NCBI RefSeq assembly: GCF_056746865.1
Contig: NZ_CM163382.1
DNA length: 64,000 bases
Reading direction: 5' to 3' (one strand)
Shown: positions 1 through 64,000 of the stretch, one piece after another
How positions within the stretch are numbered: the stretch's first letter is position 1
How the letters are laid out: each line of letters starts with the position of its first letter
The notes under the pieces: model-generated
Database searches by the model: none
Told to the model about the DNA's origin: nothing
The model's input: the letters and a program-made list of their open reading frames with translations, nothing else
Translations under genes and position numbers: made by a program

Positions 1-315
1 CCTCACGCATTCGCGCTGGGCTTTGTTGAAGCGCCACGTGGTGAAGACGTGCACTGGAGCATGCTCGGTGATAACCAAAAATTGTTCCGCTGGCGCTGTC
101 GTGCCGCCACCTACGCCAACTGGCCAGTGCTACGTTACATGCTGCGCGGCAATACCGTTTCTGACGCACCGCTGATTATCGGTAGCCTTGATCCCTGCTA
201 CTCCTGTACCGACCGTGTGACGCTGGTTGATGTGCGCAAGCGCCAGTCAAAAACCGTGCCGTATAAAGAGATCGAACGCTACGGCATTGATCGTAACCGT
301 TCGCCGCTGAAGTAA
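1..315 (+). CDS. hyfG: hydrogenase-4 large subunit, C-terminal fragment (5' end lies outside the window)
   Basis: Reading frame open to the window edge with stop at 315; directly precedes hyfH-I-J-R-focB in the conserved E. coli hyf operon order. Confidence 0.65.
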   Translation, partial: PHAFALGFVEAPRGEDVHWSMLGDNQKLFRWRCRAATYANWPVLRYMLRGNTVSDAPLIIGSLDPCYSCTDRVTLVDVRKRQSKTVPYKEIERYGIDRNRSPLK

Positions 316-324
316 GGACAGAAG

Positions 325-870
325 ATGCTGAAGTTACTGAAAACTATTATGCGCGCCGGAACCGCGACGGTGAAATATCCCTTCGCGCCACTGGAGGTCA
401 GCCCAGGCTTTCGCGGGAAACCGGACCTGATGCCCAGCCAATGTATTGCCTGCGGTGCCTGCGCCTGTGCTTGTCCGGCAAATGCGCTGACTATCCAGAC
501 CGACGACCAGCAAAATACGCGCACCTGGCAGCTCTATCTGGGGCGTTGTATTTACTGCGGACGTTGTGAAGAAGTGTGCCCGACCAGAGCCATTCAGCTT
601 ACCAATAACTTTGAACTGACCGTCACCAATAAAGCCGATCTCTATACCCGCGCGACGTTCCATCTACAACGTTGCAGCCGTTGCGAACGCCCGTTTGCCC
701 CGCAAAAAACCGTCGCACTGGCTGCAGAACTGTTGGCACAGCAACAAAATGCACCACAAAACCGCGAAATGTTACGGGCGCAAGCGAGCGTCTGCCCGGA
801 ATGCAAACAGCGCGCGACGCTGATCAACGACGACACAGATGAACCGCTGGTGGCTAAGGAGCAGCTATGA
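325..870 (+). CDS. hyfH: hydrogenase-4 component H, 4Fe-4S ferredoxin-type subunit
   Basis: 181 aa; two 4Fe-4S cysteine motifs ([12 protein letters not shown] and [12 protein letters not shown]); overlaps hyfI start. Confidence 0.85.
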
Positions 871-1625
871 GTCCAGTGCTTACGCAACATGTCAGCCAGC
901 CCATCACGCTGGACGAGCAAACGCAAAAGATGAAGCAGCATTTGCTACAGGATATCCGTCGCTCGGCTTACGTTTATCGCGTCGATTGCGGCGGCTGCAA
1001 CGCCTGTGAAATCGAAATTTTTGCTGCCATCACACCCGTATTCGACGCAGAACGTTTTGGCATTAAGGTTGTTTCATCACCGCGTCACGCCGATATTTTG
1101 TTATTTACTGGCGCAGTCACCCGGGCGATGCGTATGCCTGCACTTCGGGCGTATGAGTCTGCCCCCGATCATAAAATTTGTGTTTCCTACGGCGCGTGCG
1201 GTGTCGGCGGCGGTATTTTCCACGATCTTTACAGCGTCTGGGGCGGCAGCGACACCATTGTCCCCATTGATGTTTGGATCCCCGGCTGCCCGCCAACACC
1301 GGCCGCCACCATTCACGGTTTCGCCGTGGCGCTCGGTTTGCTGCAACAGAAGATTCACGCGGTGGATTATCGCGATCCCACCGGGGAGACCATGCAACCG
1401 CTGTGGCCGCAGATCCCGCCATCACAGCGTATCGCCATTGAGCGAGAAGCGAGGCGGCTGGCGGGCTATCGTCAGGGGCGAGAAATTTGCGATCGGCTCC
1501 TGCGCCATTTAAGCGACGATCCTACAGGAAATCGGGTTAACACCTGGTTGCGCGATGCCGACGATCCGCGTCTCAATAGTATCGTTCAGCAACTCTTTCG
1601 CGTACTCCGGGGGTTACATGACTGA
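867..1625 (+). CDS. hyfI: hydrogenase-4 small subunit (NuoB-like)
   Basis: 252 aa; [10 protein letters not shown] and GCPP motifs typical of NuoB/HycG-type small subunits. Confidence 0.85.
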
Positions 1626-2031
1626 AGAGTGCAGGGAAATTGTTTTCTGGACGCTGCGAAAAAAGTTTGTCGCCAGTAGCGACGAGATGCCGGAACACAG
1701 CTCCCAGGTAATGTATTACTCGCTAGCTATCGGCCATCACGTTGGCGTGATTGATTGTCTGAATGTCGCCTTCCGCTGCCCACTGACGGAATACGAAGAT
1801 TGGCTTGCACTGGTCGAAGAGGAGCAAGCCCGACGTAAGATGCTGGGGGTGATGACCTTTGGTGAGATTGTTATTGACGCCAGCCACACCACCCTGTTGA
1901 CCCGGGCATTCGCGCCACTGGCAGATGACGCGACGTCTGTGTGGCAGGCGCGTAGCATTCAATTCATTCATCTGTTGGATGAAATTGTGCAGGAACCGGC
2001 CATCTATCTGATGGCCAGAAAAATTGCGTGA
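1618..2031 (+). CDS. hyfJ: hydrogenase-4 maturation/assembly component (HycH-like)
   Basis: 137 aa from the ATG at 1618, overlapping the hyfI stop; the ORF track starts further upstream at 1555. Confidence 0.75.
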
Positions 2032-2057
2032 GAAGGATTTCTCATTAATAAGGACTG

Positions 2058-4073
2058 TTGATGGCTATGTCAGACGAGGCGATGTTTGCCCCGCCGCAAG
2101 GAATAACAATTGAAGCGGTAAACGGAATGCTCGCGGAGCGGTTAGCGCAGAAACACGGCAAGGCGTCTTTATTACGCGCCTTCATCCCGCTGCCGCCGCC
2201 GTTCAGCCCGGTACAACTTATTGAACTGCACGTTCTCAAAAGCAACTTCTATTACCGCTACCATGATGATGGCAGCGATGTGACGGCAACAGCAGAGTAT
2301 CAGGGCGAGATGGTCGATTATTCGCGTCACGCCGTCCTTCTCGGCAGTAGTGGAATGGCGGAGCTACGCTTTATTCGCACCCACGGCAGTCGTTTTACTC
2401 CCCAGGATTGCACACTGTTTAACTGGCTGGCACACATAATCACTCCGGTTCTGCAATCATGGCTCAATGATGAAGAACAGCAGGTGGCGCTGCGTTTGCT
2501 GGAGAAAGATCGCGATCATCATCGGGTACTGGTGGATATCACTAATGCAGTGTTGTCACATCTTGATCTCGACGATCTGATCGCTGACGTCGCTCGTGAG
2601 ATCCATCATTTTTTCGGTCTGGCTTCAGTCAGTATGGTACTGGGCGATCATCGAAAGAACGAGAAGTTCAGCCTGTGGTGCAGCGATCTTTCTGCCTCAC
2701 ATTGTGCGTGTCTGCCACGCTGTATGCCTGGCGAAAGTGTATTGCTGACACAAACGCTACAAACCCGACAACCGACCTTGACGCACCGTGCAGACGATCT
2801 GTTTCTCTGGCAACGCGACCCGTTATTACACTTACTTGCATCTAACGGCTGCGAATCTGCGCTCCTTATACCGCTCACCTTTGGCAACCATACACCGGGC
2901 ACATTGTTGCTGGCGCATACCTCTTCCACTCTCTTTAGTGAGGAAAACTGCCAGCTACTACAACATATTGCCGATCGCATCGCTATTGCCGTTGGCAATG
3001 CCGATGCCTGGCGCAGCATGACCGATTTGCAGGAAAGCTTGCAGCAAGAAAACCACCAGCTTAGCGAGCAGCTCCTTTCGAATCTGGGCGTCGGTGACAT
3101 TATCTATCAAAGCCAGGCAATGGAAGATTTGCTCCAGCAGGTAGATATTGTGGCGAAGAGCGACAGTACGGTGTTGATTTGTGGTGAAACCGGAACCGGC
3201 AAAGAGGTGATCGCCAGAGCGATCCATCAACTTAGCCCACGACGCGACAAGCCACTGGTCAAAATCAACTGCGCTGCCATCCCCGCCAGTCTTCTGGAAA
3301 GTGAGTTATTCGGTCATGACAAAGGGGCATTTACTGGTGCGATTAATACCCATCGTGGTCGTTTTGAAATTGCCGATGGCGGCACGTTGTTTCTCGATGA
3401 AATTGGCGATCTGCCGTTAGAACTTCAGCCTAAACTGCTGCGCGTATTGCAGGAACGGGAGATTGAGCGTCTCGGCGGGAGTAGAACGATCCCGGTAAAT
3501 GTCAGAGTCATTGCCGCCACCAACCGTGATTTGTGGCAAATGGTTGAAGATCGCCAGTTTCGCAGCGATCTCTTTTATCGCCTGAATGTCTTCCCACTGG
3601 AATTGCCCCCGCTACGCGACCGTCCGGAAGATATCCCTCTTTTAGCAAAACATTTCACGCAAAAAATGGCGCGCCATATGAATCGCGCAATTGACGCCAT
3701 CCCGACCGAGGCGCTACGCCAGTTGATGTCGTGGGACTGGCCGGGCAACGTGCGCGAGCTGGAAAACGTGATTGAGCGGGCGGTACTACTGACTCGCGGT
3801 AACAGTCTGAATTTACATCTTAATGTCCGACAAAGCCGTTTACTGCCGACGCTAAATGAAGATTCAGCGCTTCGCAGTTCAATGGCACAGTTGCTGCACC
3901 CGACGACGCCAGAGAATGACGAAGAAGAACGTCAGCGCATTGTTCAGGTATTGCGAGAAACCAATGGCATTGTTGCCGGGCCCCGTGGCGCGGCGACACG
4001 ATTAGGGATGAAGCGCACCACGCTGCTGTCACGAATGCAGCGTCTGGGGATCTCGGTTCGCGAGGTGTTGTAA
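2058..4073 (+). CDS. hyfR: sigma-54-dependent transcriptional activator of the hyf operon (FhlA-like)
   Basis: 671 aa; GETGTGKE Walker A, GAFTGA sigma-54 contact motif, C-terminal HTH. Confidence 0.85.
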
Positions 4074-4094
4074 TCTGCTTTTGCAGGAGTATTC

Positions 4095-4943
4095 ATGAGA
4101 AACAAACTCTCTTTCGACTTGCAGTTGAGCGCCAGAAAAGCGGCAATCGCTGAACGGATTGCCGCCCATAAAATTGCCCGCAGCAAAGTGTCGGTCTTTT
4201 TAATGGCGATGTCCGCTGGCGTGTTTATGGCGATCGGATTTACTTTTTACCTTTCCGTTATCGCCGATGCCCCGTCTTCACAGGCATTAACCCATCTGGT
4301 GGGTGGCCTTTGCTTTACACTCGGCTTTATTTTGCTGGCGGTTTGCGGCACCAGCCTGTTCACCTCGTCGGTAATGACGGTGATGGCAAAAAGTCGGGGC
4401 GTTATTAGCTGGCGAACATGGCTGATTAATGCACTTCTGGTGGCCTGCGGTAATCTGGCAGGTATTGCCTGTTTCAGTTTGTTAATCTGGTTTTCCGGGC
4501 TGGTGATGAGTGAAAACGCGATGTGGGGAGTCGCGGTTTTACACTGCGCCGAGGGCAAAATGCATCATACATTTACTGAATCTGTCAGCCTCGGCATTAT
4601 GTGCAATCTGATGGTTTGCCTGGCGCTGTGGATGAGTTATTGCGGGCGTTCATTATGCGACAAAATCGTCGCCATGATTTTGCCCATCACCCTGTTTGTC
4701 GCCAGTGGCTTTGAGCACTGTATCGCCAATTTGTTTGTGATTCCGTTCGCCATTGCCATTCGCCATTTCGCCCCTCCCCCCTTCTGGCAACTGGCGCACA
4801 GTAGCGCAGACAATTTTCCGGCACTGACGGTCAGCCATTTTATTACCGCCAATCTGCTCCCGGTGATGCTGGGTAATATTATCGGCGGTGCAGTGCTGGT
4901 GAGTATTTGTTATCGGGCTATTTATTTACGTCAGGAACCCTAA
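4095..4943 (+). CDS. focB: formate channel, FNT family
   Basis: 282 aa polytopic membrane protein following hyfR, as in E. coli. Confidence 0.85.
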   Translation: MRNKLSFDLQLSARKAAIAERIAAHKIARSKVSVFLMAMSAGVFMAIGFTFYLSVIADAPSSQALTHLVGGLCFTLGFILLAVCGTSLFTSSVMTVMAKSRGVISWRTWLINALLVACGNLAGIACFSLLIWFSGLVMSENAMWGVAVLHCAEGKMHHTFTESVSLGIMCNLMVCLALWMSYCGRSLCDKIVAMILPITLFVASGFEHCIANLFVIPFAIAIRHFAPPPFWQLAHSSADNFPALTVSHFITANLLPVMLGNIIGGAVLVSICYRAIYLRQEP

Positions 4944-4979
4944 AAATCAGCCCGGCGAAACAGTTCGTCGGGCTGAAGA

Positions 4980-6041
4980 TTATTCTTGCGCGATTTGCCC
5001 ATCGGGCCAGGCGTGAATCACGGCTTTGATCAGCGTCGCCAATGGAATGGCGAAGAATACGCCCCAGAATCCCCACAAACCACCGAAGATCACTACTGAT
5101 AAAATAATGACCAGCGGATGCAGGTTAACCGCTTCGGAGAACAACACAGGTACTAACAGGTTGCCGTCCAGCGCCTGAATAATCAGATACACCGCGAAGC
5201 AGCTCCAGAATTCCGTGCCAGCACCAAACTGGAATAGCGCCACGCCAACCACCGGAATGGTCACCACAAATGCACCAATGTACGGAATAAGTACCGAGAA
5301 GCCGACCAGCACCGCCAGCAGCAGCGAATAGTTCAGCCCGAAGAGTAAGAATCCCAGCCAGGTGGCAATCCCCACCACGATCATCTCCAGCACTTTGCCG
5401 CGGATATAGTTGGTGATTTGTTGATTCATCTCCTTCCACACCTGTCCTGCCAGTCCACGGTTACGTGGCAGCACCCGGCGAACGGCGTTCAGCATCTGCT
5501 CTTTGTCTTTCAGCAGGAAGAAGACCATCAATGGTACCAGCACCAGATAGACGGCAATGGTCAGCAAACCGACCAGCGAGGCGAGGGAAATTTTCACCAC
5601 CGAATCGCCCATGGTCAGCATCCGACTGCGCATATTTTCGGCCATTGCATCAATAATGCCCGCGTCCATTAACGCCGGATAGCGGCGCGGCAACGTGGCG
5701 GCAAAGTCAGAAAGCTTATTGAGCATCCCCGGCATATCGCGGATTAAGTAGATGCCCTGTTGCCAGGCGATAGGCAGTACCACGAACGCCATCAGTAGCA
5801 ATATACCGACGAAAACCACCAATACAATCGACGTCGCCCAGCGGCGGGAGCAGCCAATAGATTGCAGGCGCACGGTTGGCCATTCCAGCAAATAGGCCAG
5901 CACAATAGCCACCAGCAACGGAGCAAGCAGGCCACTAAAGAAAAAGATAATGCCAAATCCGGCAACTAAAATAACCAGCAAGGCAATCGCTTCCGGGTCG
6001 CTAAAACGGCGGCGATACCATTGCATCAACATTTCGAGCAT
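4980..6041 (-). CDS. perM: AI-2E family transporter (YfgO/PerM)
   Basis: 353 aa multi-pass membrane protein in the conserved position opposite bepA. Confidence 0.8.
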   Translation of the reverse strand: MLEMLMQWYRRRFSDPEAIALLVILVAGFGIIFFFSGLLAPLLVAIVLAYLLEWPTVRLQSIGCSRRWATSIVLVVFVGILLLMAFVVLPIAWQQGIYLIRDMPGMLNKLSDFAATLPRRYPALMDAGIIDAMAENMRSRMLTMGDSVVKISLASLVGLLTIAVYLVLVPLMVFFLLKDKEQMLNAVRRVLPRNRGLAGQVWKEMNQQITNYIRGKVLEMIVVGIATWLGFLLFGLNYSLLLAVLVGFSVLIPYIGAFVVTIPVVGVALFQFGAGTEFWSCFAVYLIIQALDGNLLVPVLFSEAVNLHPLVIILSVVIFGGLWGFWGVFFAIPLATLIKAVIHAWPDGQIAQE

Positions 6042-6253
6042 AAAGACCTTCCCTGAACCTCAAGAGCGGGATTGCGATCCGCAATTGTATCGAAATGTCA
6101 CAAAAAAGACTTCGCTTTTTATGACGGATTCAGGAAACTGAAAAGTCATTTGAGTGGGCTAATCTTCGCCGTTACACTCAAAGGCGGCGCGGTGGGAACG
6201 ATATTTCACAGTATCGGTCAAATGACTATCTCCAGAAATACAGGATAGAGGTT

Positions 6254-7717
6254 ATGTTCAGGCAGTTGAAAAAAAACCTGGTTGCAACCCTCATTGCTGC
6301 CATGACCATTGGTCAGGTAGCCCCGGCGTTTGCCGACAGCGCAGACACCTTGCCGGATATGGGAACCTCCGCAGGAAGCACGCTTTCCATTGGTCAGGAA
6401 ATGCAGATGGGCGACTATTATGTCCGCCAGCTACGCGGCAGCGCGCCGTTAATTAATGACCCGCTGTTAACGCAATATATTAATTCGCTGGGGATGCGTC
6501 TGGTTTCGCATGCCAATTCGGTTAAGACACCGTTTCATTTTTTTCTGATCAACAACGACGAAATTAACGCCTTTGCTTTCTTTGGCGGCAACGTGGTGCT
6601 GCACTCTGCCCTGTTCCGTTATTCCGATAACGAAAGTCAACTGGCTTCAGTTATGGCGCACGAAATCTCCCACGTCACCCAACGTCACCTGGCGCGAGCG
6701 ATGGAAGATCAACAACGCAGCGCGCCGCTGACCTGGGTCGGCGCGTTAGGTTCTATTTTACTGGCGATGGCCAGTCCGCAGGCGGGGATGGCGGCGCTGA
6801 CCGGTACACTGGCGGGAACGCGCCAGGGGATGATCAGTTTCACCCAGCAAAATGAACAGGAAGCGGACCGCATTGGTATTCAGGTGCTGCAACGCTCGGG
6901 ATTCGATCCGCAGGCGATGCCGACCTTCCTCGAAAAATTGCTCGATCAGGCGCGTTACTCCTCGCGTCCGCCGGAAATTTTATTGACTCACCCGTTGCCG
7001 GAAAGTCGTCTGGCAGATGCCCGCAACCGTGCTAATCAGATGCGTCCGATGGTGGTGCAGTCGTCGGAGGATTTCTATCTGGCGAAAGCGCGCACACTGG
7101 GGATGTATAATTCCGGACGTAATCAGCTCACCAGTGATTTGCTGGATGAATGGGCGAAAGGAAACGTTCGTCAGCAACGAGCAGCACAATATGGTCGTGC
7201 TTTACAGGCGATGGAAGCCAATAAATACGACGAGGCGCGTAAAACGCTGCAACCGTTACTGGCGGCAGAACCTGGCAACGCATGGTATCTCGATCTGGCT
7301 ACCGATATCGATCTTGGGCAAAACAAAGCCAATGAGGCAATCAATCGCCTGAAAAATGCCCGTGATTTGCGCACCAATCCGGTGTTGCAGCTCAACCTGG
7401 CGAACGCTTATCTGCAAGGCGGTCAACCACAAGAAGCGGCCAATATTCTGAATCGCTACACTTTTAACAATAAAGATGACAGCAATGGCTGGGATTTACT
7501 GGCACAGGCGGAGGCGGCGCTAAATAACCGCGATCAGGAACTGGCTGCGCGAGCAGAAGGTTATGCGCTCGCCGGGCGACTCGATCAGGCCATTTCCTTG
7601 TTGAGTAGCGCCAGTTCGCAGGTGAAATTAGGCAGCCTGCAACAAGCGCGTTACGATGCGCGCATCGACCAATTGCGCCAGCTGCAGGAACGCTTTAAGC
7701 CTTATACCAAGATGTAA
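6254..7717 (+). CDS. bepA: periplasmic beta-barrel assembly-enhancing protease (M48 metalloprotease with TPR domain)
   Basis: 487 aa; signal peptide, HEISH zinc-binding motif, C-terminal TPR-like repeats. Confidence 0.85.
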
Positions 7718-7737
7718 TTCGCATTAAAGGAAGAACA

Positions 7738-8097
7738 ATGACCAAACAGGTAAAAATCTACCATAACCCACGCTGTTCAAAGAGCCGGGAAACGCTGAAC
7801 CTGCTGAAAGAAAACGGCGTGGAGCCAGAAGTGGTGCTCTACCTTGAGACACCCGCCGATGCGGCAACGCTGCGCGATTTGCTGAAAATGCTGGGGATGA
7901 ATAGCGCCCGTGAATTGATGCGCCAGAAAGAGGATCTTTATAAAGAACTGAACCTGGCTGACAGTTCACTTAGCGAAGAGGCGCTGATTCAGGCAATGGT
8001 GGATAATCCGAAGCTAATGGAGCGCCCGATTGTGGTCGCGAATGGCAAAGCGCGAATTGGTCGTCCACCGGAGCAGGTGCTGGAAATCGTGGGTTAA
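7738..8097 (+). CDS. yfgD: ArsC/Spx-family thioredoxin-fold protein
   Basis: 119 aa; N-terminal CxxS-type motif (HNPRCSKSR); conserved position after bepA. Confidence 0.8.
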   Translation: MTKQVKIYHNPRCSKSRETLNLLKENGVEPEVVLYLETPADAATLRDLLKMLGMNSARELMRQKEDLYKELNLADSSLSEEALIQAMVDNPKLMERPIVVANGKARIGRPPEQVLEIVG

Positions 8098-8202
8098 GAA
8101 GTGCTCCATCGCTAGTTGAAGCACATTGCCGGATGCGACGCTTGCCGCGTCTTATCCGGCCGACGAATACTATGGGTGCATTTCCGACAATAAACGTCTT
8201 GT

Positions 8203-8904
8203 CTACAGTTTCAGAATTTCTTTCACAAACGGAATGGTCAGCTTACGTTGCGCGGTAATCGACGCACGATCCAACTGATCCAACGTCATAAATAACGTGC
8301 GCATTTCTCTGTCGAGCCGCTTCAGCAAGAAACGCCCCACATCTTCCGGCAGTTCAAAACCACGCAAACGCGCGCGTAACTGTAGCGCCTGCAACTTATC
8401 TTCATCAGAAAGTGGCTGCAATTTGTAGATCTGCCCCCAGTCGAGACGCGACGCGAGATCCGGTAATCCAAGATTCAACTGCCGCGGTGGACGATCGCCG
8501 GTGATTAACAACCGTGTTTTGCCCGATTCCAGAATTCGATTGTAGAGATCGAAAATCGCCATCTCCCACAACTCATCGCCTGCAATACACTCAATGTTGT
8601 CGATACAGACCAGCGACAAATGCTCCATACCGTCGAGCACTTCCGGAACAAACCAGGTGCGTTTATCCAGCGGGACATAGCCCACCGCATCGCCACGCTG
8701 CGACAATTCCGCGCAAGCCGCGTGCAGCAGATGGCTGCGCCCCGCGCCTTCGCGTGCCCAGAGATAGATGTAACCGCTATGTTCCTGACGCAGCACGTTT
8801 TGCAGCGCGGCCAGTAAAGAGGAGTTATCCCCCGGCCAGAAACTTGCAAAGGTTTCGTCGTCAGGAAGATAAAGTGGCAAAGAGAGCTGTGCCGGTGTGT
8901 TCAG
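8203..8904 (-). CDS. hda: DnaA-inactivating AAA+ protein Hda
   Basis: DnaA-domain-III-like AAA+ sequence; start placed at the CTG codon (8902-8904) that gives the 233-aa form, and the longer ORF (to 8949) is also possible. Confidence 0.75.
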
Positions 8905-8998
8905 AGATACCTCAACCAGGATTTCACAAAATCGCGAGAAGTTTACCACAGAATCCCATGATGTTTGAACCGGGCAGCAACACTGCCCGGTCGGTACA

Positions 8999-10288
8999 TT
9001 ATTTGTCTGTTATATCCGCGTCTTCTGCGTCCAGCACCACTTCTTCAGGGCGCAGCACACTAATCATTTTGAAGATCAAACTTAAGCCGATACCGACGAT
9101 GGTCGCCAGCGCCATACCTTTCAGCTCCGCCGCGCCGATGTTTACCTTCGCGCCACTGACACCGATGATCAAAATCACGGAAGTCAGGATCAGGTTCTGT
9201 GCTTTGTTGTAATCCACTTTCGATTCGATCAAAACACGAATACCGGAAGCACCGATGACACCATAAAGCAGCAGCGAAACGCCGCCCATCACCGGCAATG
9301 GGATCATCTGGATAGCAGCAGCCAGTTTACCGACGCAGGAAAGCAGGATAGCGAAAATCGTCGCCCCGCCGATAACCCAGGTACTGTAAACACGGGTGAT
9401 CGCCATCACGCCAATGTTTTCCCCGTAGGTGGTGTTTGGCGTGGAGCCAAAGAAGCCGGAGATCACGGTCGACAAGCCGTTAGCAAACATCGAACGGTGC
9501 AGACCTGGATCGCGCAGCAGATCTTTTTTGACGATATTAGCCGTTACCACCAGGTGCCCTACGTGTTCGGCAATAACCACTAACGCCGCTGGCAGAATAG
9601 TCAGAATGGCAAACCACTCGAAGCGCGGCGTATAGAGGGTTGGCAGCGCAAACCAGTGAGCATTAATAATCGGCGTGGTATCGACAATTCCCATTGCGAA
9701 AGAGAGCGCGTAACCCACCAGCACGCCAATTAAAATCGGGATAATTGCCAGGAAACCACGAAACAGCACGGAACCTAAAACCGTGACTGCCAGGGTGGTA
9801 ATGGAGATGATGATGGTTTTGGAGTCTGGCGTTTGCCCTTCAGCCGGGAGTAAACCTGCCATACCGGCAGCTACGCCCGCCAGCTCCAGACCGATGACGG
9901 CAACGATTGCGCCCATTGCCGCAGGTGGAAACAGCACGTCCAGCCAGCCGGTCCCCGCTTTCTTCACGATAAAAGAAACCAGGCAGAACAGCACGCCGCA
10001 CATAATAAAGCCGCCCAGCGCGACTTCATACCCTAACGGCAACAGTAACAATACCGGTGAAATAAAGGCAAAGCTGGAACCAAGATAAGCCGGGATTTTC
10101 CCTTTACAGATGAAGAGATACAGCAGCGTTCCTATACCGTTAAATAACAGTACAGTCGCCGGGTTAATATGAAATAAGACGGGCACCAGGACGGTTGCAC
10201 CAAACATGGCGAACAAATGTTGCAAACTAAGCGGGATTGTCTGTAAAAGTGGCGGTCTTTCACTCACCCCGATAGCACGGCGCGTCAT
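8999..10288 (-). CDS. uraA: uracil:H+ symporter
   Basis: 429 aa from the ATG at 10288; NCS2-family polytopic membrane protein upstream of upp. Confidence 0.85.
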
Positions 10289-10373
10289 AGTATTATCCTC
10301 TGTATTATGTGTTATAGGCGCTTTACTCAAAAAAAAGCCGACTCTTAAAGTCGGCTTTAATTATTTTTATTCT

Positions 10374-11000
10374 TTATTTCGTACCAAAGATTTTGTCACC
10401 GGCATCGCCGAGGCCCGGAATAATGTATCCGTGCTCGTTCAGTCCCTGGTCAATTGATGCAGTATACAGTTCGACGTCCGGGTGCGCTTTTTCCAGCGCT
10501 GCGATACCTTCTGGTGCAGCTACCAGCACCAGAACTTTGATGCTGCTGCAGCCCGCTTTTTTCAGCAGGTCGATGGTCGCGATAACGGAACCACCGGTTG
10601 CCAGCATTGGGTCAACGATCAGCGCCATACGCTCATCGATGTTAGAAACCAGTTTCTGGAAGTACGGTACCGGCTCCAGCGTTTCTTCATTACGGTACAT
10701 ACCGACGACGCTGATGCGCGCGCTCGGAACGTTTTCCAGCACACCGTCCATCATCCCCAGACCCGCACGCAGAATTGGCACAACGGTAATTTTCTTACCT
10801 TTGATCTGGTCGATTTCTACCGGGCCGTTCCAGCCTTCGATAGTTACTTTTTCCGTTTCGAGGTCGGCGGTCGCTTCGTAAGTCAGCAGGCTACCCACTT
10901 CGGAAGCGAGTTCGCGAAAGCGCTTGGTGCTGATATCTTGCTCACGCATCAGTCCCAGCTTGTGTTTGACGAGTGGGTGTTTGACTTCCACGATCTTCAT
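10374..11000 (-). CDS. upp: uracil phosphoribosyltransferase
   Basis: 208 aa beginning [19 protein letters not shown]; PRPP-binding motif [12 protein letters not shown]. Confidence 0.9.
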
Positions 11001-11306
11001 ACTCTTTCTCCTTTGAGGGGCAGCCACAAAAAAAATCGACGGATTATACCTCCTTTCTTCAAGCCGGCAATATTATTTTCGTTGACTTTAGTCAAAATGA
11101 TAACGGTTTGAGATAAAGTTATTTTGTATTCAAATGGTTATGGAAGAAGATTATTCCATCCGAAAACGATCCTTTGCCCTGGTACAAGTATTCTTTCGCC
11201 GCGCGCCTGGGGAAAAGACGTGCAAAAAGGTTGTGTAAAGCAGTCTCGCAAACGTTTGCTTTCCCTGTTAGAATTGCGCCGAATTTTATTTTTCTACCGC
11301 AAGTAA

Positions 11307-12361
<1,055 letters not shown>

Positions 12362-12362
<1 letters not shown>

Positions 12363-13000
12363 TGAATATTGTGGTGCTTATTTCCGGCAACGGAAGTAAT
12401 TTGCAGGCAATTATTGACGCCTGCAAAACCAATAAAATTAAAGGCACCGTACGGGCAGTTTTCAGCAATAAGGCCGACGCGTTCGGCCTTGAACGCGCCC
12501 GCCAGGCGGGTATTGCAACGCATACGCTCATCGCCAGCGCGTTTGACAGTCGTGAAGCCTATGACCGGGAGTTGATTCATGAAATCGACATGTACGCACC
12601 CGATGTGGTCGTGCTGGCTGGTTTTATGCGCATTCTCAGCCCGGCGTTTGTCTCCCACTATGCCGGGCGTTTGCTGAACATTCACCCTTCTCTGCTGCCG
12701 AAATATCCCGGATTACACACCCATCGTCAGGCGCTGGAAAATGGCGATGAAGAGCACGGTACATCGGTGCATTTCGTCACCGATGAACTGGACGGTGGCC
12801 CGGTTATTTTACAGGCGAAAGTCCCGGTATTTGCTGGTGATACGGAAGATGATATCACCGCCCGCGTGCAAACCCAGGAACACGCTATTTATCCACTGGT
12901 GATTAGCTGGTTTGCCGATGGTCGTCTGAAAATGCACGAAAACGCCGCGTGGCTGGATGGTCAACGTCTGCCGCCGCAGGGCTACGCTGCCGACGAGTAA
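12362..13000 (+). CDS. purN: phosphoribosylglycinamide formyltransferase
   Basis: 212 aa; formyltransferase fold, start overlapping the purM stop (ATGA). Confidence 0.9.
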
Positions 13001-13165
13001 TGCCCCCGTAGTTAAAGCGCCAGCTCTGCCGCTGGCGTTTTTCAATTCACCTGTAAATCGCAAGCTCCAGCAGTTTTTTTCCCCCTTTTCTGGCATAGTT
13101 GGACATCTGCCAATATTGCTCGCCATAATATCCAGGCAGTGTCCCGTGAATAAAACGGAGTAAAA

Positions 13166-16784
<3,619 letters not shown>

Positions 16785-16822
16785 TGCTTTGCAGGCCGAC
16801 AAGAAATGTCGGCCTGCATTAT

Positions 16823-19066
16823 TCAGGCACTTTCGCGAATGGGTTCGATTTCATTCAGCGTATCAATTAACGGTTGCGGCTTACCAATAAGATAACCCTG
16901 CATATAATCGATCCCCAAAGAGAGCACCGCCTCGCGGATCTCTTCGTTTTCAACGTACTCTGCCACTACCCGCATTTTCTTCATTCGCGCCAGGTGGCAA
17001 ATCGACGCCACTATCTGATAATCCAGACTATTTGACACAATATTGCGGATAAAACTGCCGTCAATTTTAAGCAAATCGGCATTCACATTTTTAAGCCGCG
17101 CATAGCTGGCGTAGCCGGTGCCGAAATCATCAATCGCAATCTGGCAGCCTAATTCCTGAAGATGCTGCAAGGTGATTTGCGCCTGCTTAACATTGGTCAG
17201 AGCATTACTTTCGGTGACTTCAAAAATAAGTTGCCACGCTTCAATTTGATATTTAGCCAGCAGCTGACTGACTTCAACGGGAAAACGAGCCTGACATACC
17301 GAGGTTGGCGACAGATTAATCGCAAAACGGTGAGCGGGCATCTTCGCTCTGTTTTCAGCCATAAATTGCAGCGTATGCTCAATGACCCACATGTCGATAC
17401 TCGACGATAAACCAAATTCGTGCGCGACCGGCAAGAAGCTGTCGGGGCTGATCAGTTCATCATTCTCACCTTTCATGCGCAGAAGAATTTCATGGTAGAC
17501 ATCGCCACGCATACCGGTAATCAGCTGGGCCATCAGGAAAAAATGGTTGTGTTCCAGCGCCTGCTGTAGCCGATTCATCATCGCGACTTTATCTTTCAAT
17601 TCGCGTTGCAAATACATTGCCCCGCGACGCTGCATATTTTCCGGGGCGTTGGTCACGATGGAAAGCTCGGCGACCGTATTTAGCTCTCCCAGCAGCAGGT
17701 AGATATGATTCACTGGCGAGCGCACATAGCAGTAACTGACGCCAATCTGCGGTTGCATCGGCATTCCATCCCAAAAGAAACGAAATTGCTTGAGATGGCT
17801 ATCCAGTTCGGTAATGCGCTCCTGGTGCGATTCTGTATTCAGTCGCAGCGCGAGATCGTTACCCGAAAGCTGATAAACATCCTCACCCGGTTCCAGCAAG
17901 GGTGACAGCCAGTGAGAAAGTTTTTGCTTGTATTGAATCCGCAGCATGATGCCATAGTTCTTAACCAGCATTTCCATGCCAGGGATGCGTAAATAACAAA
18001 GCGCAGACCAGGGGGCATCACGCAACGCGCGATTCAGGGCGCGAACATTTGGCAGATGAACCACCGGGTCCACATACGCAAGCCGCTGAATGCGTCTGAC
18101 TACCGCTCTCTGACGGGTTGCCAGTACAGCCATATAATTGACAATAAAAGAGAATACCAGATAACTGGAGGAGGTTATGGTCAGCTGCGTGGTATAGCCA
18201 GGATAAATGGGAATGTAATTTTGATAGCTGTGGATGCTGATCATCAACACGACCGCCCAGAGCAGCGAAATCAGCTTATAACCATAGCGCATCGCTCCCC
18301 ACATCATCAGGGGCAGCAATAATGACAAGGTATAGTTGGTGCTAAAAATTGTGCTTTTTTCATTTAACGGCATGCATAACAGCAGCAGTAAAGCACCTAA
18401 TGCCAGTAGCCAGAGTGCGAACTCTTTTTTGGTGACTTTGACATCAACCTGCTGTTTTAATTGCGAATAATAACTACGTAAATAAAACGGATTTCGCACT
18501 ACACGAATGATGAAGTAGCACAGCGGGACACCAATCAGATTGCCCACCAGTAAGGCCTGATAATTGATTAAGGTCCCGAGGTTAAAAGGCATGACGCCGA
18601 CCAGATTTTCTCTGCTCGCCAGTAATCCTACAAACGCAGCAAACTGGAAAAGTATCAGAAACAGCGTTGCAGGAAACACAATCTGCCAGAATATACGCTG
18701 GGAAATTAAACGTGTATCACCATGTGAAACGTTGTTACGCCGGGGAGTAAAGACCCTGTAACCGCCCCAACAGAGAATGATAATGATAATAAAATTAGCC
18801 GTTAATGAGAGCGTTTCGTAAAAACCCAGCTCTGCATATTTGCGGACAAAAATCCCTAAGGCGATCCCTGGCAATGCCGCCCAGCTGAAAAACATCATCA
18901 TGCTGATCATCAGAGCCAGAGGCAGATAAAAGAGAAAAACCTCACCGGAAGAAATATGCGCGAAAGTATTAATGTGGGCGAAAATGGGCAAGATTAAAGA
19001 AGGCAGGAACAGCGGAAGCCCCCACCATTTATCACGTATTTTTATATAAGTTGCATTCAGTTTCAT
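16823..19066 (-). CDS. pdeF: cyclic-di-GMP phosphodiesterase with N-terminal membrane sensor domain (YfgF/PdeF)
   Basis: 747 aa; multi-TM N-terminus, degenerate GGDEF region and C-terminal EAL domain. Confidence 0.8.
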   Translation of the reverse strand: MKLNATYIKIRDKWWGLPLFLPSLILPIFAHINTFAHISSGEVFLFYLPLALMISMMMFFSWAALPGIALGIFVRKYAELGFYETLSLTANFIIIIILCWGGYRVFTPRRNNVSHGDTRLISQRIFWQIVFPATLFLILFQFAAFVGLLASRENLVGVMPFNLGTLINYQALLVGNLIGVPLCYFIIRVVRNPFYLRSYYSQLKQQVDVKVTKKEFALWLLALGALLLLLCMPLNEKSTIFSTNYTLSLLLPLMMWGAMRYGYKLISLLWAVVLMISIHSYQNYIPIYPGYTTQLTITSSSYLVFSFIVNYMAVLATRQRAVVRRIQRLAYVDPVVHLPNVRALNRALRDAPWSALCYLRIPGMEMLVKNYGIMLRIQYKQKLSHWLSPLLEPGEDVYQLSGNDLALRLNTESHQERITELDSHLKQFRFFWDGMPMQPQIGVSYCYVRSPVNHIYLLLGELNTVAELSIVTNAPENMQRRGAMYLQRELKDKVAMMNRLQQALEHNHFFLMAQLITGMRGDVYHEILLRMKGENDELISPDSFLPVAHEFGLSSSIDMWVIEHTLQFMAENRAKMPAHRFAINLSPTSVCQARFPVEVSQLLAKYQIEAWQLIFEVTESNALTNVKQAQITLQHLQELGCQIAIDDFGTGYASYARLKNVNADLLKIDGSFIRNIVSNSLDYQIVASICHLARMKKMRVVAEYVENEEIREAVLSLGIDYMQGYLIGKPQPLIDTLNEIEPIRESA

Positions 19067-19417
19067 AGATGCTCAGCAGAATCCCCCACATCCTGAAGGA
19101 GGTGTATTCAGACAGGCATCCCACCTGACTTCGAATGATGATTATTCATCACTATAGAGAGCATTGATTCTAAGTGTCATATGAAAGTTCCAATTGATAT
19201 ATATCAAACAAAATAACCCTGATTAATGAATTATTACGTTTATCATGTTAATTCATCATTATTACATCATCATTGTAAATAATTAAATTAACTTCCATAA
19301 CATTAAAATATGTATCCACTGACGCTTTTTTACATAACGAAGAATTGACCATTTTGTCCTGTTGTGCCTTAATGTAAGTACCGTCCACAGCGTGGGACAT
19401 ACTTCAAGGAACCTTTT

Positions 19418-19609
19418 GTGAGTCAGGCAACCAGTATGCGAAAACGACACCGATTTAACAGTCGCATGACCCGTATCGTACTGCTCATCAGCTTTATCTT
19501 CTTCTTTGGCCGTTTTATCTACTCGTCCGTCGGTGCATGGCAGCACCATCAGAGCAAAAAAGAAGCTCAGCAATCCACACTCTCCGTCGAATCACCGGTA
19601 CAACGTTAG
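19418..19609 (+). CDS. yfgG: small membrane protein YfgG
   Basis: 63 aa with one hydrophobic helix, in an AT-rich intergenic region between pdeF and yfgH. Confidence 0.55.
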   Translation: MSQATSMRKRHRFNSRMTRIVLLISFIFFFGRFIYSSVGAWQHHQSKKEAQQSTLSVESPVQR

Positions 19610-19919
19610 CGGTTACCTTCTCCACTTTCACAGAACATAACGGCACCTCGCTGTCGGATGCTTTTGCTCTTTGGGATTATCAAAGCGGCAGATATTCTTT
19701 CATCTTAAATTTTACGTCTTTGTCCTGACTGATGTTTTTCCTGTTTGGCTGCGAAATAAATATAAAATTAATACATATATTTTAATGATGTATTTTTATA
19801 AATTATTTCCCACATGAATTTTAATAAATTTAATCTATTCCTTTATACGCAATACATTTACTTTCCTCTTTTGATGATCTTAAATGTCTTATTTTTCGTA
19901 ATGTGTATAACAAGGAATA

Positions 19920-20438
19920 GTGATGAAATTTAAAAAATGTCTTCTGCCTGTGGCAACGTTAGCGTCATTCACTCTGGCAGGATGCCAGTCAAATGCTGAT
20001 GATCATGCCGCCGATGTTTATCAAACCGATCAACTGAATACCAAACAAGAAACTAAAACCGTTAATATTATTTCCATTCTTCCCGCAAAAGTTGCCGTAG
20101 ACAACTCCCAAAATAAACGAAACGCACAAGCCTTCGGCGCGCTTATTGGTGCAGTCGCTGGCGGTGTTATTGGCCACAACGTCGGGTCTGGCAGCAATTC
20201 CGGAACGACGGCAGGTGCAGTTGGCGGCGGAGCTGTTGGCGCGGCAGCGGGTTCTATGGTGAATGATAAAACCTTAGTGGAAGGTGTTTCTTTAACGTAT
20301 AAGGAAGGCACCAAAGTGTATACCTCCACCCAGGTGGGTAAAGAGTGCCAGTTTACGACAGGTTTAGCCGTTGTTATTACCACGACGTATAACGAAACGC
20401 GTATTCAGCCAAATACGAAATGTCCTGAAAAGAGCTAA
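19920..20438 (+). CDS. yfgH: outer-membrane lipoprotein with glycine-zipper region
   Basis: 172 aa; lipobox LAGC; Gly-rich GxxxG repeats. Confidence 0.75.
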   Translation: MMKFKKCLLPVATLASFTLAGCQSNADDHAADVYQTDQLNTKQETKTVNIISILPAKVAVDNSQNKRNAQAFGALIGAVAGGVIGHNVGSGSNSGTTAGAVGGGAVGAAAGSMVNDKTLVEGVSLTYKEGTKVYTSTQVGKECQFTTGLAVVITTTYNETRIQPNTKCPEKS

Positions 20439-20453
20439 TGATCAGGAGGAGTC

Positions 20454-20993
20454 ATGAAGAAAGTTTTTCTTTGCGCCATCTTAGCCTCCTTAAGCTATCC
20501 GGCTATCGCCTCATCATTGCAGGATCAACTCTCTGCTGTCGCAGAAGCGGAACAGCAAGGTAAAAATGAAGAGCAAAGGCAGCATGACGAATGGATCGCG
20601 GAGCGCAACAGGGAAATCCAGCAAGAGAAGCAACGTCGCGCAAACGCCCAGGCCGCCGCTAACAAAAGAGCGGCAACGGCAGCGGCAAATAAGAAAGCTC
20701 GTCAGGATAAACTGGATGCCGAAGCCACTGCGGACAAAAAACGCGATCAAAGTTATGAAGATGAGCTACGCAGCTTAGAGATTCAGAAACAAAAACTGGC
20801 GCTGGCGAAAGAAGAAGCCCGCGTTAAGCGCGAAAACGAATTTATCGATCAGGAACTGAAGCACAAAGCTGCGCAAACCGATGTGGTGCAATCTGAAGCT
20901 GACGCAAACAGGAATATGACTGAGGGCGGTCGCGATCTGATGAAAAGCGTGGGCAAAGCAGAAGAGAACAAATCGGACAGCTGGTTTAACTAA
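20454..20993 (+). CDS. yfgI: secreted coiled-coil protein YfgI
   Basis: 179 aa; signal peptide, charged coiled-coil body. Confidence 0.7.
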   Translation: MKKVFLCAILASLSYPAIASSLQDQLSAVAEAEQQGKNEEQRQHDEWIAERNREIQQEKQRRANAQAAANKRAATAAANKKARQDKLDAEATADKKRDQSYEDELRSLEIQKQKLALAKEEARVKRENEFIDQELKHKAAQTDVVQSEADANRNMTEGGRDLMKSVGKAEENKSDSWFN

Positions 20994-21040
20994 GCGATGT
21001 CAGTAACTTCAAGCCTATGATTCGTGAGTATAATAAATAT

Positions 21041-21065
21041 CCTCCGGCATAGCCGGAGGTTTTTC
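21041..21065 (+). terminator. rho-independent terminator downstream of yfgI
   Basis: CCTCCGGC-ata-GCCGGAGG hairpin followed by TTTTT. Confidence 0.7.
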
Positions 21066-21164
21066 AAATGCGCTAGACTGGCCCCCTGAATCTCCAGACA
21101 ACCAATATCACTTAAATAAGTGATAGTCTTAATACTAGTTTTTAGACTAGTCATTGGAGAGCAG

Positions 21165-21530
21165 ATGATTGATGTCTTAGGACCGGAGAAACGCAGACGG
21201 CGTACTACACAGGAAAAGATCGCTATTGTTCAGCAGAGTTTTGAACCGGGAATGACGGTCTCCCTTGTTGCCCGGCAACACGGTGTGGCAGCCAGCCAGT
21301 TATTTCTCTGGCGCAAGCAATACCAGGAGGGAAGTCTTACTGCTGTGGCCGCAGGAGAGCAGGTCGTTCCTGCCTCTGAACTTGCTGCTGCCATGAAGCA
21401 GATTAAAGAACTCCAGCGCCTGCTCGGCAAAAAAACGATGGAAAATGAACTCCTTAAAGAAGCCGTTGAATACGGGCGTGCAAAAAAGTGGATAGCGCAC
21501 GCGCCCTTATTGCCCGGGGATGGGGAGTAA
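21165..21530 (+). CDS. insC: IS2 transposase OrfA (InsC)
   Basis: 121 aa beginning [30 protein letters not shown]; HTH protein. Confidence 0.9.
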
Positions 21531-22393
21531 GCTTAGTCAGCCGTTGTCTCCGGGTGTCGCGTGCGCAGTTGCACGTCATTCTCAGACGAACCGATGACTG
21601 GAAAGATGGTCGCCGCAGCCGTCACTCAGATGATACGGATGTGCTTCTCCGTATACACCATGTTATCGGAGAGCTGCCCACGTATGGTTATCGTCGGGTA
21701 TGGGCGCTGCTTCGCAGACAGGCCGAACTTGATGGTATGCCTGCGATCAATGCCAAACGTGTTTACCGGATCATGCGCCAGAATGCGCTGTTGCTTGAGC
21801 GAAAAACCGCTGTACCGCCATCGAAACGGGCACATACTGGCAAAGTGGCCGTGAAAGAAAGCAATCAACGATGGTGCTCTGACGGGTTCGAGTTCCGCTG
21901 TGATAACGGAGAAAAACTGCGAGTCACGTTCGCGCTGGACTGCTGTGACCGTGAGGCACTGCACTGGGCAGTCACTACGGGCGGCTTCGACAGTGAAACA
22001 GTACAGGACGTAATGCTGGGAGCGGTGGAACGCCGCTTCGGCAACGAGCTTCCGGCGTCTCCAGTAGAGTGGCTGACGGATAATGGTTCATGCTACCGGG
22101 CTAATGAAACACGGCAGTTTGCCCGGATGTTGGGGCTTGAACCGAAGAACACGGCGGTGCGGAGTCCGGAGAGTAACGGCATAGCAGAGAGCTTCGTGAA
22201 AACGATAAAGCGTGACTACATCAGTATCATGCCTAAACCAGACGGGTTAACGGCAGCAAAGAACCTTGCAGAGGCGTTCGAGCATTATAACGAATGGCAT
22301 CCGCATAGTGCACTGGGTTATCGCTCGCCACGGGAATATCTACGGCAGCGGGCCAGTAATGGGTTAAGTGATAACAGGTGTCTGGAAATATAG
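21488..22393 (+). CDS. insD: IS2 transposase OrfB (InsD), DDE catalytic domain
   Basis: 301-aa ORF overlapping insC in another frame, as expected for IS3-family frameshifting. Confidence 0.9.
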
Positions 22394-22404
22394 GGGCAAA
22401 TCCA

Positions 22405-23112
22405 TGCGCCTATAAGGCTCTCTTACCAGCCGCGCCCTAACAGGCGCACACGATCTGACATTTGCATCCAACTTCGTTACTTACGGCCCGTAAACGGGCT
22501 GCCCGGATAGGGAATCGATAACTGCTCTCCCATTTTATCCTCTTCAAGCTGGTGCTTTATGTAATCCTGTATCTTCGCCGTGTTCTTACCCACTGTATCG
22601 ACGTAGTACCCTCTGCACCAGAACTCCCTGTTCCTGTATTTGAATTTCAAATCACCAAACTGCTCGTAAAGCATCAGACTGCTTTTCCCTTTCAGATATC
22701 CCATAAACCCGGATACGCTCATTTTAGGCGGGATCTCCACAAGCATATGGATATGATCTGCACAGCATTCAGCTTCCAGAATCCGTACGCTTTTCCACTC
22801 ACACAGCTTTCTCAAAATACTGCCTATTGCTCTACGCTTCTCTCTGTAGAACACCTGTCTTCGGTATTTTGGCGCAAAAACTATGTGATATTTACAGTTC
22901 CATCGGGTGTGCGCTAAGCTCTTTTCGTTCCCCATTGGGACCCCCTTTTGATTTCTTGTTTGACACTTGCAGTTGCCAGACCGCAAGGTGTTTTAACAAA
23001 TCAAAAGGGGTTTTAATAACTGGCTCAAAGCTGAAAGCTTTCCGGAACCCCCAGCCTAGCTGGGGGTTTTCTGTGCACAAAAAACCCTCTGTAGTAACAG
23101 AGGGTTTTGTTC
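22405..23112 (-). mobile_element. IS200-like element (IS200/IS605 family); boundaries approximate
   Basis: About 708 bp containing tnpA with an RBS-sequestering stem (22942-23013) and terminal hairpins near 23040-23108; it is unclear whether the outermost hairpin belongs to the IS or to the host. Confidence 0.55.
22477..22935 (-). CDS. tnpA: IS200/IS605-family transposase TnpA (HUH-type)
   Basis: 152 aa from MGNEKSLAHTRWNCKYHIVFAPKYRR with the HxH motif (DHIHMLVEIPP) and catalytic Tyr region; the ORF track begins at a longer upstream start. Confidence 0.85.
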   Translation of the reverse strand: MGNEKSLAHTRWNCKYHIVFAPKYRRQVFYREKRRAIGSILRKLCEWKSVRILEAECCADHIHMLVEIPPKMSVSGFMGYLKGKSSLMLYEQFGDLKFKYRNREFWCRGYYVDTVGKNTAKIQDYIKHQLEEDKMGEQLSIPYPGSPFTGRK

Positions 23113-23130
23113 ATTCATAGTGCAGGGTCA

Positions 23131-23147
23131 AATCATTCCCACTCAAT
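23131..23147. repeat. attL candidate: 17-bp direct repeat AATCATTCCCACTCAAT
   Basis: Identical to 62451-62467, which overlaps the guaA stop codon. Confidence 0.6.
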
Positions 23148-23234
23148 TGTTTACGACAATCATAACCAATTGAGTGATAACATTTTTCCAAAACTTAATT
23201 TTTCTAGTACCGTTTTATATACCGTCACCGGAAA

Positions 23235-23732
23235 TCAGTGCCACGATTTTTGCTTCTTCAGTGAATCGTATTGCTGTTCGCAGGATTCTCCTGCAATCCG
23301 ATACTTTTCAGCCTCAGCTGCTGTTGCGTTGTAAACTCGATTGCTTTCTTCAAGCATGTCGGCGAGCACACCGATGACCTTGCTGGCTGGCGTGCCAGTG
23401 GGGAAAGATCCGGTATAGTGTTCGGCGAGTCGCTTGGTTTTGTCAAGCTCGGCGCGCAGGCTGTCAGCAGCGGCATTAGCATGCTCAGCATCAACACGCG
23501 CCACATCGATACGGGATTGTGCTTCACGTTCAATTTGTGTTTTCTCCTGATCACGTTGTGACCTGGCCTTATCATCAGCCTGTTTCTGATCTTCCTGTGC
23601 CTGCGCATACCCGGCATCGTACTGGCGACTGCCGTGTATATTCCAGGCAACCACTCCGACGGTAAACAGAGCAGCAAGAATCACCACGATAAGCAGTTGT
23701 TTCCAATATGCTTTTACGAATGCCCAGATCAT
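23235..23732 (-). CDS. Rz-like inner-membrane spanin (i-spanin)
   Basis: 165 aa; N-terminal TM helix followed by a charged coiled coil; immediately downstream of the endolysin. Confidence 0.65.
23258..23506 (-). CDS. Rz1-like outer-membrane lipoprotein spanin (o-spanin), embedded in the +1 frame of Rz
   Basis: ORF wholly inside the Rz gene; lipobox LLTAC and a proline-rich mature region. Confidence 0.55.
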   Translation of the reverse strand: MWRVLMLSMLMPLLTACAPSLTKPSDSPNTIPDLSPLARQPARSSVCSPTCLKKAIEFTTQQQLRLKSIGLQENPANSNTIH

Positions 23733-24358
23733 ATAGCCAGCACCTTACTGGCAGTGACGTACCGCGCGCGCCGGTCGTCGATGCCGTTCCGGCCACCATT
23801 GATAATCAGAGTTACACGTGCAATATCACCGGTATACTTCATGCATCCTTTGCTGGCAAAGAACCACGCCGCGCTACGAGCCGCGTATTCGTCCTGCGCC
23901 AGCAGTTCAGGATTCTCCAGCAAGTCCACTTTCAAGCCGTTTCCGCAGTCACGATAGTTATTCAAACCGGTAATCTGGATAAGTCCGCGACCTCGGTAAT
24001 TCCAGCCATCGCCGGGGGCATTGTTCCCCATGCGTTTGCTGTACACCAGATTGGCAATCGCTCTCTGGCGCTCAGGTGGCAATGGTGGTTCACCAGCACG
24101 GCGCCCCAATGCGTTGGCCTGTCCCTGAGTGAGACGCCCAGCCCGAACGAAGTTAGCCAGTCCGCTGACGCTGTAGTTGAAATTTTCCTGCAACCGGGTG
24201 AAACCTCCAGACTCATGCCCGACCTGAGCAATAAACATTGCCTGATCTTCTGGTTTGCTGATACCAAACTCTTTCATCGCAGAAGTTATATGCGAGAACC
24301 AGCGTGCGGCAAGCGCCTCGCTAATACCAGCAGCTCGCTGGAATTGTTTAATCTCCAT
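23729..24358 (-). CDS. endolysin, glycoside hydrolase family 19 (chitinase-like lysozyme)
   Basis: 209 aa from [11 protein letters not shown]; GH19-type motifs ([21 protein letters not shown]). Confidence 0.8.
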
Positions 24359-24656
24359 GTTTAGACCTCGATACTTTGAAAATTTGAACGACGTTACCGC
24401 GCGTTTTAATAACCGCAGCGAGCATGACAGCGTTGATAATGACCTCAGATAAATCCACAGCCATTGGCGTGCGGAACCAGATTGCATAGGCAACACGAAC
24501 CGGAATACTGGCCGCAGCAACAATCAGGAAATAAGCAAGCCACCCCCCCCATCTTCGATGTTGAGATCCGTTACGCCGGAATGTGACAACACGAATTGCT
24601 ATGCCAGTACAAATAACTGCATTGGTGATAAGTAAAAACAGGTCATGCGTTACCAT
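24348..24656 (-). CDS. small membrane protein, putative holin or antiholin
   Basis: 102 aa with 2-3 predicted TM helices; overlaps the endolysin start. Confidence 0.5.
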
Positions 24657-25059
24657 CGTCTTTTCTCCCCGGAATTAACTCGCGTGGATTATCGGAACGG
24701 TGATAGAGCCAGATACCAATTCGCACTGCGACAATTGCTGATACGAATGCGCCAGCAGAGAAAACAATCCCTTTCTCGAACGAGTCCTGCGTGATGGTAG
24801 GGATCAGGCTGGCTATGCCGATAAGAATTGATGCTGCTGGTTTGTAAAAAAGAAGGCCGCAGAGAAAGCTAAGCATCGACAAAAGCACACGACGACGAAT
24901 GGGATACTCTACCGCAGAGGTAACAAAAATTACCGCTCCAGCCAAAGACCCCAAAGCAACCTCGGGAGGAACTCCTGCTATCACCGCCGCCAGAGAAGTC
25001 ATGCTAAGCCACTGATTCAAAGAATCACTGGTTGTCTGAATTGACATGATAAACACCAT
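24643..25059 (-). CDS. membrane protein, putative holin
   Basis: 138 aa with several hydrophobic helices; first gene of the lysis cassette. Confidence 0.5.
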   Translation of the reverse strand: MVFIMSIQTTSDSLNQWLSMTSLAAVIAGVPPEVALGSLAGAVIFVTSAVEYPIRRRVLLSMLSFLCGLLFYKPAASILIGIASLIPTITQDSFEKGIVFSAGAFVSAIVAVRIGIWLYHRSDNPRELIPGRKDDGNA

Positions 25060-25372
25060 TTATTTCACATAAACAACTCCATTAAATAAATGTTTATCAT
25101 ACACAATAAACCATTTATGGATAATTATTACTCGTGATTTTTATGATTATTCGCGCATTTTTCTATCATTTTTATCCAGTGTGCCGTAAAACCACGTCCT
25201 TAAGGGCGTGGATGATGTCAACTGATGATGTCAACTATTGGCTGGCTTTGACTGATATTGCAGGAGTTGTTGGATAAGATTTAAGTGACCGTCAAAGCGG
25301 TCACTTATGAGAAAAGGAAGTTAGACAAAGTGGCAAACAGGCTCATTGATGGCTACGTCAATGACCAAGGTT

Positions 25373-27775
25373 TCATTCAGACTCCAGCAACTCTATCCTG
25401 GCGAGAAGCGCTTCATATTTATCAAGTAATCGAGAGTAGTTCCTTCGTTGCATTGCAGCTTCCATTACCAACATTTCTTCATAACGAATGCCGTAACGGG
25501 AACCAGCTTCTATAGCAGGAGTGATTACCTCACCGGTTTCATCATCTATGACGGCAGGAGTGTCACCCCATTCATCATAACAGATGAAACCAAAGCGATG
25601 AGCATCAAGACCATGCCTTTCGAATGCCTCCACGTACCGTTGAGCAATGGCGCCGAAGTGCCAGCGGGCGCCATCAGCGCCTTTTTCTTTAATCCTATCC
25701 AGATACTTATACTGGACTAGCTGAACCTCTTCTGCGGCATCGAGAATGGCATCAGTCATTAGTAATGGGTCTGATTTGCAAATGGCATCTGACGTGATAG
25801 TGAACGCCGTTTGAGTGAATCCACCAGACCACGGAAACGAACTTGCCCCGCAAGGATAGGTATTTGCCGTGGCAGGACGTATTTGCTTCACAGCAAATAC
25901 GTGCGACGTCATTTCTGCTGTACCAGAACCCGTAACGCCGGGATCTCCACCAGAGACACGTAAAATCCCTGTAGGGACAGATGAGTCCGTCGATGAATAA
26001 AAGCGAATCTGCTGTGCTTCTGCAACACCAGGGTTACATAGCTTAATAGCTTTAGTTGTGAACGCATTAGTATCCGTATCAAATATCCAGTATCTGTTGT
26101 TTGAACCACCATCTATAATAACGTTCGCAAGAGATACACCAACTCGCTGTATATTAGAAATATTGTTAGCATTAGTACCAGCAGTTAACTGAATACCCCT
26201 TGTGCAATTATTTACACGCGAGTTACTAATAGTATTATTAGCAGCAAATCTAGTGCCAGCGGTATTTCCTGTCAGGAGAGTATGCGTAGTGTCCTTACTG
26301 AAGCCTGTCAATAACACCTCATTATTAGTGAACGTACCGTACTGAGCACATGATTTAAAACCGATATAAGGTGTGGTTAAATCCTCAGGAATACCATTCC
26401 ATACCATACAAAAGTTATCTGTAATTACACTATGGTTTCCTCCATTGTTAGACAAATCACCCAACTCTACAGCACTTATGGAAGTATTGAAGTGGTTATT
26501 TGTAACCTGGAACAGGTTACCAACATTGTTTTCAGAAACAACTCCGCGGCGACCAGCAATGATATGGTTACCGAAAACCACAACACCTTCGGTATCGTCA
26601 TGCGCGTACATGAAGGTGTCGAAGTTCTGATAAGAACCATTGACAATATTGATATTCTTTGTTGAGTACAGGTCGAATATTTTACCCATTCGATATGCTG
26701 GTACAGATGTTCCTCCACCAGTTACGTTAACGCCGTCAAATACACACTGACCAGCTCTGCTTAGCTTAAAGACAGTATCAAAAGAGGATTGAGTACCAGC
26801 ATCATTTGACACATCCAGGTCACGAACGATAAGTTGTCGGGCGTATTCGATTCCCCCTGTCCCTAAAAACGTAAGCGCAGTACCCTGAAGTTGCCCGGTA
26901 GCTTTTATCGTGAAATTACGTAAACCAACAGGTTTTCTTACTACAGTCGTACCCGAGTTATCAATGATAAGACCATATCCAGCAGCAAATTTTATTCCGC
27001 ATGTAGCCATGCTTACGCCAAAAACATCACTATAAAAATTAGTTACTGAGATGTCGCTTGAGCAGTTGTATATACGACGAAGCTTAATATCTAGACCAGT
27101 TTCCTTTGCTGCAGTAAAGGCATTGATCAGTGCCAAGGTATCATCAGCATCACCTCCAACAGCGCCAAAATCCTCAGGAGTGAGTGATTCCCTCATTTTA
27201 TCCTGGAACGTTCGGTATACTGCCCCATAACCATACTGAATAAACCAACCAAAACCACCAACAACCCCGGCGATTGCAGCATCGACATAATTACGCATTG
27301 AGCGATTATTTACAGCGTCCTGCTCAAGTGATGGATCTGCAAGGTTAGAAATTCTGTTTTGCTTTGCATCGTAATATTTTGCAAGCAAAGATGGTTTCAT
27401 CAATGCACGTCTGAACCACCCAAAACATTGCTGGATCAGCATCGTCAGGTAGTCAAAGGCATCTTCATGCACTTCGGGAAAAAACTTTCCCTGATTGCGA
27501 AGGTCTGTCTCCTGTACTACATCAAGCACACGATCTATCGTAATTCGCCATCCAGTAGCAAGCGGAGACGGAAGAACCACAGAACCGCCACTATAAGTGC
27601 CCGCCCCAGTTACCGTATAACCGGTATCCAGAACCAATTCTGTTACGTTCCCGTTCAGGTCAGACACCTGAACAACCAGGTCTGATTTTCTGAAAATTCG
27701 AAAAGTATACGGAAACGATGTCGTAACGCCGTTACCTGTGTATTCGTTGTGGTCAACTTCGGTTGAGACCGTCAT
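25373..27775 (-). CDS. tail fiber / tailspike with C-terminal intramolecular-chaperone (peptidase S74-like) domain
   Basis: 800 aa; central region rich in N/G/T/S repeats typical of beta-helix receptor-binding domains; C-terminal segment resembling the auto-cleaving chaperone of endosialidase-type fibers. Confidence 0.75.
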   Translation of the reverse strand: MTVSTEVDHNEYTGNGVTTSFPYTFRIFRKSDLVVQVSDLNGNVTELVLDTGYTVTGAGTYSGGSVVLPSPLATGWRITIDRVLDVVQETDLRNQGKFFPEVHEDAFDYLTMLIQQCFGWFRRALMKPSLLAKYYDAKQNRISNLADPSLEQDAVNNRSMRNYVDAAIAGVVGGFGWFIQYGYGAVYRTFQDKMRESLTPEDFGAVGGDADDTLALINAFTAAKETGLDIKLRRIYNCSSDISVTNFYSDVFGVSMATCGIKFAAGYGLIIDNSGTTVVRKPVGLRNFTIKATGQLQGTALTFLGTGGIEYARQLIVRDLDVSNDAGTQSSFDTVFKLSRAGQCVFDGVNVTGGGTSVPAYRMGKIFDLYSTKNINIVNGSYQNFDTFMYAHDDTEGVVVFGNHIIAGRRGVVSENNVGNLFQVTNNHFNTSISAVELGDLSNNGGNHSVITDNFCMVWNGIPEDLTTPYIGFKSCAQYGTFTNNEVLLTGFSKDTTHTLLTGNTAGTRFAANNTISNSRVNNCTRGIQLTAGTNANNISNIQRVGVSLANVIIDGGSNNRYWIFDTDTNAFTTKAIKLCNPGVAEAQQIRFYSSTDSSVPTGILRVSGGDPGVTGSGTAEMTSHVFAVKQIRPATANTYPCGASSFPWSGGFTQTAFTITSDAICKSDPLLMTDAILDAAEEVQLVQYKYLDRIKEKGADGARWHFGAIAQRYVEAFERHGLDAHRFGFICYDEWGDTPAVIDDETGEVITPAIEAGSRYGIRYEEMLVMEAAMQRRNYSRLLDKYEALLARIELLESE

Positions 27776-27879
27776 GTTAAATCTCCAGATAGTCGCAGCA
27801 CCCGTTGCGCCGCATATCTGGTTATTCTATTACCTGAAAAACCACATATGGATAGAAAGGCTGTAAATACGAATAGATA

Positions 27880-27894
27880 TTACCTTTCAGGTAA
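27880..27894. promoter_or_regulatory. operator-like inverted repeat TTACC-TTTCA-GGTAA upstream of the tail fiber gene
   Basis: Perfect 5-bp half-sites, 15-bp site identical to 44822-44836. Confidence 0.5.
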
Positions 27895-27956
27895 TTTGCA
27901 AAACGTGCTGGATAGCAAACAAATTATTTGCTACTGTATAAATATACAGTTATTGC

Positions 27957-28229
27957 ATGGAGAAGATTAAGATGCAGCAGTATCACTATCCACTGGAAGA
28001 CGGATTTACCGAAAGGATTCACACGCCGGGAGGCGTCAGGTCACTGGTGGAGGGATCGCACTTGATGAAATTACTCCGGGATCTCGATAAGGATGGATTT
28101 AATGTCGATGGCCCACTTGCCGAACTGACTGCACTGATTAACTACGTCACCAGCTCACAGATGTCTATGCGGGATCTGCAAACACATCTCGACTATTGTG
28201 CCGAACAATTACGAAAACAAACCCGGTAA
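27957..28229 (+). CDS. hypothetical small protein (moron candidate)
   Basis: 90 aa (85 aa from the second ATG at 27972, which has a GGAGAAG Shine-Dalgarno); opposite strand to all neighbouring late genes; followed by a hairpin at 28237-28252. Confidence 0.5.
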   Translation: MEKIKMQQYHYPLEDGFTERIHTPGGVRSLVEGSHLMKLLRDLDKDGFNVDGPLAELTALINYVTSSQMSMRDLQTHLDYCAEQLRKQTR

Positions 28230-28236
28230 ATTTAAA

Positions 28237-28252
28237 GGCCGCAAGAGCGGCC
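28237..28252. terminator. hairpin GGCCGC-aaga-GCGGCC between convergent genes, probably a bidirectional terminator
   Basis: Perfect 6-bp stem, then the GTGACATGTCAC palindrome and a T-run. Confidence 0.5.
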
Positions 28253-28261
28253 TGTGACATG

Positions 28262-28558
28262 TCACGCTCTTTTTCTGAATGATAGCCATTCGAAAAATGA
28301 TGACATTCCACCGCAGACAATAGCAAAGATGATCCCACCAAAGAAGAGAAGGCCAGCCTGCCACCACTCCCACCGCCATACATCCACAGCGCCAACCATA
28401 CCAACAATCGCTCCAACAAATGGAATATAGCTCACGATGAAAGCAATGGGGGCTGCAATTATCCAGTGCAATCCCCACCATGATTCAAGCCCAGCCATAA
28501 TTGCTGCCAACTGAAAAAGACCAACGACGATATAAACAATGAATCCTATAGCTTGCAT
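28262..28558 (-). CDS. small polytopic membrane protein, unknown function
   Basis: 98 aa with 3 hydrophobic helices and several Trp residues. Confidence 0.55.
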   Translation of the reverse strand: MQAIGFIVYIVVGLFQLAAIMAGLESWWGLHWIIAAPIAFIVSYIPFVGAIVGMVGAVDVWRWEWWQAGLLFFGGIIFAIVCGGMSSFFEWLSFRKRA

Positions 28559-28570
28559 GTAGTCACCTAT

Positions 28571-28744
28571 TTACCCAGTAAAAATCAGAGGCCTCCCCTC
28601 AATAAGGCTTGCAACAAGAACTATTCCCTGCACAACAAAGATGAACCAGCAAATAGCTTGAGTCTGAGGGTTAAGAAAATATTTGTAGCGGTCAATAAAT
28701 AACAACCCACCAGAAATTATCACACTCAAAATAATTAAAAACAC
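28571..28744 (-). CDS. small membrane protein, unknown function (below the ORF-track size cutoff)
   Basis: 57 aa from a GTG start preceded by AAGGAAG; two hydrophobic helices; lies between the 824-aa virion protein and the 98-aa membrane protein. Confidence 0.35.
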   Translation of the reverse strand: MFLIILSVIISGGLLFIDRYKYFLNPQTQAICWFIFVVQGIVLVASLIEGRPLIFTG

Positions 28745-28753
28745 AACACTTCC

Positions 28754-31228
28754 TTATTGCGGAGTGACATCCTGAGGTCGCCACCAGTATGTCTGGTTAA
28801 ACTCTTTCTTCGAACGTTGCTCCATTTTACGCAAATAGCCTGGTGAAAAATACTCCTGCATCTGGTTAAAGATCATATGATCGAGAGCCGCCTTTAAGTA
28901 CCAGAGATTCGCACCTGGCATCAAACCTTTCCCCAGCTTCACCAGATCACCACCAGTCTGCTCACTCTTCCCTTCCACAGCATTTAACGGTATGCCCTGA
29001 GCAATCTTCACTACGTCATCAACCAGACCAGCTACCGGGCCAAGCATCGACGCCAGCGCGCCGCTTCCGTACCTAGTGTGATCTGACAATAAAAAGTCAC
29101 CGTAAAGGCCAAGACCACCACCTTTCAGTAGAGCACCAAGCCAAAATTTAGCAGCATCTTCTCCTGTCATCTCGCGAGGATTACGACCAGACGCAAGGTC
29201 GTTAAGTTGCTGCGACAAAGCGCCAAGAATGGTCGTACTGGCAATAAACGTCGCAATATATGCCGCACGCCCACCAGCAGACGGCATACCCATAGCGCGT
29301 GACCAGTGACGCATAACCACCGAGATAGGGAACGATTTAAACAGGAAAACACTTCTCGTTAATTCACCTTTCCATGTTCCACGCTGAATACCAGAACCGG
29401 TTATCAGTTGCTCACGTGCTCCCGGTGTAATAACAGCCATATCAACTTCTTCAGTTACGGCACCGAGCAGTTTACGCATTGCCTCAAATTTCACGCGTTC
29501 AGGCTCACCAAGATGTTTAACTGCTGAATCAGGGATACGCATAATGCTTTCCGGTGTCAGCATCGTATTATTGCCGTTCCCCCAGTCCTCCTGTTGCGCC
29601 AGCTTCCATACGCTCCAGTCTGTGTCAGTAATCCCTTTGCTTTTCAGGATACGAAAATCAGAATCATCGAGGCTACGAAGGTCTGGTGTCCGTGACACTA
29701 CTTCTCCCAGGCTTCCCATCATGGTTACGCCATAGGCGCGCTTGTGCGCATCTGACCATGCTGTAAGCCCACTGGCACGCATTACCGCCGTTGCAGCCCA
29801 ACGAGACACAGACGGCCCCATATTATCCATCGCCCAGCGGTTAACGCTGCCAAGTAGAGATTCCATCGCCAGACCAGCGCGGCGCGCCCGCGCAAGTTCT
29901 GTACGGTTCGTTGGGTCCATAGCTTCAAGCTGGTTGCGGAATAACTGGTTCATTGGAAGGTTGGTAACCTTCGCAGACAGATACATGGTTCCAAGATCAG
30001 AGAACGATGACAGCAACGCGGATCCGAGTCTGCTGGCAACCAGCCAGTTGCGGATATTGTCAGACCATCGCGCGATGTGCGGATTCGCTACAGGCTGTGT
30101 CTTTCCGGAAATAAAATTGTACAGATTCTCTGTGTTGTTCGCCAGCCGCTCGACTTTACCGGTTTTACTCGGGTTAGCTGTTGCCGTTTCTGCCTTCACC
30201 TGATCAAGAAGAGAGCGGAAAACATGATCGGGGTTTGGGCCATATGTTTCCACCAGTGCAATATCTTTACTGATACCTTCAAGGTGACCGACCATGATTT
30301 CCCATAGAGAGCGATCGCCATAAAGTTGCTGATATTGCAGATAGGAATCTGCATCTTTGAAATGTATCTGTCGTGATGCATTACCACGGTTAGCACGTGC
30401 GCCGGAAATTCGCATTCCGGTATCAGTAAGCTTATTCAGCCCACCAGTAGCGATCGTGTTATAAGCCTCTCCAAGAAATGCAGACAACTCGGCATCGTTC
30501 ATCAGTTGTCCATCGGCTCGGGTATAATATTTGCGATCCAGCTTACCTATAACATCGCTAACCCATTTATCTTTTGATACCGCCCCAACCTTTTCCATAG
30601 AATGATGTTGAGGGATCCCCCAGTTTTCGAGATAGCCAATGTCCCCACCAGCATCATTAAACCGGCGGCGCAGCAGCTCTGTAACTTCTCTCCACGCCTT
30701 AGCACCTTTTCTTGCTTTAGCATTGCCAGTATTTTGCCCCCGCATTTCATATACCAGGTCACGTACGCCCGCTTCATCTTCAAACAGACCAAAAAAGCGA
30801 GGATCAACTGCTTCGAATGCCTCCTGCAATTGACTCAATGCATAATCACGGGTGGCTTTTGTTCTGGATTCAACAGAGAGGAAATTCGATTTACCGTCTG
30901 CATTAAAAGCAATAGTACGGTTAAGAGCGCCAAGTTTCCCATCAGCCCCTTGATAGCTATTGATAAATTTATCCAATCTCTGACGTGCGGCTATAGTGAG
31001 GGCCACACGACGTTTCTTTAATGCCGCTTCTCGCTGTAATTCTTCAGATGCCAATTGTGCTGCACGATACAACCGTTCTGATTCGGAAAGTTGTCGCCAC
31101 GACATCGGGTCATCACGAGCAATGGAGCGCATATTTCGATAAATGCGGTCTTCAATGTTCTGTATTTCTCGCGCCGTTAACGTGCGCTGCGCCGCCTGCT
31201 GGACCGCTTGTATACATTCCTGTCTCAT
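28754..31228 (-). CDS. large virion-associated protein (internal virion / ejection protein candidate)
   Basis: 824 aa; placement within the structural gene block. Confidence 0.5.
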   Translation of the reverse strand: MRQECIQAVQQAAQRTLTAREIQNIEDRIYRNMRSIARDDPMSWRQLSESERLYRAAQLASEELQREAALKKRRVALTIAARQRLDKFINSYQGADGKLGALNRTIAFNADGKSNFLSVESRTKATRDYALSQLQEAFEAVDPRFFGLFEDEAGVRDLVYEMRGQNTGNAKARKGAKAWREVTELLRRRFNDAGGDIGYLENWGIPQHHSMEKVGAVSKDKWVSDVIGKLDRKYYTRADGQLMNDAELSAFLGEAYNTIATGGLNKLTDTGMRISGARANRGNASRQIHFKDADSYLQYQQLYGDRSLWEIMVGHLEGISKDIALVETYGPNPDHVFRSLLDQVKAETATANPSKTGKVERLANNTENLYNFISGKTQPVANPHIARWSDNIRNWLVASRLGSALLSSFSDLGTMYLSAKVTNLPMNQLFRNQLEAMDPTNRTELARARRAGLAMESLLGSVNRWAMDNMGPSVSRWAATAVMRASGLTAWSDAHKRAYGVTMMGSLGEVVSRTPDLRSLDDSDFRILKSKGITDTDWSVWKLAQQEDWGNGNNTMLTPESIMRIPDSAVKHLGEPERVKFEAMRKLLGAVTEEVDMAVITPGAREQLITGSGIQRGTWKGELTRSVFLFKSFPISVVMRHWSRAMGMPSAGGRAAYIATFIASTTILGALSQQLNDLASGRNPREMTGEDAAKFWLGALLKGGGLGLYGDFLLSDHTRYGSGALASMLGPVAGLVDDVVKIAQGIPLNAVEGKSEQTGGDLVKLGKGLMPGANLWYLKAALDHMIFNQMQEYFSPGYLRKMEQRSKKEFNQTYWWRPQDVTPQ

Positions 31229-31233
31229 TTAAT

Positions 31234-33036
31234 TTAACCTCTCAAGAAACACGCCACAGCAACATCAAACAGGCTGGAATCCTGTATTGCCTGCTCACTT
31301 TCCCTGTTCGCTTCATCCAGTACTTCACGCGCACTGCGCGATTGTGGATTACCATCATCATCCAGCACGGTGATTATCATGTCAGGTGATTCAAGCAGCG
31401 AGTCTTCAGCTATGCGCAGATCAATATCTCCTGCCTGATCTGACATCATTTTTTGTTCTGCCTGTTGCAATATTTTATCAGGCTCAAAAGGAGCTACTTC
31501 GTCTGGCGTCCTGACCTCTGCTGTTTTATAGAATGAAACAGCCTGAGCATTAAGTTCACTTTCTGCCTGCTGTCTCCGAGCCAGTTCTGCTCGAGCTTCA
31601 AAAAACTGACCGCCAGGCTCGTGCGGTGCCAACGCGTTACGGGAAAATTCCAGGCGTTCTTGTGCCTGCCGGATTCGTTGATCAATATCGCGAAGTCTGG
31701 CCTGTTTATCTGATCGAGCACGAGACAAAGCTTTACCGCTACCGGTTGGCTCTTCTGCAAGAATTTGTGCACGCTGTTCAGTGAGATTTTCAATAATTCG
31801 TTGGCTATTAGCGATTTCAGACTGGTAAACCTGTCTATCTCCACGCGGCAAAAGCTGCGCGGCCTGTTCTTCAAGCAACCGATTTTCTATAGCGCGCGCC
31901 GTTACTCCATCATCTACAGATGACAGAGCCTCATTAACTGCCTGAGACAGCAGACTCTTGCGCCCAGGAATTTCACTGAAAGATGCAGACTCAACAATGC
32001 TGGCAACGTCTACAGGTCTCCCCTGGCTAACATCAGACATAGCTTTTCGCAGAGCCTGAATGTGAGAATTGCGCGAAAGCACGTTGATCGGCACGCCGGG
32101 CGCAATATCAATTTCAGCATGATGAGCGGCATTCGCCGCCAGTGCAGCATCGATATCAACTGGTGAAAAATTTGGTGCGTTTGTAGACTCGCCGCGAGAG
32201 TTAATAAATCTGCCGACACCACCAAACGCCACCCCAAGAACAGCATCAATAGCAATTGCCTGTCGATCCAACACATCATACTGGTTAGCCATTTCGCTAT
32301 AGCCACCATCACGAAGTGTTTTTGCAGTAAGCCCACGCTGTGCCATACCGAACGCAATATTTGTACCTGCGGCATAGGCAATATCTGGCGTTGCACGTAC
32401 TGCTGTTGCTGCGGCGCGTCGCACTGAACTCTCACCCGTCCGCGCAAGCTGAGCCGCCACACCTTCCGCCAGCGCACCACCAGCACGTAACCCGAGGCTC
32501 ATAGGGATCAGCGTTCCGGCACCAGCAGTAATGCCCTGCACTAATCCCGCTTCCTGCGCCGTCCTGAAATCAACACCCTGTGCTGTCAGCCGTTCAAACT
32601 CAGAAAAACCCTGTAGCGAAGTTACCGCCGCTGCACCTCCGACAGGACCACCGAGCGTTGTACCGACAACAGCCTGCCCGCCCATATCGAACAACCCATA
32701 AAGAACCTGCCCGGCGGTTCCAGTTGTCGCGGCATCAGGCGTCAGCCGCTTAACCTGCTGCTCTGCTAGTTTTCTCTGCTCGGCAATGTATGAAACTGAA
32801 GTATCATTGAGCGAGGTGTTTTCGTTAACAAACTGAGCAATCGGGGATACGATTTTATCCATCCCTGCCCATAGCAACTGATCTGGCTTTGCCACCAGCC
32901 CGGAGTACAAACCAGACAATGCCGCTCCTACAGCATTGTCGAAAAAACCAACATCGCTGTTAAAGCCAGCTGGATTTGATGCTGCTTCGTCAAGCTGCTG
33001 ATTCTGGTTTACTGGATTAAGGCCAAAGTAACTCAT
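31234..33036 (-). CDS. virion-associated protein (internal core / ejection protein candidate)
   Basis: 600 aa; Ala/Gly-rich central region; translationally coupled to its neighbours. Confidence 0.45.
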   Translation of the reverse strand: MSYFGLNPVNQNQQLDEAASNPAGFNSDVGFFDNAVGAALSGLYSGLVAKPDQLLWAGMDKIVSPIAQFVNENTSLNDTSVSYIAEQRKLAEQQVKRLTPDAATTGTAGQVLYGLFDMGGQAVVGTTLGGPVGGAAAVTSLQGFSEFERLTAQGVDFRTAQEAGLVQGITAGAGTLIPMSLGLRAGGALAEGVAAQLARTGESSVRRAAATAVRATPDIAYAAGTNIAFGMAQRGLTAKTLRDGGYSEMANQYDVLDRQAIAIDAVLGVAFGGVGRFINSRGESTNAPNFSPVDIDAALAANAAHHAEIDIAPGVPINVLSRNSHIQALRKAMSDVSQGRPVDVASIVESASFSEIPGRKSLLSQAVNEALSSVDDGVTARAIENRLLEEQAAQLLPRGDRQVYQSEIANSQRIIENLTEQRAQILAEEPTGSGKALSRARSDKQARLRDIDQRIRQAQERLEFSRNALAPHEPGGQFFEARAELARRQQAESELNAQAVSFYKTAEVRTPDEVAPFEPDKILQQAEQKMMSDQAGDIDLRIAEDSLLESPDMIITVLDDDGNPQSRSAREVLDEANRESEQAIQDSSLFDVAVACFLRG

Positions 33037-35546
33037 TGCGGAATATCTCCGGAGAATCTCTGACGCTTCTGTGTCAGATTAAGAACAACGGGAGAACCAT
33101 CATCTTTCAGCAGATAACCAGTACCAAGTTTCACCAGGTACTGACTATCGCCGTAACTTTGCAAACCATACTGACCAGGCGGTGTTTTTATCCCAGAGCC
33201 GACAACTTGTTCATTCCAAGCCTGATTAACCTGCTTATCGAATTGCTCTGCAGACATTCCCCACGGCAAAAGGACATTCCCCATTCCGTTATAGTCATGC
33301 ACGCCACCTGTAGCTACGTTAACAGCCTGTTTCCAGACATCATTGTCAATTTCGCCTGATACCACGCCTTTTTTCGCCATCACACCAGCGTAATAATCCT
33401 TTGCGATCTCGTATGCCATTGATGCCCCCTGAGCGTCACCAGCAAATGCATCCTTCACCATGTCAGAAAACTCAAGGCGAAGATCAGCATCTTTAGGCAT
33501 CGGAATACCTTTCGCATCATCAGTACCTTTACGAGCCGCCGCGCCAGCAAGAATTGTCTGCGCAGCGGTTTCAGGAGACACGGAAACATCCGGATTAAAC
33601 CAGTTTTTTTCTGCCAAAATACCACCTGGCTTATCCATCAGTATCCCGGCAACGGCAGCAGATGGAGCGTTGGCACTGATCTGCTGTAGTGCTGACATAT
33701 ACACCTGCCCACCACCAGTGCTCTGCCTGATGGTATCTAGATATGCTGCCTGTTGGGAAACGGGCGCATCACGAAAGAAAACACCGATCTGATTGGCCTC
33801 GTCTTTGGAAAAGAACGTCAGTGGAGTGCCATATGACTTAGCAAGGTCACTGACCTGAGCAGCACGCAAGGCAACGCTCTGTCCAAAGTTATCCTTATTG
33901 CTCATGTCGATAGGCTTTGTCTGTCCGGCGGCAAGAGAGAACTGTACAGGATCAGCCTGTCGCTGCTTTATCACCTGACTTGCAGCCGACACAACGTTGT
34001 CATAAAGAGCGGCTCGTGCCGCATAACCCTCCCCTGTCTCACCAGTATCCGGGCGTAATTGCTCAACATATGCTGTAATGCTGCTTGTCGGCATGTTGCG
34101 GAAAGAGCCTATATACTGTCCGGCGATTTGCGTATTTCTGAACTCGGTATATCGCAGGTTTCCTTCTCTTACTCCATAAGCTGCAATAAAATCAGCCTCA
34201 CCAGGTGGGTTAGGAAATTCAACGCCACGCATATACGCAGCTGTCGCATCGCGAACCTGGCTGTCAATCATCGTTTTATATTCAGCCTGCTGCTGCCGAC
34301 GCAGTTGATCCGCCTGTCGCATAAAACTTGCCTGCGCCTCAGGAGATGCCGCATCGAATGCTGCATTACCGGTATAGCGTTTGGTGTTGGTTGGAATTGT
34401 TGATAAACCAAGTGCTGCACTGACACCAGCAGTTAACTGCTGATCACTGTATGGCTGGCTACCGTTCTCATGATGGATAATGGCTGCACAAAGCGCCTTC
34501 AGGGTATCAGGATTAGATGCATCGAGAGGCTCATCAGCAGAAACGCCAAGTTGTTCGCACACTGCTTTGATATACGACATAGTGTCATTTTTATCAGCAG
34601 GCGGTGCCCAGCGATTAATTATCTCGCTGACGGTATCAATACCCTGCCTCTGATACGACATCAGGTTCCGCCCTAATGCACGAATCCCGTGTTCAGGTGT
34701 TTCGAATTTAGCAAATCGACCATCATCACCGGTCTGGCCTACCCACGGATTAGTTTTGCTGTATTCGAGATTTCCTGGGTTATTGTTGCGTATGCCACGG
34801 GCACGCTCGGAAGAGTCACTATCTGCTACAGCACGGCGAGCTCCAGCAGCAGTATCACTTAACTCGCCATTACTTTGGATGAATGCGGTCGCATTGTTTG
34901 CCGACCACTGGGACAATGCAGCATCAGCAACCTTCTCTTTAAACTCGATTTTCTTGGCCTGGATTTGCTCGTTGCTCCAGCCATGTGCAACACCGTACTC
35001 CTCAATTTGCTGGAAAGTTTGTTTGTTAGCCAATACGTATGCGGCGTTGTCGCCATACAATGCTGCGGCATTTTTACCATTGTTCAGCAGTGTCGCCTGA
35101 AACTGGCCTTCTTCGTAGGCATTAATTTGCCCTATCTCGTGTCGCCCGGCCTGCGTAGTGAACTGAATGCGCTGCTGCTGCGCCTGCTGCATGAAAGCAT
35201 TACGAGCCTGTTCATCCGGCAGCGACATAGCCAGTTGTTCGACCTGAGCATCAAACTGCTGCGTATACTCATGGCCTTTTCCAATAGCATTTTTCCCTTT
35301 CAGGTTAAGCAATCCTGTTTCAGGATTATTCAGCAGATCGCTGCTTATCTGACTGAGGTTAAGAGATGCCTCCTGAGCCAGAGCGATATTGGCACGCTGT
35401 TTTGCCTGCCCCAAAACATCAATTGCCTCTGTCCCTGCCCGAACAAAAGCATCACCAATACCTTGCTGAGAAAACGTCTGCAAGCCTGCTGACTGAACTC
35501 CACGACTCTCAACCTGACGTCCGGATACTGTTGGTACGACTGGCAT
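33033..35546 (-). CDS. large internal virion protein with a possible peptidoglycan-hydrolase-like segment
   Basis: About 837 aa from the ATG at 35546, which overlaps the upstream gene stop; segment GIRNNNPGNLEYS...FAKFETPEHGIRALGRNL resembles a phage virion-associated cell-wall hydrolase motif (recalled, not searched). Confidence 0.45.
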   Translation of the reverse strand: MPVVPTVSGRQVESRGVQSAGLQTFSQQGIGDAFVRAGTEAIDVLGQAKQRANIALAQEASLNLSQISSDLLNNPETGLLNLKGKNAIGKGHEYTQQFDAQVEQLAMSLPDEQARNAFMQQAQQQRIQFTTQAGRHEIGQINAYEEGQFQATLLNNGKNAAALYGDNAAYVLANKQTFQQIEEYGVAHGWSNEQIQAKKIEFKEKVADAALSQWSANNATAFIQSNGELSDTAAGARRAVADSDSSERARGIRNNNPGNLEYSKTNPWVGQTGDDGRFAKFETPEHGIRALGRNLMSYQRQGIDTVSEIINRWAPPADKNDTMSYIKAVCEQLGVSADEPLDASNPDTLKALCAAIIHHENGSQPYSDQQLTAGVSAALGLSTIPTNTKRYTGNAAFDAASPEAQASFMRQADQLRRQQQAEYKTMIDSQVRDATAAYMRGVEFPNPPGEADFIAAYGVREGNLRYTEFRNTQIAGQYIGSFRNMPTSSITAYVEQLRPDTGETGEGYAARAALYDNVVSAASQVIKQRQADPVQFSLAAGQTKPIDMSNKDNFGQSVALRAAQVSDLAKSYGTPLTFFSKDEANQIGVFFRDAPVSQQAAYLDTIRQSTGGGQVYMSALQQISANAPSAAVAGILMDKPGGILAEKNWFNPDVSVSPETAAQTILAGAAARKGTDDAKGIPMPKDADLRLEFSDMVKDAFAGDAQGASMAYEIAKDYYAGVMAKKGVVSGEIDNDVWKQAVNVATGGVHDYNGMGNVLLPWGMSAEQFDKQVNQAWNEQVVGSGIKTPPGQYGLQSYGDSQYLVKLGTGYLLKDDGSPVVLNLTQKRQRFSGDIPQ

Positions 35547-36091
35547 TATAATCCTCCGGGTAATCTGGTTCCTGCTGCTGCCCCGATTGGCGCAGGAGTG
35601 CTTTGAGTAAACGGACTCCACGTCCCACCAAACATCTGGTACGCACCGTATGCCTTCAGAGGCGCAGTGAGCAATGTTGTTGCTGCTCCCACATTCCCCT
35701 GTTTACGGGCTGAACTGGCTTCTGCTTTATAGTTGGCAGCCTGAACCTGATAACCGTAAGCCTCGCGTTGCGCGTTATTCACCGTCGTCAGCGAATCAAG
35801 AGCGCCAAACTGGGCAGTGTCGCCAAATATATCCAGCGCGTTACCTGTAGATAAATCAGCGCCGGTAGCCCCCATTGTCGCCGCCTGTGTACCAAGCCGC
35901 TGTCGGGTCTCTCTGCGTCGTTGCTCAGCTTCAGCGTTACCTCTGTTTATTGCATCATTTGCCTGAGATGTGGCTATATCTGCGTTCGCTTCTGCAACCT
36001 TCGAGGCATACTTTCCCTGTTGGTACTGGGTGTATGCCTGAATGCCACTCATGGCGAGCATTGCGCCACCAGCAATAACCGGATCGCACAT
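35546..36091 (-). CDS. internal virion protein (T7 gp14-like size and composition)
   Basis: 181 aa, Ala/Gln-rich. Confidence 0.4.
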   Translation of the reverse strand: MCDPVIAGGAMLAMSGIQAYTQYQQGKYASKVAEANADIATSQANDAINRGNAEAEQRRRETRQRLGTQAATMGATGADLSTGNALDIFGDTAQFGALDSLTTVNNAQREAYGYQVQAANYKAEASSARKQGNVGAATTLLTAPLKAYGAYQMFGGTWSPFTQSTPAPIGAAAGTRLPGGL

Positions 36092-36555
36092 TATTTTCTC
36101 TCCATGTGAAATCTGTGGAAATTAAGACCAAGAGCACCATAAGGCGCGGCTTCTTCAAGCCTGAATCCAAGCCAGTGCAGCCATGCTTTGGCAACATGGT
36201 TTCGCTCGTCGACGTAGTTTTCCAGGCGCGGATAAACTGCCAGCATCTGCTGCAATACAGGGCGGCAGTGGCGCAGAAATGTCTTCTGATATTTTTCAAT
36301 ACGGCTGGTTCCTACCAGCCAGGGCGTACCATTGCCACCGATCATTGACGCCGGAGATACACCAAACATGGTTACCAGTTCTCCGTTCGCGAACCCTGAC
36401 CAGGCCATAGTCGCAGTGCGAAGACCAACGCGCAGCGCATCTTCGGTAGTCATCAGCGATACCGCATACAGTTCGTCAATATCAGCCTGACGAACATCCG
36501 GCAAAATCATCTGAAGATGCTCTTCGGTAGCGGGAATAATTTGAACATCGATCAT
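36091..36555 (-). CDS. hypothetical virion-module protein
   Basis: 154 aa; start overlaps the upstream stop. Confidence 0.4.
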   Translation of the reverse strand: MIDVQIIPATEEHLQMILPDVRQADIDELYAVSLMTTEDALRVGLRTATMAWSGFANGELVTMFGVSPASMIGGNGTPWLVGTSRIEKYQKTFLRHCRPVLQQMLAVYPRLENYVDERNHVAKAWLHWLGFRLEEAAPYGALGLNFHRFHMERK

Positions 36556-39026
36556 CAGAATCCCCCAACAGTAAGGCGAGGAATAACGGCAAGAACAGAC
36601 AGCGGCAACGGGTCAAGCTGACGGATTTTTACACGCCCGTTTTTGCCCCAGTTACTGTCCAGTTTCACTTCTACTTTTCCGGTAGCATCATCAACAGGAT
36701 CATCGTAGAACTCGAATTCACGCTGTGGATATTCGTACCATTTACCGCCGGGCGTAGTCGCCCAGATGCCGCGACTGGCATTCACAACCAGAGTAACGGA
36801 CGGGATCACCTGTTTTTTGTCCAGCAGCGTTTCCTGTCCGTTAATGTTGATATCCAGTGTTTCGAATTCAGCAGTTATTGGCAGGCCGATGTGCACAACA
36901 GCCCCCGGTGATTCCAGCGTGACGGCACCTCCGGAAACCACTTTTTGTGGTTCCACGTTCGCATCAGAGAGGATGTTTACGGTCTGGCCTTCAAGATGAG
37001 ACAAGCCGCCAAATGTCCGGCGCGCCATCTGCCAGTTCGTGGTGGCCACATTCCTGAGGGATGGCGGGACGTTCCTGTTAGCACGAACCACTACTGCGGT
37101 ATTGCTGGTTACAGAAATAATGTCGCAACGTAATTCTTTTGACACTTCATAGCCAGTATCAGGACCAGCTCCGGTATAAGGGAACTGTAGTTGCGCACCA
37201 ACATCACTACTGGTGAAGTACGCACCACCAGAAACACTGATTGTATATTCCGCGCGGTAATCCCATTCGCCAGAACCACCAGTGATGGTCATCGTTCTGT
37301 CAGACGTGTTTCTTCCATCATAGCTAAGGCCAGAATCAACAAAGAAAGCATCTTCATCGCTGGTAAATAAACGGCTGGACAGTCGCTCGATGTATCTCAC
37401 TGTTTGCCCGTTAACGGTTCGGTTAACGACGAAATACACCGCATCTTCATTTCCTTCGCTGATACTGCATGTGCTTTCATATTTTCCGGTACTGGACTGT
37501 GGTGCCCATGCAAAAACCTGCTGATCACGCAAATAGGTCATCACCAGTAATTTACCGTCATCACGAATGCAGAAGGCGCTGGAGTAAGGGACAATAGAGA
37601 AGCACCAGTCAACAATGCTGTGCTTCTGAAAAAGATGATTGGCAAGGATGGTCAGGTCGTTCCCCTGATAGCCGTCAACATCGAATGAGTAGGCCAGATC
37701 ACGGACAACACTGCCTTTCTCCTGGACGAACAGAGCAATATTCGCCACGGCAATTGGTGGGACGTTGCTTGAGCCATTTGATCCCTGAGAGCTGAATGCA
37801 AATGATGATGGGGTTAACACTTTATTCTGGTCGCCGGTGATGACGTACTCACCTCCGGAAGTCAGTGCCACCAGCGAACCGACATCAATCAGGTGGCGGA
37901 TCTCATTAACCTGACGCCCGGCATAGGTGTAGATAATTCTGTCGTCATCCTGCGTAGGATTGCTTTTGCCAAAATCCTTATAATCCCCGGTACGGCTGGC
38001 CCAGATAGTCTGAGGGAACGCTGTCGATGCGGCGAAGTAAAGACGTTGTTGATAATAAACAACCGTGCCAGGATAACCGTTAACACTGTTCCAGGCATAT
38101 TTAGCCCATTTATAGCTGGCATTATCCTCGCCAACGACCTGCGAAGGGATATAGGAAATCACCTCAGCAGTTGCAGTAGTTCCATTTGCAGCAGTGATAC
38201 GGGCAATGCCAAAACCACTGTGCAGATATTCCCACTCAATGCCAGTATCATCATCACCGGATCCGCCCCAGCCATCCCATGATGTGCCTTCTGTATGCGA
38301 AGGGCGCAAAGTGCCTGTTTTGCCTGCTGTAACGGCGCGATAGTAGTTACTGTCTGCACGGCGAATATCGCCAATCGACGTACTCTTACTGGTTTCCCAT
38401 ACCGGCACTGAATCCACTGCAGGCTGTTCCAGATAGAACAATTTGCCTACCTGCTCCGCGCCAAAAATAGAGGCGCTTGCCGTTAACGTAATTGTCCCGG
38501 TGCTGGCGCTGGCATAAACCGTCACTGACTCGTCAATATTGATATCTTCAAATGGCCCGTTCTTCGTTACCACATCAACCAGTTGCCAGTTGTCATGCGC
38601 ATAGCGGCGCAACTCTTTCGGTGGGTATGCCGGGTGAACCAGCGTAAGCACGTCGGCGCTTTGCGTGAATTTAATTCGGAACAAATCGGCTTCAGTATAT
38701 GGCGTGGCAATTTCATAAATAACATTGCTGCTGTTCAGCACCAACGCACCATCTTTGATAACGCGCATGTACTGGTGTCCGAACTCCAGAGCATAGGTCT
38801 GAACCGTCGAGAACTGGAACGGGATAAGACGGCATTTCCGATTTGGGTATTTGGCGGCACCAACAAAACGCGTACCAGGTCGATTCTCAACGCCGCCATA
38901 CTGCCGCACGATAAAGTTATCGCACTTGCGCAATGCCACCTGGTACTTCGCCATGTCGATACGTCCGTACAACGACGGTCCAATCTCACCACCAGCAAAG
39001 CTGGGCTGGATCCAACTGATAGCCAT
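36555..39026 (-). CDS. tail tubular protein B-like (nozzle) protein
   Basis: 823 aa directly downstream of a 201-aa tubular/adaptor-like gene, matching the gp11/gp12 arrangement of T7-like tails. Confidence 0.5.
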   Translation of the reverse strand: MAISWIQPSFAGGEIGPSLYGRIDMAKYQVALRKCDNFIVRQYGGVENRPGTRFVGAAKYPNRKCRLIPFQFSTVQTYALEFGHQYMRVIKDGALVLNSSNVIYEIATPYTEADLFRIKFTQSADVLTLVHPAYPPKELRRYAHDNWQLVDVVTKNGPFEDINIDESVTVYASASTGTITLTASASIFGAEQVGKLFYLEQPAVDSVPVWETSKSTSIGDIRRADSNYYRAVTAGKTGTLRPSHTEGTSWDGWGGSGDDDTGIEWEYLHSGFGIARITAANGTTATAEVISYIPSQVVGEDNASYKWAKYAWNSVNGYPGTVVYYQQRLYFAASTAFPQTIWASRTGDYKDFGKSNPTQDDDRIIYTYAGRQVNEIRHLIDVGSLVALTSGGEYVITGDQNKVLTPSSFAFSSQGSNGSSNVPPIAVANIALFVQEKGSVVRDLAYSFDVDGYQGNDLTILANHLFQKHSIVDWCFSIVPYSSAFCIRDDGKLLVMTYLRDQQVFAWAPQSSTGKYESTCSISEGNEDAVYFVVNRTVNGQTVRYIERLSSRLFTSDEDAFFVDSGLSYDGRNTSDRTMTITGGSGEWDYRAEYTISVSGGAYFTSSDVGAQLQFPYTGAGPDTGYEVSKELRCDIISVTSNTAVVVRANRNVPPSLRNVATTNWQMARRTFGGLSHLEGQTVNILSDANVEPQKVVSGGAVTLESPGAVVHIGLPITAEFETLDININGQETLLDKKQVIPSVTLVVNASRGIWATTPGGKWYEYPQREFEFYDDPVDDATGKVEVKLDSNWGKNGRVKIRQLDPLPLSVLAVIPRLTVGGF

Positions 39027-39631
39027 CAGGACAACCTCGCAATGGTAAACTCGTCAACCGGTGGCTGTGGTTCCTGTGATTCATTCTGGCTATGCGAGCC
39101 AGCACTAAGAATCACGCGATTGTACATATTGAGAGCAAATGTACCGAGATCCGCATTCCCAGTCAGCGCCATGTTAATGGCTGCCGCAAGACGCCAGGCC
39201 AGCGCCTCCATAAAAATGGCATCAAACATGTTTACATCTGAAACGCGAGAGACATACTTGAGCCATGCCTGCGGCTGGTCTGTGTAGATCAATTTTCCTG
39301 TTCCGTTGGTGTCTGCACCAACTTCGTACTGAACGCGCATTGCTGCTGTTGGATTGCGTACACCAGGAAGCATAATTTCAGTAATGCGCAGACAATCGGA
39401 CGGGTACTGGTACGCATATTCCCAGTCAGGCGGTGGATTGTTCGTATCTGCAAGCGCCACGCGTTTGGTAGCAAAGTTCCAGTCAAAATCAGAAAGCACA
39501 GCATCACGGCAGGCATCAAAGTGCAGCGAACATTCCCCCGCTTCCTTGCTGGCTTCCGTCAGGCTGTTAATGCTGCGGCTATTGCCAATATTGGACAGCG
39601 CACGATTGCAGATCTCTACTACAGAGGCCAT
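39026..39631 (-). CDS. tail tubular protein A-like / head-tail adaptor
   Basis: 201 aa; position between the capsid module and the large tubular protein. Confidence 0.45.
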   Translation of the reverse strand: MASVVEICNRALSNIGNSRSINSLTEASKEAGECSLHFDACRDAVLSDFDWNFATKRVALADTNNPPPDWEYAYQYPSDCLRITEIMLPGVRNPTAAMRVQYEVGADTNGTGKLIYTDQPQAWLKYVSRVSDVNMFDAIFMEALAWRLAAAINMALTGNADLGTFALNMYNRVILSAGSHSQNESQEPQPPVDEFTIARLS

Positions 39632-39960
39632 TACTCACCCCCATTGCCGTACAGAGTTTCAGCCGCTGATTTTTCTACATCCCCGGAAACAGGAGCGATC
39701 GCCATATCAGTGATCTGCAGATCGGCGCTGCGATTAACACCATCGTCAGTTTCTCTGGCAGACAGGCCTCGAATAACAGCCTTTGCAGTTATCATCACTT
39801 CTGTTCCGACGCCCTGAGGTTGCGCCTTCAGCTTATTCAATGTGTCGTTATTCAGCGTGATGCACAGCCCCCACGGGTATTCATCGCGAGTTCTGGTTTC
39901 TCCGCTCTCATCCTGGTAGCTGTCAGTGCCGGTTTTGAGGTTTACGAGTTCCATATACAC
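39631..39960 (-). CDS. hypothetical structural protein
   Basis: 109 aa. Confidence 0.4.
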   Translation of the reverse strand: MYMELVNLKTGTDSYQDESGETRTRDEYPWGLCITLNNDTLNKLKAQPQGVGTEVMITAKAVIRGLSARETDDGVNRSADLQITDMAIAPVSGDVEKSAAETLYGNGGE

Positions 39961-40004
39961 TCCTGCAATAAAGGGGCCGAAGCCCCTTGTCTGATCCGCG
40001 AGGC

Positions 40005-40349
40005 TTACACGCCCAGTTCTTTACGCTTATCTGCGATCTTCTCGCGGAGCGTTTCGGCTTTGGCGTTATGGTGTGGCTTCTCGTTAAAGAGCAATTCGTA
40101 CTCTTCACGGAGCTTATCCAGTTCACCATCATCTGACACATCGTTGATGATTTTGGTGCTGGTTGCTGCCATTGACACCTTTCCTGCAACTTTTGCTTTT
40201 GCCTGTCTGGCTGCATCGTTAACAGGTTCCAGTGCGCTACCAGGCTCACCTTCGTATTCGATTTCTGCCCCCTCCTGCCACAGAGTGTTATGGATATGAG
40301 AGAGGCGCAGAACGCGGTATCTTGGTTTCTCACCTGACATCGATATCAC
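40005..40349 (-). CDS. hypothetical protein in the head module
   Basis: 114 aa, charged. Confidence 0.4.
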   Translation of the reverse strand: MISMSGEKPRYRVLRLSHIHNTLWQEGAEIEYEGEPGSALEPVNDAARQAKAKVAGKVSMAATSTKIINDVSDDGELDKLREEYELLFNEKPHHNAKAETLREKIADKRKELGV

Positions 40350-40350
40350 C

Positions 40351-40788
40351 TTAACCAGTTACTTTTGAGCGGATCGGATACGGCGTATTGGCATCAACAT
40401 CAAGACTGATACCAGCAGTGAATTCGCCAGCCGTTAGTGGGCCAGTTGCGACGGAGTAGTTAACACGCAGATATCGCTGAACACCGGCAGGCACCTTTGC
40501 AGAAACGACTCGTTTACCTGCTGTCAGGGTGGTCTTTGCCAGTGCACCACTATCATAAATAGTGGTCCATGAGCTGTTATCCTCACTCGTCTGCAACTGG
40601 ATGTTTACAGTTGCATCACCGCTTGCTGCGGCGGCTGTGTTAACCAGCGCCCAAAACTCAAGCGGGTAACCCACGCCGATATCACGACGTTTTCCGTCAA
40701 TTGGACCGAGATCGATTACGTCAGTAGAAGCCGCGGTATCAGTTACCGCCTGTGCTTCGGAGAACATCAACAGTTTGTCGGTGATCAT
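40351..40788 (-). CDS. capsid decoration / cement protein candidate
   Basis: 145 aa immediately downstream of the major capsid gene. Confidence 0.4.
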   Translation of the reverse strand: MITDKLLMFSEAQAVTDTAASTDVIDLGPIDGKRRDIGVGYPLEFWALVNTAAAASGDATVNIQLQTSEDNSSWTTIYDSGALAKTTLTAGKRVVSAKVPAGVQRYLRVNYSVATGPLTAGEFTAGISLDVDANTPYPIRSKVTG

Positions 40789-40839
40789 CTTCTTTCTCCA
40801 TTAGTGGGTCTGTTACGACCCACAGGTTAATAACAGGCG

Positions 40840-41832
40840 TTACACCACGCTGGCTTCTGTTTCCAGAAGCGCATCAGTTTCACGGATTGGTACACCACGG
40901 AATGACGTCCACCACTCGCCTTCAGTCTCTTTTACGCTGATCGCCAGAGATGTTTTCTCCAGAGACTGCAAATCAAGAGCCTGGCCTACAGTGCGGTTCA
41001 TGTAGAACACCGGGCGCCCCATGCCACGGTTCGGAATGCGATGCAGTGCTTTAACCATCAACTTCGCAATATTTGCGGCAGAGGAAGGTTCTGAAAGATT
41101 GCTGACATCGATGTTTGCAATGCGAACAACATAACGCCAGTCACGCAGAGCAAGTCCGTTATCCCATTTGTAATGGGTGCGATAGCCTTCGTACTTGCCG
41201 CCATTAGCATCTTCCAGTGTCACCTGGCCTTTATCTTCCATCTGGATGCCAGCCTTCTGCCCTTTCGGGAAGATGCCATGCACGGTGTTTTCGCCCCACA
41301 CCACTAACCAGATTGAGGTGTTATCTGTACCCGTGCCACCAGCATCAATGATGTTCTGAGCATTACCCGCAGACAGGCTGGAATAGCGGGAGGACAGTCC
41401 CATAAACTGCTGAGGGTTAACGCTGGAATCACCATAAAACAGCGTCTGCGCCATCTGCTGATTCATCGCTTCAATAAATGCGCGGTCTTCAGACAGGCGG
41501 AATTCGGCGGTATTGCCGTTCAGATCAGCCAGTGACTTATCGACTTCAGCATAGGTTTCCAGCATGCCAACGGAATCGGTGACCTGCACCGTGGTTGATT
41601 TGCTTGGCTGTACGCCATAGTTCAGCAAACGCCAGGTAGCTGAAGGTAAACCAGAACGAATGGTGGTTCGGTGTCCGGTAGGAAGGTTCCCTTCGACAAA
41701 AGGCATATCCTGAAGGATCGGGTTAGTTTGACCGAGAAGCTCGATAATCTTATCGACTTTCCCGTTTGGATCGACGCGCTTACCCCAGTCAGCCAGCGTT
41801 AGCGCAGTTAAGCCTTTAACAGCCATTGTCAT
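40840..41832 (-). CDS. major capsid protein
   Basis: 330 aa following the scaffold-like gene. Confidence 0.65.
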   Translation of the reverse strand: MTMAVKGLTALTLADWGKRVDPNGKVDKIIELLGQTNPILQDMPFVEGNLPTGHRTTIRSGLPSATWRLLNYGVQPSKSTTVQVTDSVGMLETYAEVDKSLADLNGNTAEFRLSEDRAFIEAMNQQMAQTLFYGDSSVNPQQFMGLSSRYSSLSAGNAQNIIDAGGTGTDNTSIWLVVWGENTVHGIFPKGQKAGIQMEDKGQVTLEDANGGKYEGYRTHYKWDNGLALRDWRYVVRIANIDVSNLSEPSSAANIAKLMVKALHRIPNRGMGRPVFYMNRTVGQALDLQSLEKTSLAISVKETEGEWWTSFRGVPIRETDALLETEASVV

Positions 41833-41840
41833 TTCCTCTC

Positions 41841-42542
41841 TTATTTGCCATAGAGCACTTCGGCCGCACTACGCTGGCCTTCATTACCACCGGTGACCAT
41901 GCCATCTTCAGACATCGCCTTTCCGATTTTCACGAACGTTTTAACCAGATCAGGGTGATTACCCAGCCCGGTGGTGTTCAGATATTCTTTGAGTTCAGGT
42001 GTCCCGAACTGGTCAAGCGCACGCTGTGCGGCGCTAAGGTTAGAAATCAACTTGTCGCCACCGATTTCTTTGTCAGCTTTTACATCCGCAGCCCACTGCT
42101 CGGTTGTTTTCTGCCAGGCTTCTGCCTGGCGCTGCTGAACACCTGCCAGAATCTTCGGATAAGCATCAACCAGCTTTTGCGCTTGCTCGTTGGTCAGGTT
42201 AAGTTCTCGCGCCACCGGCTCGAATTCCTTCAACGCTTCTGTATCCAGCTCTACGCCTTCGGCAGCCTGAAACTCGTACTTTTCAGGCGCACCCTCAGGT
42301 TTATCGCCGTCCTTTTTTTCATCCTGCTTATCGTTTTCAGGCTTTTTGTCATCAGCAGGTTTATCGCCATCAGCAACAGGTTGTGGCTTATCACCTTCCT
42401 GTTGTGATGGATCACCAACTGGAGCAGGGGTATCACCTGCAGGCGCTGACGGTTCTGACGCAGCCGGAGCTGCTCCACCATCGACTGGTTGCTCATTGCA
42501 AAGACGGCGATACAGCAAACGCTCAAATAAATTCATGATCAC
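41841..42542 (-). CDS. scaffolding protein
   Basis: 233 aa; acidic, Pro/Asp/Lys-rich low-complexity N-terminus and helical C-terminus, between portal and capsid genes. Confidence 0.55.
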   Translation of the reverse strand: MIMNLFERLLYRRLCNEQPVDGGAAPAASEPSAPAGDTPAPVGDPSQQEGDKPQPVADGDKPADDKKPENDKQDEKKDGDKPEGAPEKYEFQAAEGVELDTEALKEFEPVARELNLTNEQAQKLVDAYPKILAGVQQRQAEAWQKTTEQWAADVKADKEIGGDKLISNLSAAQRALDQFGTPELKEYLNTTGLGNHPDLVKTFVKIGKAMSEDGMVTGGNEGQRSAAEVLYGK

Positions 42543-42835
42543 TCCTGTTCACTGGCCTCTTTGGCCATCTTCAAATACTGTTCAGGGCAATGCGCCATAA
42601 CGCGCTGAAACAGTTCCAGCGCCAGATTGCGTTGCCCCTCATTAAATGCCATTGCCATAGCGTCCATCGGCGAGATAGCGGAAAACACACGACCTTTCTC
42701 CAGCACCGACCAGACAACGCGACGCCCCTGTTCACTGCTCATGACAAAGCGAATGTCATCAATTTCACGCTGTGCCATGTCACGTTGCTTACGGGCGTTT
42801 TCTTCTTTCAGTTGATCATCTTCGTAATCTGTCAT
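42539..42835 (-). CDS. hypothetical head-module protein
   Basis: 98 aa overlapping both neighbours. Confidence 0.4.
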   Translation of the reverse strand: MTDYEDDQLKEENARKQRDMAQREIDDIRFVMSSEQGRRVVWSVLEKGRVFSAISPMDAMAMAFNEGQRNLALELFQRVMAHCPEQYLKMAKEASEQE

Positions 42836-44511
42836 TGTGATTGCCCACCCTGACCACTAACTGCATTCGCCATAGCTGACAAAACACTCGGATCAGAAGT
42901 TTTAGCTTCGCTTAGCGTCTTGGCACCCTGTGCCGCCGCCATCCCCATCGCCATCATTTGTTGCTGCTGTTGCTGCTGTGCCCGTTGCTGGCGAGTCTGC
43001 TCAACCTGTTCCTGCGGAACAATGACGGTTGGAGACACTCCGGACATATCAGCGAATGCATCGATCGCCTGATCAACGTTGAGTTTGTCGAGAGCTTCTG
43101 GTTTCGCTTGCGCAAGTTGACCAATGAAGTTGACCGTGGATGCCAGACTGGACAGGCCGATAGACTTCTGCGCCTGAGCCATGACGGAAATGTATTCGAC
43201 CTTCAGGGGCATACCTTCCATCGCGTCAGGCGGTGGCGGCAGCATGTTTTTACGCACCATCATCGAGAAAGCGCGGTCAATGAGAGGATTAAGACATTCG
43301 TCGTTCAGACGCTCCAGAACCGGCCCCAACATCAGAAGTTTTTCTTCTTTCATTTCGATCACCGCTTCAACAGGCATCGAGCGGGTATTGATGTTCTGCA
43401 ACATCATGAACAGATCGACAAAGTAGGCGCTGTTAATGATTTGCCGAGTGTCCTGAATGTCTGCTACCAGATCTGCTGTACTGGGGTTAACCAGATAAGC
43501 AGGCCTGAAACCATCCTGACCAGTAATCTGATCGATATACGTGATGTCGCCAGGAAGAAGGGAGGCGCGCTGATTCTTGAGGGAAGTCGGAGCAACCATC
43601 GGCGGATTGGTGGCTTTATCAATCAACTGCGACTTGCGCTTCTGGAGAAGCTGCAATGCCTTAACAGGTCCAAGCGCCAGCATACCCGGGCATGATGATC
43701 CATAAACATCTTCGCCGTTAACTTCCCAGCGCGGAGCCATAATTGGAAACTCATCGAATCCGGACTCACGCAACAACTTGTCGTTATCGCCACCAACCTC
43801 GTAATAAACCGATTTGAATGGCTTGTTCTTGCTATCCAGCTTCGATGTATCGCGGTCAATGTTCGGGTAAACCGAATGCATCACTTCAATCCACTTCTCG
43901 TAGGTTCCGCTTTCCCACATGCTTTTTACGGATTCGCTGACGTTATTTAGCCCGAACTCCTGAACAAGCTGACGAACAGTCATAGAGAACTTGCGAAAAC
44001 AGGTGTCCACACTGCCACGAGGTGAGTTAGCCAGGTAGTAACTGCCTATCGGGAATGGCATTGTGCGAATGATGTCCTCGTCATCCTCCAGCACTGCCAT
44101 TGCACCAGTGCTGTATGTGCCGAGGCTTCCGTATAACTGCGGCAGCGACTGATAGAGATTCGACTTATTGAACATATCGTTCATGCGGTTCTGCACCGCC
44201 TCAAGCCACAACTTAACAGGGCCATAATCCATCATTTCAGGATCTGGCGTAGCCAGGCGAAACCACGGACGCGCGGGGCTTGTGATGCCTGACATCATGC
44301 CGCTGGCGAGAGTGCGCGCCGCCATAGTCCCGGTCGAATCAATAATGCGTGTATTGCGTCGATCGTTACGGTTAACCTCAGAAGTCAGAAAGCGGGAACC
44401 ACGCGGGTTGATGTAATCACTCAACTCGCGCCAGTGCGGCTCGAACGACTGACGCTCGCTTTCAAGTTGTGCGAACTGTTTGTTCAATCGCTCTTTAGTT
44501 GTTTCCGCCAT
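42832..44511 (-). CDS. portal (head-to-tail connector) protein, T7 gp8-like
   Basis: 559 aa; Gln/Ala/Met-rich C-terminal tail (QQRAQQQQQQQMMAMGMAAAQG) reminiscent of T7-type portals. Confidence 0.65.
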   Translation of the reverse strand: MAETTKERLNKQFAQLESERQSFEPHWRELSDYINPRGSRFLTSEVNRNDRRNTRIIDSTGTMAARTLASGMMSGITSPARPWFRLATPDPEMMDYGPVKLWLEAVQNRMNDMFNKSNLYQSLPQLYGSLGTYSTGAMAVLEDDEDIIRTMPFPIGSYYLANSPRGSVDTCFRKFSMTVRQLVQEFGLNNVSESVKSMWESGTYEKWIEVMHSVYPNIDRDTSKLDSKNKPFKSVYYEVGGDNDKLLRESGFDEFPIMAPRWEVNGEDVYGSSCPGMLALGPVKALQLLQKRKSQLIDKATNPPMVAPTSLKNQRASLLPGDITYIDQITGQDGFRPAYLVNPSTADLVADIQDTRQIINSAYFVDLFMMLQNINTRSMPVEAVIEMKEEKLLMLGPVLERLNDECLNPLIDRAFSMMVRKNMLPPPPDAMEGMPLKVEYISVMAQAQKSIGLSSLASTVNFIGQLAQAKPEALDKLNVDQAIDAFADMSGVSPTVIVPQEQVEQTRQQRAQQQQQQQMMAMGMAAAQGAKTLSEAKTSDPSVLSAMANAVSGQGGQSQ

Positions 44512-44525
44512 TTCAATGACTCCGG

Positions 44526-44732
44526 TTACTGACCAAGCAGCGTTTTACCGCTGGTATTAGCGGTTGATGTGTCGCCCTGAGAACCGGTAAGCAGCGTAGA
44601 ACTACGACCAGCAGCAGCGCGACGGCGACGAGTTTCTTCGTCGCGGGCATCAACAACGGCGGCATCCTGCTCCTGTGGTGCTGCCTGAACTTCTGGTGTT
44701 GCAGGCACTGATGGTGAGCTACCCATGCACAT
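44526..44732 (-). CDS. small hydrophilic protein upstream of the portal gene (frame choice uncertain)
   Basis: 68 aa; an alternative overlapping frame (44513-44752) also exists. Confidence 0.25.
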   Translation of the reverse strand: MCMGSSPSVPATPEVQAAPQEQDAAVVDARDEETRRRRAAAGRSSTLLTGSQGDTSTANTSGKTLLGQ

Positions 44733-44821
44733 ATCAATGACTCCGTACGCAATTAAATTATTACCAATTTAACCACATATGATTTATTTATCGTAGGTAG
44801 TTGACATTTAACGCACAAATT

Positions 44822-44836
44822 ATTACCTTTCAGGTA
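44822..44836. promoter_or_regulatory. operator-like inverted repeat TTACC-TTTCA-GGTAA upstream of the portal/head gene block
   Basis: Identical to the site at 27880; preceded by the shared TTACC-N5-AACCACATATG module. Confidence 0.5.
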
Positions 44837-45159
44837 ACCAAAGAGTTCATTCCGGTTACTAACCTGACTGGCTTGTCGTTAAATTGAACAGGTGGAGTGA
44901 GCTTTTATTTTGAGCAGTACGGCGTATGGCACATGCGCCGATAGCGGTCTGGATACGTTTAAGGGGCACCCTCCCTTGCTCGGGCAAACGAACCAGGTAG
45001 CCGGAATGTGCAAGTCGAGCGGTTTTATTCCGCGCACGGGGATTCACCATCCCGGCGATTCGGTGTGACGCCTCGGAAGAGACGAGGGTACAACGATGAG
45101 AGCATTTATGGAGCCGCGACAAAGTGTGGCGCCTTAACAGGCTAAGTGCTCTCAGCGTT

Positions 45160-45236
45160 GTGGCATTAGCTCAGCTGGACAGAGCAACCGCCTTCTAAGC
45201 GGTTGGTCGCAGGTTCGAATCCTGCATGCCACGCCA
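45160..45236 (+). tRNA. tRNA-Arg, anticodon UCU (reads AGA), prophage-encoded
   Basis: Manual cloverleaf: acceptor GTGGCAT/ATGCCAC, D-stem GCTC/GAGC, anticodon stem ACCGC/GCGGT with loop CTTCTAA, T-arm GCAGG-TTCGAAT-CCTGC, discriminator G and CCA end. Confidence 0.85.
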
Positions 45237-45279
45237 GAATCACGCCTAAGGACCGTGATGCCAGAAGTTCCATGGGCTT

Positions 45280-45321
45280 GGCGGTGATGGTTTCCCTTGA
45301 AGGACTATCACCGCCCTTTTT
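45280..45321 (+). terminator. rho-independent terminator downstream of the tRNA
   Basis: GGCGGTGAT...ATCACCGCC stem followed by CTTTTT. Confidence 0.55.
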
Positions 45322-45399
45322 ACAGCAGGACGCCATTGCGATGGCTTCATGCTGTAAACCAGTACAGCCACGGAAGGCATAACTCATTGCTTCCAGTTC

Positions 45400-45423
45400 G
45401 CCCGGTTCGCCGGGCATTTTTTT
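45400..45423 (+). terminator. rho-independent terminator
   Basis: GCCCGG-ttc-GCCGGGC followed by ATTTTTTT. Confidence 0.6.
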
Positions 45424-45431
45424 AAGGTGAG

Positions 45432-45808
45432 ATGATGAACGACCAGCAAATCGAAAAAGAAATCGTTGAGAAAGGTAAAACGGCACCTCGTGTAACTCCT
45501 GAGAAAATTGAAGGTCTCATTTGCAGTGAGCATTTTTTACTGCTGCGCAGGGGGATCATCAGGCTAAAGAAGATGACCTTATTTATAATCCAGAGCCTTA
45601 TGTCGAAGCCACCCCTGATGCTCTGCACCTTCTCACTTTCTGCGTCCTGGTGCTGCGCAACGACTTCACCGTCACCGGAGAGAGCGCCTGTGCAAGCCCG
45701 GAAAACTTTGATGCAGAAATTGGTCGGAAGATTGCCCGGCAGAATGCTGTAAACAAAATCTGGATGCTTGAAGGTTACTTGCTGAAGCAGAAGTTAAGCG
45801 GGCAATAA
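45432..45808 (+). pseudogene. conserved small phage protein gene interrupted by a frameshift at a T6 homopolymer
   Basis: N-terminal 35 codons in one frame (MMNDQQIEKEIVEKGKTAPRVTPEKIEGLICSEHF) continue after the T6 run at 45533-45538 in another frame (...TFCVLVLRNDFTVTGESACASPENFDAEIGRKIARQNAVNKIWMLEGYLLKQKLSGQ, stop at 45806-45808). Confidence 0.5.
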
Positions 45809-45898
45809 CACCGTGACATGTCACAAACAGCCAGCCTATGAGCTGGCTTTGTTTTATCCTCACCAGAGGATATCAACGACATTATCCCCACCAGCGGA

Positions 45899-47374
45899 TT
45901 AAGCATAGGGATCGTAATCTGTAATGGCCTTGCCTTGCTGGTTCTGCTGACCTGGAATTCGCAGACGCTTCGACACAGGGAAAGCAAACGTCAGCAATAG
46001 CGCATCGCCTTTACCCGGCGAACGCCCAAGACGCTCTTTGATATCTTCCTTCGGTTCGATAACGATTTTACCGTCCACGCGAACTTTGTACTCTGCCGCC
46101 GACAGGTCGTCCGCTGTTTCCTGGTCATCCAGCATGCCGCCCAGCCTCAGCCATGTCTTACATGAGTTGAACATCTCCCCACGCTTGTTAAGCATCTGCG
46201 GGTCAGTGGACGCACCGCCGAACGGAACAAGTTGCCATGTACGCCCCCAGCCATCACCGATTGACTTCAAACCGGTTCCGTAACCGAAGTCGATGAACAC
46301 TGCGTCAGCCTGGTACTGGTCTTCAAAGTCAGCGATACGCTTCGCCATAATCAGATCGTCAGTGGTCTTGTTGCCAGTCCACAGCACCTTACTGTGCAGC
46401 CCCTGCCGCAGGTATATCACAGCGTCATCAACGCCGGAGTATGCCGGGTCAACGCCGATTATCACCGGAGCATGTGCAACCTGCGCAGCGGTTACCACCC
46501 GTTTCATTGCCTCGTCAGTAAGACCGGTAGGGATAAACTGCAATTCAGATGCATCAGGGAATATGCCACGCACACGGATTTTAACGAAGTCGCTGTCTTC
46601 CCCGTAGTCATCAACCCATTTCTGCAACTGCTGTTTGTTAGTGCCTTCCACCGTCCGGCTGTCAATCTGCGCAGTTTTCCAGCGGTGTTTATATTTGCGG
46701 AAACATTCGCGAAAACGCCCGGTGTTACGTGTAGGGTTTCCGAACGCCACCCAAATAATCTCAGTGTCTTCGTCCGTAAGCGCACCCTCGGCAACTTCCC
46801 ACACCAGATCCGCAATGTTCGACGCTTCATCAAACACCACGATGATGCGTTTGCGCTCGTTGTGTAGTCCGGCGAATGCCTCAGTGTTGTGCTCAGACCA
46901 GGGTATTGCGTCAGCCCGCCACCGCTTGTCGTGCCCAGGGTCATTGCTGTACATCGCGGTAGCGGTACAGGTAAACCAGTCTTTCGTGATAGCAAGGTTC
47001 GACCACTTGATAATTTCCGGCCAGGTCTTCGTTCGTAGCTGGTTGTCGGTGTTGGCGGTCACCACGACCTTACAATCCTCGCAAGTGGACATGCCCCAGT
47101 TGATGAGCATTGAGATGAATGCGGATTTACCAATACCGTGACCAGAAGCACGTGCCAGCATAAGCGGCTGATAACGCGTCTCTGGATTCTGCAGGTGATC
47201 ACGTATCTCTCGGAACGCATCGGCCTGCCACTGACGTGGACCGGTAGCATGTGCCAGTTCAGTCCCCTCTTCCCCCCAAGGGAACGCATAGAGGGCATAG
47301 CCAAGCGGATCGTGAGTGAACCCTGCAATATCTTCGATTAACTGCTCTTCAGGAGATAACGCTGCATCTGTCAC
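45899..47374 (-). CDS. terminase large subunit
   Basis: 491 aa; Walker A-like motif (ASGHGIGKS), ATPase and nuclease acidic motifs; overlaps the small-subunit gene. Confidence 0.8.
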   Translation of the reverse strand: MTDAALSPEEQLIEDIAGFTHDPLGYALYAFPWGEEGTELAHATGPRQWQADAFREIRDHLQNPETRYQPLMLARASGHGIGKSAFISMLINWGMSTCEDCKVVVTANTDNQLRTKTWPEIIKWSNLAITKDWFTCTATAMYSNDPGHDKRWRADAIPWSEHNTEAFAGLHNERKRIIVVFDEASNIADLVWEVAEGALTDEDTEIIWVAFGNPTRNTGRFRECFRKYKHRWKTAQIDSRTVEGTNKQQLQKWVDDYGEDSDFVKIRVRGIFPDASELQFIPTGLTDEAMKRVVTAAQVAHAPVIIGVDPAYSGVDDAVIYLRQGLHSKVLWTGNKTTDDLIMAKRIADFEDQYQADAVFIDFGYGTGLKSIGDGWGRTWQLVPFGGASTDPQMLNKRGEMFNSCKTWLRLGGMLDDQETADDLSAAEYKVRVDGKIVIEPKEDIKERLGRSPGKGDALLLTFAFPVSKRLRIPGQQNQQGKAITDYDPYA

Positions 47375-47967
47375 TGATTACCATCCTGACGTTCTTTGAG
47401 TCGCTTCCTGGCTGCCGCTATGCGATCAGCAATTGTCACATTCACATTAACATCCAGTCGTTCTTTGAATGCGTTGACGTCGACGTGCTTACCAATCAGT
47501 TCGAGGTTCTTCACCTTGTCAGGCCATTTAATTTTTTTGAGGATTGTCTCTATCGAATCCTCGTTCATGTTCATGATGGTCGATGACAGATCAAAGCCGC
47601 TAAGCGTAGTGCGCCAGATTTTCGGCCACTCGCGGATTGGCTTAAGGCTCCCATCGTCGTTGAGGATATCAATCACGTCCATCTGGTCGATCTCCACCAG
47701 GCGCATGAGAACGTAATCAGCACTGACGCGCATTCGTTTGTTGCGCTCCTCCATCAACTCGGCAATCCGTTTCTGAATGCGTTCATCGCGCATCATGACA
47801 CTGGCTTTAACTGCCGCTGTATTTGGGGAGAATCCTGCATTAATCGCAGCCTGAGTCTGGTTTTCAGGCGTTTTGATGTATGACTGGCAATAAGCCTCCT
47901 GCATTGCTGTTAGTGGCTTAAATTGCGTTGATTTGCGTTTATAGGCTTTAGGTTCAGCAGGCATCAT
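47371..47967 (-). CDS. terminase small subunit
   Basis: About 198 aa from the ATG at 47967 (the ORF track extends to 48045 through a repeat-encoded TITTTVTITT segment); basic N-terminal DNA-binding region. Confidence 0.65.
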   Translation of the reverse strand: MMPAEPKAYKRKSTQFKPLTAMQEAYCQSYIKTPENQTQAAINAGFSPNTAAVKASVMMRDERIQKRIAELMEERNKRMRVSADYVLMRLVEIDQMDVIDILNDDGSLKPIREWPKIWRTTLSGFDLSSTIMNMNEDSIETILKKIKWPDKVKNLELIGKHVDVNAFKERLDVNVNVTIADRIAAARKRLKERQDGNQ

Positions 47968-48041
47968 AACCACCGTGGTAATAGTTACCGTTGTGGTAAT
48001 AGTAACATGCAAAATAAAGCCGCCATAGTTGGCGGCAGTAT

Positions 48042-48254
48042 TCAAAGTCCATCAAATTCATCGTAAAAACTCTCGTCAAGATACCCTTCCCATTTACCGC
48101 GAATGAAAATTACATCCTCGCCGCAAGGGTGCTGACTGTCGATAACTATATCCCTCCTGGCGCAACCATACTTATGCATGAGAAATTTAACCTCTTTCGG
48201 AAAATTTGCTGAGTTATCTCTCATATCTTCAAGGTCGTAGCGTATTTTTGGCAT
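48042..48254 (-). CDS. hypothetical small protein
   Basis: 70 aa from MPKIRYDLEDM, with AAGGTG 5 nt upstream. Confidence 0.45.
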   Translation of the reverse strand: MPKIRYDLEDMRDNSANFPKEVKFLMHKYGCARRDIVIDSQHPCGEDVIFIRGKWEGYLDESFYDEFDGL

Positions 48255-48271
48255 AACACCTTCGTGACATG

Positions 48272-48613
48272 TCACACTATTAATTTCGTTTCATGCCAGC
48301 CTTTAGTCACCCAGCATTGTGAGTCACCATTACACGGACATGAATTAACTGGAACTCTCTCGCCGCACTTACCGCAACGTTTTCTACTGATCGATTTTAT
48401 ACGCCCGCGCACGCGTGCATCATCCTGGCGGATCAGTAACGCTATATACTCACCAAATTCGTAAGGCGCACGCCCGGGGCGACGCGCGGCACAGTTACGC
48501 TCAAGCATTTCAATTTCCTGAGCATCAAGCACAATCTCCAGCTTACGTACACCGGATGCAGCTTGTCTGGCTCTCTGAGCGGCTTTGCGCTCTGCTGCTG
48601 ATTTAGCCATCAA
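48272..48613 (-). CDS. hypothetical protein with C-terminal Cys-rich zinc-ribbon-like motif
   Basis: 113 aa; basic N-terminus and CGKCGERVPVNSCPCNGDSQC. Confidence 0.45.
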   Translation of the reverse strand: MMAKSAAERKAAQRARQAASGVRKLEIVLDAQEIEMLERNCAARRPGRAPYEFGEYIALLIRQDDARVRGRIKSISRKRCGKCGERVPVNSCPCNGDSQCWVTKGWHETKLIV

Positions 48614-48884
48614 TATTCACCTTTATCGCGTAAACCTTTACCGGTTTATCTCCGAAGTGCGGATGTGTGATTGTCTTGATTTCATATCCGTCATACGGGA
48701 CGTCAATTCTACGACTGGAGTCGTCGCGCTTCGGATATCCCTTTGTGATAATCAGTCGGTCATAATCCCTGAACATAATTCGCTTATTCCAGTAGTCATT
48801 ACACAGGCGATACTCTTCCGTTTTCTCTCCGCGAATCATGGCATCGAAGTATTCACCTTTGACGGCAAGTTGCAGGTTAGCCAC
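48603..48884 (-). CDS. ASCH/PUA-like small protein
   Basis: 93 aa; LAVKGEYFDAMIRGEKTEEYRL matches the N-terminal signature of ASCH-domain proteins. Confidence 0.5.
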   Translation of the reverse strand: MANLQLAVKGEYFDAMIRGEKTEEYRLCNDYWNKRIMFRDYDRLIITKGYPKRDDSSRRIDVPYDGYEIKTITHPHFGDKPVKVYAIKVNIDG

Positions 48885-49767
48885 GGTTAACCTCCTTCGG
48901 CGGTTCTGGTAGAGGCATCCAGTACAAGGCGTTCCCTAACCACGATAAAGTGCCGTCGCTCAACTCCACGTATTCCCCTTGTACCTGTCCTGCCATATAC
49001 TCGCCGTGCTTTGAATAAATTAAAATCCAATCATCTTGAGCGGGCATTCGCTCACTACAGCTTATCCAACTATCCGGAGTTACCGGATAGTTGCCAGCCA
49101 GTCTACGCAAAACAGCCTTAACAGCCTCAATACGGTCATCATCGCAATTTTCCAGCGTATCTATGCGGTCGAGCATGATGATGGCGTTATCAATATCAGG
49201 ATTGCCAGTCCACTCATTATCGCGATTGGATTCGGCAGCCTGGTTGCCAGATGCTGGCTGATTGTCGGCTTGGCTATAGCTAACAGCACGGCAGGCATCC
49301 TCTACGCCTTTAACTGCATCTGCACAGTAGTTATAGCGATTGCATTCCACTAACTTCTGCTTGAGATTTTCAATTGCTTGCGCGACATCAGCCTGTATTG
49401 GCGGAACGGCTGTTTGCTCTCGAACGTCATTAGTCGCTATCGGTTCTGCTGCCAACTGACTGGCATATTTGTTAATGGTAACGATAAGCTCTTGCTCGGC
49501 CTCATCCAGACAATCACCGATACCTCGCCTGTCACCGTCAAAATCATCGAAATCGGCACGAATCCTGGCAACCTCCCGGATTGCGGACAACACTTCACCA
49601 GGAATAAGCGGAGAGTTGCCCGATAGTACATTCTGCTCCAGCGATGCCAGAGCAATTCGTGCCAGTTCTTCCGCTTCTTCTGCTGGCAGTACAACGTTGC
49701 TACCAGGTCCGTATGTTTCGCGCCACTGCTTGATTGTCAGTAGTCGCTCTTTGGTAATAGTGATCAT
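48877..49767 (-). CDS. hypothetical phage protein with DUF551-like C-terminus
   Basis: 296 aa; C-terminal W..SERMP...YWMPLPEPP pattern. Confidence 0.45.
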   Translation of the reverse strand: MITITKERLLTIKQWRETYGPGSNVVLPAEEAEELARIALASLEQNVLSGNSPLIPGEVLSAIREVARIRADFDDFDGDRRGIGDCLDEAEQELIVTINKYASQLAAEPIATNDVREQTAVPPIQADVAQAIENLKQKLVECNRYNYCADAVKGVEDACRAVSYSQADNQPASGNQAAESNRDNEWTGNPDIDNAIIMLDRIDTLENCDDDRIEAVKAVLRRLAGNYPVTPDSWISCSERMPAQDDWILIYSKHGEYMAGQVQGEYVELSDGTLSWLGNALYWMPLPEPPKEVNRG

Positions 49768-50279
49768 GCCGCGTTTCCTTCTTTCTTATTAACAATTACA
49801 CCGTCATATATTTCATTAAGGTGCCCTCTTAACTCCATGCGCCTTAATGCAGATAACATGTAATCGCATTCAACCTGCTTATTTCCAGTAAATGGCTTAT
49901 CGTCAGGATTACCCCAACAGCAATTACCCTTGGGCCACCCATGTACTTTCCGTACTCTTCCGTTAACAACGTGAAGTAATCCCCAGCCAGGTGGTAAATC
50001 CTCAATTGAAATAATTCCCGGCTCACTAATAAAGAATCGCCAGTCGCCCATTCCAAGAGACGGATTTTTACGAAAACGCTTTTTTCTATCTGCCAACAAG
50101 TCAGCACGAGAACATTTCGCCTCTATCAGGCATGATGCTGAATTTCTGAATCCCATAGCATCTGGCTGTTCTCCGGTACTGGTTACAGCTATAAAGCGGT
50201 CATGAAAACAAACCTTGAACCCGTTGCGCTTAAGGAACTTGTACGCAATCTGACAGAGTTCGCGGTGTGTTAACGCCAT
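49764..50279 (-). CDS. PD-(D/E)xK nuclease-like protein
   Basis: 171 aa from MALTHRELCQ (AAGGAGAG Shine-Dalgarno); PD...EAK motif (EQPDAMGF ... LIEAKCS). Confidence 0.5.
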   Translation of the reverse strand: MALTHRELCQIAYKFLKRNGFKVCFHDRFIAVTSTGEQPDAMGFRNSASCLIEAKCSRADLLADRKKRFRKNPSLGMGDWRFFISEPGIISIEDLPPGWGLLHVVNGRVRKVHGWPKGNCCWGNPDDKPFTGNKQVECDYMLSALRRMELRGHLNEIYDGVIVNKKEGNAA

Positions 50280-50280
50280 A

Positions 50281-50469
50281 TCACTCTCCTTTAGTGCGCA
50301 AGTGGTTTTTCCAGCGGTTTTGCGCCGCGCTGGGCTTTTTGCAAAAACCACAATCCATCATCCCGTAATGTTTCATTAACCCCATCCGTCGGTTGCTGAG
50401 TCTCACCCACTGCCAGACGCCAGGAGCGTTTCTACGAACTAACAGAATCTTTGCTTTACGGTTTTTCAT
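50281..50469 (-). CDS. small basic protein, translationally coupled to the downstream gene
   Basis: 62 aa; AGGAGAG Shine-Dalgarno; stop overlaps the next start. Confidence 0.3.
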   Translation of the reverse strand: MKNRKAKILLVRRNAPGVWQWVRLSNRRMGLMKHYGMMDCGFCKKPSAAQNRWKNHLRTKGE

Positions 50470-50641
50470 CGCTTTGCTCTCCTGCGTCTCTTTGCTGCTC
50501 GTCGTGCCGCTGCAATACCGGTATGGCGGCGCTTTGGTGCCGGGATGATGTTGTCAGCCATCAGGACATACGGCTTTGCAATTAGCGCAGAAGCCCAAAA
50601 ACGAGTCGGGTACGGTAACAAGCCAATACATGCCACACGCA

Positions 50642-51130
50642 CTACTCACCTCCGTTGATGCGAATGCCTGTTGCAATGCTGTTTATGATGCTGTCAGTGC
50701 ATGGGGTAGAAAGCTGGGCATCTCCAGCAATTTTCATGACATCAACATCTGCATATCGAATACCGAGGTGTATCAGACCGGCTATACCTGACTTAAGCCG
50801 AGCATTTTCCATAAACAGATCCTTTGCCCGCTGTTTTTCTGCCTCAAGCTCAACGCGCAACTTCCCTACCGTTAGCGCAATATCCTCGTTCTCCTGGTCG
50901 CGTGATTTGATGTATTGCTGGTTCCTTTCCCGTTCATCCAGTAGTGCCAGCACGGTTTCTGGTCCGGCCAGAAATTTGAAGGCGTTGAGCGCATCAATAT
51001 CCACACCGTAATCTTTAAGTTCCTGTTCACTTAACAAATCATCATCAGCTGGCAACATTAACAGGCGTTCCATTGCTGGAATTGCACGTTCCGCCGCCTC
51101 ACGCAGTGCCTGGTAATTAATTTCGCTCAC
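50642..51130 (-). CDS. Ead/Ea22-like phage protein
   Basis: 162 aa; N-terminus MSEINYQALREAAE typical of the Ead/Ea22 family of lambdoid early regions. Confidence 0.55.
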   Translation of the reverse strand: MSEINYQALREAAERAIPAMERLLMLPADDDLLSEQELKDYGVDIDALNAFKFLAGPETVLALLDERERNQQYIKSRDQENEDIALTVGKLRVELEAEKQRAKDLFMENARLKSGIAGLIHLGIRYADVDVMKIAGDAQLSTPCTDSIINSIATGIRINGGE

Positions 51131-51645
51131 TGGTTGCCTCCTTTGCGAAGCTGGGCAGCAAAGTCAACTAACCACTCAGTCATTTCAACCTTCCCTACCA
51201 GGTCTGAACCAGGGTGCATACAGCAATCACTCTGCGCCGCTTTGAAATCCTTATACTCATATTCTTGGGCCACCAGATTTTTTGCAGCTTCTATAGCAGC
51301 ATCCACCCCCTGCGCCCGGACTTCAGCCAAGAAAGCGTCGGTGGCTGACATATTTCCTGTTGCCTTCATGGCCTTCAAAATAACCAGAACGCCATCTCGC
51401 CCAACCACCTCAGCGATAACCTCGGTGTTGTCGCCAACAACATCGCAGAATGCCTGAACTGCCTTACGAGCCAGCTCATTCTCCACAGCCAGCGCATTAG
51501 CACGCACCAGTTGCACTTCCAGTTGCGTTGCCAAATCGCTGAGCAGCTTTGCCACACTGCGCATATCAACGGCACCACATTCTGCTTTCAGTTCCGAAGC
51601 CATCTCATGCCCGTCGGCAACTAACCCTTTGATATTACTTTCCAT
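51127..51645 (-). CDS. hypothetical early protein
   Basis: 172 aa, overlapping the downstream start. Confidence 0.4.
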   Translation of the reverse strand: MESNIKGLVADGHEMASELKAECGAVDMRSVAKLLSDLATQLEVQLVRANALAVENELARKAVQAFCDVVGDNTEVIAEVVGRDGVLVILKAMKATGNMSATDAFLAEVRAQGVDAAIEAAKNLVAQEYEYKDFKAAQSDCCMHPGSDLVGKVEMTEWLVDFAAQLRKGGNQ

Positions 51646-51706
51646 CTTTACCCTCGCTTATCCACATAACTTATTGATTACATTGATAACTAAAAAGATC
51701 GTCGAT

Positions 51707-52054
51707 TCAGAACTCTTCGATGTTCCAGCCACCACCTGCTTTCTTTGGTTTAACCGTTACCCCGATGATTCGGAACGGATACTGATCTGCGGCGACTTTG
51801 GTTTTCACCCTGGCGTCGTCGGTCCAGAATCCCCCTTTCACTTCGTGCAGCTCCATCTCGCCGGTGGCGAGCATCACAGCAAAATCGGGCGTATAGAACG
51901 TGTTGTCAGCTAACCGCAGCTTGATACCCTCAAATCGATACCAGACGATTTCTCCTGCACGTTTACGCATCTCAAGGTGCTGGCAATACGCAGATTCTGT
52001 TTTGTTCATCTGGCCTGTTTTGAGTCGACCAAGAGCCTGTATCTGTTTTCTCAT
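51707..52054 (-). CDS. small PD-(D/E)xK-like protein (DUF1064-like)
   Basis: 115 aa; D...ELHEVKG motif. Confidence 0.45.
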   Translation of the reverse strand: MRKQIQALGRLKTGQMNKTESAYCQHLEMRKRAGEIVWYRFEGIKLRLADNTFYTPDFAVMLATGEMELHEVKGGFWTDDARVKTKVAADQYPFRIIGVTVKPKKAGGGWNIEEF

Positions 52055-52057
52055 GAT

Positions 52058-52072
52058 TTACCTCTGAGGTAA
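52058..52072. promoter_or_regulatory. operator-like inverted repeat TTACC-TCTGA-GGTAA
   Basis: Intergenic, between the P-like gene and the downstream early genes. Confidence 0.45.
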
Positions 52073-52119
52073 TTAAAAACCACATAAGACACGAAATCAA
52101 TAGAGTTTAGAATATTTTG

Positions 52120-52134
52120 TTACCCAACAGGTAA
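52120..52134. promoter_or_regulatory. operator-like inverted repeat TTACC-CAACA-GGTAA
   Basis: Second site in the same intergenic region. Confidence 0.45.
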
Positions 52135-52171
52135 CTATCAAGACATAAAAAAATGCGCTATCGCGCTGGTA

Positions 52172-52948
52172 TTACTTGATAAATCCTGCCGCCTTTCCCC
52201 GCCTGTATTCCTCCATCAGCCACTGCGCCGGTGTTATTCCCCCCAGGGTGGCGGCGTTAGGCATGCACCCGAAACTTCGCCCTGGTGGGTGGTAAACGTC
52301 TCTCCCTGTGTCCGGAGGCGTACTCATGGGTTCTGGCTTTGCCTGTATGCTGATCACCGGATCGGGTATCTGCTGTCCGGAAGCCACCTTTTTCGCCCAA
52401 TCATCGAGCAGCCTGCGCGCGTGTTTCTCAACCTCAATCTCGCTAAGCTGGCGCTGATACATTGCACGGCGGGTATCACATACGACCCAGTACATAACCG
52501 GATGCCGCCACGGGAATCTTTCGGGACCACCAGGATATAAACTTTTTTCCTTGCTGTACCGGTGAAACTCCGCCATCACATCGTCAATGGTGACGCCAAG
52601 AACCATCTTGCTGTCTTTACACCACTTGATGAATTGCCCTGGCGACGGCCAGAACGGAGACTCACTGGCGCGGGCGTGGCGCATACCAGCGTTAACCTGT
52701 TCCATTGTAGTGATCCCATTCTCCAGAAACGCAAGCATCCATTGCTTACGGAATTCATTAAGTTTGTTCTGCTCCCTTATGGTCGAAACGCTTGCAGGAA
52801 ATGCAGCCTGTAACTGGACAAATAGTTCATTGAAAATTCTAGCGACCTGCTCCTTTTTGCCATTGCTGTCACGCCGCTCTTCATGCACAGCAACACCATA
52901 CTCACGTAAGCGATCGTACTCATTGAGAAGTTCTGGAGTTGATTTCAT
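52172..52948 (-). CDS. replication protein P-like (DnaB helicase loader)
   Basis: 258 aa; block QLQAAFPAS...FRKQWMLAFLENGITTMEQVNAGMRHA...PSPGQFIKWC closely resembles lambda P as recalled. Confidence 0.7.
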   Translation of the reverse strand: MKSTPELLNEYDRLREYGVAVHEERRDSNGKKEQVARIFNELFVQLQAAFPASVSTIREQNKLNEFRKQWMLAFLENGITTMEQVNAGMRHARASESPFWPSPGQFIKWCKDSKMVLGVTIDDVMAEFHRYSKEKSLYPGGPERFPWRHPVMYWVVCDTRRAMYQRQLSEIEVEKHARRLLDDWAKKVASGQQIPDPVISIQAKPEPMSTPPDTGRDVYHPPGRSFGCMPNAATLGGITPAQWLMEEYRRGKAAGFIK

Positions 52949-53750
52949 CCCACACCCCTTCTATCCAGTCAGTGTTATTCCAGTCAAGCTCATCGCTTTT
53001 CCCGACGTTTTTTGATTTTCCCCTGATATGATTTACGTGCCTGGCGAATTTTTGTTCCCACTGAACCTGCGTGAACACTTTGCCCTCAGCCATCCAGTAA
53101 TCCCGGAATGCAGCAAGTTCAGCAGGTGTAAATTCCGGTTCCGGCAGGGCCGTTCCCCACAGCGCAGCACGCCGTCGAAAATCCGGCGACGGATGCCAGC
53201 CATCGGTCATCGGAAATTTCCCAATAGGTTCACTCAGGCCATCCAGAAATGCAGGTTCTGCCACCTGCAACGGCGTACCGTTCGCTTCACTGGTCGGAGC
53301 ACCCTCGCGCACGTGCGCTATGTGTGGGGTTTTATATATATCTTCCTCTTCCTCTTCCTCTGGTAACTCCTTTTGTAACGCTGTTGGCGTTACTTTTTGC
53401 GTTACTCGTTTTCGATGCTCTGCCACTCTTCTATTCGTAAGTGCACGTTTTTTCGATGATTCTCCATTATGTCGCTCAAAGTTTGGAAGAATTAGTTTGC
53501 CGTCATGATAAGCAAGCCATCCGACGCTAATGAGGGCGTCAGCAAATCCTGTAATAAAAGCGAGTCTATCAAGTACTCCTTTTGTAACGCTGCCAGCGTT
53601 ACCGTCTATTGTTTGCTGGTCAGCCCATGCCCATATACGAACCAGCTTTCCAAGAACAGCATCTGGATCAATACCCAGAATTTCTGCTATCTGAAAAATT
53701 TCAGGTTTATCAGGAGTGATAACTTCAACCTTAATCCAGCTGCTTGCCAT
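52920..53750 (-). CDS. replisome organizer / replication initiator (O-like)
   Basis: About 276 aa from MASSWIKVE; acidic EEEEEED linker; sits upstream of the P-like gene. Confidence 0.55.
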   Translation of the reverse strand: MASSWIKVEVITPDKPEIFQIAEILGIDPDAVLGKLVRIWAWADQQTIDGNAGSVTKGVLDRLAFITGFADALISVGWLAYHDGKLILPNFERHNGESSKKRALTNRRVAEHRKRVTQKVTPTALQKELPEEEEEEDIYKTPHIAHVREGAPTSEANGTPLQVAEPAFLDGLSEPIGKFPMTDGWHPSPDFRRRAALWGTALPEPEFTPAELAAFRDYWMAEGKVFTQVQWEQKFARHVNHIRGKSKNVGKSDELDWNNTDWIEGVWDEINSRTSQ

Positions 53751-53943
53751 AGGTTTCCCCTCTTGCACTCTTTAGTGCACAAGCAAATTCATTACGATGG
53801 CGGTTGGCGCTATTCATTGCACATTCAACACATGTTCCGTTCAGAACATACCTTTCAGAGAGATGGCCGTGACGGCACCGCTTTCCTGTGAAATAGCGAT
53901 TTAACCCGGCTTTTGCGGCCTCCATTCTGGTTACTATCTTCAA
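53731..53943 (-). CDS. small zinc-ribbon-like protein
   Basis: 70 aa with CRHGH...CVEC. Confidence 0.4.
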   Translation of the reverse strand: MKIVTRMEAAKAGLNRYFTGKRCRHGHLSERYVLNGTCVECAMNSANRHRNEFACALKSARGETYGKQLD

Positions 53944-54021
53944 TTTTTCCGCCCCTTTTTGTTATTGATATTGGCTATTTTGCACAATTGGAAAATTTGA
54001 TCAACCAGATTTGGTTTTTTA

Positions 54022-54036
54022 TTACCTTTGAGGTAC
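54022..54036. promoter_or_regulatory. operator-like repeat TTACC-TTTGA-GGTAC (one mismatch)
   Basis: Downstream of the cro-like gene. Confidence 0.35.
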
Positions 54037-54091
54037 GAATAGATATGAAAAGACCGCCGGGTGGCGGTCTACAGAGGGTTGTAGCTGGATA

Positions 54092-54322
54092 TCATGAGTA
54101 GAAGAAGTATGCCAGTTCTGCTTTTGAGCGCAGCCATTGTCTTGTTTTACAGGCTTTAAAAAGCCCATTCATCAATACCTTACCTGGCATTTTGCGCTTG
54201 CCTGTTAAGTGAGTCTGGATATAGTGACTCGTCGTTCCGGCTTCCTGTGCGAAGGCTTCACGCTCATCCGGAGTAAGTGCAAGCCAGTGCTTTTTGAAAT
54301 CGAAATGTCCGTTATCGCTCAT
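54092..54322 (-). CDS. Cro-like HTH regulator
   Basis: 76 aa, divergent from the cI-like gene, with operator-like repeats in the shared intergenic region. Confidence 0.55.
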   Translation of the reverse strand: MSDNGHFDFKKHWLALTPDEREAFAQEAGTTSHYIQTHLTGKRKMPGKVLMNGLFKACKTRQWLRSKAELAYFFYS

Positions 54323-54357
54323 AGCTATTGCCTGATATTTATTTCAGATAATAAATA

Positions 54358-54372
54358 TTCACCCATAAGGTA
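54358..54372. promoter_or_regulatory. operator-like repeat TCACC-CATAA-GGTAA in the cI/cro intergenic region
   Basis: One of three adjacent sites between the divergent regulators. Confidence 0.5.
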
Positions 54373-54388
54373 ACAAAAATCAAGGATG

Positions 54389-54403
54389 GTTACCTATGAG
54401 GTG
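54389..54403. promoter_or_regulatory. operator-like repeat TTACC-TATGA-GGTGC in the cI/cro intergenic region
   Basis: Abuts the next site. Confidence 0.45.
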
Positions 54404-54405
54404 CA

Positions 54406-54420
54406 TTTACCTGTTGGGTA
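54406..54420. promoter_or_regulatory. operator-like inverted repeat TTACC-TGTTG-GGTAA in the cI/cro intergenic region
   Basis: Perfect half-sites. Confidence 0.5.
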
Positions 54421-54476
54421 ATATTGCTTTAAATTGAATCATCTACTGATTCATATATGAGGCGATTTTCCAGAAA

Positions 54477-55061
54477 ATGAAAAGTATCCAGGACGTCCGC
54501 AGGCAAAATCTCAACGACTTGATCGACCGTGAATTCAATGGTGTTCAGACGCGGATGGCAGAAAAACTTGGAACTCAGGCAAATCTGGTAAACCGCTGGG
54601 CTCTTGGCAAGAAGGTTATCGGCGACCAGGTTGCGCGAAAAATTGAAGCTGCCGCCAATAAACCCCGTAACTGGCTTGATATCGATCGCTCGCTTTCTCA
54701 GGAAGGTTTTCAGCCTGTCGGCCCAAGCGACATTGGTCAGCTGGCGGCTCACAACCTGGAACGCTGGATGAGCGAAAGCCGCGACCTTTCAACACAGGGA
54801 AAACTTCACCGCGCATCCGGCGTCGCCCAGGTGACAATCAGCCGCCTGTTAAACAATGAGGTCAGCGTTTCCATTTCCACCCTGGAGAATGTTGCATCCG
54901 CATTCGGGCGTCACGGATATGAACTACTGATTCACCCGCACGACCCTGCGACTATCAACTATGACCGCTCACGCTACGCATTGTTACCCGAAACCGAGAA
55001 AGCAAAGATCGAAAGTTACATTGAATTTGTCATCAACCAGAACGAAAAAAGCAAACAATAA
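54477..55061 (+). CDS. CI-like repressor with two XRE-type HTH domains
   Basis: 194 aa; two HTH-like segments (QTRMAEKLGTQANLVNRWALGKK and RASGVAQVTISRLLNNE); divergent from the cro-like gene. Confidence 0.6.
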   Translation: MKSIQDVRRQNLNDLIDREFNGVQTRMAEKLGTQANLVNRWALGKKVIGDQVARKIEAAANKPRNWLDIDRSLSQEGFQPVGPSDIGQLAAHNLERWMSESRDLSTQGKLHRASGVAQVTISRLLNNEVSVSISTLENVASAFGRHGYELLIHPHDPATINYDRSRYALLPETEKAKIESYIEFVINQNEKSKQ

Positions 55062-55108
55062 AACTATATTTTTCAGTAAGTAAGCCGCCTCATGGCGGCT
55101 TTTTTATT

Positions 55109-55123
55109 GCCTATACTATTACC
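55109..55123. promoter_or_regulatory. operator-like inverted repeat TTACC-TAATG-GGTAA
   Basis: Between the cI-like gene and the recombination operon. Confidence 0.45.
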
Positions 55124-55180
55124 TAATGGGTAATTTTTTTAACTCATATCTATTGACATCAAACCAAATACGCATAATTA

Positions 55181-55195
55181 TTACCTAAACGGTAA
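55181..55195. promoter_or_regulatory. operator-like inverted repeat TTACC-TAAAC-GGTAA overlapping a promoter-like region
   Basis: TTGACA at 55153-55158 lies 22 bp upstream; the site precedes the 55373 operon. Confidence 0.45.
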
Positions 55196-55372
55196 CAGAC
55201 CGAGGTAACAAGTTATGCAGTGGAAAATCATCAACGGTTGGTACTGCGTTACTGCATGCGGATTCATGAGCTGGAAGTTCCGCACCTTACAGGAAGGCAT
55301 TAAGTGGGCTTTCGTCAGCAAAGAAGCTCGCGATGTGGCCAACGATAACGAGATATGGGAGTAGGTTAGCAA

Positions 55373-56407
55373 ATGAGTGAATTATCAATCATCGAAATCA
55401 CACCAGACATGGCACCAAGAATTTACGTTGAAAAAGGGCTGGAAAAGTTTCTCGAGCAGATCCGTGAAGGTGTTAATGAAGTGCCTGACATTAGCACAGA
55501 CAAAGGCAGAAAGCGCATTGCATCTCTGGCTGCGAAGGTTTCAAGAAGTAAAACAGCGGTAGAAAAACCAGGACGTGATTATCTGAAACGCCTGAAAGAA
55601 CAGCCGAAAGTAGTTGAAGCAGAGTTACGACGCTTCGTAACCGAATGCGATCGGCTTCGTGATGAAGTACGCCGCCCACTCACCGAGTGGGAAAATGCTG
55701 AGAAATTACGCACTGAAGCACTGCAACAACGCCTGACAAATTTGCGAGCACTAGCTGACGTGATCGATCTCTCCGGAAACTACTTGCCATCATCTGATAT
55801 TCAGGAACGAATTCAAGAGGCTAAATCAGTAGCACTTGATGAAAGTTGGCAGGAGTACGCAGCAGAAGCTGGAGTAGCCAAGGATTCAACCATCAAGAAA
55901 CTGGAAGAATCACTCGCAGTAGCTCAAAAACGCGAGCATGAAGCCGCTGAGCTGGAGCGACTTCGCAAAGAAGCGGAGGAAAAAGCGCGCATTGAGCGAG
56001 AAGAGAATATCCGACGGGAAGCTGCTGAACAGGCCAGGCTCGAAGCTGAACAAAAAGCGAAAGCTGAAATTGAGGCTGCGGCACGCCTGGCGGCGGAAGA
56101 AAAAGCACGTGCTGAAGTAGCAGAACGTCAGCGAATTGAAGCAGAGCAGCGTGCACGACGCGAAAAAGAAGAAGCCGTTGCCGAGGAACGCCGACGCCAA
56201 GAGGCGGCAGAAAAAGCCCGCCTTGACGAACAGAAGCGTATCGCCGACGAAGAAGCGCGCCGAGCTGCAGATAAAGAGCATCGCCGTACCGTTAACCGCA
56301 GAGTAATCGCAGATCTGATAGCCCAAGGCATTCACGAAGAATTCGCGCAGAAAGCAATGTTGGCTATCGCTGGCGGCAAAGTGCAGGACGCGTATATCAA
56401 ATATTGA
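55373..56407 (+). CDS. coiled-coil protein with TolA-like Glu/Ala/Lys/Arg-rich repeats
   Basis: 344 aa; long low-complexity helical region (EAEQKAKAEIEAAARLAAEEKARAE...); first gene of the recombination operon. Confidence 0.5.
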   Translation: MSELSIIEITPDMAPRIYVEKGLEKFLEQIREGVNEVPDISTDKGRKRIASLAAKVSRSKTAVEKPGRDYLKRLKEQPKVVEAELRRFVTECDRLRDEVRRPLTEWENAEKLRTEALQQRLTNLRALADVIDLSGNYLPSSDIQERIQEAKSVALDESWQEYAAEAGVAKDSTIKKLEESLAVAQKREHEAAELERLRKEAEEKARIEREENIRREAAEQARLEAEQKAKAEIEAAARLAAEEKARAEVAERQRIEAEQRARREKEEAVAEERRRQEAAEKARLDEQKRIADEEARRAADKEHRRTVNRRVIADLIAQGIHEEFAQKAMLAIAGGKVQDAYIKY

Positions 56408-56408
56408 G

Positions 56409-56714
56409 GTGGGTATGAACGTTAATCAGCAGAAAAATCTTCAAAAAATCATGCTGGCATTCGACAAGGACTACCGCCTGTCAGAACAGCTATATGACCG
56501 ACAAGTTGAACTGATCGATAGCATCCGGCTTCATCAACTGGCCTCAACTTTTGACGCTGTAACAGGCAAAGGAGTTCGCCAGGAAGTACTGGAGGCTGCT
56601 AAAGACAGCCCTGAGTTCGAAGAACTGATGGATGCCTACCGGCGAGAGGCAATGGCAATTATCGCCCGCTGGGATCTGGCGGATCGGATTGATGGGCAGA
56701 GGGAAGCGGCATGA
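56409..56714 (+). CDS. hypothetical protein
   Basis: 101 aa, between the coiled-coil gene and the exonuclease gene. Confidence 0.45.
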   Translation: MGMNVNQQKNLQKIMLAFDKDYRLSEQLYDRQVELIDSIRLHQLASTFDAVTGKGVRQEVLEAAKDSPEFEELMDAYRREAMAIIARWDLADRIDGQREAA

Positions 56715-57532
56715 AACCGGGAATTTATTTCGACATCAGCAATGAGGACTACCACGCCGGTGACGGCGTGAGTAAGTCGCAACTGGACATGGTTGCCAAG
56801 AATCCGGCGCTTCTTAAATGGGTTCAGGCAGCACCAGAAGACGAAGAGAAAAAGTCTGCACTGGATATGGGAACCGCATTGCACTGCCTGCTTCTGGAGC
56901 CTGGAGAGTTCGACAAACGCTTCATTGTTTCACCGAAATTCGATCGTCGGACGAAACAAGGTAAAGCTGACGAAGAAGCATTTCTTCGTGATGTAGCGGA
57001 TATGGGGATTACGGTACTTGATGCCGAGCAGTGGCGGAAACTGGAGCTGATGCGTGATAGCGCAATGGCTCACCCGGCGGCACGCTGGATGCTGGAAGCA
57101 CCTGGTTACTGCGAAGCATCAATGTACTGGAATGATGAAGAGACTGGTGAGTTGTGCCGCATTCGTCCAGACAAATGGCTGAACGAGCACAACGTGATCG
57201 TCGACGTGAAAAAGGTTGCAGATATGGACCGTTTTGCACGCCACATCGAGGAATTCCGCTACCACGTGCAGGACGCAATGTACCGCGAAGGCGCAATGAG
57301 GGTTACTGGTCAGCCGCATGGTTTTTTCTTTCTTGCCGTGAGCGAAAGCATTGATTGTGGTCGGTATCCGGTACGCGTGTTCGAGCTGGATGCGCCGGAT
57401 GTCGATGCCGGGCACGCTCTGTTCCGCCGGGATCTGAATACCTATCACGAATGCCGCATCAACGATGAGTGGGGCGGAGTGGAAATTATTAAACGCCCTG
57501 ACTGGGCACGTAAACAGGATATGTACGTATGA
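56711..57532 (+). CDS. RecE-like exodeoxyribonuclease VIII (PD-(D/E)xK exonuclease)
   Basis: 273 aa; N-terminus MKPGIYFDISNEDYHAGDGVSKSQL and an internal D...E.K motif (VIVDVKKV); upstream of RecT. Confidence 0.65.
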   Translation: MKPGIYFDISNEDYHAGDGVSKSQLDMVAKNPALLKWVQAAPEDEEKKSALDMGTALHCLLLEPGEFDKRFIVSPKFDRRTKQGKADEEAFLRDVADMGITVLDAEQWRKLELMRDSAMAHPAARWMLEAPGYCEASMYWNDEETGELCRIRPDKWLNEHNVIVDVKKVADMDRFARHIEEFRYHVQDAMYREGAMRVTGQPHGFFFLAVSESIDCGRYPVRVFELDAPDVDAGHALFRRDLNTYHECRINDEWGGVEIIKRPDWARKQDMYV

Positions 57533-58410
57533 GCAATGATATCGCAATCACATCACAACCAGGCGCAACTGTAGGTACTGCTGCGGCAATCTTCAGCCCG
57601 GAGGGCATGAATCAACTGGTGCGTTTCGCGGAGTTGATGTCACAAAGCAAAGCGACTGTACCGAAACATCTTGAAGGCAAACCTGCCGATTGTCTGGCGG
57701 TGACCATGCAGGCGGCACAGTGGGGAATGAACCCTTTCGCCGTGGCGCAGAAAACGCATGTGGTAAACGGAACGTTAGGCTACGAAGCACAGTTGGTAAA
57801 CGCGGTCGTATCCTCTTCCAGCCTGCTAGCGACACGCCTGAATTATCGCTGGAGCGGTGACTGGTCGAATGTTAACGGCAAAACAGATAAATCACCGAAT
57901 CTGACGGTAACTGTGTCAGCAGTTCTTAAAGGAGAAGCAGAACCCCGTGAGCTTACCATCAGTATGGCGCAAGCCGGAGTGCGTAACTCTCCATTGTGGG
58001 AACAGGATCCGCGCCAGCAGCTTGCCTATCTTTGCACGAAACGATGGGCTCGCCTGCACGCTCCTGATGTGCTTCTCGGTGTTTACACCCCTGACGAATT
58101 ACAGGAAACGGCACCGCGCGTTGAGCGAGACATTACTCCGCAAACGACTACTGCTGCGGGAATGAACAGTCTGATCAACGCTAAACCAGTGAAAAAGCAT
58201 GATGAGCAAACGCGTAAAGCGGATAGCCGTGATCCAGAAGAAATGCTGATGGCCTTTACCAGCGCAGCGATGAATTACAGCACTGTCTCCGAACTGGATA
58301 AGGCTTACAAATACATTGCACAAAAACTTTCAGATGATGACGAACTGCTGGCAAAAGCCACCGACGTTTACAGCGTTCGTCGGGAAGAATTAAACGAAAC
58401 ATCTATGTAA
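57529..58410 (+). CDS. RecT-family single-strand annealing recombinase
   Basis: 293 aa; paired with the upstream exonuclease. Confidence 0.65.
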   Translation: MSNDIAITSQPGATVGTAAAIFSPEGMNQLVRFAELMSQSKATVPKHLEGKPADCLAVTMQAAQWGMNPFAVAQKTHVVNGTLGYEAQLVNAVVSSSSLLATRLNYRWSGDWSNVNGKTDKSPNLTVTVSAVLKGEAEPRELTISMAQAGVRNSPLWEQDPRQQLAYLCTKRWARLHAPDVLLGVYTPDELQETAPRVERDITPQTTTAAGMNSLINAKPVKKHDEQTRKADSRDPEEMLMAFTSAAMNYSTVSELDKAYKYIAQKLSDDDELLAKATDVYSVRREELNETSM

Positions 58411-58459
58411 CCACCACCGCGGCGCCACACGCGCCGCACTGCAACCAAGAGAGGTATTT

Positions 58460-58708
58460 ATGAAAGGTGCATTAGGTAAGAAGGAACTCCTGGCGGTGGT
58501 GCCACTGTCATGGAGCACTATCGACCGTATGGAGCGCGCAGGGGAATTTCCTAAACGCTGGTATATCACTGACAAACGCTGCGCATGGAACCGTGACGAA
58601 GTTGAGCGTTGGCTTGATGAACGTCAGGCAGCAAGCCCGGCAGAGTTCCAGGGTAAAAAACCTCCTGTTCAGCAACGTGTATATCGTCCCGTGAGCAACG
58701 CTGCATGA
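58460..58708 (+). CDS. AlpA/Xis-like small DNA-binding protein (excisionase candidate)
   Basis: 82 aa; AlpA-like HTH region (LAVVPLSWSTIDRMERAGEFPKRWYI). Confidence 0.55.
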   Translation: MKGALGKKELLAVVPLSWSTIDRMERAGEFPKRWYITDKRCAWNRDEVERWLDERQAASPAEFQGKKPPVQQRVYRPVSNAA

Positions 58709-58817
58709 GTGCGCTGCTAAGGCACTGGATCAAATGGTCAGGATGGTACTTATTCCTGGCCTCTGTTTCAGCATGGCTTTATCTGCTGGCATTAATTTTC
58801 AGAGAGGGTTGGATTAA

Positions 58818-59117
58818 GTGAGAAAGTTAAGCCGACTTGAAAAATATCACATGAATAAGGTTTCAATGCGCAGTCCGTCAAAGATTGTCGCCGTTACTCC
58901 TGCGGCGATAGAGATCGAAAAACGCGCGATTGAAAGAGAGAAAAAAGGGCAGTTCCGCATTGCCGCTCACCTTTGGCTTCAGTGTATGGATGTTGCTTCT
59001 GGTGATGTTGAGCGTGCAAGGATCGCGGTTCGCAGGGACCAATGTATCACAAAAGGTAACGGCCTTCGCCGTGGAGACTATAGCGGTATAGGATGTTGCG
59101 GGGTGGTTTATGACTAA
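58818..59117 (+). CDS. hypothetical protein, translationally coupled to the methyltransferase
   Basis: 99 aa; its stop overlaps the methyltransferase start. Confidence 0.4.
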   Translation: MRKLSRLEKYHMNKVSMRSPSKIVAVTPAAIEIEKRAIEREKKGQFRIAAHLWLQCMDVASGDVERARIAVRRDQCITKGNGLRRGDYSGIGCCGVVYD

Positions 59118-59760
59118 GAAATACACACTAATCTATGCAGATCCACCCTGGGTATACCGGGACAAAGCCGCAGATGGTAATCGCGGTGCCGGTTTTAAAT
59201 ATCCGGTTATGAGTGTGATGGATATCTGCCGCCTTCCTGTGTGGGATTTGGCCGATGAAAACTGTCTGTTGGCCATGTGGTGGGTGCCAACACAACCACT
59301 CGAAGCACTAAAAGTTGTTGAAGCCTGGGGGTTCCGTCTGATGACCATGAAGGGCTTCACGTGGATAAAATGTGGTAGTCGACAACCAGATAAACTGGTT
59401 ATGGGTATGGGACACATGACTCGCGCCAATAGTGAAGATTGCCTGTTTGCAGTTAAGGGAAAACTACCTCCGCGCATTAATGCAGGGATCGTTCAGTCAT
59501 TTACCGCACCGCGGCTTGAGCATTCAAGAAAACCAGATGTCGTTCGTGAAAAACTTGTGCAATTGTTAGGCGATGTTTCTCGCATTGAACTGTTCGCCCG
59601 CCAGACGTCTCATGGCTTCGATGTTTGGGGTAATCAGTGCGAAGACCCGGCAGTGCAACTACACCCCGGATACGCGTTGGATATTGGCGGATTAACAAAT
59701 GCATTCAGCAATGCTCCGCTGTCACCAACAGACAACCAGGGACGGGAGCGTGCAGCATGA
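59110..59760 (+). CDS. MT-A70 family N6-adenine DNA methyltransferase (orphan)
   Basis: 216 aa; catalytic DPPW motif (LIYADPPWVY); no adjacent restriction endonuclease gene recognised. Confidence 0.75.
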   Translation: MTKKYTLIYADPPWVYRDKAADGNRGAGFKYPVMSVMDICRLPVWDLADENCLLAMWWVPTQPLEALKVVEAWGFRLMTMKGFTWIKCGSRQPDKLVMGMGHMTRANSEDCLFAVKGKLPPRINAGIVQSFTAPRLEHSRKPDVVREKLVQLLGDVSRIELFARQTSHGFDVWGNQCEDPAVQLHPGYALDIGGLTNAFSNAPLSPTDNQGRERAA

Positions 59761-60005
59761 AGCAGATTATGGTTGCACACAACGGCGTCAGGTTTGAAGT
59801 CGTCATGGTTTTGACTAAGTTCCACAATGATGAGGTATTGCACAGAAAAGAAACTGTAACTTACCGTTATAAACACCGCAGTTCAGCTGTTAGAAAATTA
59901 CGGAAGATTGCGGAAGAACTAAAAAATGATCCTCATCGTGTTATTGAGGTAAAAGGCAACCCATATAAAATCAAAACTTCAGTGGAGCTAAGACATATGC
60001 AATAA
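59757..60005 (+). CDS. hypothetical small protein
   Basis: 82 aa from the ATG at 59757, overlapping the methyltransferase stop (ATGA). Confidence 0.4.
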   Translation: MKQIMVAHNGVRFEVVMVLTKFHNDEVLHRKETVTYRYKHRSSAVRKLRKIAEELKNDPHRVIEVKGNPYKIKTSVELRHMQ

Positions 60006-60329
60006 AATCACGCCTGACGAATCGCGATTATCTCGCTATTGGTATTGCAGAGATTGCTGGACTCAATGGCGCATGATTTGACAATGCCGCCAGAGCTATC
60101 GCATACTGACCGCACTAGAAAACAAACAGCGGTCATCCGCACCCGATAGCTTTGCGGCTTTTTTATGCCTGCAATCTGGCATAGTCACATCCGTACAAAG
60201 GTCGGGTGGAGAGGCGTAATACAACACCCGAAAGGGGAATATGCCCGGAGCTACTGTTTGTGCTCTAGTTGACACCCGATCACCAGCTACTAACTGGTTT
60301 TCGTAACTAAAAACAAACAGGAGGTCATC

Positions 60330-60980
60330 ATGACCAGTCAACTCATCCCCGTATTCAACGGCACTATATCCAACGAAACCGCTCTTCTCGTTAATGCCCG
60401 TGATTTACACACTTTCCTCGATGTGGGTAAGCGATTTGCTTCGTGGATTGTCGAACGAATTGCTGAATATGGTTTCGTTGAAAATCAAGACTTTATGATT
60501 ATTTCCCAAGTTCGGGAAAAAATAGGCAGAGGCCGTCCTGCAAAAGACTACCACCTCACCCTCGATACAGCCAAAGAGCTGGCGATGGTCGAGCGTAATG
60601 AAAAAGGTCGTCAGGTACGACGCTACTTCATTGAATGCGAGAAACGTTTAAGACAACAAGAAACAAAAGTGGAGAAGGTCTTGTCAGGCTTCATGCCCGC
60701 CATTATGGAGGCGATCAAGCTGGAAGACAAAAAAGAATACAGTGCCCCACTGAAGCCCGGCTACCGCAGCCTGATTCACTCGCCGTCTGGTGTTCTCGGC
60801 CTGACGGAGCACTCACTGCTGATGAATCTGCTGAACCAGTTACAGGACGACGGGCACGACGTATCGGGCGCGGCGGCGGAGCTGACCACCATGTTCTGCT
60901 ACATCGTCGGTGTGAGCAAATGCCTGCGTGATATCCAGACTCACGCGGAGTACATCAACGACAAGGCAGGATTCTTCTGA
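60330..60980 (+). CDS. antirepressor-like protein (Ant/Bro-N-type N-terminal domain), function uncertain
   Basis: 216 aa; strong Shine-Dalgarno (AGGAGG) and TTGACA at 60259-60264; N-terminal region resembles phage antirepressor families. Confidence 0.4.
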   Translation: MTSQLIPVFNGTISNETALLVNARDLHTFLDVGKRFASWIVERIAEYGFVENQDFMIISQVREKIGRGRPAKDYHLTLDTAKELAMVERNEKGRQVRRYFIECEKRLRQQETKVEKVLSGFMPAIMEAIKLEDKKEYSAPLKPGYRSLIHSPSGVLGLTEHSLLMNLLNQLQDDGHDVSGAAAELTTMFCYIVGVSKCLRDIQTHAEYINDKAGFF

Positions 60981-61011
60981 CGGCGGCGGCACAGGGATGT
61001 GCCGGGCAAAA

Positions 61012-62262
61012 TTATTCCCCCGCCATCCACTTCTCAAACTTCGACGGGGAGAACGGAATCAGATCCGTATGCTCCCCGTTAATCCAGGAATCAATCATAT
61101 CGGACCACTGCTGCAACATGTAGGCGCGCTGTCTGGCGTATTCCGCTTTGTTATATACGGCGCGCACACCTTTCTGCTCATGTGCCAGAGCCTTTTCAAT
61201 CCAGTCTGAAGGATAACCAGCCTCATGCAACAACGTACTGGCTGTACGGCGCATATCGTGTACGGTGAAGTCCTGAATATGCTCACCATCTTCATTTATT
61301 ATTTTCACCGTTCTGTCGATCAGAGAGTTCAGCGCGGCATTAGATAATGGCTTCCGGAAGTTGTAACGACCAGGAACCAGATATTCACTTCCACCAGCGC
61401 ACATCTGCAACCCAACCAATATATCCTGAGCCTGTTTAGGCAGGTAAATAACGTGCGCCCGGCTTCCCTTCATGCGGTCTGAAGGAATTGTCCATGTCCA
61501 TTTTTTAAAATCTATTTCGTCCCACGTTGCATTAGTGAATTCGCCTTTACGAACCATAGTGATAAGCACCAGCTTTAAAGCCATTTTCATAGTGCCCATA
61601 GCACCAATGGCATCCAGCGTGCGGAAGAACAGGCCAATTTCTTCTGGTGTCAGTGTTCGCTCTCGTGGTTTAAATATGGCGATAGACGAAGGTTTAATGT
61701 CAGCCGCAGGATTAAACAAACCATGACCACGGTCATTGGCGTGACGGTATACGCTACTGATGATCTCCCTGGCCTGCACTGCTGTTGCCCGGCCACCGCG
61801 TTCGACAATCCGGTCACACAAATCACGAACCATCGATGTGGTAATTTCAGCCATCATTTTATTGCCAAGAACCGGAAGTATGTCACGGTCGATCACCGCC
61901 TGTTTCATTGCGCGGGTACTGTCAGCCAGGATGACGTGTTTCATATAACTGTCGGTATGTACCGCAAACGTCTCGGCACCACGAATCTTTTTGATACCGT
62001 CACGTTTAGCCGCAGCCGGTGACTGGCCTGCTTTAAGCAGCTTCTTTGCAGCAATCAGTTCTTCTCGCGCTTCTGCCAGGCTGATACCGTCACGCCCATA
62101 CTGCCCGATTACCAGTGTTTCGCGGCGACCGTTGATACGGTAGTCATAGCGAAACGAGACCGTGCCTGACGTAAGCACAGCTACATACAGCCCGTCACGA
62201 TCGGAGACCTTGTACAGTTTGTCCTGCGGCTTGAGGTTTTTTAATTTTGTATCGGTAAGCAC
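61012..62262 (-). CDS. int: tyrosine integrase (P4-like, with N-terminal arm-binding domain)
   Basis: 416 aa; N-terminus MLTDTKLKNLKPQDKLYKVSDRDGLYVAV typical of arm-type DNA-binding domains; C-terminal catalytic region (HDMRRT...AHEQKGVRAVY); adjacent to the att repeat. Confidence 0.85.
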   Translation of the reverse strand: MLTDTKLKNLKPQDKLYKVSDRDGLYVAVLTSGTVSFRYDYRINGRRETLVIGQYGRDGISLAEAREELIAAKKLLKAGQSPAAAKRDGIKKIRGAETFAVHTDSYMKHVILADSTRAMKQAVIDRDILPVLGNKMMAEITTSMVRDLCDRIVERGGRATAVQAREIISSVYRHANDRGHGLFNPAADIKPSSIAIFKPRERTLTPEEIGLFFRTLDAIGAMGTMKMALKLVLITMVRKGEFTNATWDEIDFKKWTWTIPSDRMKGSRAHVIYLPKQAQDILVGLQMCAGGSEYLVPGRYNFRKPLSNAALNSLIDRTVKIINEDGEHIQDFTVHDMRRTASTLLHEAGYPSDWIEKALAHEQKGVRAVYNKAEYARQRAYMLQQWSDMIDSWINGEHTDLIPFSPSKFEKWMAGE

Positions 62263-62303
62263 AATTCACCCGTATAGAAACCATTTTCATGACGGTATGA
62301 GAG

Positions 62304-62318
62304 TATACCTTTAAGGTA
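62304..62318. promoter_or_regulatory. operator-like repeat ATACC-TTTAA-GGTAA upstream of the integrase gene
   Basis: About 42 bp upstream of the int start, between int and guaA. Confidence 0.4.
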
Positions 62319-62387
62319 ATACCGTCACCTGTACCGACGAAAAATATGGTGTAGAGTGAATAGAAATGAATACATAAAAACAAAAAC

Positions 62388-62412
62388 CCTCTGTAAAAAC
62401 AGAGGGTTGAGT
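62388..62412 (-). terminator. hairpin AACCCTCTGT-N5-ACAGAGGGTT downstream of guaA, probably the guaA terminator supplied by the prophage arm
   Basis: Perfect 10-bp stem followed by a T-run on the guaA-coding strand; a near-identical hairpin lies at 23080-23108 at the other prophage end. Confidence 0.5.
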
Positions 62413-62450
62413 TAGTATCTGAATAGGAATGATTTGCTATGAGTTAGCTG

Positions 62451-62467
62451 TTAATCATTCCCACTCA
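62451..62467. repeat. attR candidate: 17-bp direct repeat AATCATTCCCACTCAAT overlapping the guaA stop codon
   Basis: Identical to 23131-23147; encodes the last guaA codons (..IEWE-stop) on the minus strand. Confidence 0.6.
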
Positions 62468-64000
62468 ATAGTCGCTGGTGGCTTGCCGCTGATGTCATAC
62501 ACCACGCGGGAAATACCGTTCACTTCATTGATAATGCGGTTGGAAACGCGACCGAGGAAGTCATACGGCAGGTGCGCCCAGTGTGCGGTCATAAAGTCGA
62601 TGGTTTCGACAGCACGCAGAGAAACAACCCAGTCATACTTACGACCATCGCCCATTACACCAACGGAACGTACCGGCAGGAAGACGGTGAACGCCTGGCT
62701 GACTTTGTCGTACAGGTCCGCTTTACGCAGTTCTTCAATAAAGATGGCGTCAGCACGGCGCAGCAGGTCGCAGTACTCTTTCTTCACTTCGCCCAGTACA
62801 CGAACGCCGAGGCCTGGTCCCGGGAACGGGTGACGGTACAGCATGTCGTACGGCAGGCCCAGCTCCAGACCAATCTTACGCACTTCGTCTTTGAACAGCT
62901 CTTTCAGCGGTTCAACCAGCCCCATCTTCATCTCTTTCGGCAGGCCGCCCACGTTGTGGTGAGATTTGATGACGTGTGCTTTACCGGTTGCAGATGCGGC
63001 AGATTCAATAACGTCAGGGTAGATAGTGCCCTGCGCCAGCCACTTCACGTCTTCCAGTTTCAGTGCTTCTTCATCGAATACTTCAACGAAAACGCGCCCG
63101 ATGATTTTACGTTTTGCTTCCGGATCGTTTTCGCCGGCCAACGCTGACAGGAAGCGAGCTTCTGCCGGAACGTGAACAATGTTCAGACCAAAGTGATCGC
63201 CAAACATATCCAGAACCTGCTCTGCTTCGTTGAGACGCAGCAGGCCGTTGTCGACGAATACGCAAGTCAGGTTTTTACCGATAGCGCGGTGCAGCAGCAT
63301 TGCGGTTACGGAGGAATCCACACCACCAGAGAGGCCGAGGATGACTTTATCGTCGCCTACCTGCTCGCGGATGCGAGCTACGGCGTCGTCGATAATTTTC
63401 GCTGGCGTCCACAGGGCTTCACACTGGCAGATATCACGCACAAAACGCTCCAGCATGCGCATACCCTGGCGGGTGTGAGTCACTTCCGGGTGGAACTGTA
63501 CGCCATAGAAGCGTTTTTCTTCGTTAGCCATAATGGCAAACGGGCAGCTTTCGGTGCTGGCTACGGTGACGAAGTCGGACGGGATAGCGGTAACTTTATC
63601 GCCGTGGCTCATCCAGACATCGAGCAGCGGTTTACCGTCTGCGGTCAGCGCATCTTCGATACCGCGAACCAGTGCGCTGTCGTTTACGACTTCAACCTGC
63701 GCGTAGCCAAATTCACGTTCGTTAGAGGCTTCAACGTGACCGCCCAACTGCATTGCCATGGTCTGCATGCCATAGCAAACGCCGAATACCGGTACGCCTG
63801 CTTCAAAGACATACTGCGGCGCGCGCGGGCTGTTTTCTTCGGTGGTGCTTTCCGGGCCGCCGGAAAGAATAATGCCGCTTGGGTTGAAGTCACGAATTTG
63901 TGCTTCTGTCACATCCCACGCCCACAGTTCGCAGTAAACACCCAGTTCACGCACGCGGCGCGCAACCAGTTGAGTGTACTGAGAACCGAAGTCCAGAATG
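62455..64000 (-). CDS. guaA: GMP synthase (glutamine-hydrolysing), 3' portion; N-terminus lies beyond the window
   Basis: C-terminal ATP-pyrophosphatase domain (SGGVDSSV P-loop) and part of the glutamine amidotransferase domain; reading frame runs off the right window edge. Confidence 0.9.

What the first reader, a model, noticed from the sequence alone, without database searches (positions are those of the whole stretch)
8902..8904. hda appears to use a non-ATG (CTG) start codon
The conserved Hda sequence begins within a longer ORF. The position that gives the 233-aa protein is a CTG codon, in line with what I recall for E. coli hda. This is a host detail that automated annotation can miscall.
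Basis: partly seen in the sequence, partly recalled or inferred. Interest (0 to 1): 0.15.

Follow-up and report, generated by a model that had tools for sequence, protein, structure and literature searches.

The report
hda's known CTG start codon
The E. coli gene hda, which switches off the replication initiator DnaA, does begin at the rare start codon CTG at this position, and this is already published and correctly annotated in reference genomes.

Summary
The window is E. coli chromosome, and hda lies on the minus strand. Its 16th codon, at 8904..8902, is CTG and gives the 233-aa protein.

RefSeq puts the hda start exactly on this CTG in K-12 MG1655 (b2496, 702 nt) and in four other genomes I checked (WP_001307333.1). 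[quoted passage not shown] 2008).

My own sequence evidence agrees:
- A perfect GAGGT Shine-Dalgarno sits 4 nt upstream of the CTG.
- The codon is CTG in 86 of 86 Enterobacterales species. All 36 other conserved Leu codons in the gene vary synonymously.
- 46 of 80 Enterobacteriaceae have no in-frame ATG/GTG/TTG upstream of the CTG before a stop.
- No species has a canonical start between the CTG and the essential N-terminal clamp-binding motif QLSLPL.
- The upstream GTG lies inside a conserved extended −10-like element (TGnTAAACT), so it is probably promoter DNA rather than coding sequence.

Ab initio gene callers still produce 248-, 241-, 238- and 235-aa versions. Interest is low.

The parts
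8203..8904 (-). hda coding sequence as used in vivo (233 codons plus the stop at 8205..8203)
   Evidence: RefSeq CDS WP_001307333.1 sits at exactly these coordinates. It scores 476.6 bits against NCBIfam NF005982, cut-off 268. It is 100% identical to PDB 5X06 chain E residues 21-253.
8902..8904 (-). CTG initiation codon of hda
   Evidence: Read directly from the sequence. It is the annotated start. It is CTG in 86/86 species and is the only codon-invariant Leu column of 37.
8909..8913 (-). Shine-Dalgarno GAGGT, 4 nt upstream of the CTG
   Evidence: Read from the sequence. It is present in 80/80 Enterobacteriaceae, and as GAGGTG in 6/6 species of other Enterobacterales families. These columns are at least 95% identical in the 87-sequence alignment.
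8872..8889 (-). Codons 6-11, QLSLPL, the N-terminal beta-clamp-binding motif that any real start must precede
   Evidence: Translation. In distant homologues the Q-L-x-L motif sits mostly 1-8 residues from the predicted N-terminus, mode 3. The 233-aa form fits this pattern and the 248-aa form does not.
8947..8949 (-). GTG that opens the longest ORF (248 aa). This is the formerly annotated start and is probably not used.
   Evidence: An in-frame start at this position exists in only 7 of 80 Enterobacteriaceae, and the upstream reading frame is broken by indels or stops in the others. The GTG overlaps the TG of the conserved extended -10-like element.
8940..8948 (-). Putative extended -10 promoter element TGgTAAACT (inferred)
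   Evidence: Positions 8948, 8947, 8945, 8944 and 8942-8940 are at least 95% identical across 87 sequences, while the surrounding bases vary and show no triplet periodicity. Outgroup families show the same motif. The consensus promoter scan did not report it.
8964..8969 (-). Putative -35-like TTCAAA, 18 nt upstream of the -10 (weak inference)
   Evidence: TTC at 8969..8967 is at least 95% conserved. The match to TTGACA is only 4/6, and the scan found nothing.
8970..8990 (-). Conserved GC-rich hairpin after the uraA stop (9001..8999), probably the uraA terminator and the upstream boundary of the hda unit
   Evidence: MFE is -21 kcal/mol, z = -4.6, with 0/200 shuffles folding as well. The stem is kept with compensatory changes in other genera. 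There is no T-run, so the terminator scan reports none.

Best explanation
hda is translated from the CUG codon at window 8904..8902 (minus strand). The 30S subunit is positioned by the GAGGU Shine-Dalgarno 4 nt upstream, and initiator tRNA reads CUG as a near-cognate of AUG, so the protein starts with Met and is 233 aa long. This puts the clamp-binding motif QLSLPL at residues 6-11, at the extreme N-terminus as in other Hda proteins. Because CUG initiates poorly, it probably keeps Hda scarce. The codon is held as CTG, and never becomes TTG, GTG or ATG, across the whole order, which argues that the weakness itself is selected. The GTG at 8949 that opens the 248-aa ORF is not the start. It appears to lie in the promoter's extended -10 element, upstream of the likely transcription start. 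What is shown here: the anatomy, the annotation, the conservation and the literature statement. What is inferred: the promoter assignment and the dosage-limiting role.
For: Sequence: an in-frame CTG with GAGGT 4 nt upstream.

Annotation: RefSeq places the hda start on this CTG in strain 118UI, K-12 MG1655, O157:H7 PV15-279, A4 and GPEC1189.

[quoted passage not shown] 2008, J Biol Chem 283:36118.

Structure: the crystallised E. coli Hda (5X06) begins [11 protein letters not shown] after its tag.

Comparative evidence:
- CTG in 80/80 Enterobacteriaceae and in 6/6 species of Yersiniaceae, Erwiniaceae, Morganellaceae, Pectobacteriaceae and Hafniaceae.
- It is the only one of 37 conserved Leu columns with a single codon; the other 36 use 3-6 synonymous codons, TTG included.
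- 46/80 species have no in-frame ATG/GTG/TTG between the nearest upstream stop and the CTG, and in 27 of them the stop is only 7 codons upstream. In 0/80 is there a canonical start between the CTG and Q6.
- Upstream conservation is block-like (SD, TGnTAAACT) with no codon periodicity. Downstream conservation has the two-conserved, one-variable pattern of coding sequence.
- The SD-CTG 28-30-mer is exact in 5422/5426 E. coli genomes.

The initiation region is not more structured than shuffled sequence (z = +1.1).
Against: I could not read the primary experimental paper, so the experimental basis rests on EcoGene's citation and on my recollection of the abstract. Nothing here measures the protein's N-terminus or ribosome occupancy. 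A weak GGGA lies 4 nt before the GTG at 8949, and read-through from uraA could put that GTG on an mRNA, so a minor 248-aa product is not excluded. The promoter call failed the tool's consensus threshold, and I found no transcription-start data.
Confidence: 0.93

Rival explanations
1. Translation starts at the GTG at 8949..8947, giving the originally annotated 248-aa Hda. The CTG is then just an internal Leu codon.
For: It is the first canonical start of the longest ORF. A GGGA lies 4 nt upstream. Ab initio gene callers choose it: P0002, 248 aa, has 3510 member sequences.
Against: EcoGene and Su'etsugu 2008 report CTG, and RefSeq and the PDB construct use the short form. An in-frame start at this position exists in only 7/80 Enterobacteriaceae, and 46/80 have no canonical upstream start at all. 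The 15 extra codons show indels and no coding periodicity. An internal Leu codon would not be frozen as CTG in 86/86 species when 36 other Leu columns all vary. This start would move the clamp motif to residue 21, unlike the rest of the family.
Confidence: 0.03
2. Dual initiation. CUG gives the major 233-aa Hda, and a minor N-terminally extended isoform comes from GTG 8949 on uraA read-through transcripts.
For: The uraA-hda hairpin lacks a T-run, so some read-through is plausible. The frame is open from 8949 in E. coli.
Against: The extension is not conserved even within Escherichia and close relatives. L004 (an E. coli strain with a 1-nt insertion) and Salmonella L005 have an in-frame stop 14 codons upstream. 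So any such isoform has no conserved function.
Confidence: 0.04
3. Initiation at the first downstream canonical codon, TTG at codon 9 (8880..8878).
For: TTG is a canonical start and is present in 42/80 Enterobacteriaceae.
Against: In 39 of the 86 Enterobacterales species this codon is CTG and in 3 it is TTA. It lies inside QLSLPL, so starting there would destroy the clamp-binding motif. No SD precedes it.
Confidence: 0.005

Closest known systems
E. coli K-12 hda (b2496, NP_416991.2; Su'etsugu et al. 2008, J Biol Chem 283:36118)
   Same: It is the same gene. The locus matches the E. coli chromosome (100% identical to strain 118UI). The CDS has the same length (702 nt), the same CTG start and the same uraA-hda-arsC/yfgD-bepA neighbourhood.
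   Different: Nothing relevant. The window comes from a strain with a prophage about 12 kb away, which has no bearing on hda.
yfjD, the second confirmed CTG-initiated E. coli K-12 gene (EcoGene 3.0)
   Same: It also has a rare CTG start, recognised from sequence conservation and a ribosome-binding site and confirmed by start-codon mutagenesis.
   Different: It is an unrelated gene and is not in this window.
Hda of other Enterobacterales annotated as 235 aa (M-L/I-L-N-T-P-A-Q...)
   Same: They carry the same tGAGGTG-CTT-CTG-AAy block with the CTG conserved.
   Different: In these species the base after GAGGT is G, which creates an in-frame GTG inside the Shine-Dalgarno itself. Gene callers and part of RefSeq take that GTG as the start. 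NCBIfam NF005982 also starts two residues before the CTG. Which codon is used there has not been tested.
infC (AUU start) and other weak-start regulatory genes of E. coli
   Same: A non-canonical, inefficient initiation codon is kept by selection to limit or regulate the amount of protein (established knowledge).
   Different: infC's AUU is sensed by IF3 in an autoregulatory loop. No such feedback is known or shown for hda.

Membership tests
Hda, DnaA regulatory inactivator (NCBIfam NF005982 / TIGR03420) | Scores above the curated cut-off of the equivalog models | tested here: met
   NF005982 scores 476.6 bits against a cut-off of 268. TIGR03420 scores 281.4 against 194.8.
Hda, DnaA regulatory inactivator (NCBIfam NF005982 / TIGR03420) | N-terminal beta-clamp-binding motif QL[SP]LPL close to the N-terminus | tested here: met
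   QLSLPL occupies residues 6-11 of the CTG-initiated protein. In distant relatives the motif starts mostly 1-8 residues after the predicted start.
Hda, DnaA regulatory inactivator (NCBIfam NF005982 / TIGR03420) | AAA+ domain homologous to DnaA domain III plus the Hda lid, and identity to a solved Hda structure | tested here: met
   Homologues carry PF00308 and PF22688. The protein is 100% identical to 5X06 chain E, 'DnaA regulatory inactivator Hda'.
Hda, DnaA regulatory inactivator (NCBIfam NF005982 / TIGR03420) | Stimulates DnaA-ATP hydrolysis with the DNA-loaded clamp (RIDA activity) | not testable with these tools
   This is a biochemical property. It is accepted for the identical E. coli protein from the literature.
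Bacterial genes initiated at CUG | In-frame CTG preceded by a Shine-Dalgarno at functional spacing | tested here: met
   GAGGT at 8913..8909, a 4-nt spacer, and CTG at 8904..8902. This is conserved in 86/86 species.
Bacterial genes initiated at CUG | No conserved canonical alternative start that would still yield the conserved protein | tested here: met
   46/80 species have no upstream in-frame ATG/GTG/TTG. 0/80 have one between the CTG and Q6.
Bacterial genes initiated at CUG | Nucleotide-level constraint on the codon beyond what the amino acid requires | tested here: met
   It is the only codon-invariant column among 37 conserved Leu columns, and one of two among 181 conserved degenerate columns.
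Bacterial genes initiated at CUG | Direct experimental proof: the protein's N-terminus or start-codon mutagenesis | not testable with these tools
   EcoGene 3.0 reports that Su'etsugu et al. 2008 showed this. The primary paper is not held in the library.

The most novel reading that the evidence does not exclude
The CUG start is not an E. coli quirk. It is an order-wide trait under purifying selection for weakness: 86/86 Enterobacterales species from six families keep CTG, although the single C-to-T change to TTG would be neutral at an internal Leu and would only strengthen a start. A corollary is that the 235-aa Hda annotations common outside Enterobacteriaceae are probably two codons too long. 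These use a GTG that is part of the Shine-Dalgarno GAGGTG, and the NCBIfam NF005982 profile mirrors them. Three relatives outside the order also use a non-ATG (GTG) start, which hints that weak initiation of hda is a general way of limiting its dose.
Probability: 0.55. Interest if true: 0.25.

Novelty: already known. Interest (0 to 1): 0.08.

Why it matters
The matter is settled for E. coli, so little rides on it. The CTG start defines the true N-terminus of Hda, which places the clamp-binding motif at the very end of the protein. By my recollection of the 2008 paper, constructs made with the wrong start behaved poorly. The practical value is for annotation. Ab initio gene callers cannot call CTG, so they systematically lengthen or shorten Hda. 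The comparative data here suggest that the same CTG start applies across Enterobacterales, where many records still carry a 235-aa version.

Tried and rejected
1. I tried to read the primary paper (PMC2662290 / doi 10.1074/jbc.M803158200). It is not held.
2. Several full-text searches for further statements on the hda CUG start, the hda promoter or hda mRNA returned only EcoGene 3.0 and irrelevant papers, mostly on HDAC or Caulobacter dnaA. 'The DnaA Tale' and the 2017 Hda-clamp structure paper do not discuss the start codon.
3. The consensus promoter/terminator scan of 8800-9100 found nothing. The promoter proposal therefore rests on conservation only.
4. I looked for an RNA structure around the start that might explain or regulate CUG use. 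The fold is no more stable than shuffles (z = +1.1), so I dropped that idea.
5. I considered ATG 8959..8957 as 'the upstream ATG'. It is out of frame, so I rejected it.
6. One outgroup look-up (Edwardsiella, P0043) found no contig.

Full report
**What is at the coordinates**

The window is E. coli chromosome. A 901-nt query around the site matches 5425 of 5426 complete E. coli genomes, and strain 118UI at 100%. hda is on the minus strand.
- Plus-strand 8902-8904 reads CAG, which is CTG on the minus strand at 8904..8902.
- The longest ORF runs 8949..8203 (248 aa).
- The nearest ATG (8959..8957) is out of frame.
- The CTG is codon 16 of that ORF. Starting there gives 233 aa, (M)[18 protein letters not shown]....

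**What annotation and literature say**

RefSeq annotates hda as 8203..8904(-) in the collinear record NZ_CP032515.1 (protein WP_001307333.1). It is a 702-nt CDS in K-12 MG1655 (b2496, NP_416991.2). Three further genomes sampled across the ranking also start the CDS on the CTG.

[quoted passage not shown] 2008, J Biol Chem 283:36118. The library does not hold that primary paper. From my own memory, its abstract says that hda translation uses CUG downstream of the annotated codon, that CUG may restrict Hda to roughly 100 molecules per cell, and that Hda made from the correct start is highly active. The crystallised E. coli Hda (PDB 5X06) begins [11 protein letters not shown] after its tag.

The finding is therefore already known and already curated.

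**Independent sequence evidence**

1. *Ribosome-binding site.* GAGGT (8913..8909) pairs perfectly with the anti-Shine-Dalgarno and lies 4 nt before the CTG. The region is no more structured than shuffled sequence (z = +1.1).

2. *Conservation of the codon.* I examined 80 Enterobacteriaceae species loci and six species from Yersiniaceae, Erwiniaceae, Morganellaceae, Pectobacteriaceae and Hafniaceae.
   - The homologous codon is CTG in 86/86 species. GAGGT is always 4 nt upstream.
   - hda has 37 conserved Leu columns. Only this one uses a single codon. The other 36 use 3-6 synonymous codons, and TTG is frequent among them.
   - Of 181 conserved degenerate columns, only this one and Pro-4 are codon-invariant.
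   - An ordinary Leu codon would not behave this way. A start codon selected to stay specifically CUG would.

3. *No alternative start.*
   - 46/80 Enterobacteriaceae have no in-frame ATG/GTG/TTG between the nearest upstream stop and the CTG. In 27 of the 80 species the stop is only 7 codons upstream.
   - Where upstream candidates exist, they sit at inconsistent positions (-4, -5, -8, -9, -15, -16, -24...), because the region carries indels that are not multiples of three.
   - No species has a canonical start between the CTG and Gln-6. Any start further downstream would delete the QLSLPL clamp-binding motif.

4. *Family architecture.* In 150 distant representatives the Q-L-x-L motif lies mostly 1-8 residues from the predicted N-terminus, with a mode of 3. 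The 233-aa form fits this pattern and the 248-aa form does not.

5. *Population level.* The 28-30-nt SD-CTG block is exact in 5422/5426 complete E. coli genomes.

**The upstream GTG is probably promoter, not coding**

An 87-sequence alignment of -100..+60 shows discrete conserved blocks upstream of the CTG: GAGGT, and TG-TA-ACT at 8948..8940. These blocks have no triplet periodicity. Downstream, the pattern switches to two conserved bases and one variable base.

TGgTAAACT looks like an extended -10 element. It recurs in the outgroup families as TGTGnTA(A/G)(A/G)CT-like sequences. The GTG at 8949..8947 overlaps its TG. If this element is the hda promoter, transcription would start near 8934-8931 and the GTG would not be on the hda mRNA.

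This is inference. The consensus scan did not report a promoter, and I found no transcription-start data. Just upstream lies a stable hairpin (8990..8970; -21 kcal/mol, z = -4.6). It is conserved with compensatory changes and follows the uraA stop. It is probably the uraA terminator, although it has no T-run.

**Miscalls by automated annotation**

The protein collection holds the 248-aa GTG version (P0002; 3510 member sequences from non-NCBI pipelines). Relatives appear as 235-, 238-, 241-, 244-, 248-, 258-aa and truncated 221/225-aa versions.

Outside Enterobacteriaceae the block reads tGAG GTG CTT CTG AAy. The GTG taken as the start in the common 235-aa annotation is part of the Shine-Dalgarno itself. 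RefSeq carries both 233- and 235-aa versions for the same species, for example Hafnia paralvei and Izhakiella australiensis. NCBIfam NF005982 begins two residues before the CTG.

Three relatives outside the order (64%, 52% and 46% identity) start with GTG directly after an in-frame stop. The CTG therefore appears to be confined to Enterobacterales. Non-ATG starts may be a wider habit of hda, but n = 3 is anecdotal.

**Mechanism and verdict**

Best explanation (confidence about 0.93): SD-directed initiation at CUG by initiator tRNA gives the 233-aa Hda, with its clamp-binding motif at the N-terminus. The inefficient codon probably keeps Hda scarce. That no species has shifted to TTG, GTG or ATG supports selection for weakness, but this is an inference.

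Rivals are weak:
- Initiation at GTG 8949 as the main start: about 0.03.
- A minor extended isoform from uraA read-through: about 0.04.
- Initiation at TTG codon 9: under 0.01.

Novelty: already known. The only mildly new points are the order-wide invariance of the CTG and the likely two-codon over-extension of many 235-aa Hda annotations. Interest is low.

Noticed in passing
window 8970-8990 (minus strand), between the uraA stop at 9001..8999 and hda: A stable GC-rich hairpin (ccgggcag-tgttg-ctgcccgg; -21 kcal/mol, z = -4.6) is conserved across Enterobacteriaceae with compensatory stem changes, but no T-run follows it. It is probably the uraA terminator. Its 3' flank TTC doubles as the -35-like part of the putative hda promoter.
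   Followed up: partly
window 8940-8948 (minus strand): The conserved TGnTAAACT extended -10-like element overlaps the GTG of the 248-aa ORF. It is conserved in all 86 Enterobacterales loci examined. The consensus promoter scan does not report it, and I found no transcription-start data.
   Followed up: partly
L083-L088 (Yersinia, Erwinia, Proteus, Dickeya, Xenorhabdus, Hafnia), locus positions 598-609: Outside Enterobacteriaceae the start region reads GAG GTG CTT CTG. The widely annotated 235-aa Hda starts at a GTG that is part of the Shine-Dalgarno. RefSeq holds both 233- and 235-aa versions for the same species, and the NCBIfam NF005982 profile starts two residues before the CTG.
   Followed up: partly
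L089-L091 (Hda relatives outside Enterobacterales, 46-64% identity): All three start with GTG immediately after an in-frame stop. In one of them the GTG overlaps the stop of the upstream DUF2066 gene. This hints that weak non-ATG starts are common for hda beyond the CTG clade.
   Followed up: no
window about 21141-64000: By RefSeq annotation of the collinear record NZ_CP032515.1, this stretch holds an IS200C transposase (21141-21599) followed by a prophage. Annotated features include lysis genes (21899-23711), a T7 gp14-family core protein, a Bbp16-family cement protein, the major capsid (42273-43259), portal, terminase (47335-49481) and a tRNA-Arg (46593-46669). The prophage is inserted after yfgI.
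   Followed up: no
window 8999-10330 and 10374-11027 (minus strand): The longest-ORF starts of uraA (TTG at 10330) and upp (GTG at 11027) lie upstream of the RefSeq starts (10288 and 11000). These are ordinary ORF over-extensions and are not unusual.
   Followed up: no
window 8893-8895 (minus strand), hda codon 4: Pro-4 (CCG) is the only other codon-invariant column among the 181 conserved degenerate columns of hda across 86 species. It may be part of the nucleotide context of the initiation region.
   Followed up: no

Follow-up and report, generated by a model that had tools for sequence, protein, structure and literature searches.

Three mobile elements, an IS2, an IS200-like element and the left end of a prophage, are found between yfgI and guaA in the 64,000-nucleotide stretch analyzed here (the window; contig NZ_CM163382.1 of assembly GCF_056746865.1), which raises the question of whether they lie side by side in a region that attracts insertions or were inserted one into another. 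In the initial annotation, a complete IS2 was placed against the tnpA-distal end of the IS200-like element, and the gap was described as an insertion hotspot. Reading of positions 20400-24000 together with the list of open reading frames gave the order yfgI, a hairpin with a T-run (21041-21064), the IS2 frames on the plus strand, IS200 tnpA on the minus strand, two hairpins, and the phage lysis genes (Table 1). The comparisons with other genomes indicated that the yfgI-guaA gap is almost certainly a record of nested, successive insertions, all of them by known mobile elements. The assembly was taken as correct, and all readings rest on the assembled sequence.

Table 1. Features of the yfgI-guaA region and the adjoining prophage, in window coordinates
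Feature	Coordinates	Strand	Remarks
yfgI CDS (host)	20454-20993	+	179-aa ORF; K-12 pdeF-yfgG-yfgH-yfgI collinear, 98.1% identity
Native spacer after yfgI, 38 bp	20994-21031		
IS200C right-end fragment, 42 bp	21032-21073	-	Detached by IS2; includes left TGCGC; absent from K-12 empty site
IS200 right-end subterminal hairpin CCTCCGGCATAGCCGGAGG	21041-21059	.	8-bp stem, 3-nt loop; 9 nt from terminus
IS2 target duplication TGCGC	21069-21073 (left), 22405-22409 (right)		
Complete IS2, 1,331 bp	21074-22404	+	K-12 IS2A alignment, Pfam, NCBIfam
IS2 inverted-repeat arms	21083-21115 and 22364-22396		33 nt, 79% complementarity
IS2 orfA	21165-21530	+	
IS2 A6G frameshift site AAAAAAG	21482-21488	+	
IS2 orfB	21488-22393	+	Intact
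IS200C main body, 674 bp	22405-23078	-	Includes right TGCGC; 100% identical to intact IS200C in L005 and L006
IS200 tnpA	22477-22935	-	Intact; 152-aa Y1 transposase
IS200 5′ UTR	22945-23068	-	Full-length Rfam STnc490 match, 146 bits vs gathering score 56
IS200 left-end hairpin	23046-23068		nt 11-33 from left end (10 nt from terminus)
Native bidirectional yfgI/guaA terminator	23079-23112	.	A-run, 12-bp stem, T-run; host; contiguous with yfgI spacer in K-12
Left attachment core AATCATTCCCACTCAAT, 17 bp	23131-23147	.	Overlaps original guaA stop (23133-23135) and last codons
phiV10-like prophage, about 39.3 kb	23148-62452	-	Lysis genes at left end
Tyrosine integrase	61012-62262		Integrase domains (Pfam)
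guaA, cut by window end, with right attachment core (62453-62469)	62453-64000	-	97.4% identity to K-12 guaA

The element between the two TGCGC repeats was a complete IS2, as had been annotated. It was exactly 1,331 bp long with both orfA and orfB intact, and the alignment with IS2A of E. coli K-12 MG1655 (IS3 family, IS2 group) showed 56 substitutions and no indels, with the terminal 87 and 26 nt being exactly those of IS2A. By the ISfinder convention, isoforms share at least 95% nucleotide identity with the reference element; the identity of 95.8% found here lies within this limit, although it is borderline and was calculated against the K-12 copy rather than the ISfinder reference. OrfA was identical to that of IS2A, and OrfB differed at 10 of 301 residues. 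The proteins contained the Pfam HTH_Tnp_1 and rve (DDE) domains and matched the NCBIfam models of the IS2 repressor TnpA (276 bits, cutoff 229) and the IS2 transposase TnpB (708 bits, cutoff 597). A length of about 1,331 bp, imperfect terminal inverted repeats, two overlapping frames with an A6G site, an rve transposase and a 5-bp duplication were thus all found, and the transposase is predicted to be produced by -1 frameshifting at A6G. Length, termini, A6G, rve, the 5-bp duplication and OrfA (100%) are shared with IS2A. Compared with IS2A, the IS2 of the window belongs to a variant lineage, 99.5-99.8% identical to the copies in TUM1881 and TUM9754. In RefSeq, the variant in these two carries only the label “IS3 family transposase”.

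The neighbor of IS2 was a 711-bp IS200 with an intact tnpA, in agreement with its earlier description as an IS200-like element. Its TnpA matched Pfam Y1_Tnp (3.8e-38) and NCBIfam NF033573, contained the HIH motif and was homologous to the solved TnpA structures of IS608 and ISDra2. The element was small (711 vs 707-711 bp), encoded only a Y1 HUH transposase, carried subterminal hairpins at both ends and had no terminal inverted repeats. A left-end terminator hairpin, a 5′ UTR stem-loop hiding the ribosome-binding site and an antisense RNA region (STnc490 / art200) were also present, at positions that agree with the published ones (PMC4513863), where the terminator hairpin occupies nt 12-34. 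The spacing of the hairpins is typical of the family and agrees with the published map of IS200 (PMC4513863, PMC6006769), and the right-end hairpin folded as DNA with -10 kcal/mol and z = -3.6 on the tnpA-sense strand. What the window copy shares with IS200 / IS200C (IS200/IS605 family) includes the length, the 152-aa Y1 HUH TnpA, the left hairpin at nt 11-33, the STnc490 UTR, the absence of terminal inverted repeats and of a target duplication, and insertion right after the T-run of a terminator. Its right-end hairpin is identical to that of the Yersinia relative IS1541, which in Yersinia pestis ends in the same hairpin and tail. In RefSeq, the TnpA of copies 100% identical to the window IS200 is named “IS200C family”.

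The boundaries of IS200 were obtained from the empty site of K-12, where the alignment showed that the yfgI spacer joins straight to AAAAAACCCTCTGTAGTAACAGAGGGTTTT / AAAAAACCCTCTGTAGTAACAGAGGGTTTTGTT. Because the K-12 spacer is continuous with the native hairpin, IS200 spans 21032-23078, the hairpin at 21041-21059 belongs to IS200 and the hairpin at 23079-23112 belongs to the host. Because AA occurs at both junctions, the terminus can be placed only to within 2 nt, and comparison of the empty and occupied sites revealed no IS200 target duplication beyond these 2 nt. Three unrelated loci (L001-L003) carry IS200 copies with this left end and the identical 42 bp at the right end. The boundary on the prophage side had been regarded as ambiguous, with the outermost hairpin possibly being host sequence; the outer hairpin is indeed of host origin, as it is present in K-12, whereas the boundary itself is now resolved within 2 nt. 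This native terminator hairpin folded with -12 kcal/mol and z = -6.5 and was also found as inverted repeat I5.

With these boundaries, IS2 sits inside IS200 and not beside it. Its entry point was 42 bp from the right (tnpA-distal) end of IS200 and 68 bp past the tnpA stop codon, 9 bp from the foot of the right-end hairpin and 4 bp beyond the hairpin T-run. The earlier placement of IS2 against the end of IS200 was therefore incorrect, and the interval given for the pair (21069-23112) omitted 37 bp of IS200 on the left and took in 34 bp of the host terminator on the right. Without IS2, the IS200 sequence (21032-21073 plus 22410-23078) was identical at 711 of 711 positions to intact IS200C in L005 and L006. 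In silico removal of IS2 and one TGCGC left 1,065 nt that matched uninterrupted alleles in one piece; at least 80% of this reconstruction was covered in 133 of 5,426 complete E. coli genomes, in which yfgI is followed by intact IS200C and then by guaA or the prophage. TGCGC was present as a single copy in the uninterrupted IS200C alleles. The annotated 5-bp duplication thus stands, and it is not a chance repeat, since removal of IS2 and one TGCGC restores the one-piece match of 1,065 nt with the IS200 identical at all 711 positions. K-12 IS2A and three further IS2 copies that interrupt IS200 elements also have duplications of 5 bp.

In the side-by-side geometry, IS2 would lie against the outer terminus of IS200, and the host terminator of yfgI would be the hairpin at 21041-21059. 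Its terminator-like score, the TTTTT after it on the yfgI strand and its distance of only 47 bp from the yfgI stop codon favor this view. However, K-12 has no such hairpin, and its yfgI spacer leads directly to the other one. The 42 bp at 21032-21073 end IS200 copies beside unrelated genes on chromosomes and a plasmid, and IS1541 also terminates in this hairpin and tail; an element without the 42 bp would be 669 bp long and would lack a right-end hairpin. A host origin of this hairpin is therefore hardly tenable, and the position of IS2 within IS200 is retained. Since IS2 and IS200 are both multicopy repeats, a repeat-induced misjoin in the assembly could also have produced the nested arrangement. 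The 5-bp duplication is perfect and lies at the exact IS2 termini, and the precursor is exactly restored; this is the signature of transposition and not of a misjoin, so that an artefact of this kind can for practical purposes be dismissed.

The IS200 insertion parted yfgI from its native terminator, and yfgI now meets the right-end hairpin of IS200 followed by TTTTT. The right-end hairpin was terminator-like on both strands, with the TTTTT tail on the plus strand. It may act as a substitute terminator of yfgI, and judged by its sequence, the hairpin with T5 would now terminate yfgI transcripts. The initial annotation had labeled it the yfgI terminator. Its origin is IS200 instead, since K-12 lacks the hairpin and unrelated IS200 copies share it; the label is wrong in origin and plausible in function, because the hairpin with TTTTT is terminator-like on the plus strand. 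A promoter scan of 20900-23300 returned no sigma-70-like sites and was uninformative.

The nesting of IS2 in IS200, together with the uninterrupted state in 133 genomes, shows that IS200 arrived before IS2. The course of events almost certainly had three steps. The 711-bp IS200C entered directly 3′ of the guaA-side T-run of the shared yfgI/guaA terminator, in guaA orientation and without target duplication, at what is the usual target for IS200-group elements. The 1,331-bp IS2 later entered IS200C at TGCGC, doubling those 5 bp. Independently, a phiV10-like phage integrated by site-specific recombination at the core of 17 bp that lies at the guaA 3′ end. The comparison with strains lacking the elements, which had been suggested as a check on the order of insertion, thus ordered the two insertion sequences only, IS200 before IS2. 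The lengths are in full accord: the 92 bp of the K-12 intergenic region, 711 bp of IS200C, 1,331 bp of IS2 and 5 bp of duplication sum to 2,139 bp, and the window has exactly 2,139 bp between the stop codon of yfgI (20993) and what remains of the guaA stop codon (23133). The gap holds no further inserted sequence beyond IS200C, IS2 and the duplication.

The left end of the prophage was confirmed close by, at the left core (Table 1). The match to K-12 sequence broke off at 23150 and resumed at 62453, and the 17-bp core was repeated at 62453-62469. Besides the integrase domains, DUF2514 (Pfam) was found in the prophage. Its left 25 kb matched phiv142-3, HEMP4 and phiV10 with 86-89% coverage and 97-98% identity. 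The prophage resembles the phiV10 / epsilon15-like temperate podoviruses in its size of about 39 kb, the collinear left 25 kb, the tyrosine integrase and the use of the guaA 3′ end, and differs from the nearest phage records in that about 11-14% of the compared left 25 kb is not common to them. This left phage junction recurred in 189 of the 5,426 genomes, among them AR_0085, whose phage end is the closest and which has no IS200 at the site; integration of the phage is for this reason independent of IS200.

When 20900-23300 was used for the search, no genome spanned the whole stretch. Many matches started at 21032, 42 bp to the left of IS2, at unrelated chromosomal or plasmid loci, and at these loci IS2 interrupts IS200 at other positions. 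The exact junction of the IS200 right-end 42 bp with TAGACTGG was found in 0 of 5,426 complete E. coli genomes, as was the exact yfgI/IS200/IS2 junction. The IS2 event is therefore private to this strain, and the insertion is a possible marker for the lineage. Two-piece matches revealed IS2 inside an IS200 in 11 of the 5,426 genomes, at other positions, with at least six positions in all. A special targeting of IS200 by IS2 was considered and is probably not at work, the 11 cases observed being close to the chance expectation of about a dozen per 5,426 genomes, a rough estimate that assumes about three IS200 copies of 711 bp and about six IS2 copies in a 5-Mb genome and ignores shared ancestry. 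As to a possible IS2 target consensus, some IS2 copies elsewhere had left flanks like GGAGGTTT.TTCA.ATGC, the best of thousands by BLAST; other IS2 flanks were dissimilar.

Compared with the intact IS200C allele at the site, the window copy is split by IS2, so that its ends lie 2,047 bp apart instead of 711, and is otherwise identical. This 2,047-bp IS200::IS2 composite retains both IS200 ends and tnpA intact, and IS2 insertions in other IS200 copies exist, so the composite might have formed elsewhere and reached the site by IS200-type transposition of the 2,047 bp or by gene conversion between IS200 copies. Against this origin, the exact right-end/IS2 junction occurs nowhere else in the 5,426 genomes and the 11 genomes with IS2 in IS200 differ in position, whereas the IS200 is 100% identical to the resident allele, whose uninterrupted form is present in 133 genomes. 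Arrival of a ready-made composite is thus very unlikely, and insertion of IS2 into the resident IS200C is preferred. Elements of the IS200/IS605 family move by a single-strand “peel-and-paste” Y1 transposase, and in IS608 a longer element is excised less. With its ends now about 2 kb apart, the composite is probably even less mobile than IS200 itself. Both ends of elements of this family must be recognized by TnpA as single-stranded hairpins (PMC6006769), and IS200 is reported to be nearly dormant (PMC4513863).

The hotspot proposed for this gap supposes that mobile elements unrelated to one another are repeatedly drawn in by the region itself. Three elements do lie within about 2.1 kb; among the 5,426 genomes, 133 have IS200C at the site and 189 have a phiV10-like prophage, figures that are genome counts and not independent events on a phylogeny, and at least 19 genomes (H31-H49) have both IS200C and prophage DNA there. 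Each of these two has, however, a sufficient reason of its own: IS200 is at the site because IS200 targets terminator hairpins, and the phage owes its position to the 17-bp core in the guaA end, which its integrase uses with or without IS200. All IS200 copies found there have one and the same junction and an identity of 99.9-100%, as would be expected if a single insertion had been inherited; the co-occurrence counts are confounded by clonal descent, and IS2 was found at this position in none of the 5,426 genomes. A true hotspot is therefore weakly founded and unlikely here. Clustering reflects three unrelated targeting logics, and an attraction intrinsic to the region is not required; IS2 appears to have landed in neutral DNA, the interior of an insertion sequence downstream of a terminator.

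The preference of IS200 for terminators was evaluated with a census of left-end flanks, in which the exact 23-nt left-end hairpin was located in one genome per species (more than 120 stretches). A perfect hairpin with a T-run abutted the left end in 103 of 118 distinct flanks, compared with 0.9% of 20,000 positions drawn at random from the same loci. The last 7 nt before the left end were T-rich, and the foot of the hairpin was mostly 4-7 nt away. In E. coli, the left end likewise followed a hairpin and T-run on the tnpA-sense strand at each of four independent sites. A preference of IS200-group elements for terminator-adjacent sites is strongly supported by these observations. An excess of terminators upstream of IS200/IS605 elements has been reported statistically (bioRxiv 10.1101/2025.07.22.666184), and an IS1541 copy lies between pheL and pheA in Yersinia. 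These two were the nearest precedents in a literature search, in which targeting of terminators by IS200 or IS1541 was nowhere stated explicitly; the terminator-adjacent rule is probably at least partly known already. One tentative explanation, for which the mechanism is inferred, is that IS200-group elements home to terminators by mistaking these for their own right end, which consists of a hairpin and then ATATTTATT, a terminator being defined for this purpose as a hairpin followed by about 6 T-rich nt. If true, this mimicry would explain the position of the present copy exactly after the T-run of the guaA terminator, the abutting tandem copies of IS1541, and the harmlessness and long life of IS200 insertions.

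Each component of the gap is a known element that behaves as expected; insertion sequences nested in one another are common, and nothing in the arrangement is unusual. The main value of the analysis is the correct annotation of element boundaries and nesting. The right-end hairpin of IS200 resembles a host terminator, is readily mistaken for one and is in this respect an annotation trap, which leads to wrong boundaries and to a nested insertion being read as two adjacent ones. More generally, clustered elements need no hotspot: a terminator-seeking insertion sequence, a site-specific phage and a neutral-landing insertion sequence can converge on a short gap between convergent genes. The sole point of wider interest is the clean terminator-adjacent rule of the IS200 group together with the resemblance of the IS200 right end to its target.

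A hairpin followed by a T-run directly preceded the elements of the IS200 group, read on the tnpA-sense strand, in 103 of the 118 distinct left-end flanks (loci L009-L128, from a scan of one genome per species), compared with 0.9% of random positions. The native yfgI/guaA terminator beside the IS200 copy of the window was a target of this type. The right end of IS200 itself, with a hairpin and ATATTTATT, was similar to such a target. In Y. pestis, tandem copies of the Yersinia relative IS1541 were directly adjacent to each other (L074, L075, L077, and L121).

Other IS200 copies were hit independently by IS2 at no fewer than six different positions in 11 complete genomes (L001-L003 and H114-H124), and an IncF plasmid was found among the carriers. 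Each of the three insertions examined for duplications (L001-L003) had its own. Chance plus neutrality would yield about the observed number of these insertions. At unrelated loci (L130-L132), a small number of IS2 copies had left flanks similar to that of the window IS2 (21055-21073), with the pattern GGAGGTTT.TTCA.ATGC. A weak target preference of IS2 may lie behind the similar flanks, but the resemblance is probably a selection effect of BLAST, being the best of thousands.

Features in the window and at three unrelated loci with interrupted IS200 copies
Feature	Location	Strand	Remarks
Terminator-type target	23079-23112		hairpin + T-run adjoining IS200
IS2 inside IS200	L001 3201-4531		own 5-bp duplication
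IS2 inside IS200	L002 3327-4657		own 5-bp duplication
IS2 inside IS200	L003 3385-4715		own 5-bp duplication
17-nt inverted repeat	23140-23176		CACTCAATTGTTTACGA / TCATAACCAATTGAGTG; 88% complementary, 3-nt gap
phiV10-like prophage	23148-62452		~39.3 kb; integrated in 3' end of guaA
tRNA gene in prophage	45160-45233	+	
Rfam sRNA-Xcc1 match in prophage	60200-60289	+	close to integrase end

The closest phage records lacked about 11-14% of the sequence in the prophage's left 25 kb. The inverted repeat spanned the boundary at which the left att core meets the phage arm, and may be a binding site for the integrase or excisionase.

The exact 23-nt left-end hairpin of IS200, AACCCCCAGCTAGGCTGGGGGTT, was unaltered across loci L009-L128, whose carriers included Yersinia, Vibrio ruber, Brenneria, Dickeya, and Edwardsiella, as well as MAGs assigned to Mailhella/Desulfovibrio, Bacillota, Oxalobacter, and Saccharibacteria, for which contamination is possible. 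The 10-12 nt separating this hairpin from the element terminus were lineage-specific. Such a pattern across very distant taxa suggests either strong constraint or a wide horizontal spread.

Follow-up and report, generated by a model that had tools for sequence, protein, structure and literature searches.

A phiV10-like prophage at the 3′ end of guaA and the apparent exchange of phage and host terminators upon integration

The window (the whole 64,000-nt stretch of DNA analysed, from contig NZ_CM163382.1) contains a prophage abutting the 3′ end of guaA, which raises the questions of which phage this is, where exactly it recombined with the chromosome, and what becomes of guaA and of its terminator in the lysogen. 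The prophage is flanked by an exact 17-bp direct repeat, AATCATTCCCACTCAAT, present in two copies (0 expected by chance; Table 1); no third copy was found in the window, where a search allowing up to 3 mismatches returned just two weak unrelated matches elsewhere. Read as its reverse complement, the repeat is the attP/attB core attgagtgggaatgatt of phiV10, epsilon15 and ZX5, whose use of guaA with this identical core has been published (PMC9782041). The attachment site that the sequence-only reading had named for epsilon15/phiV10-like phages is thus on record, as is the guaA 3′ flank as the target of the epsilon15 integrase cluster (PMC8138268).

Table 1. Coordinates of the prophage, its borders and its main features in the window.
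Feature	Position	Strand	Basis or remark
Native host guaA terminator hairpin, 12-bp stem, 4-nt loop, minus-strand T-run	23079-23110	-	fold and sequence
Prophage including both att core copies	23131-62469	-	phage-record matches start exactly at 23131 and stop exactly at 62469
Left att core (attL in window order), lysis-gene side	23131-23147	.	host identity of BL21 and GMM076 stops at 23147
Two ACGGTA(T/C) motifs, likely arm-type integrase sites, lysis-side arm	23207-23229	.	alignment and epsilon15 annotation
Lysis cassette: membrane protein, holin (24348-24656), endolysin (23729-24364), Rz spanin (23235-23732)	23235-25059	-
Tailspike	25373-27775	-	Uetakevirus N-terminal adaptor; C-terminal part like K5-lyase-type tailspikes
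Virion module: portal/adaptor (42832-44511), protease, major capsid (40840-41832), tail and internal virion proteins	28754-44511	-
Phage tRNA-Arg(tct), antisense to late genes	45160-45233	+
Terminase, small (47371-48045) and large (45899-47374)	45899-48045	-	phrog_51, phrog_2; phiV10 p01/p02
Cro-like early regulator	54092-54322	-	phrog_35; phiV10 p41
Prophage repressor, two HTH motifs	54477-55061	+	phrog_8; length as phiV10 p40
AlpA-family excisionase/regulator candidate	58460-58708	+	phrog_66; homologues phiV10 p36, epsilon15 gp33
c4-like small RNA (60200-60289), then anti-repressor ant (60330-60980)	60200-60980	+	Rfam sRNA-Xcc1, 64.8 bits; phrog_377 Ant
Tyrosine integrase, 416 aa	61012-62262	-	PF13356 Arm-DNA-bind_3, PF22022 Phage_int_M, PF00589 Phage_integrase; phrog_1
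Inverted pair TGACGGTAT/ATACCGTCA, likely integrase arm-type sites, integrase-side arm	62290-62327	.	conserved among compared phage arms
Phage terminator hairpin, 10-bp stem, 4-nt loop, TTTTTGTTTTT tail	62382-62408	-	terminator scan and fold
Imperfect inverted core copy in phage arm	62420-62434	.	conserved in most arms
Right att core, integrase/guaA side	62453-62469	.	4859 non-lysogen genomes match the junction from 62453
guaA (GMP synthase), 5′ end beyond the window	62455-64000	-	NF000848, 790 bits; annotation of matches

Alignment to prophage-free strains, which had been proposed as a check, defined attB as exactly the 17-mer: the match to BL21(DE3) runs to the inner end of the left repeat, and E. 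coli GMM076 is identical over 817 of 817 nt (400+17+400) to the window from which the prophage was removed in silico. From the start of the first repeat to the end of the second is 39,339 bp, and the phage genome is 39,322 bp, in line with the 39.3 kb estimated previously; the start given there, 23080, lies in host DNA, and the prophage itself begins at 23131. The same integrase-guaA junction is present in 567 of 5426 complete E. coli genomes (~10%). An older phage relic to the left of attL was considered and rejected, as 21074-23078 is an IS2 nested in IS200C and holds no third core.

Within the core lie the final four codons of guaA (I-E-W-E) and its stop codon, plus 2 further bases; the protein ends in ...PPATIEWE, with the stop codon (62455-62457) inside the right repeat, as the sequence-only reading had noticed. 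Since these codons, stop included, fall inside the shared 17 bp, integration leaves guaA intact. As to the further claim, that integration rebuilds the guaA 3′ end from phage DNA, nothing is altered in E. coli because the phage and host cores are identical. A longer phage-derived tract inside guaA, prompted by three clustered synonymous differences from BL21, was ruled out by prophage-free GMM076, which carries the same allele. A lysogen of a host with a TAA-ending guaA that showed TGATT at the right junction and TAA at the left would place the crossover in ATTGAGTGGGAAT and make the stop codon phage-supplied; the right junction of E. marmotae lysogens, sought for mapping the crossover, was not found.

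The gene set assigns the prophage to the genus Uetakevirus. phiV10 and phiv142-3 cover 85-88% of the late half at 97-98% nucleotide identity with equal gene order, and identity to phiv142-3, ZX5 and phiV10 is 97-98% over most of the prophage. The virion module is colinear with, and 97-98% identical to, those of phiV10, phiv142-3, vB_EcoP_ZX5, HEMP4 and PAS61; the structural genes showed 97.9% identity to phiV10 over 19.3 kb (28751-48062) and ~77% to epsilon15. The major capsid protein is of the epsilon15 type (NF045672 MCP_gp7_epsi_15, E=1.4e-123), and the portal/adaptor matched phrog_332 (E=1.9e-253). Judged from the genes alone, the earlier assignment to a podovirus-like, epsilon15/phiV10-like phage was thereby borne out. 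Salmonella phage epsilon15 shares the genus, the gene order, the att core and a terminator hairpin at the equal place in the att arm, whereas its nucleotide identity is ~77% over half of the genome and its serotype-conversion genes and host differ.

The phiV10 group has the 17-bp attP core, the terminator-bearing arm and the guaA 3′ site identical to those of the prophage. The prophage differs from that group in the receptor-binding part of its tailspike (25125-27188), which is unmatched, in lacking the oac O-acetyltransferase gene between tailspike and lysis cassette, and in several replaced early-region genes; its lysis cassette shows merely 81-86% nucleotide identity to those of phiV10 and phiv142-3. 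Nothing in the phage collection matched the central domain of the tailspike, and the mosaic tailspike probably confers a different host range. The c4 RNA-ant module lies beside int, not in the tail region; phiV10 and phiv142-3 carry isrK and C4 RNA upstream of ant. A search for defence systems among the accessory genes matched only a known phage methyltransferase. int lies on the minus strand, as do the late and structural genes.

The integrase shows 99.5% amino acid identity to phiV10 Int and 86.8% to epsilon15 Int. Its sequence contains R238, H-D-M-R and a C-terminal H...Y. It belongs to the epsilon15 integrase cluster (guaA-targeting, IntSXT subgroup), with arm-binding, core-binding and catalytic domains present and integration at the guaA 3′ flank with the core attgagtgggaatgatt. 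The integrase gene had been placed directly beside attR, and 190 bp separate its start from the right-hand repeat, equal to the integrase-core distance reported for ZX5, whose integration and excision catalysis have been demonstrated by experiment (PMC9782041). The epsilon15 record marks the GTGACGGTAT motif, which recurs in the inverted pair of the integrase-side arm, as an integrase binding site.

That the prophage is a defective remnant, no longer excising or making particles, would find some support in its mosaic early region, at least 80% of which is covered in 1 of 5426 genomes, and in the split integrase of the close relative phiv142-3. This is nevertheless quite unlikely, given that neither att core has a flaw, int has its full length of 416 aa and is near-identical to that of phiV10, the prophage interior is without IS elements, and the excisionase candidate, repressor, terminase, portal, capsid, tail and lysis genes have the lengths of their phiV10 counterparts. 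By its gene content and borders, the prophage is an intact temperate phage of the phiV10/epsilon15 type at its published site.

The sequence-only reading had described a near-identical hairpin by each repeat. There are indeed two copies, but the 5-nt loop in that description matched nothing in the window; the correct pattern, AACCCTCTGT-N4-ACAGAGGGTT, was found at 23083-23106 and at 62385-62408 and nowhere else (0 expected), so that the second copy lies ~3 nt off the interval 62388-62412 given for it. Both hairpins fold strongly and have the form of intrinsic terminators, a G+C-rich stem-loop with a U-run right behind it on the transcribed strand, and look like terminators acting on the guaA strand. 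The host copy folds in its context at -24.2 kcal/mol (z -4.05) with a 12-bp stem that includes A-U pairs ahead of the U-run. It was not called by a simple terminator scan, probably because the A/T pairs lengthen the stem and consume the T-run. As its plus strand is T-rich too, it is probably bidirectional, serving yfgI also. For the phage copy, in the integrase-side att arm, the records of phiV10 (26781-26813) and epsilon15 (26795-26824) give a rho-independent terminator, and its primary role is predicted to be that of the phage's own late-operon terminator. Next to it, the inverted core copy and the core form a predicted 15-bp RNA stem enclosing the guaA stop codon, a putative structure that could alter guaA mRNA processing in lysogens.

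The hairpin is not a generic repeated element, as it is present once, at guaA, in 5404 of 5426 E. coli genomes and once more in lysogens. Native guaA sites of relatives were recovered via YfgI homologues, and homologous hairpins were found at prophage-free sites of E. marmotae and Citrobacter portucalensis, adjoining yfgI in S. bongori, and in many lysogen host flanks where guaA ends in TAA. Among the 19 phage arms compared, the 5′ half of the stem never varies, and the 3′ half does so only with sense-strand G-U pairs kept. The spacer between core and hairpin is 44 nt in the phage and 24 nt in the host, with no mutual similarity; the spacers being dissimilar, it is the hairpin alone that argues for common descent of the two arms. 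The proposal that the phage att arm mimics the guaA terminator stands in that the same stem is native to E. coli and its relatives and occurs in all arms examined, but mimicry is inseparable from shared ancestry. No mention of the phage-host terminator resemblance was found in the literature searched.

The origin of the shared stem may be read in either direction. If the E. coli guaA terminator had itself come from an ancient Uetakevirus arm, as a relic of a lost prophage or by gene conversion, one would expect what is seen in E. coli, where the stem equals that of the phage while the E. marmotae, Citrobacter and S. bongori versions have diverged; E. albertii likewise carries, beside yfgI, ~85 nt identical to the arm of another guaA-targeting element, relic-like and without an integrase. 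This direction is nonetheless rather unlikely, since homologous hairpins occur in several host lineages at native TAA-ending sites that lack the phage-type core (not TGATT), which fits vertical inheritance in the hosts; moreover, the phage spacer has left no trace in the E. coli spacer, and none of the 5426 genomes bears a deletion scar from hairpin-to-hairpin recombination. Conservation of the hairpin in Escherichia, Citrobacter and other enteric hosts, together with its near-invariance in 19 of 19 arms, favours an old host-derived copy of the CCCTCTGT type in the phage arm. Most likely, an ancestral phage acquired or retained a copy of a conserved enterobacterial guaA terminator, the direction of transfer being what we infer.

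The invariant 5′ half of the stem in all 19 arms, despite diverging surroundings, together with the IHF site that the epsilon15 record predicts to overlap the stem-loop, could instead point to an extended att site, that is, a DNA element that integrase, IHF or excisionase would recognise in attP and attB alike, rather than a pair of terminators. We regard this as very improbable: Uetakevirus prophages are integrated beside unrelated guaA hairpins (CCCCCG...CGGGGG, GCCCGC...GCGGGC or AT-rich), the core-to-hairpin distances of phage and host are unequal, and G-U pairs are kept on the sense RNA strand alone, indicating a role at the RNA level. The hairpin is, on these comparisons, dispensable for integration.

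The explanation that accounts for the locus, and that very probably holds, is integration of a phiV10-like Uetakevirus by its own P4-type tyrosine integrase at the known guaA attB, with exchange of terminators. Recombination inside the 17 bp common to phage and host left a copy at each prophage end. In phage and host alike, the core lies between a gene end (Rz or guaA) and its predicted intrinsic terminator, in shared orientation, and because it separates gene end from terminator in both, integration would exchange the terminators. guaA of the lysogen now has the predicted phage late-operon terminator 44 nt downstream of the core, where it would shield int from guaBA read-through, while the host hairpin, now downstream of Rz, would serve the phage lysis operon. 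Whether swapping is a built-in design, in which selection has maintained an old guaA terminator copy in the arm such that guaA is terminated, int insulated and the lysis operon host-terminated, is a tentative reading to which we give somewhat less than even credence.

Elements that insert at the 3′ ends of tRNA or protein genes by P4-type integrases carry a replacement 3′ end, as reviewed by Campbell and by Williams; att identity extends as a block from the crossover as far as the target gene's end, so that this gene is kept intact, and the integrase gene adjoins attP. Compared with such elements in general, the target of this prophage is protein-coding and the element, besides the gene end, brings a terminator resembling that of its target. 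A second family of guaA-targeting islands (Providencia L023 and IMG/VR L146) shares the core and has an integrase with a related N-terminus (MLTDTRLRHLKPKEKLYKV... versus VLTDTKLKNLKPQDKLYKV...), but its arm repeats differ (TCTGGCA) and its cargo is non-phage. These islands have their own intrinsic terminator ~45 nt past the core, different in sequence (GCCCGCGTAACTGCGGGC). A terminator at this distance in two unrelated guaA-targeting families suggests what may be a general rule for insertion past strongly expressed genes.

The phage genus and its integrase cluster were already known, as were guaA as the target and the exact att core; the terminator copy and its proposed swap are mildly new. 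The value of the analysis is mainly a clean annotation, which fixes the exact borders, shows guaA to be intact and describes the tailspike as a mosaic, and phage biology gains little from it. The swap, if transcript mapping confirms it, would show how a gene-end inserter may keep the gene and its transcription unit whole and at the same time guard its own integrase from read-through.

The prophage at the guaA 3′ end is flanked by two exact copies of the 17-mer AATCATTCCCACTCAAT, the att core, where none is expected by chance, and a search of the window for further copies with up to 3 mismatches returned only two weak, unrelated matches. guaA lies on the minus strand on the right side of the window, with its 5′ end beyond the window edge, and its product ends in ...PPATIEWE*; its stop codon falls within the right repeat, as the sequence-only reading had claimed. 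In E. coli BL21(DE3), which lacks the prophage, the sequence between yfgI and guaA agrees with the window as far as 23147, after which it runs straight on into guaA. The empty site of prophage-free E. coli GMM076 was identical (817/817 nt) to the left flank, one core and the right flank of the window, and GMM076 is the better control because its guaA allele and IS200C are those of the window. The same integrase-arm-core-guaA junction was found in 567 of the 5426 complete E. coli genomes, and in the remainder the match begins exactly at 62453. Three synonymous guaA differences from BL21 (L001) within 10 nt of the core (AGTCGCTGGTGG vs GGTAGCTGGCGG) were considered as a recombination tract and rejected: they are a strain allele, which GMM076 shares without having the prophage. 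On the left, IS200C lies between yfgI and the guaA terminator, one end abutting the terminator A-run at 23078 and the other containing a nested IS2 with a 5-bp target duplication (TGCGC); without IS2 and one duplication, the sequence here was identical to GMM076 over 1411/1411 positions.

Judged by its sequence, the element is a phiV10-like Uetakevirus. Phage matches start exactly at 23131 and stop exactly at 62469, and in megablast against phage genomes, phiv142-3, HEMP4, ZX5, PAS61 and phiV10 covered 85-88% of the late half at 97-98% identity and 57-75% of the early half. Direct alignment gave 97.9% identity to phiV10 over 19.3 kb, colinear with its terminase-to-virion module, and the terminase, portal, capsid, tail protein, repressor and integrase genes have the same lengths as in phiV10. 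Family searches identified an epsilon15-type major capsid protein, terminase, portal/adaptor, holin, endolysin, Rz, repressor, a Cro-like protein and an AlpA-type excisionase. Arm-DNA-bind_3, Phage_int_M and Phage_integrase domains make up the integrase, which shares 99.5% identity with phiV10 Int and 86.8% with that of epsilon15. The proposed epsilon15/phiV10-like affiliation therefore held.

The prophage is a mosaic. Its lysis cassette shows just 81-86% identity to those of phiV10 and phiv142-3, it lacks phiV10's oac O-acetyltransferase gene, and genes of unknown function have taken the place of parts of the early region. A defence-system search of the accessory genes returned only a phage methyltransferase. 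The receptor-binding part of the tailspike found no match in the phage collection. For the central part of the protein (approximately residues 230-570), no relative was detected in 50,697 phage records; its C-terminal ~220 residues are 46-49% identical to K5-lyase-type tailspike ends. In phiV10 and phiv142-3, isrK and C4 antisense RNA lie upstream of ant in the tail-gene region, whereas in the window the whole module adjoins int. In the GenBank record of phiv142-3, the equivalent of the phage tRNA is annotated on one strand, whereas Rfam finds it there on the other.

Coordinates of features in the window
Feature	Coordinates	Strand	Remarks
IS200C	21035-23078
IS2	21074-22404		nested in IS200C
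IS200C tnpA	22477-22986	-
IS200C STnc490 leader RNA	22945-23068
Host hairpin	23083-23106
Prophage	23131-62469
Left core	23131-23147
Inverted copy, left	23140-23156 with 23160-23176		imperfect
Tailspike gene	25373-27775
phiV10-colinear segment	28751-48062
Phage tRNA-Arg(tct)	45160-45233	+	71.7 bits; antisense to late operon
c4-like small RNA and ant	60200-60980		Rfam sRNA-Xcc1, 64.8 bits; RNA directly upstream of anti-repressor gene ant
Phage hairpin	62385-62408
Inverted copy, right	62420-62434 with 62453-62467		imperfect
Right core	62453-62469
guaA stop codon	62455-62457	-
guaA allele differences	62470-62481		synonymous

The duplicated hairpin of the sequence-only reading, AACCCTCTGT-N4-ACAGAGGGTT, does occur in exactly two copies in the window (0 expected), although its loop had been read one base too long, as N5, and its second copy placed about 3 nt off. 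On the minus strand, the sense strand for guaA and the phage late genes, each copy folds into a strong stem with a T-run after it. The phage hairpin was called by a terminator scan, and the reference records of phiV10 and epsilon15 already list it as a rho-independent terminator; the epsilon15 record also marks predicted sites for integrase and IHF in its surroundings. The host hairpin (12-bp stem; folded context -24.2 kcal/mol, z -4.05) was not called, probably because A-T pairs extend its stem into the T-run. The order in the circular phage is Rz, core, 44 nt, hairpin, ~120 nt, int, and that in the host is guaA, core, 24 nt, hairpin. As both gene-core-terminator units have the same orientation, integration swaps the terminators: in the lysogen the phage terminator, placed between guaA and int, would now end guaA, and the native guaA terminator would end Rz. 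This geometry is directly visible; that transcription actually terminates at the hairpins, we infer. Both phage arms also carry imperfect inverted copies of core parts. For the lysogen, folding predicts a 15-bp RNA stem over the stop codon, formed by the integrase-side copy and the guaA end (-37.2 kcal/mol with the terminator included), and this stretch overlaps an RNase III site that the epsilon15 record predicts.

Of the 5426 E. coli genomes, 5404 carry the host hairpin. Each has one copy, lysogens having the phage copy in addition, which led us to reject a generic repeat. Among 19 distinct Uetakevirus arms, from phages or lysogens of E. coli, Salmonella, Enterobacter, Citrobacter and Superficieibacter, no variation was seen in the 5′ half AACCCTCTG, and the 3′ half has only variants keeping G-U pairs on the sense strand. 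In E. marmotae (AAAACCCTCTGTTCATCCACTGGAGGGTTTT) and Citrobacter portucalensis (AGCCCTCTATATGACAGAGGGCT), native prophage-free guaA sites, retrieved via YfgI homologues, carry hairpins that are homologous yet diverged; guaA ends in TAA in both, which leaves the phage-type core incomplete. A related hairpin lies beside yfgI in S. bongori. Phage and host have the hairpin alone in common, their spacers being unrelated. The most economical reading is that the hairpin is an old, conserved enterobacterial guaA terminator of which the phage arm holds a copy; transfer in the reverse direction, by which the host would have fixed a relic of the phage, is the less likely alternative. In many lysogen host flanks from IMG/VR, AAACCCTCTGT...ACAGAGGGTTT follows a TAA stop. 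Terminators in other hosts are unrelated, so the hairpin is not required for integration. No deletion scars from hairpin-to-hairpin recombination were found in the 5426 E. coli genomes.

Because guaA ends in TAA in many enteric hosts (compared loci L254, L256 and L258-L317), just 13 nt of the core (ATTGAGTGGGAAT) match the phiV10-type attP there. The TAA-type core also occurs in some Uetakevirus-like phages themselves. These observations suggest a crossover within the first 13 nt of the core and, in such hosts, a guaA stop codon that comes from the phage; left and right junctions were not seen together in a single genome. A second element family targets guaA with the same core and a related integrase; its arm starts TTCGCGTCTGGCA and has its own terminator, GCCCGCGTAACTGCGGGC, ~45 nt past the core. 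Second-family arms were found in L023, L146, L148, L161 and L193, with the integrase in L023 and L146, and as the arm only in L040, L042 and L126. In L146 this element is in tandem with a Uetakevirus prophage. In E. albertii, the first ~85 nt of the arm adjoin yfgI without an integrase and look like a relic.

The core is the reverse complement of attgagtgggaatgatt, published as attP of phiV10 and epsilon15 and shown for ZX5, by PCR and sequencing, to be attP and attB at the guaA 3′ end, 190 bp from the integrase start (PMC9782041); the distance in the window is equal. TL-2011b is also inserted in guaA (PMC3293862), and targeting of the guaA 3′ flank has been described for the epsilon15 integrase cluster (PMC8138268). 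The kind of element, its insertion site and the core sequence are therefore already known, in line with the attachment site named in the sequence-only reading; the initial observation is confirmed and its interpretation supported. A search of the accessible literature found no discussion of the guaA/phage terminator homology and swap, which constitute a small comparative addition.

What the first reader, a model, noticed from the sequence alone, without database searches (positions are those of the whole stretch)
25373..27775. Tail fiber with predicted beta-helix receptor-binding region and C-terminal self-cleaving chaperone domain
The 800-aa fiber has an N-terminal virion-anchoring region, a long N/G/T/S-rich central region typical of pectate-lyase-like depolymerase folds, and a C-terminal segment resembling endosialidase-type intramolecular chaperones. 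This protein is the likely host-range and polysaccharide specificity determinant and a possible depolymerase.
Basis: partly seen in the sequence, partly recalled or inferred. Interest (0 to 1): 0.4.

Follow-up and report, generated by a model that had tools for sequence, protein, structure and literature searches.

The report
Prophage tailspike with self-cleaving chaperone
This is an ordinary three-part tailspike gene of an epsilon15-like E. coli prophage (virion anchor, beta-helix sugar-recognising domain, self-cleaving folding chaperone); the only unusual point is that its middle domain is a rare, uncharacterised subtype whose sugar target is unknown.

Summary
The 800-aa ORF at 25373..27775 (minus strand) is real and intact.

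- **Anchor, aa 1-~196:** this is the epsilon15/phiV10-type virion anchor. It is 71.5% identical to epsilon15 gp20.
- **Chaperone, aa 662-800:** this is a Peptidase_S74 intramolecular chaperone. S662 and K667 align with the endoNF S911/K916 dyad.

The gene sits just upstream of the lysis cassette of a ~39 kb epsilon15-like prophage.

The beta-helix plus chaperone cassette (aa 241-780) is nearly identical in P22-like prophage tailspikes that carry a different anchor. This is classic module shuffling.

The central domain is rare:
- It occurs in 2 of 5426 complete E. coli genomes.
- It has no match in 50,697 phage records.
- Only 13 of 1.84 billion representative proteins reach E<=1e-30.
- No member has been characterised.

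Enzymatic activity, hydrolase versus lyase chemistry, and the target glycan remain unproven. The two complete-genome lysogens have unrelated O-antigen clusters.

Verdict: a new member of a known kind, of low interest.

The parts
25373..27775 (-). Complete tailspike gene (800 codons plus stop); predicted 87.3 kDa precursor
   Evidence: ORF list; 99% identical 800-aa database protein P0001; PHROG 1171 tail spike 1e-167; mass
27783..27786 (-). GGAG Shine-Dalgarno, 8 nt upstream of the ATG
   Evidence: Upstream sequence ATCTGGAGATTTAAC-ATG
27188..27775 (-). N-terminal virion anchor/adaptor module, aa 1-~196 (epsilon15/phiV10 type), ending in the conserved YRTFQDKMRE junction motif
   Evidence: 71.5% identity to epsilon15 gp20 aa 1-165 and 68.5% to phiV10; PDB Dpo31/Dpo36 aa 1-182, E 1e-31; ~100% identical to E. 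coli spikes with unrelated central domains; DNA nt 1-582/628 shared at 95-98.6% with many of the 494 matching E. coli genomes
26096..27187 (-). Right-handed parallel beta-helix receptor-binding / putative depolymerase domain, aa ~197-560 (C-terminal boundary approximate)
26366..26623 (-). Most conserved rungs of the beta-helix, aa 385-470; invariant E396, H404, R410, H428, H448, Y470; candidate substrate or active-site patch (inference)
   Evidence: Invariant-column density across 11 homologues at 45-73% identity. Some N/H positions may instead belong to a structural Asn ladder
25793..26095 (-). C-terminal beta-rich neck/stalk preceding the cleavage site, aa ~561-661, ending in the conserved motif PWSGGFTQTAFTIT
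   Evidence: Aligns to the endoNF stalk plus chaperone construct 3gw6 and to 9vvr, 6eu4, 7y5s; pLDDT 74-85 up to ~630, low at 636-666 in the monomer model
25376..25792 (-). Peptidase_S74 / intramolecular chaperone auto-processing domain, aa 662-800 (15.9 kDa), predicted to be released by cleavage between T661 and S662
   Evidence: PF13884 E 2e-9, 38 bits against cut-off 22; 3gud E 2e-21, 3gw6 E 5e-15, 4uw8 E 6e-10, 9vvr E 1e-53; Foldseek TM 0.74 to 3gud
25790..25792 (-). Codon of S662, predicted nucleophile; aligns with endoNF S911
   Evidence: Residue-by-residue alignment to 3gw6, the S911A mutant; the dyad is described in PMC8326128
25775..25777 (-). Codon of K667, predicted general base; aligns with endoNF K916
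   Evidence: Alignment to 3gw6, 3gud, 9vvr, 6eu4, 7y5s, all carrying SDxxxK (PMC8326128)

Best explanation
The gene encodes the single tailspike (receptor-binding protein) of an epsilon15-like temperate podovirus integrated next to yfgI. Three copies are predicted to trimerise, nucleated by the C-terminal chaperone domain (aa 662-800). That domain then removes itself by Ser662/Lys667-catalysed cleavage, leaving a ~71 kDa mature subunit. The N-terminal ~196 residues dock the trimer onto the tail hub. The beta-helix (aa ~197-560) binds, and most probably cleaves, a surface polysaccharide of the host so the virion can reach the outer membrane. It is therefore the host-range determinant. I rate glycoside-hydrolase chemistry on a neutral O-antigen as somewhat more likely than lyase chemistry.

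What is shown: the ORF, the domain homologies, the predicted fold, the conserved dyad, the prophage context and the module exchange.

What is inferred: trimerisation, cleavage, catalysis and the receptor class.
For: Intact ORF with RBS. Anchor homology to epsilon15 gp20 and phiV10 and to solved podophage spike anchors. Context of portal, capsid, gp10 staple and T7 gp14-like core genes upstream in the near-identical PF9285 prophage, with two holins, a GH19 endolysin and DUF2514 downstream. Confident beta-helix model matching tailspikes and carbohydrate-active beta-helices. Transitive link to PF12708/NosD/Beta_helix. PF13884 above threshold, with S662/K667 aligned to S911/K916. The same beta-helix plus chaperone cassette is ~100% identical over aa 241-780 in tailspikes of P22-like prophages, next to gp16/gp20, the immI region and the integrase. 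This fits the anchor/RBD swapping described for Uetake- and Lederbergviruses (PMC10408124). Both lysogens' O-antigens are neutral sugars (PMC7685785), which would require a hydrolase if the O-antigen is the target.
Against: The top structural neighbours are an epimerase and a lyase. The two complete-genome lysogens have unrelated O-antigen clusters, O107/O117 versus the O77 group, so the usual rule that a prophage spike targets its host's O-antigen gives no consistent receptor. No O-antigen-conversion gene was found among the 20 ORFs of the window scanned with Pfam, 18 of them prophage ORFs. The endoNF Arg897 that assists cleavage corresponds to Pro648 here. The query itself has no Pfam beta-helix hit.
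Confidence: 0.8

Rival explanations
1. The beta-helix is a polysaccharide lyase (or epimerase-like enzyme) acting on an acidic glycan such as a capsule, colanic acid or another uronic-acid polymer, not on the O-antigen. This would explain why lysogens have different O-serogroups.
Against: Hydrolases and hydrolytic tailspikes score almost as well (Dettilon 32.6, GH87 32.3, GH110 30.8) at similar 13-17% identity. A profile of true central-domain homologues does not retrieve K5 lyase. The earlier K5-lyase hit was an artefact of a mixed alignment. No lyase motif was verified.
Confidence: 0.25
2. The beta-helix only binds its receptor and has no catalytic activity, so it is an adhesin-type spike.
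Against: Four consecutive rungs (aa 385-470) hold a dense block of invariant polar and charged residues across homologues only 45-55% identical, which suggests a conserved active site. The solved podoviral beta-helix tailspikes among the structural neighbours (P22, Sf6, HK620, Det7, CBA120 TSPs, Dettilon) are described as enzymes.
Confidence: 0.12
3. The C-terminal domain is retained in the mature spike and acts as a distal domain rather than being auto-cleaved.
For: The Arg897 equivalent that helps trigger cleavage in endoNF is Pro648 here and is absent in close homologues. pLDDT is low around the cleavage site in the monomer model.
Against: The Ser-Lys dyad and the SDxxxK context are strictly conserved. 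MyRF cleaves without an equivalent basic residue (PMC8326128). The domain scores well above the Pfam threshold.
Confidence: 0.1

Closest known systems
Tailspikes of Uetakeviruses (Salmonella phage epsilon15 gp20, E. coli phage phiV10 RBP)
   Same: The N-terminal anchor is 68-72% identical over ~165 aa. It is the single RBP gene immediately upstream of the lysis cassette of an epsilon15-like genome. The anchor length (~200 aa) matches the 205-aa delineation used by Pas et al..
   Different: The receptor-binding region has no detectable sequence match in any of 50,697 phage records.
Intramolecular chaperone (Peptidase_S74) domains of endosialidase endoNF (3gw6), GA-1 gp12 (3gud) and T5 pb1 (4uw8)
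   Same: Pfam PF13884 is above threshold. The Ser/Lys dyad, its spacing and its C-terminal position are conserved. Foldseek TM is 0.74 to 3gud.
   Different: The upstream functional domain is a beta-helix, not a sialidase beta-propeller. The endoNF Arg897 equivalent is Pro.
K5 lyase tailspikes (KflA 2x3h; 'Lyase' of phage AAPEc6)
   Different: Identity is only ~15-23%, mostly in the C-terminal part. The central-domain profile does not find KflA. No evidence of heparosan specificity.
AlgE4 mannuronan C5-epimerase A-module (2pyg) and the PF12708/NosD-like beta-helix group
   Different: Identity is 17%. AlgE4 is a secreted bacterial enzyme, not a virion protein. Its catalytic motif was not verified here.
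Tailspikes of P22-like (Lederbergvirus-like) E. coli prophages, e.g. P0002 and P0018 (747 aa)
   Same: aa 241-780 are ~100% identical in 20-aa blocks, so it is the same beta-helix plus chaperone cassette.
   Different: They carry the P22 head-binding domain PF09008 instead of the epsilon15-type anchor and sit in P22-like prophages.
PDB 9vvr 'Tail spike protein' (843 aa, 18 chains)
   Same: The neck and chaperone region, aa 628-785, matches at E 1e-53.
   Different: The central domain is not homologous at sequence level to this protein's family. No publication was found.

Membership tests
Peptidase_S74 / intramolecular chaperone auto-processing domain (PF13884) | Profile match above the curated threshold | tested here: met
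   38 bits against a cut-off of 22, E 2e-9, aa 662-723, full-length profile 1-58
Peptidase_S74 / intramolecular chaperone auto-processing domain (PF13884) | Catalytic Ser-Lys dyad (endoNF S911/K916) at the N-terminal edge of the domain | tested here: met
   S662 and K667 align column-for-column with A911 (S911A mutant) and K916 of 3gw6, and with SDxxxK in 9vvr, 6eu4, 7y5s and 3gud (PMC8326128)
Peptidase_S74 / intramolecular chaperone auto-processing domain (PF13884) | Assisting basic residue in the preceding triple beta-helix (endoNF R897) | tested here: not met
   The aligned residue is P648, and no Arg lies in SSFPWSGG. This residue is not universal: MyRF lacks a required equivalent
Peptidase_S74 / intramolecular chaperone auto-processing domain (PF13884) | Actual autoproteolytic release after trimer assembly | not testable with these tools
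   Needs expression and SDS-PAGE/MS; predicted fragments are 71.4 and 15.9 kDa
Right-handed parallel beta-helix (pectin-lyase-like) superfamily | Beta-helix fold of the central domain | tested here: met
Right-handed parallel beta-helix (pectin-lyase-like) superfamily | Direct Pfam match (PF12708, PF13229 or PF05048) | tested here: not met
   No such hit in the query at E<=1. The link is only transitive, through relatives P0139 and P0144-P0152
Uetakevirus (epsilon15-like) tailspike | Conserved N-terminal anchor of ~200 aa | tested here: met
   71.5% identity to epsilon15 gp20 and 68.5% to phiV10 over aa 1-165; PHROG 1171 at 1e-167
Uetakevirus (epsilon15-like) tailspike | Location in an epsilon15-like genome | tested here: met
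   In the near-identical PF9285 prophage: portal, Bbp19, capsid, Bbp16, gp10 staple, T7 gp14-family core and SLT proteins upstream. In the window: matching ORF sizes upstream and holins, GH19 endolysin and DUF2514 downstream
K5 lyase (KflA/ElmA) family | Sequence homology of the catalytic beta-helix | tested here: not met
   The central-domain profile A2 finds no 2x3h hit at E<=1. The one search hit came from unrelated central domains in the mixed alignment A1. Only the neck region matches weakly, at E 1e-3
Endosialidase (GH58) | Beta-propeller sialidase catalytic domain | tested here: not met
   No propeller was predicted and no sialidase hit was found. Only the chaperone domain is shared
T7 tail fibre N-terminal domain (PF03906) | Profile match above threshold | tested here: not met
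   13 bits against a cut-off of 25.2, E 0.084

The most novel reading that the evidence does not exclude
The central beta-helix founds an uncharacterised depolymerase family with its own active-site constellation (E396/R410/Y470 with H404/H428/H448). Its substrate is not the serogroup-specific O-antigen but another E. coli surface glycan shared by strains of unrelated O-types, which would explain its presence in O107/O117 and O77-group lysogens.
Probability: 0.15. Interest if true: 0.4.

Novelty: new member of a known kind. Interest (0 to 1): 0.2.

Why it matters
Tailspikes set phage host range and are used as serotyping reagents, anti-capsule or anti-biofilm enzymes and swap-in modules for engineered phages and tailocins. 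This one adds a rare, uncharacterised receptor-binding subtype that already works on at least three anchor types: epsilon15-like, P22-like and PF18668. That makes it a ready-made cassette once its glycan target is known. It does not change any concept.

Tried and rejected
1. **K5-lyase homology.** A mixed alignment profile (A1) hit KflA at E 1e-32 and 9vvr over nearly its full length. A profile restricted to true central-domain homologues (A2) lost both. The hit came from A1 members with different central domains (~25% identity), so it was rejected as an artefact.

2. **Receptor from lysogen serogroup.** PF9285 carries O107/O117 wzx/wzy. A_5 carries the O17/O44/O73/O77/O106 cluster and is absent from the 20 genomes with the O117 wzy. 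The two are chemically unrelated, so no assignment was possible.

3. **O-antigen-conversion gene as indirect evidence.** None was found among the 20 ORFs of the window scanned, 18 of them prophage ORFs.

4. **Characterised phage relative of the central domain.** tblastn against 50,697 phage records found no match. NCBIfam gave no family.

5. **Catalytic residues.** Only conservation could be computed. Model coordinates are not exposed and no trimer could be modelled.

6. **Publication for PDB 9vvr.** None found.

7. **Promoter and terminator scan.** Promoter-like sites were not above shuffles (7 against 8.8 expected). Terminator-like sites were above shuffles (9 against 3.1 expected), but none lies just downstream of the gene.

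Full report
**Observation.** The window holds an uninterrupted 800-codon ORF on the minus strand, with the ATG at 27775 and the stop codon at 25373-25375. A GGAG sits 8 nt upstream of the start. The N-terminus aligns from residue 1 with solved podophage spike proteins, so the start codon is right. N+G+T+S make up 41% of residues 241-560, against 28% in the first 180 residues and 14% in the last 139. A database protein of the same length is 99% identical (P0001).

**Context.** The gene lies in a ~39 kb prophage.
- Immediately downstream are two holins (PF16931, PF05449), a GH19 endolysin and a DUF2514 protein.
- The near-identical locus in E. coli PF9285 (99.7% DNA identity over the gene) is annotated with portal, Bbp19, capsid, Bbp16 cement, gp10 'capsid staple', a T7 gp14-family core protein and an SLT-domain protein upstream. 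This is an epsilon15-like (Uetakevirus-like) podovirus.
- The far end of the prophage holds a repressor, RecT, an MT-A70 methylase and an integrase.

**N-terminal module (aa 1-~196).**
- tblastn gives 71.5% identity to epsilon15 gp20 and 68.5% to the phiV10 RBP over aa 1-165.
- phmmer finds the Klebsiella podophage spikes Dpo31/Dpo36 over aa 1-182 at E 1e-31.
- PHROG 1171 'tail spike' scores 1e-167.
- At the DNA level the first 582-628 nt are shared at 95-98.6% with many of the 494 complete E. coli genomes that match, while only 2 of 5426 genomes hold the whole gene.
- Block-wise identity shows that aa 1-~160 are ~100% identical to spikes whose central domains are unrelated. The break follows the motif YRTFQDKMRE.
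- This matches the ~205-aa anchor delineated for Uetakeviruses by Pas et al. (PMC10408124).
- The Pfam T7 fibre N-terminal domain is below threshold.

**Central domain (aa ~197-630).**
- An AlphaFold2 model built on a 35-sequence alignment is confident here (pLDDT 80-96) and consists of a long ladder of short strands. The anchor is poorly modelled because the alignment is shallow there.
- Foldseek against the PDB returns only right-handed beta-helices and chaperone domains: P22, Sf6, Det7, Dettilon and CBA120 tailspikes, AlgE4, GH28 and GH87.
- In BFVD the top hit is a 'Lyase' of coliphage AAPEc6.

**A false lead.** A profile of the mixed alignment A1 hit K5 lyase KflA at E 1e-32. That alignment contained spikes whose central domains are only ~25% identical to the query. 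A profile of 11 true central-domain homologues (A2, 45-73% identity) finds neither KflA nor 9vvr. It finds only the first rungs of Phi92 colanidase gp150. Sequence-level membership in the K5 lyase family is therefore rejected.

**How rare is the central domain?**
- tblastn of aa 198-640 finds nothing in 50,697 phage records.
- The word-indexed search of 5.8 billion proteins returns only 60 clusters, all Enterobacteriaceae spikes without a functional name.
- An exhaustive HMM search of 1.84 billion representatives returns 159 proteins at E<=1e-3 and 13 at E<=1e-30.
- Intermediate relatives hit PF12708 (RGase-A/epimerase pectate-lyase-like), NosD and Beta_helix. This ties the family transitively to the same subgroup as AlgE4, although the query itself has no such Pfam hit.
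- Conservation peaks in rungs aa 385-470, with invariant E396, H404, R410, H428, H448 and Y470. This is a candidate active site, but some of these residues may belong to a structural Asn/His ladder, and I could not inspect coordinates.

**C-terminal chaperone (aa 662-800).**
- Pfam Peptidase_S74 scores 38 bits against a cut-off of 22.
- phmmer finds GA-1 gp12 (3gud, 2e-21), endoNF (3gw6, 5e-15), T5 pb1 (4uw8, 6e-10) and a tail spike 9vvr (1e-53).
- In the residue alignment, S662 pairs with position 911 of the endoNF S911A crystal construct and K667 pairs with K916. Every homologue shows SDxxxK.
- These two residues form the catalytic dyad of the family (PMC8326128).
- The endoNF helper Arg897 corresponds to Pro648 here. 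This is a caveat, but MyRF cleaves without an equivalent residue.
- Predicted products are 71.4 kDa (aa 1-661) and 15.9 kDa.

**Module exchange.**
- The cassette of aa 241-780 is ~100% identical, in 20-aa blocks, to 747-aa proteins that start with the P22 head-binding domain PF09008. It is 85-100% identical to proteins that start with PF18668.
- The PF09008 versions sit in bona fide P22-like prophages, next to gp16/gp20 injection proteins, the arc/mnt/ant region and the integrase.
- The central domain has 40.5% GC, against 46-48% in the flanking modules and ~50% in the window.
- The same spike gene is carried by epsilon15-like prophages at two different attachment sites: yfgI in the window and in PF9285, and ydbA/ydbD in strain A_5.

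**Receptor.** I tried the usual inference that a prophage spike recognises its lysogen's O-antigen.
- PF9285 has the O107/O117 cluster.
- A_5 has the O17/O44/O73/O77/O106 cluster and is not among the 20 genomes with the O117 wzy.
- These O-units are chemically unrelated. One is a 5-sugar unit whose gene cluster includes the dTDP-rhamnose genes rfbBDAC. The other has a Man3-GlcNAc backbone (PMC7685785).
- No acyltransferase or gtr-type conversion gene was found among the 20 ORFs of the window scanned, 18 of them prophage ORFs.

With two lysogens this is inconclusive, and the glycan target stays unknown. Both O-antigens are neutral, so if the O-antigen is the target the enzyme must be a hydrolase. 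If the target is an acidic exopolysaccharide, the lyase- and epimerase-like neighbours become relevant.

**Verdict.** This is a standard tripartite prophage tailspike made of an anchor, a beta-helix and a self-cleaving chaperone. It is a new member of a known kind. Its only distinctive feature is a rare, uncharacterised receptor-binding subtype of unknown specificity. Interest is low (0.2).

Noticed in passing
window 21488-22986: An IS3-family transposase ORF (rve/HTH_21, 21488-22393, +) and an IS200-type Y1 transposase (22477-22986, -) lie between the end of the prophage lysis cassette and the host yfgI/yfgH genes. The same junction in strain PF9285 has no IS.
   Followed up: partly
window 27776-28753: Only ~1 kb separates the tailspike from the upstream 824-aa virion gene. 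It holds a 98-aa very hydrophobic ORF (28262-28558, -) and a 90-aa ORF on the opposite strand (27957-28229, +), neither with a Pfam match. PF9285 and A_5 carry a ~4.6 kb moron block here instead (BRO-N proteins, YafO toxin, antirepressor fragment).
   Followed up: partly
window 27194-27775 (gene nt 1-582): The same epsilon15-type anchor (98.5% DNA identity) is fused to endosialidase beta-propeller domains in K1 strains (APEC O1, CE10, VR50 and others) and to GH28-related domains in other strains. The anchor therefore serves many receptor-binding cassettes in E. coli prophages.
   Followed up: partly
window 25376-25435 and 27056-27187 (aa 781-800 and 197-240): Identity to the P22-anchor version of the cassette drops to ~50% in the first two rungs (aa 197-240) and in the last 20 residues, while aa 241-780 are ~100% identical. 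This suggests recombination break-points inside the gene rather than at the domain borders.
   Followed up: no
L006 (E. coli A_5, NZ_CP195580.1 2688670-2709072): A 99%-identical copy of the spike gene sits in an epsilon15-like prophage inserted at a different chromosomal site (a truncated autotransporter next to pdxI/ydbD) in a strain of a different O-serogroup.
   Followed up: partly
window 59110-59757: The prophage encodes an MT-A70-family DNA methyltransferase, near RecT (57529-58407) and a PDDEXK-like DUF3799 protein (56711-57529).
   Followed up: no
window 18001-20000: A second low-GC stretch (41.4%) lies in host DNA around the 3' end of pdeF and yfgG, outside the prophage.
   Followed up: no

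Follow-up and report, generated by a model that had tools for sequence, protein, structure and literature searches.

Setting of the two loci

We analysed a stretch of 64,000 nucleotides (contig NZ_CM163382.1, NCBI RefSeq assembly GCF_056746865.1), referred to below as the window. Positions 23131-62469 hold a phiV10/epsilon15-like podovirus prophage (Uetakevirus). It is located at the 3' end of guaA, with the att core ATTGAGTGGGAATGATT repeated on either side (23131 and 62453); the core sequence was taken from PMC9782041. The late genes of the prophage are on the minus strand, and the two loci studied here lie upstream of such genes, as the first-pass annotation of this DNA had placed them. Locus 1 is found between the tail fibre gene and a plus-strand homologue of the antirepressor gene ant, and locus 2 between a gp3-like gene, also on the minus strand, and a plus-strand insert that carries a tRNA-Arg gene (Table 1). 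Both loci are 94-99% identical to phiV10 and its relatives. Neither of them has a match in Rfam, and a DnaA box can be read at one locus only, with 8 of its 9 positions matching.

In phiV10 and epsilon15, terminators are predicted behind the gene for the large terminase and at the point where the long structural operon ends, after p21 (gp18 in epsilon15); the terminase and tail fibre genes are succeeded by genes on the opposite strand. Since terminators and opposite-strand genes precede each late block, simple read-through cannot serve the head genes or the tail fibre gene, which need promoters of their own. Neither phiV10 nor epsilon15 has an annotated Q- or N-like antiterminator, and the approximately 15 ORFs of the window that we scanned against PHROGs did not include one.

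The repressor of the prophage, Rep, contains two helix-turn-helix (HTH) domains, and PHROG HTH matches extend over both halves of the protein. It is 43% identical to the Rep of SPC32H, whose structure has been solved (PDB 5D50), and it matches PDB 5D50 and 5D4Z. The prophage resembles SPC32H in its Rep/Ant/LexA switch, with a homologous Rep, a homologous ant and a LexA box. Homologues of Rep and of the Cro-like protein are confined to the Uetakevirus-type phage group. Rep has been reported to form a tetramer that binds palindromic sites (PMC9638917).

Table 1. Features of the prophage discussed in the text (window coordinates; promoter elements are predictions)
Feature	Position	Strand	Remarks
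Tail fibre gene	25373-27775	minus	downstream of locus 1
Locus 1, GGTAATAGAAT block	27824-27834	minus	GGTAA half-site, then likely -10 TAGAAT (27824-27829)
Locus 1, 14-bp palindrome	27840-27853		late strand ATCCATATGTGGTT; score 19.1 (matrix from non-E. coli phages)
Locus 1, predicted Rep operator	27880-27894		TTACCTTTCAGGTAA; between tail fibre gene and ant; exact palindrome; orthologue annotated in epsilon15
LexA box	27932-27951		upstream of ant homologue; read from the sequence
ant homologue (small antirepressor)	27957-28229	plus	phrog_450 and an anti-repressor PHROG; syntenic with SPC32H ant
gp3-like gene	44526-44732	minus	downstream of locus 2; heads the portal/protease/capsid block
Locus 2, GGTAATAATTT block	44755-44765	minus	putative -10 region of the head-operon promoter; no single hexamer assigned
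Locus 2, 14-bp palindrome	44771-44784		late strand AATCATATGTGGTT; score 18.6
Locus 2, TTGACA	44801-44806	plus	-35 of putative divergent promoter toward tRNA-Arg; -10 TACCTT would fall inside the operator
Locus 2, predicted Rep operator	44823-44837		upstream of the gp3-like/portal/capsid block; exact palindrome; invariant in 10 genomes
tRNA-Arg	45160-45233	plus	with a small gene, in the plus-strand insert beside locus 2
Lysis-cassette promoter (fourth copy)	25096-25122	minus	14-mer 25109-25122 (late strand ATCCATAAATGGTT), 7 nt, -10 TATGAT 25096-25101
p45-operon promoter (third copy)	52058-52134	minus	before DUF1064 gene; operators 52120-52134 and 52058-52072, the latter covering the start; -35 TTGATT 52095-52100; weak 14-mer 52078-52091 in spacer; -10 TTTAAT 52072-52077
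After-cro promoter	53976-54036	minus	replication operon; operator (1 mismatch) 54022-54036, N5, 14-mer 54003-54016, which overlaps -35 TTGATC 53999-54004; 17 nt; -10 AAAATA 53976-53981
OL/PL	55119-55195	plus	-35 TTGACA 55153-55158; degenerate 14-mer 55162-55175 in spacer
OL operators	55119-55133, 55181-55195		either side of the PL -35
OR, three operators	54359-54373, 54390-54404, 54407-54421		between cro-like gene and rep
Operator copies at start of small terminase gene	47967, 47985		
Operator copy beside int	62305		
rep, prophage repressor	54477-55061	plus	two HTH domains
RHH-plus-zinc protein	48272-48613		candidate activator; just upstream of terS
Cro-like protein	54092-54322		candidate activator
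PerC-like protein	58818-59117		candidate activator

A predicted repressor operator at both loci and throughout the prophage

A perfect operator had been noted at both loci, and we find the 16-mer ATTACCTTTCAGGTAA exactly on the plus strand at 27879-27894 and 44822-44837. The core of this sequence is a 15-bp palindrome, TTACC-N5-GGTAA. When up to three mismatches are tolerated, ATTACCTTTCAGGTAA matches 13 times in the window against 0.37 times expected from shuffles of the window, and TTACC-N5-GGTAA with one mismatch allowed has 16 copies where 1.08 are expected. About a dozen operator copies are grouped around rep and recur where most lytic transcription units begin. Those between rep and the cro-like gene occupy the classic place for repressor operators.

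In the public epsilon15 record the orthologous sites are annotated as "protein_bind, repressor", at 2931-2947 (upstream of gp3, the orthologue of locus 2) and at 19895-19911 (between gp19 and gp20, the orthologue of locus 1), so that a repressor operator at both loci had already been predicted there. The prophage thus shares with epsilon15 and SPC32H the same 15-bp palindrome in the same predicted places, among them one that precedes gp3 and one that separates gp19 (ant) from gp20 (tail fibre). From the position of the 15-mer and from the epsilon15 annotation we infer that it is the operator of the prophage Rep.

TTACC-N5-GGTAA is unchanged in all 13 diverged genomes compared (from E. coli, Salmonella, Enterobacter, Klebsiella, Cronobacter, Serratia and Raoultella hosts, plus a metagenome), though the identity of Rep drops to 41-43%. 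Relatives with a different operator were not found among phage records, among viral contigs (near-identical loci only), or through the protein database and seven encoding contigs (Cronobacter, Serratia, Enterobacter, Raoultella, E. coli and metagenome), all seven of which have TTACC-N5-GGTAA. At locus 1 the half-sites are invariant in 7 genomes, except for one base in phiV10 (TCACC). Only in E. coli phages is ATTACCTTTCAGGTAA identical between the two loci; elsewhere the loci diverge from each other at the inner bases.

A 14-bp palindrome and a predicted -10 block downstream of the operator

On the late strand, the first-pass annotation had described a second element, CATATGTGGTT, separated from the operator by a spacer and followed after five nucleotides by GGTAA. 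We could reproduce the spacers, which measure 29 and 41 nt from the 15-bp core to CATATGTGGTT, and GGTAA indeed lies 5 nt after TGGTT at both loci (TTACC on the plus strand, at 27830-27834 and 44761-44765). The plus-strand form of the element, AACCACATATG, is exact at 27840-27850 and 44771-44781 and, with at most one mismatch, has 5 matches in the window against 0.96 expected from shuffles. Together with the 13 matches of ATTACCTTTCAGGTAA, these counts bear out the earlier argument against chance similarity.

Alignment of the orthologous regions placed CATATGTGGTT in a larger unit, as the right-hand portion of a 14-bp palindrome (consensus A(A/T)CCATAT(A/G)TGGTT). By its sequence, the element thus resembles a site bound by a protein more than it does a hexamer of the core promoter. 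A scoring matrix for the 14-mer, built from Salmonella, Enterobacter and Klebsiella phages only and with no E. coli phages, gave 4 matches in the window, compared with 0.96 in shuffled sequence. Each of the four falls in an intergenic region ahead of a lytic unit, and three of them stand at a distance from a 15-mer that is found at only 0.4% of prophage positions; in the part of the window that is host DNA, approximately 24 kb, the same scan found no strong 14-mer. ACC/GGT cores are common to the 14-mer and the 15-mer, and the 14-mer has one base more between them. Their half-sites differ in that the 15-mer always has ACC and the 14-mer often has TCC, together with a conserved ATATAT centre.

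The GGTAA abuts or overlaps a -10 block at both loci, GGTAATAGAAT at locus 1 and GGTAATAATTT at locus 2. This GGTAA, beside the 14-mer, is wrongly oriented for the near half of a standard operator, a point against a Rep-guarded module. In seven genomes the only conserved parts of the tail-fibre locus are the 15-mer, CATAT..GGTT within the 14-mer and GGTAATA(G/C)AAT, the sole change in the GGTAATAGAAT block being TAGAAT to TACAAT in PAT1. As this change affects the third position, which is tolerant in -10 hexamers, it fits a -10 located 10 nt past the palindrome, and TAGAAT is the likely -10 of the tail-fibre promoter. At the head locus, the 15-mer, GTCAA, TATGTG.TT within the 14-mer and GGTAAT.ATTT within the GGTAATAATTT block are kept in 10 genomes and the remainder drifts. 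Lack of conservation in related phages had been named as the observation that would speak against the module; in our alignments both the elements and their spacing are kept in ten diverged genomes at the head locus and in seven at the tail-fibre locus.

A consensus scan detected no canonical sigma-70 promoter, with -35 and -10 hexamers 16-18 bp apart, at either locus: the -35 hexamer is absent, and only a -10-like hexamer is conserved. The positions given here for the -10 at the late loci are read from the conserved sequence and are to be taken as predicted.

Further copies of the module and their helical phasing

Only two loci had been listed as carrying the module, and this count does not hold, given that further copies were found at 52058-52134, 25096-25122, 54003-54036 and 55119-55195. 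At the p45-operon promoter, both hexamers were read from the sequence, and of the 12 genomes compared most conserve them. The lysis-cassette promoter in phiV10 and Tyrion has a perfect 14-mer, AACCATATATGGTT, upstream of TATAAT or TATGAT. An extended -10 was considered for this promoter and rejected, with TG out of register. Five relatives have a 15-mer upstream, at 43.5 bp; the lysis promoter of the window does without it, which counts against a Rep-guarded module. After cro, the arrangement GGTAA-N5-14mer-GATC-N17-18-AAAAT(T/A) is found in 12 of 13 genomes, the Serratia one being without a -10-like hexamer.

At the PL and p45 promoters both hexamers are present; the 14-mer lies between them, and a 15-mer covers the start. 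The PL 14-mer is perfect in Tyrion. At these two promoters the sites can be exchanged: in an Enterobacter asburiae prophage a 15-mer-like site is found at PL in place of the 14-mer, and in a metagenomic p45 promoter a 15-mer-type site occupies the place of the 14-mer in the spacer. In general, the 14-mer is strong before late units and weaker or optional within early promoters. Units with a single 15-mer have strong 14-mers and those with two 15-mers usually weak ones, with the exception of Tyrion, where strong 14-mers are found even beside two 15-mers.

These results bear on the proposal that the two loci are a functional duplicated late promoter. A conserved module is present, and the genes behind it require their own promoter, in agreement with part of that proposal. 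The module is not a simple duplicate, however: with at least four copies, each locus is one instance of a layout found at several lytic units. Nor does either locus score as a canonical sigma-70 promoter.

The distance between the centres of the 15-mer and the 14-mer is constant for each locus across seven phage genomes: 52.5 bp at the head locus, 40.5 bp at the tail fibre and 43.5 bp at lysis. At PL, p45 and after cro the corresponding distances are 19.5 and 42.5 bp, and the 15-mer pairs at PL and p45 are 62 bp apart (at p45 in six of seven phage genomes, the measured set being without the PAT1 pair). All these distances, between 15-mer and 14-mer and within 15-mer pairs, amount to about 2, 4, 5 or 6 helical turns. 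With respect to the inferred -10, the centre of the 14-mer lies at about -19.5 (PL, p45), -26.5 (lysis), -29.5 (tail fibre) and -40.5 (after cro), and the gap from 14-mer to -10 is 7 nt at lysis, 10 nt at the tail fibre and 0 at PL and p45. These positions are all within an RNA polymerase footprint, but they vary, and no single activator geometry fits them. The fixed distance from operator to 14-mer, with drifting sequence in between, argues for a functional link of the operator to the late side.

Proposed control of the late promoters by Rep

Our preferred reading, to which we assign a probability of roughly 60%, is that both loci contain a conserved promoter-plus-operator module, that is, a late promoter guarded by Rep. 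The Uetakevirus genomes compared most likely place this module before those lytic units that are out of reach of read-through. Followed in the late direction, it would consist of the 15-mer Rep operator, four or five free helical turns, the 14-mer at the place usually taken by the -35 and the spacer, a -10 in the GGTAAT-A(G)AAT block, and a short leader before the first gene.

In the lysogen, the late promoters would be kept off by Rep. The tetramer would offer two DNA-binding pairs, one sitting on the 15-mer and the other on the in-phase 14-mer, and by bridging the two sites Rep would cover the core promoter. In this scheme the 14-mer would represent another operator class, weaker than the 15-mer and marked by the extra base between its ACC/GGT cores. 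Upon SOS induction, LexA would release ant, which adjoins locus 1, Ant would remove Rep, and the lytic units would fire.

That Rep itself binds the 14-mer, bridging from the 15-mer, is a part of this scheme that we hold tentatively, at somewhat less than even odds. In favour of the 14-mer as a repressing site are its varied place within the polymerase footprint, a phasing like that of the 15-mer pairs, the strong 14-mers of units that have a single 15-mer, and the swaps between 14-mer and 15-mer; the ACC/GGT cores common to both palindromes speak for Rep in particular. The differences between the two palindromes in half-site, centre and core spacing fit a different protein at least as well as they fit Rep.

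Alternative explanations

Such a different protein might be a phage-encoded late activator bound to the 14-mer in replacement of the -35; this is the chief competitor of the Rep reading. It would also shut the early promoters that have the site in their spacer, and the upstream Rep operator would do no more than tighten control or act on the divergent gene. Two observations agree with an activator: the late promoters keep a -10 but lack a -35 hexamer, the usual mark of activator dependence, and the strongest 14-mers are those of the three late units, whereas in early promoters the site is weaker or not always present. In every genome examined, moreover, the middle operon closes with a conserved regulator gene, immediately ahead of terS. 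Phage P1 provides a precedent, with 11 dispersed late promoters that carry an Lpa-bound inverted repeat alongside dispersed C1 control (PMC10695390). We nevertheless consider an activator rather unlikely, as the distance from 14-mer to -10 is not fixed (the after-cro site even overlaps the -35) and as the 14-mer is swapped for the 15-mer at promoter spacers. The terS-proximal RHH-plus-zinc regulator, for which no family was found in Pfam, NCBIfam or the PDB, is the least likely 14-mer binder among the candidates of Table 1. It is just 33% identical in the Serratia prophage, with an altered beta-strand, and the after-cro 14-mer is unchanged there; it also has homologues in Q-dependent lambdoid phages that are without the motif, an objection weakened by the possibility that the Chlobot copy is broken.

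The upstream 15-mers of loci 1 and 2 lie between divergent genes and could serve those genes instead. On this account they would mainly control divergent plus-strand promoters, of ant at locus 1 and of the tRNA-Arg/moron unit at locus 2, and the resemblance between the loci would reflect two adjacent but separate functions. At locus 2, the late-strand GTCAA, invariant in 10 genomes, reads TTGAC(A) on the plus strand, 17 bp before a TACCTT that lies inside the operator, and the neighbouring inner bases of the operator are unusually conserved. TTGACA is a likely -35 of a putative divergent plus-strand promoter at this locus, and the head-locus operator may act also, or mainly, on that promoter. 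A conserved TTGCA(A/T) is similarly found directly after the locus 1 operator, on the ant strand, and an opposite-strand neighbour is present at all three late units with a single 15-mer in most genomes. Against a purely divergent role, the distance from operator to 14-mer is fixed to half a base pair in every genome even though the sequence between them drifts, and the layout recurs at the p45 unit, where there is no divergent gene. The ant promoter, for its part, is said to overlap the LexA box (from the work of Kim and Ryu in 2013), about 40 bp away from the operator. On balance we regard mainly divergent control as unlikely.

It is very unlikely that a host protein, either nucleoid-associated or a global regulator, binds the 14-mer and is exploited by the phage promoters. 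The AT-rich centre of the 14-mer would suit such a protein, and the annotators of epsilon15 predicted IHF sites in the same intergenic regions, but those sites miss the 14-mer, and their conservation does not extend to the E. coli phages. By eye, there is no convincing match to the consensus of IHF, Fis, CRP, FNR, DnaA, LexA or MqsA, and a host site is further disfavoured by the lack of a strong copy in the host DNA of the window. Finally, although the identity of the 16-mer between loci only in E. coli phages could point to chance or to a recent, functionless gene conversion, this reading is contrary to the shuffle statistics and is effectively refuted by the conservation of the elements at orthologous positions across six genera.

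Comparison with other phages

The Rep-guarded module that we favour has partial parallels elsewhere. Phage lambda likewise has three operators between repressor and cro, operators at PL, and repressor oligomers that bridge operators. In contrast to the prophage, lambda late genes are Q-antiterminated from a single promoter and have no CI operators; here no antiterminator is annotated in phiV10 or epsilon15 or turned up among the scanned ORFs of the window, and the late blocks are split by terminators and opposite-strand genes, with operators at each. In mycobacteriophage L5, repressor sites are also spread through the lytic genes far from the immunity region. The stoperators bound by L5 gp71 are asymmetric, have one orientation, lie inside transcription units and block elongation, whereas the prophage sites are palindromic, intergenic and at promoters. 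A precedent for one repressor with two operator classes that differ in half-site spacing is Rhizobium phage 16-3, whose C repressor binds palindromes with 4-bp and 6-bp spacers. The proteins are unrelated, the two classes of the prophage differ also in flanking and central bases, and binding of the 14-mer by Rep is putative.

Phage P1, like the prophage, has many separate units and operators of its master repressor scattered beyond the immunity region; the P1 C1 operator is asymmetric and the prophage operator palindromic. Late promoters of P1 are made of a -10 and a conserved inverted repeat just upstream, without a -35 (PMC10695390). This Lpa-type layout is seen at the gp3, tail fibre and lysis units, but the repeat is not at a fixed distance from the -10 (7 versus 10 nt, and elsewhere it abuts or overlaps). 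The 14-mer of the prophage differs from the P1 repeat also in being present in early promoters and phased with the repressor operator. Judged by name only, the window candidates phrog_536, phrog_868 and phrog_35 are unrelated to Lpa.

Implications

Beyond the operators already predicted in epsilon15, what is new is a 14-bp palindrome that each genome carries about six times, the phasing of this palindrome with the operator along the helix, and an overall picture in which a single operator motif stands guard over most lytic units. Neither the 14-mer nor its copies nor its phasing appears among the regulatory features of the epsilon15, phiV10 and SPC32H records, and the ZX5 and phiV10 papers do not mention these elements. 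In the limited literature covered, we found no description of late-gene control in the phiV10/SPC32H/epsilon15 group beyond the Rep/Ant/LexA switch. What is gained is a map with an operator motif at most lytic units and an unannotated promoter palindrome at fixed helical phase.

Relatives of phiV10, SPC32H and epsilon15 serve as reporter phages and in typing, and prophages of this kind are common in E. coli, Salmonella, Klebsiella, Cronobacter and other bacteria. For engineering, the -10 blocks and operators show where reporter genes fit without breaking control. The phage family appears to have a single immunity specificity, for which a plausible reason is that operators distributed over the whole genome cannot change together.

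The identity of the protein that binds the 14-mer would decide whether late control is negative, through the prophage repressor alone, or positive. A further possibility, which we hold as improbable, is that Uetakeviruses have no late activator or antiterminator and that their late blocks have constitutive promoters without a -35, kept off directly by Rep, one tetramer of which would bridge a strong 15-mer and a 14-mer at a distance of four to six helical turns. In well-studied phages late genes are said always to be positively controlled (PMC10695390); late blocks held purely by Rep would, if this possibility is true, be an exception to that rule, and would also explain why operator specificity has remained constant across genera despite Rep proteins of about 40% identity.

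Layout of promoters and operators

The predicted replication-operon promoter consists of GGTAA-N5 followed by the 14-mer, a second palindrome located on promoters, overlapping a -35 element (TTGATC) that is separated by 17 nt from the -10 element AAAAT(A/T). This layout is kept in 12 of the 13 genomes compared, and in many of them the right half alone of the upstream 15-mer (TTACC-N5-GGTAA, the predicted site of the repressor Rep) is retained. Replacement of one palindrome by the other was found in two relatives. In the early-left promoter region of an E. asburiae contig (L092), a 15-mer-type site, TAACCATTTTGGTAA, lies at the promoter-spacer position usually occupied by the 14-mer, and at the promoter of the DUF1064-gene operon in a metagenome contig (L095) this position holds two adjacent 15-mers.

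In phiV10, epsilon15, SPC32H and Tyrion an O-antigen-modifying gene separates the tail fibre gene from the lysis genes, and the upstream 15-mer of the lysis promoter stands 43.5 bp from the 14-mer. The prophage studied here differs in both respects: its tail fibre-lysis interval (25060-25372) contains no O-antigen-modifying gene, and the 15-mer has been lost, a GTAAT-N4 remnant abutting the lysis 14-mer in place of the upstream site.

Additional units predicted to be under Rep control

The operator preceding the portal and capsid block (locus 2) contains TACCTT, 17 bp ahead of which stands an invariant plus-strand TTGACA, and its inner bases are better conserved than those of other operators. 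The TTGACA/TACCTT pair suggests a divergent Rep-controlled promoter directed at tRNA-Arg and a small gene. A pair of operators, 18 bp apart, lies within the small-terminase ORF if this starts at the TTG at 48045. Since the ATG comes after the operator pair in epsilon15, SPC32H and Tyrion, the true start in the window is probably downstream of that TTG; the pair itself probably marks one more Rep-controlled unit.

The tail-fibre leader carries a GC-rich hairpin that may serve in stabilisation or processing; 6 of 7 genomes retain it, with bases changed on each of its sides. Immediately ahead of the ant homologue stands a near-perfect LexA box, TACTGTATAAATATACAGTT. In SPC32H an antirepressor switch is reportedly under LexA control, and the arrangement seen here fits a switch of that type.

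Coordinates of features in the window
Feature	Position	Strand	Remark
STnc490 sRNA	22945-23068	minus	Rfam; just beyond left prophage end
att core	23131-23147; 62453-62469		prophage boundaries
Leader hairpin	about 27790-27815	minus	
LexA box	27932-27951		
ant homologue	27957 or 27973 to 28229	plus	
TTGACA and locus-2 operator (with TACCTT)	44801-44837	plus	putative promoter
tRNA-Arg	45160-45233		target side
Operator pair	47967-47999		
Replication-operon promoter	53976-54036		predicted
rep	54477-55061	plus	
sRNA-Xcc1	60200-60289	plus	Rfam; prophage early-left region

Insertion site and immunity

The att core ATTGAGTGGGAATGATT (reverse complement) occurs twice, and the prophage has integrated at the guaA 3' end, the site also reported for phage ZX5 (PMC9782041).

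All Rep-family members found, including Rep of the window and those of relative contigs L090-L096, have identical operator specificity, although they share as little as 41-43% identity and differ in the recognition helix (NLVNRW, NLVSRW, NLISRW, TLVNRW). With the same specificity maintained despite this divergence, the Rep family appears to be of a single immunity type.
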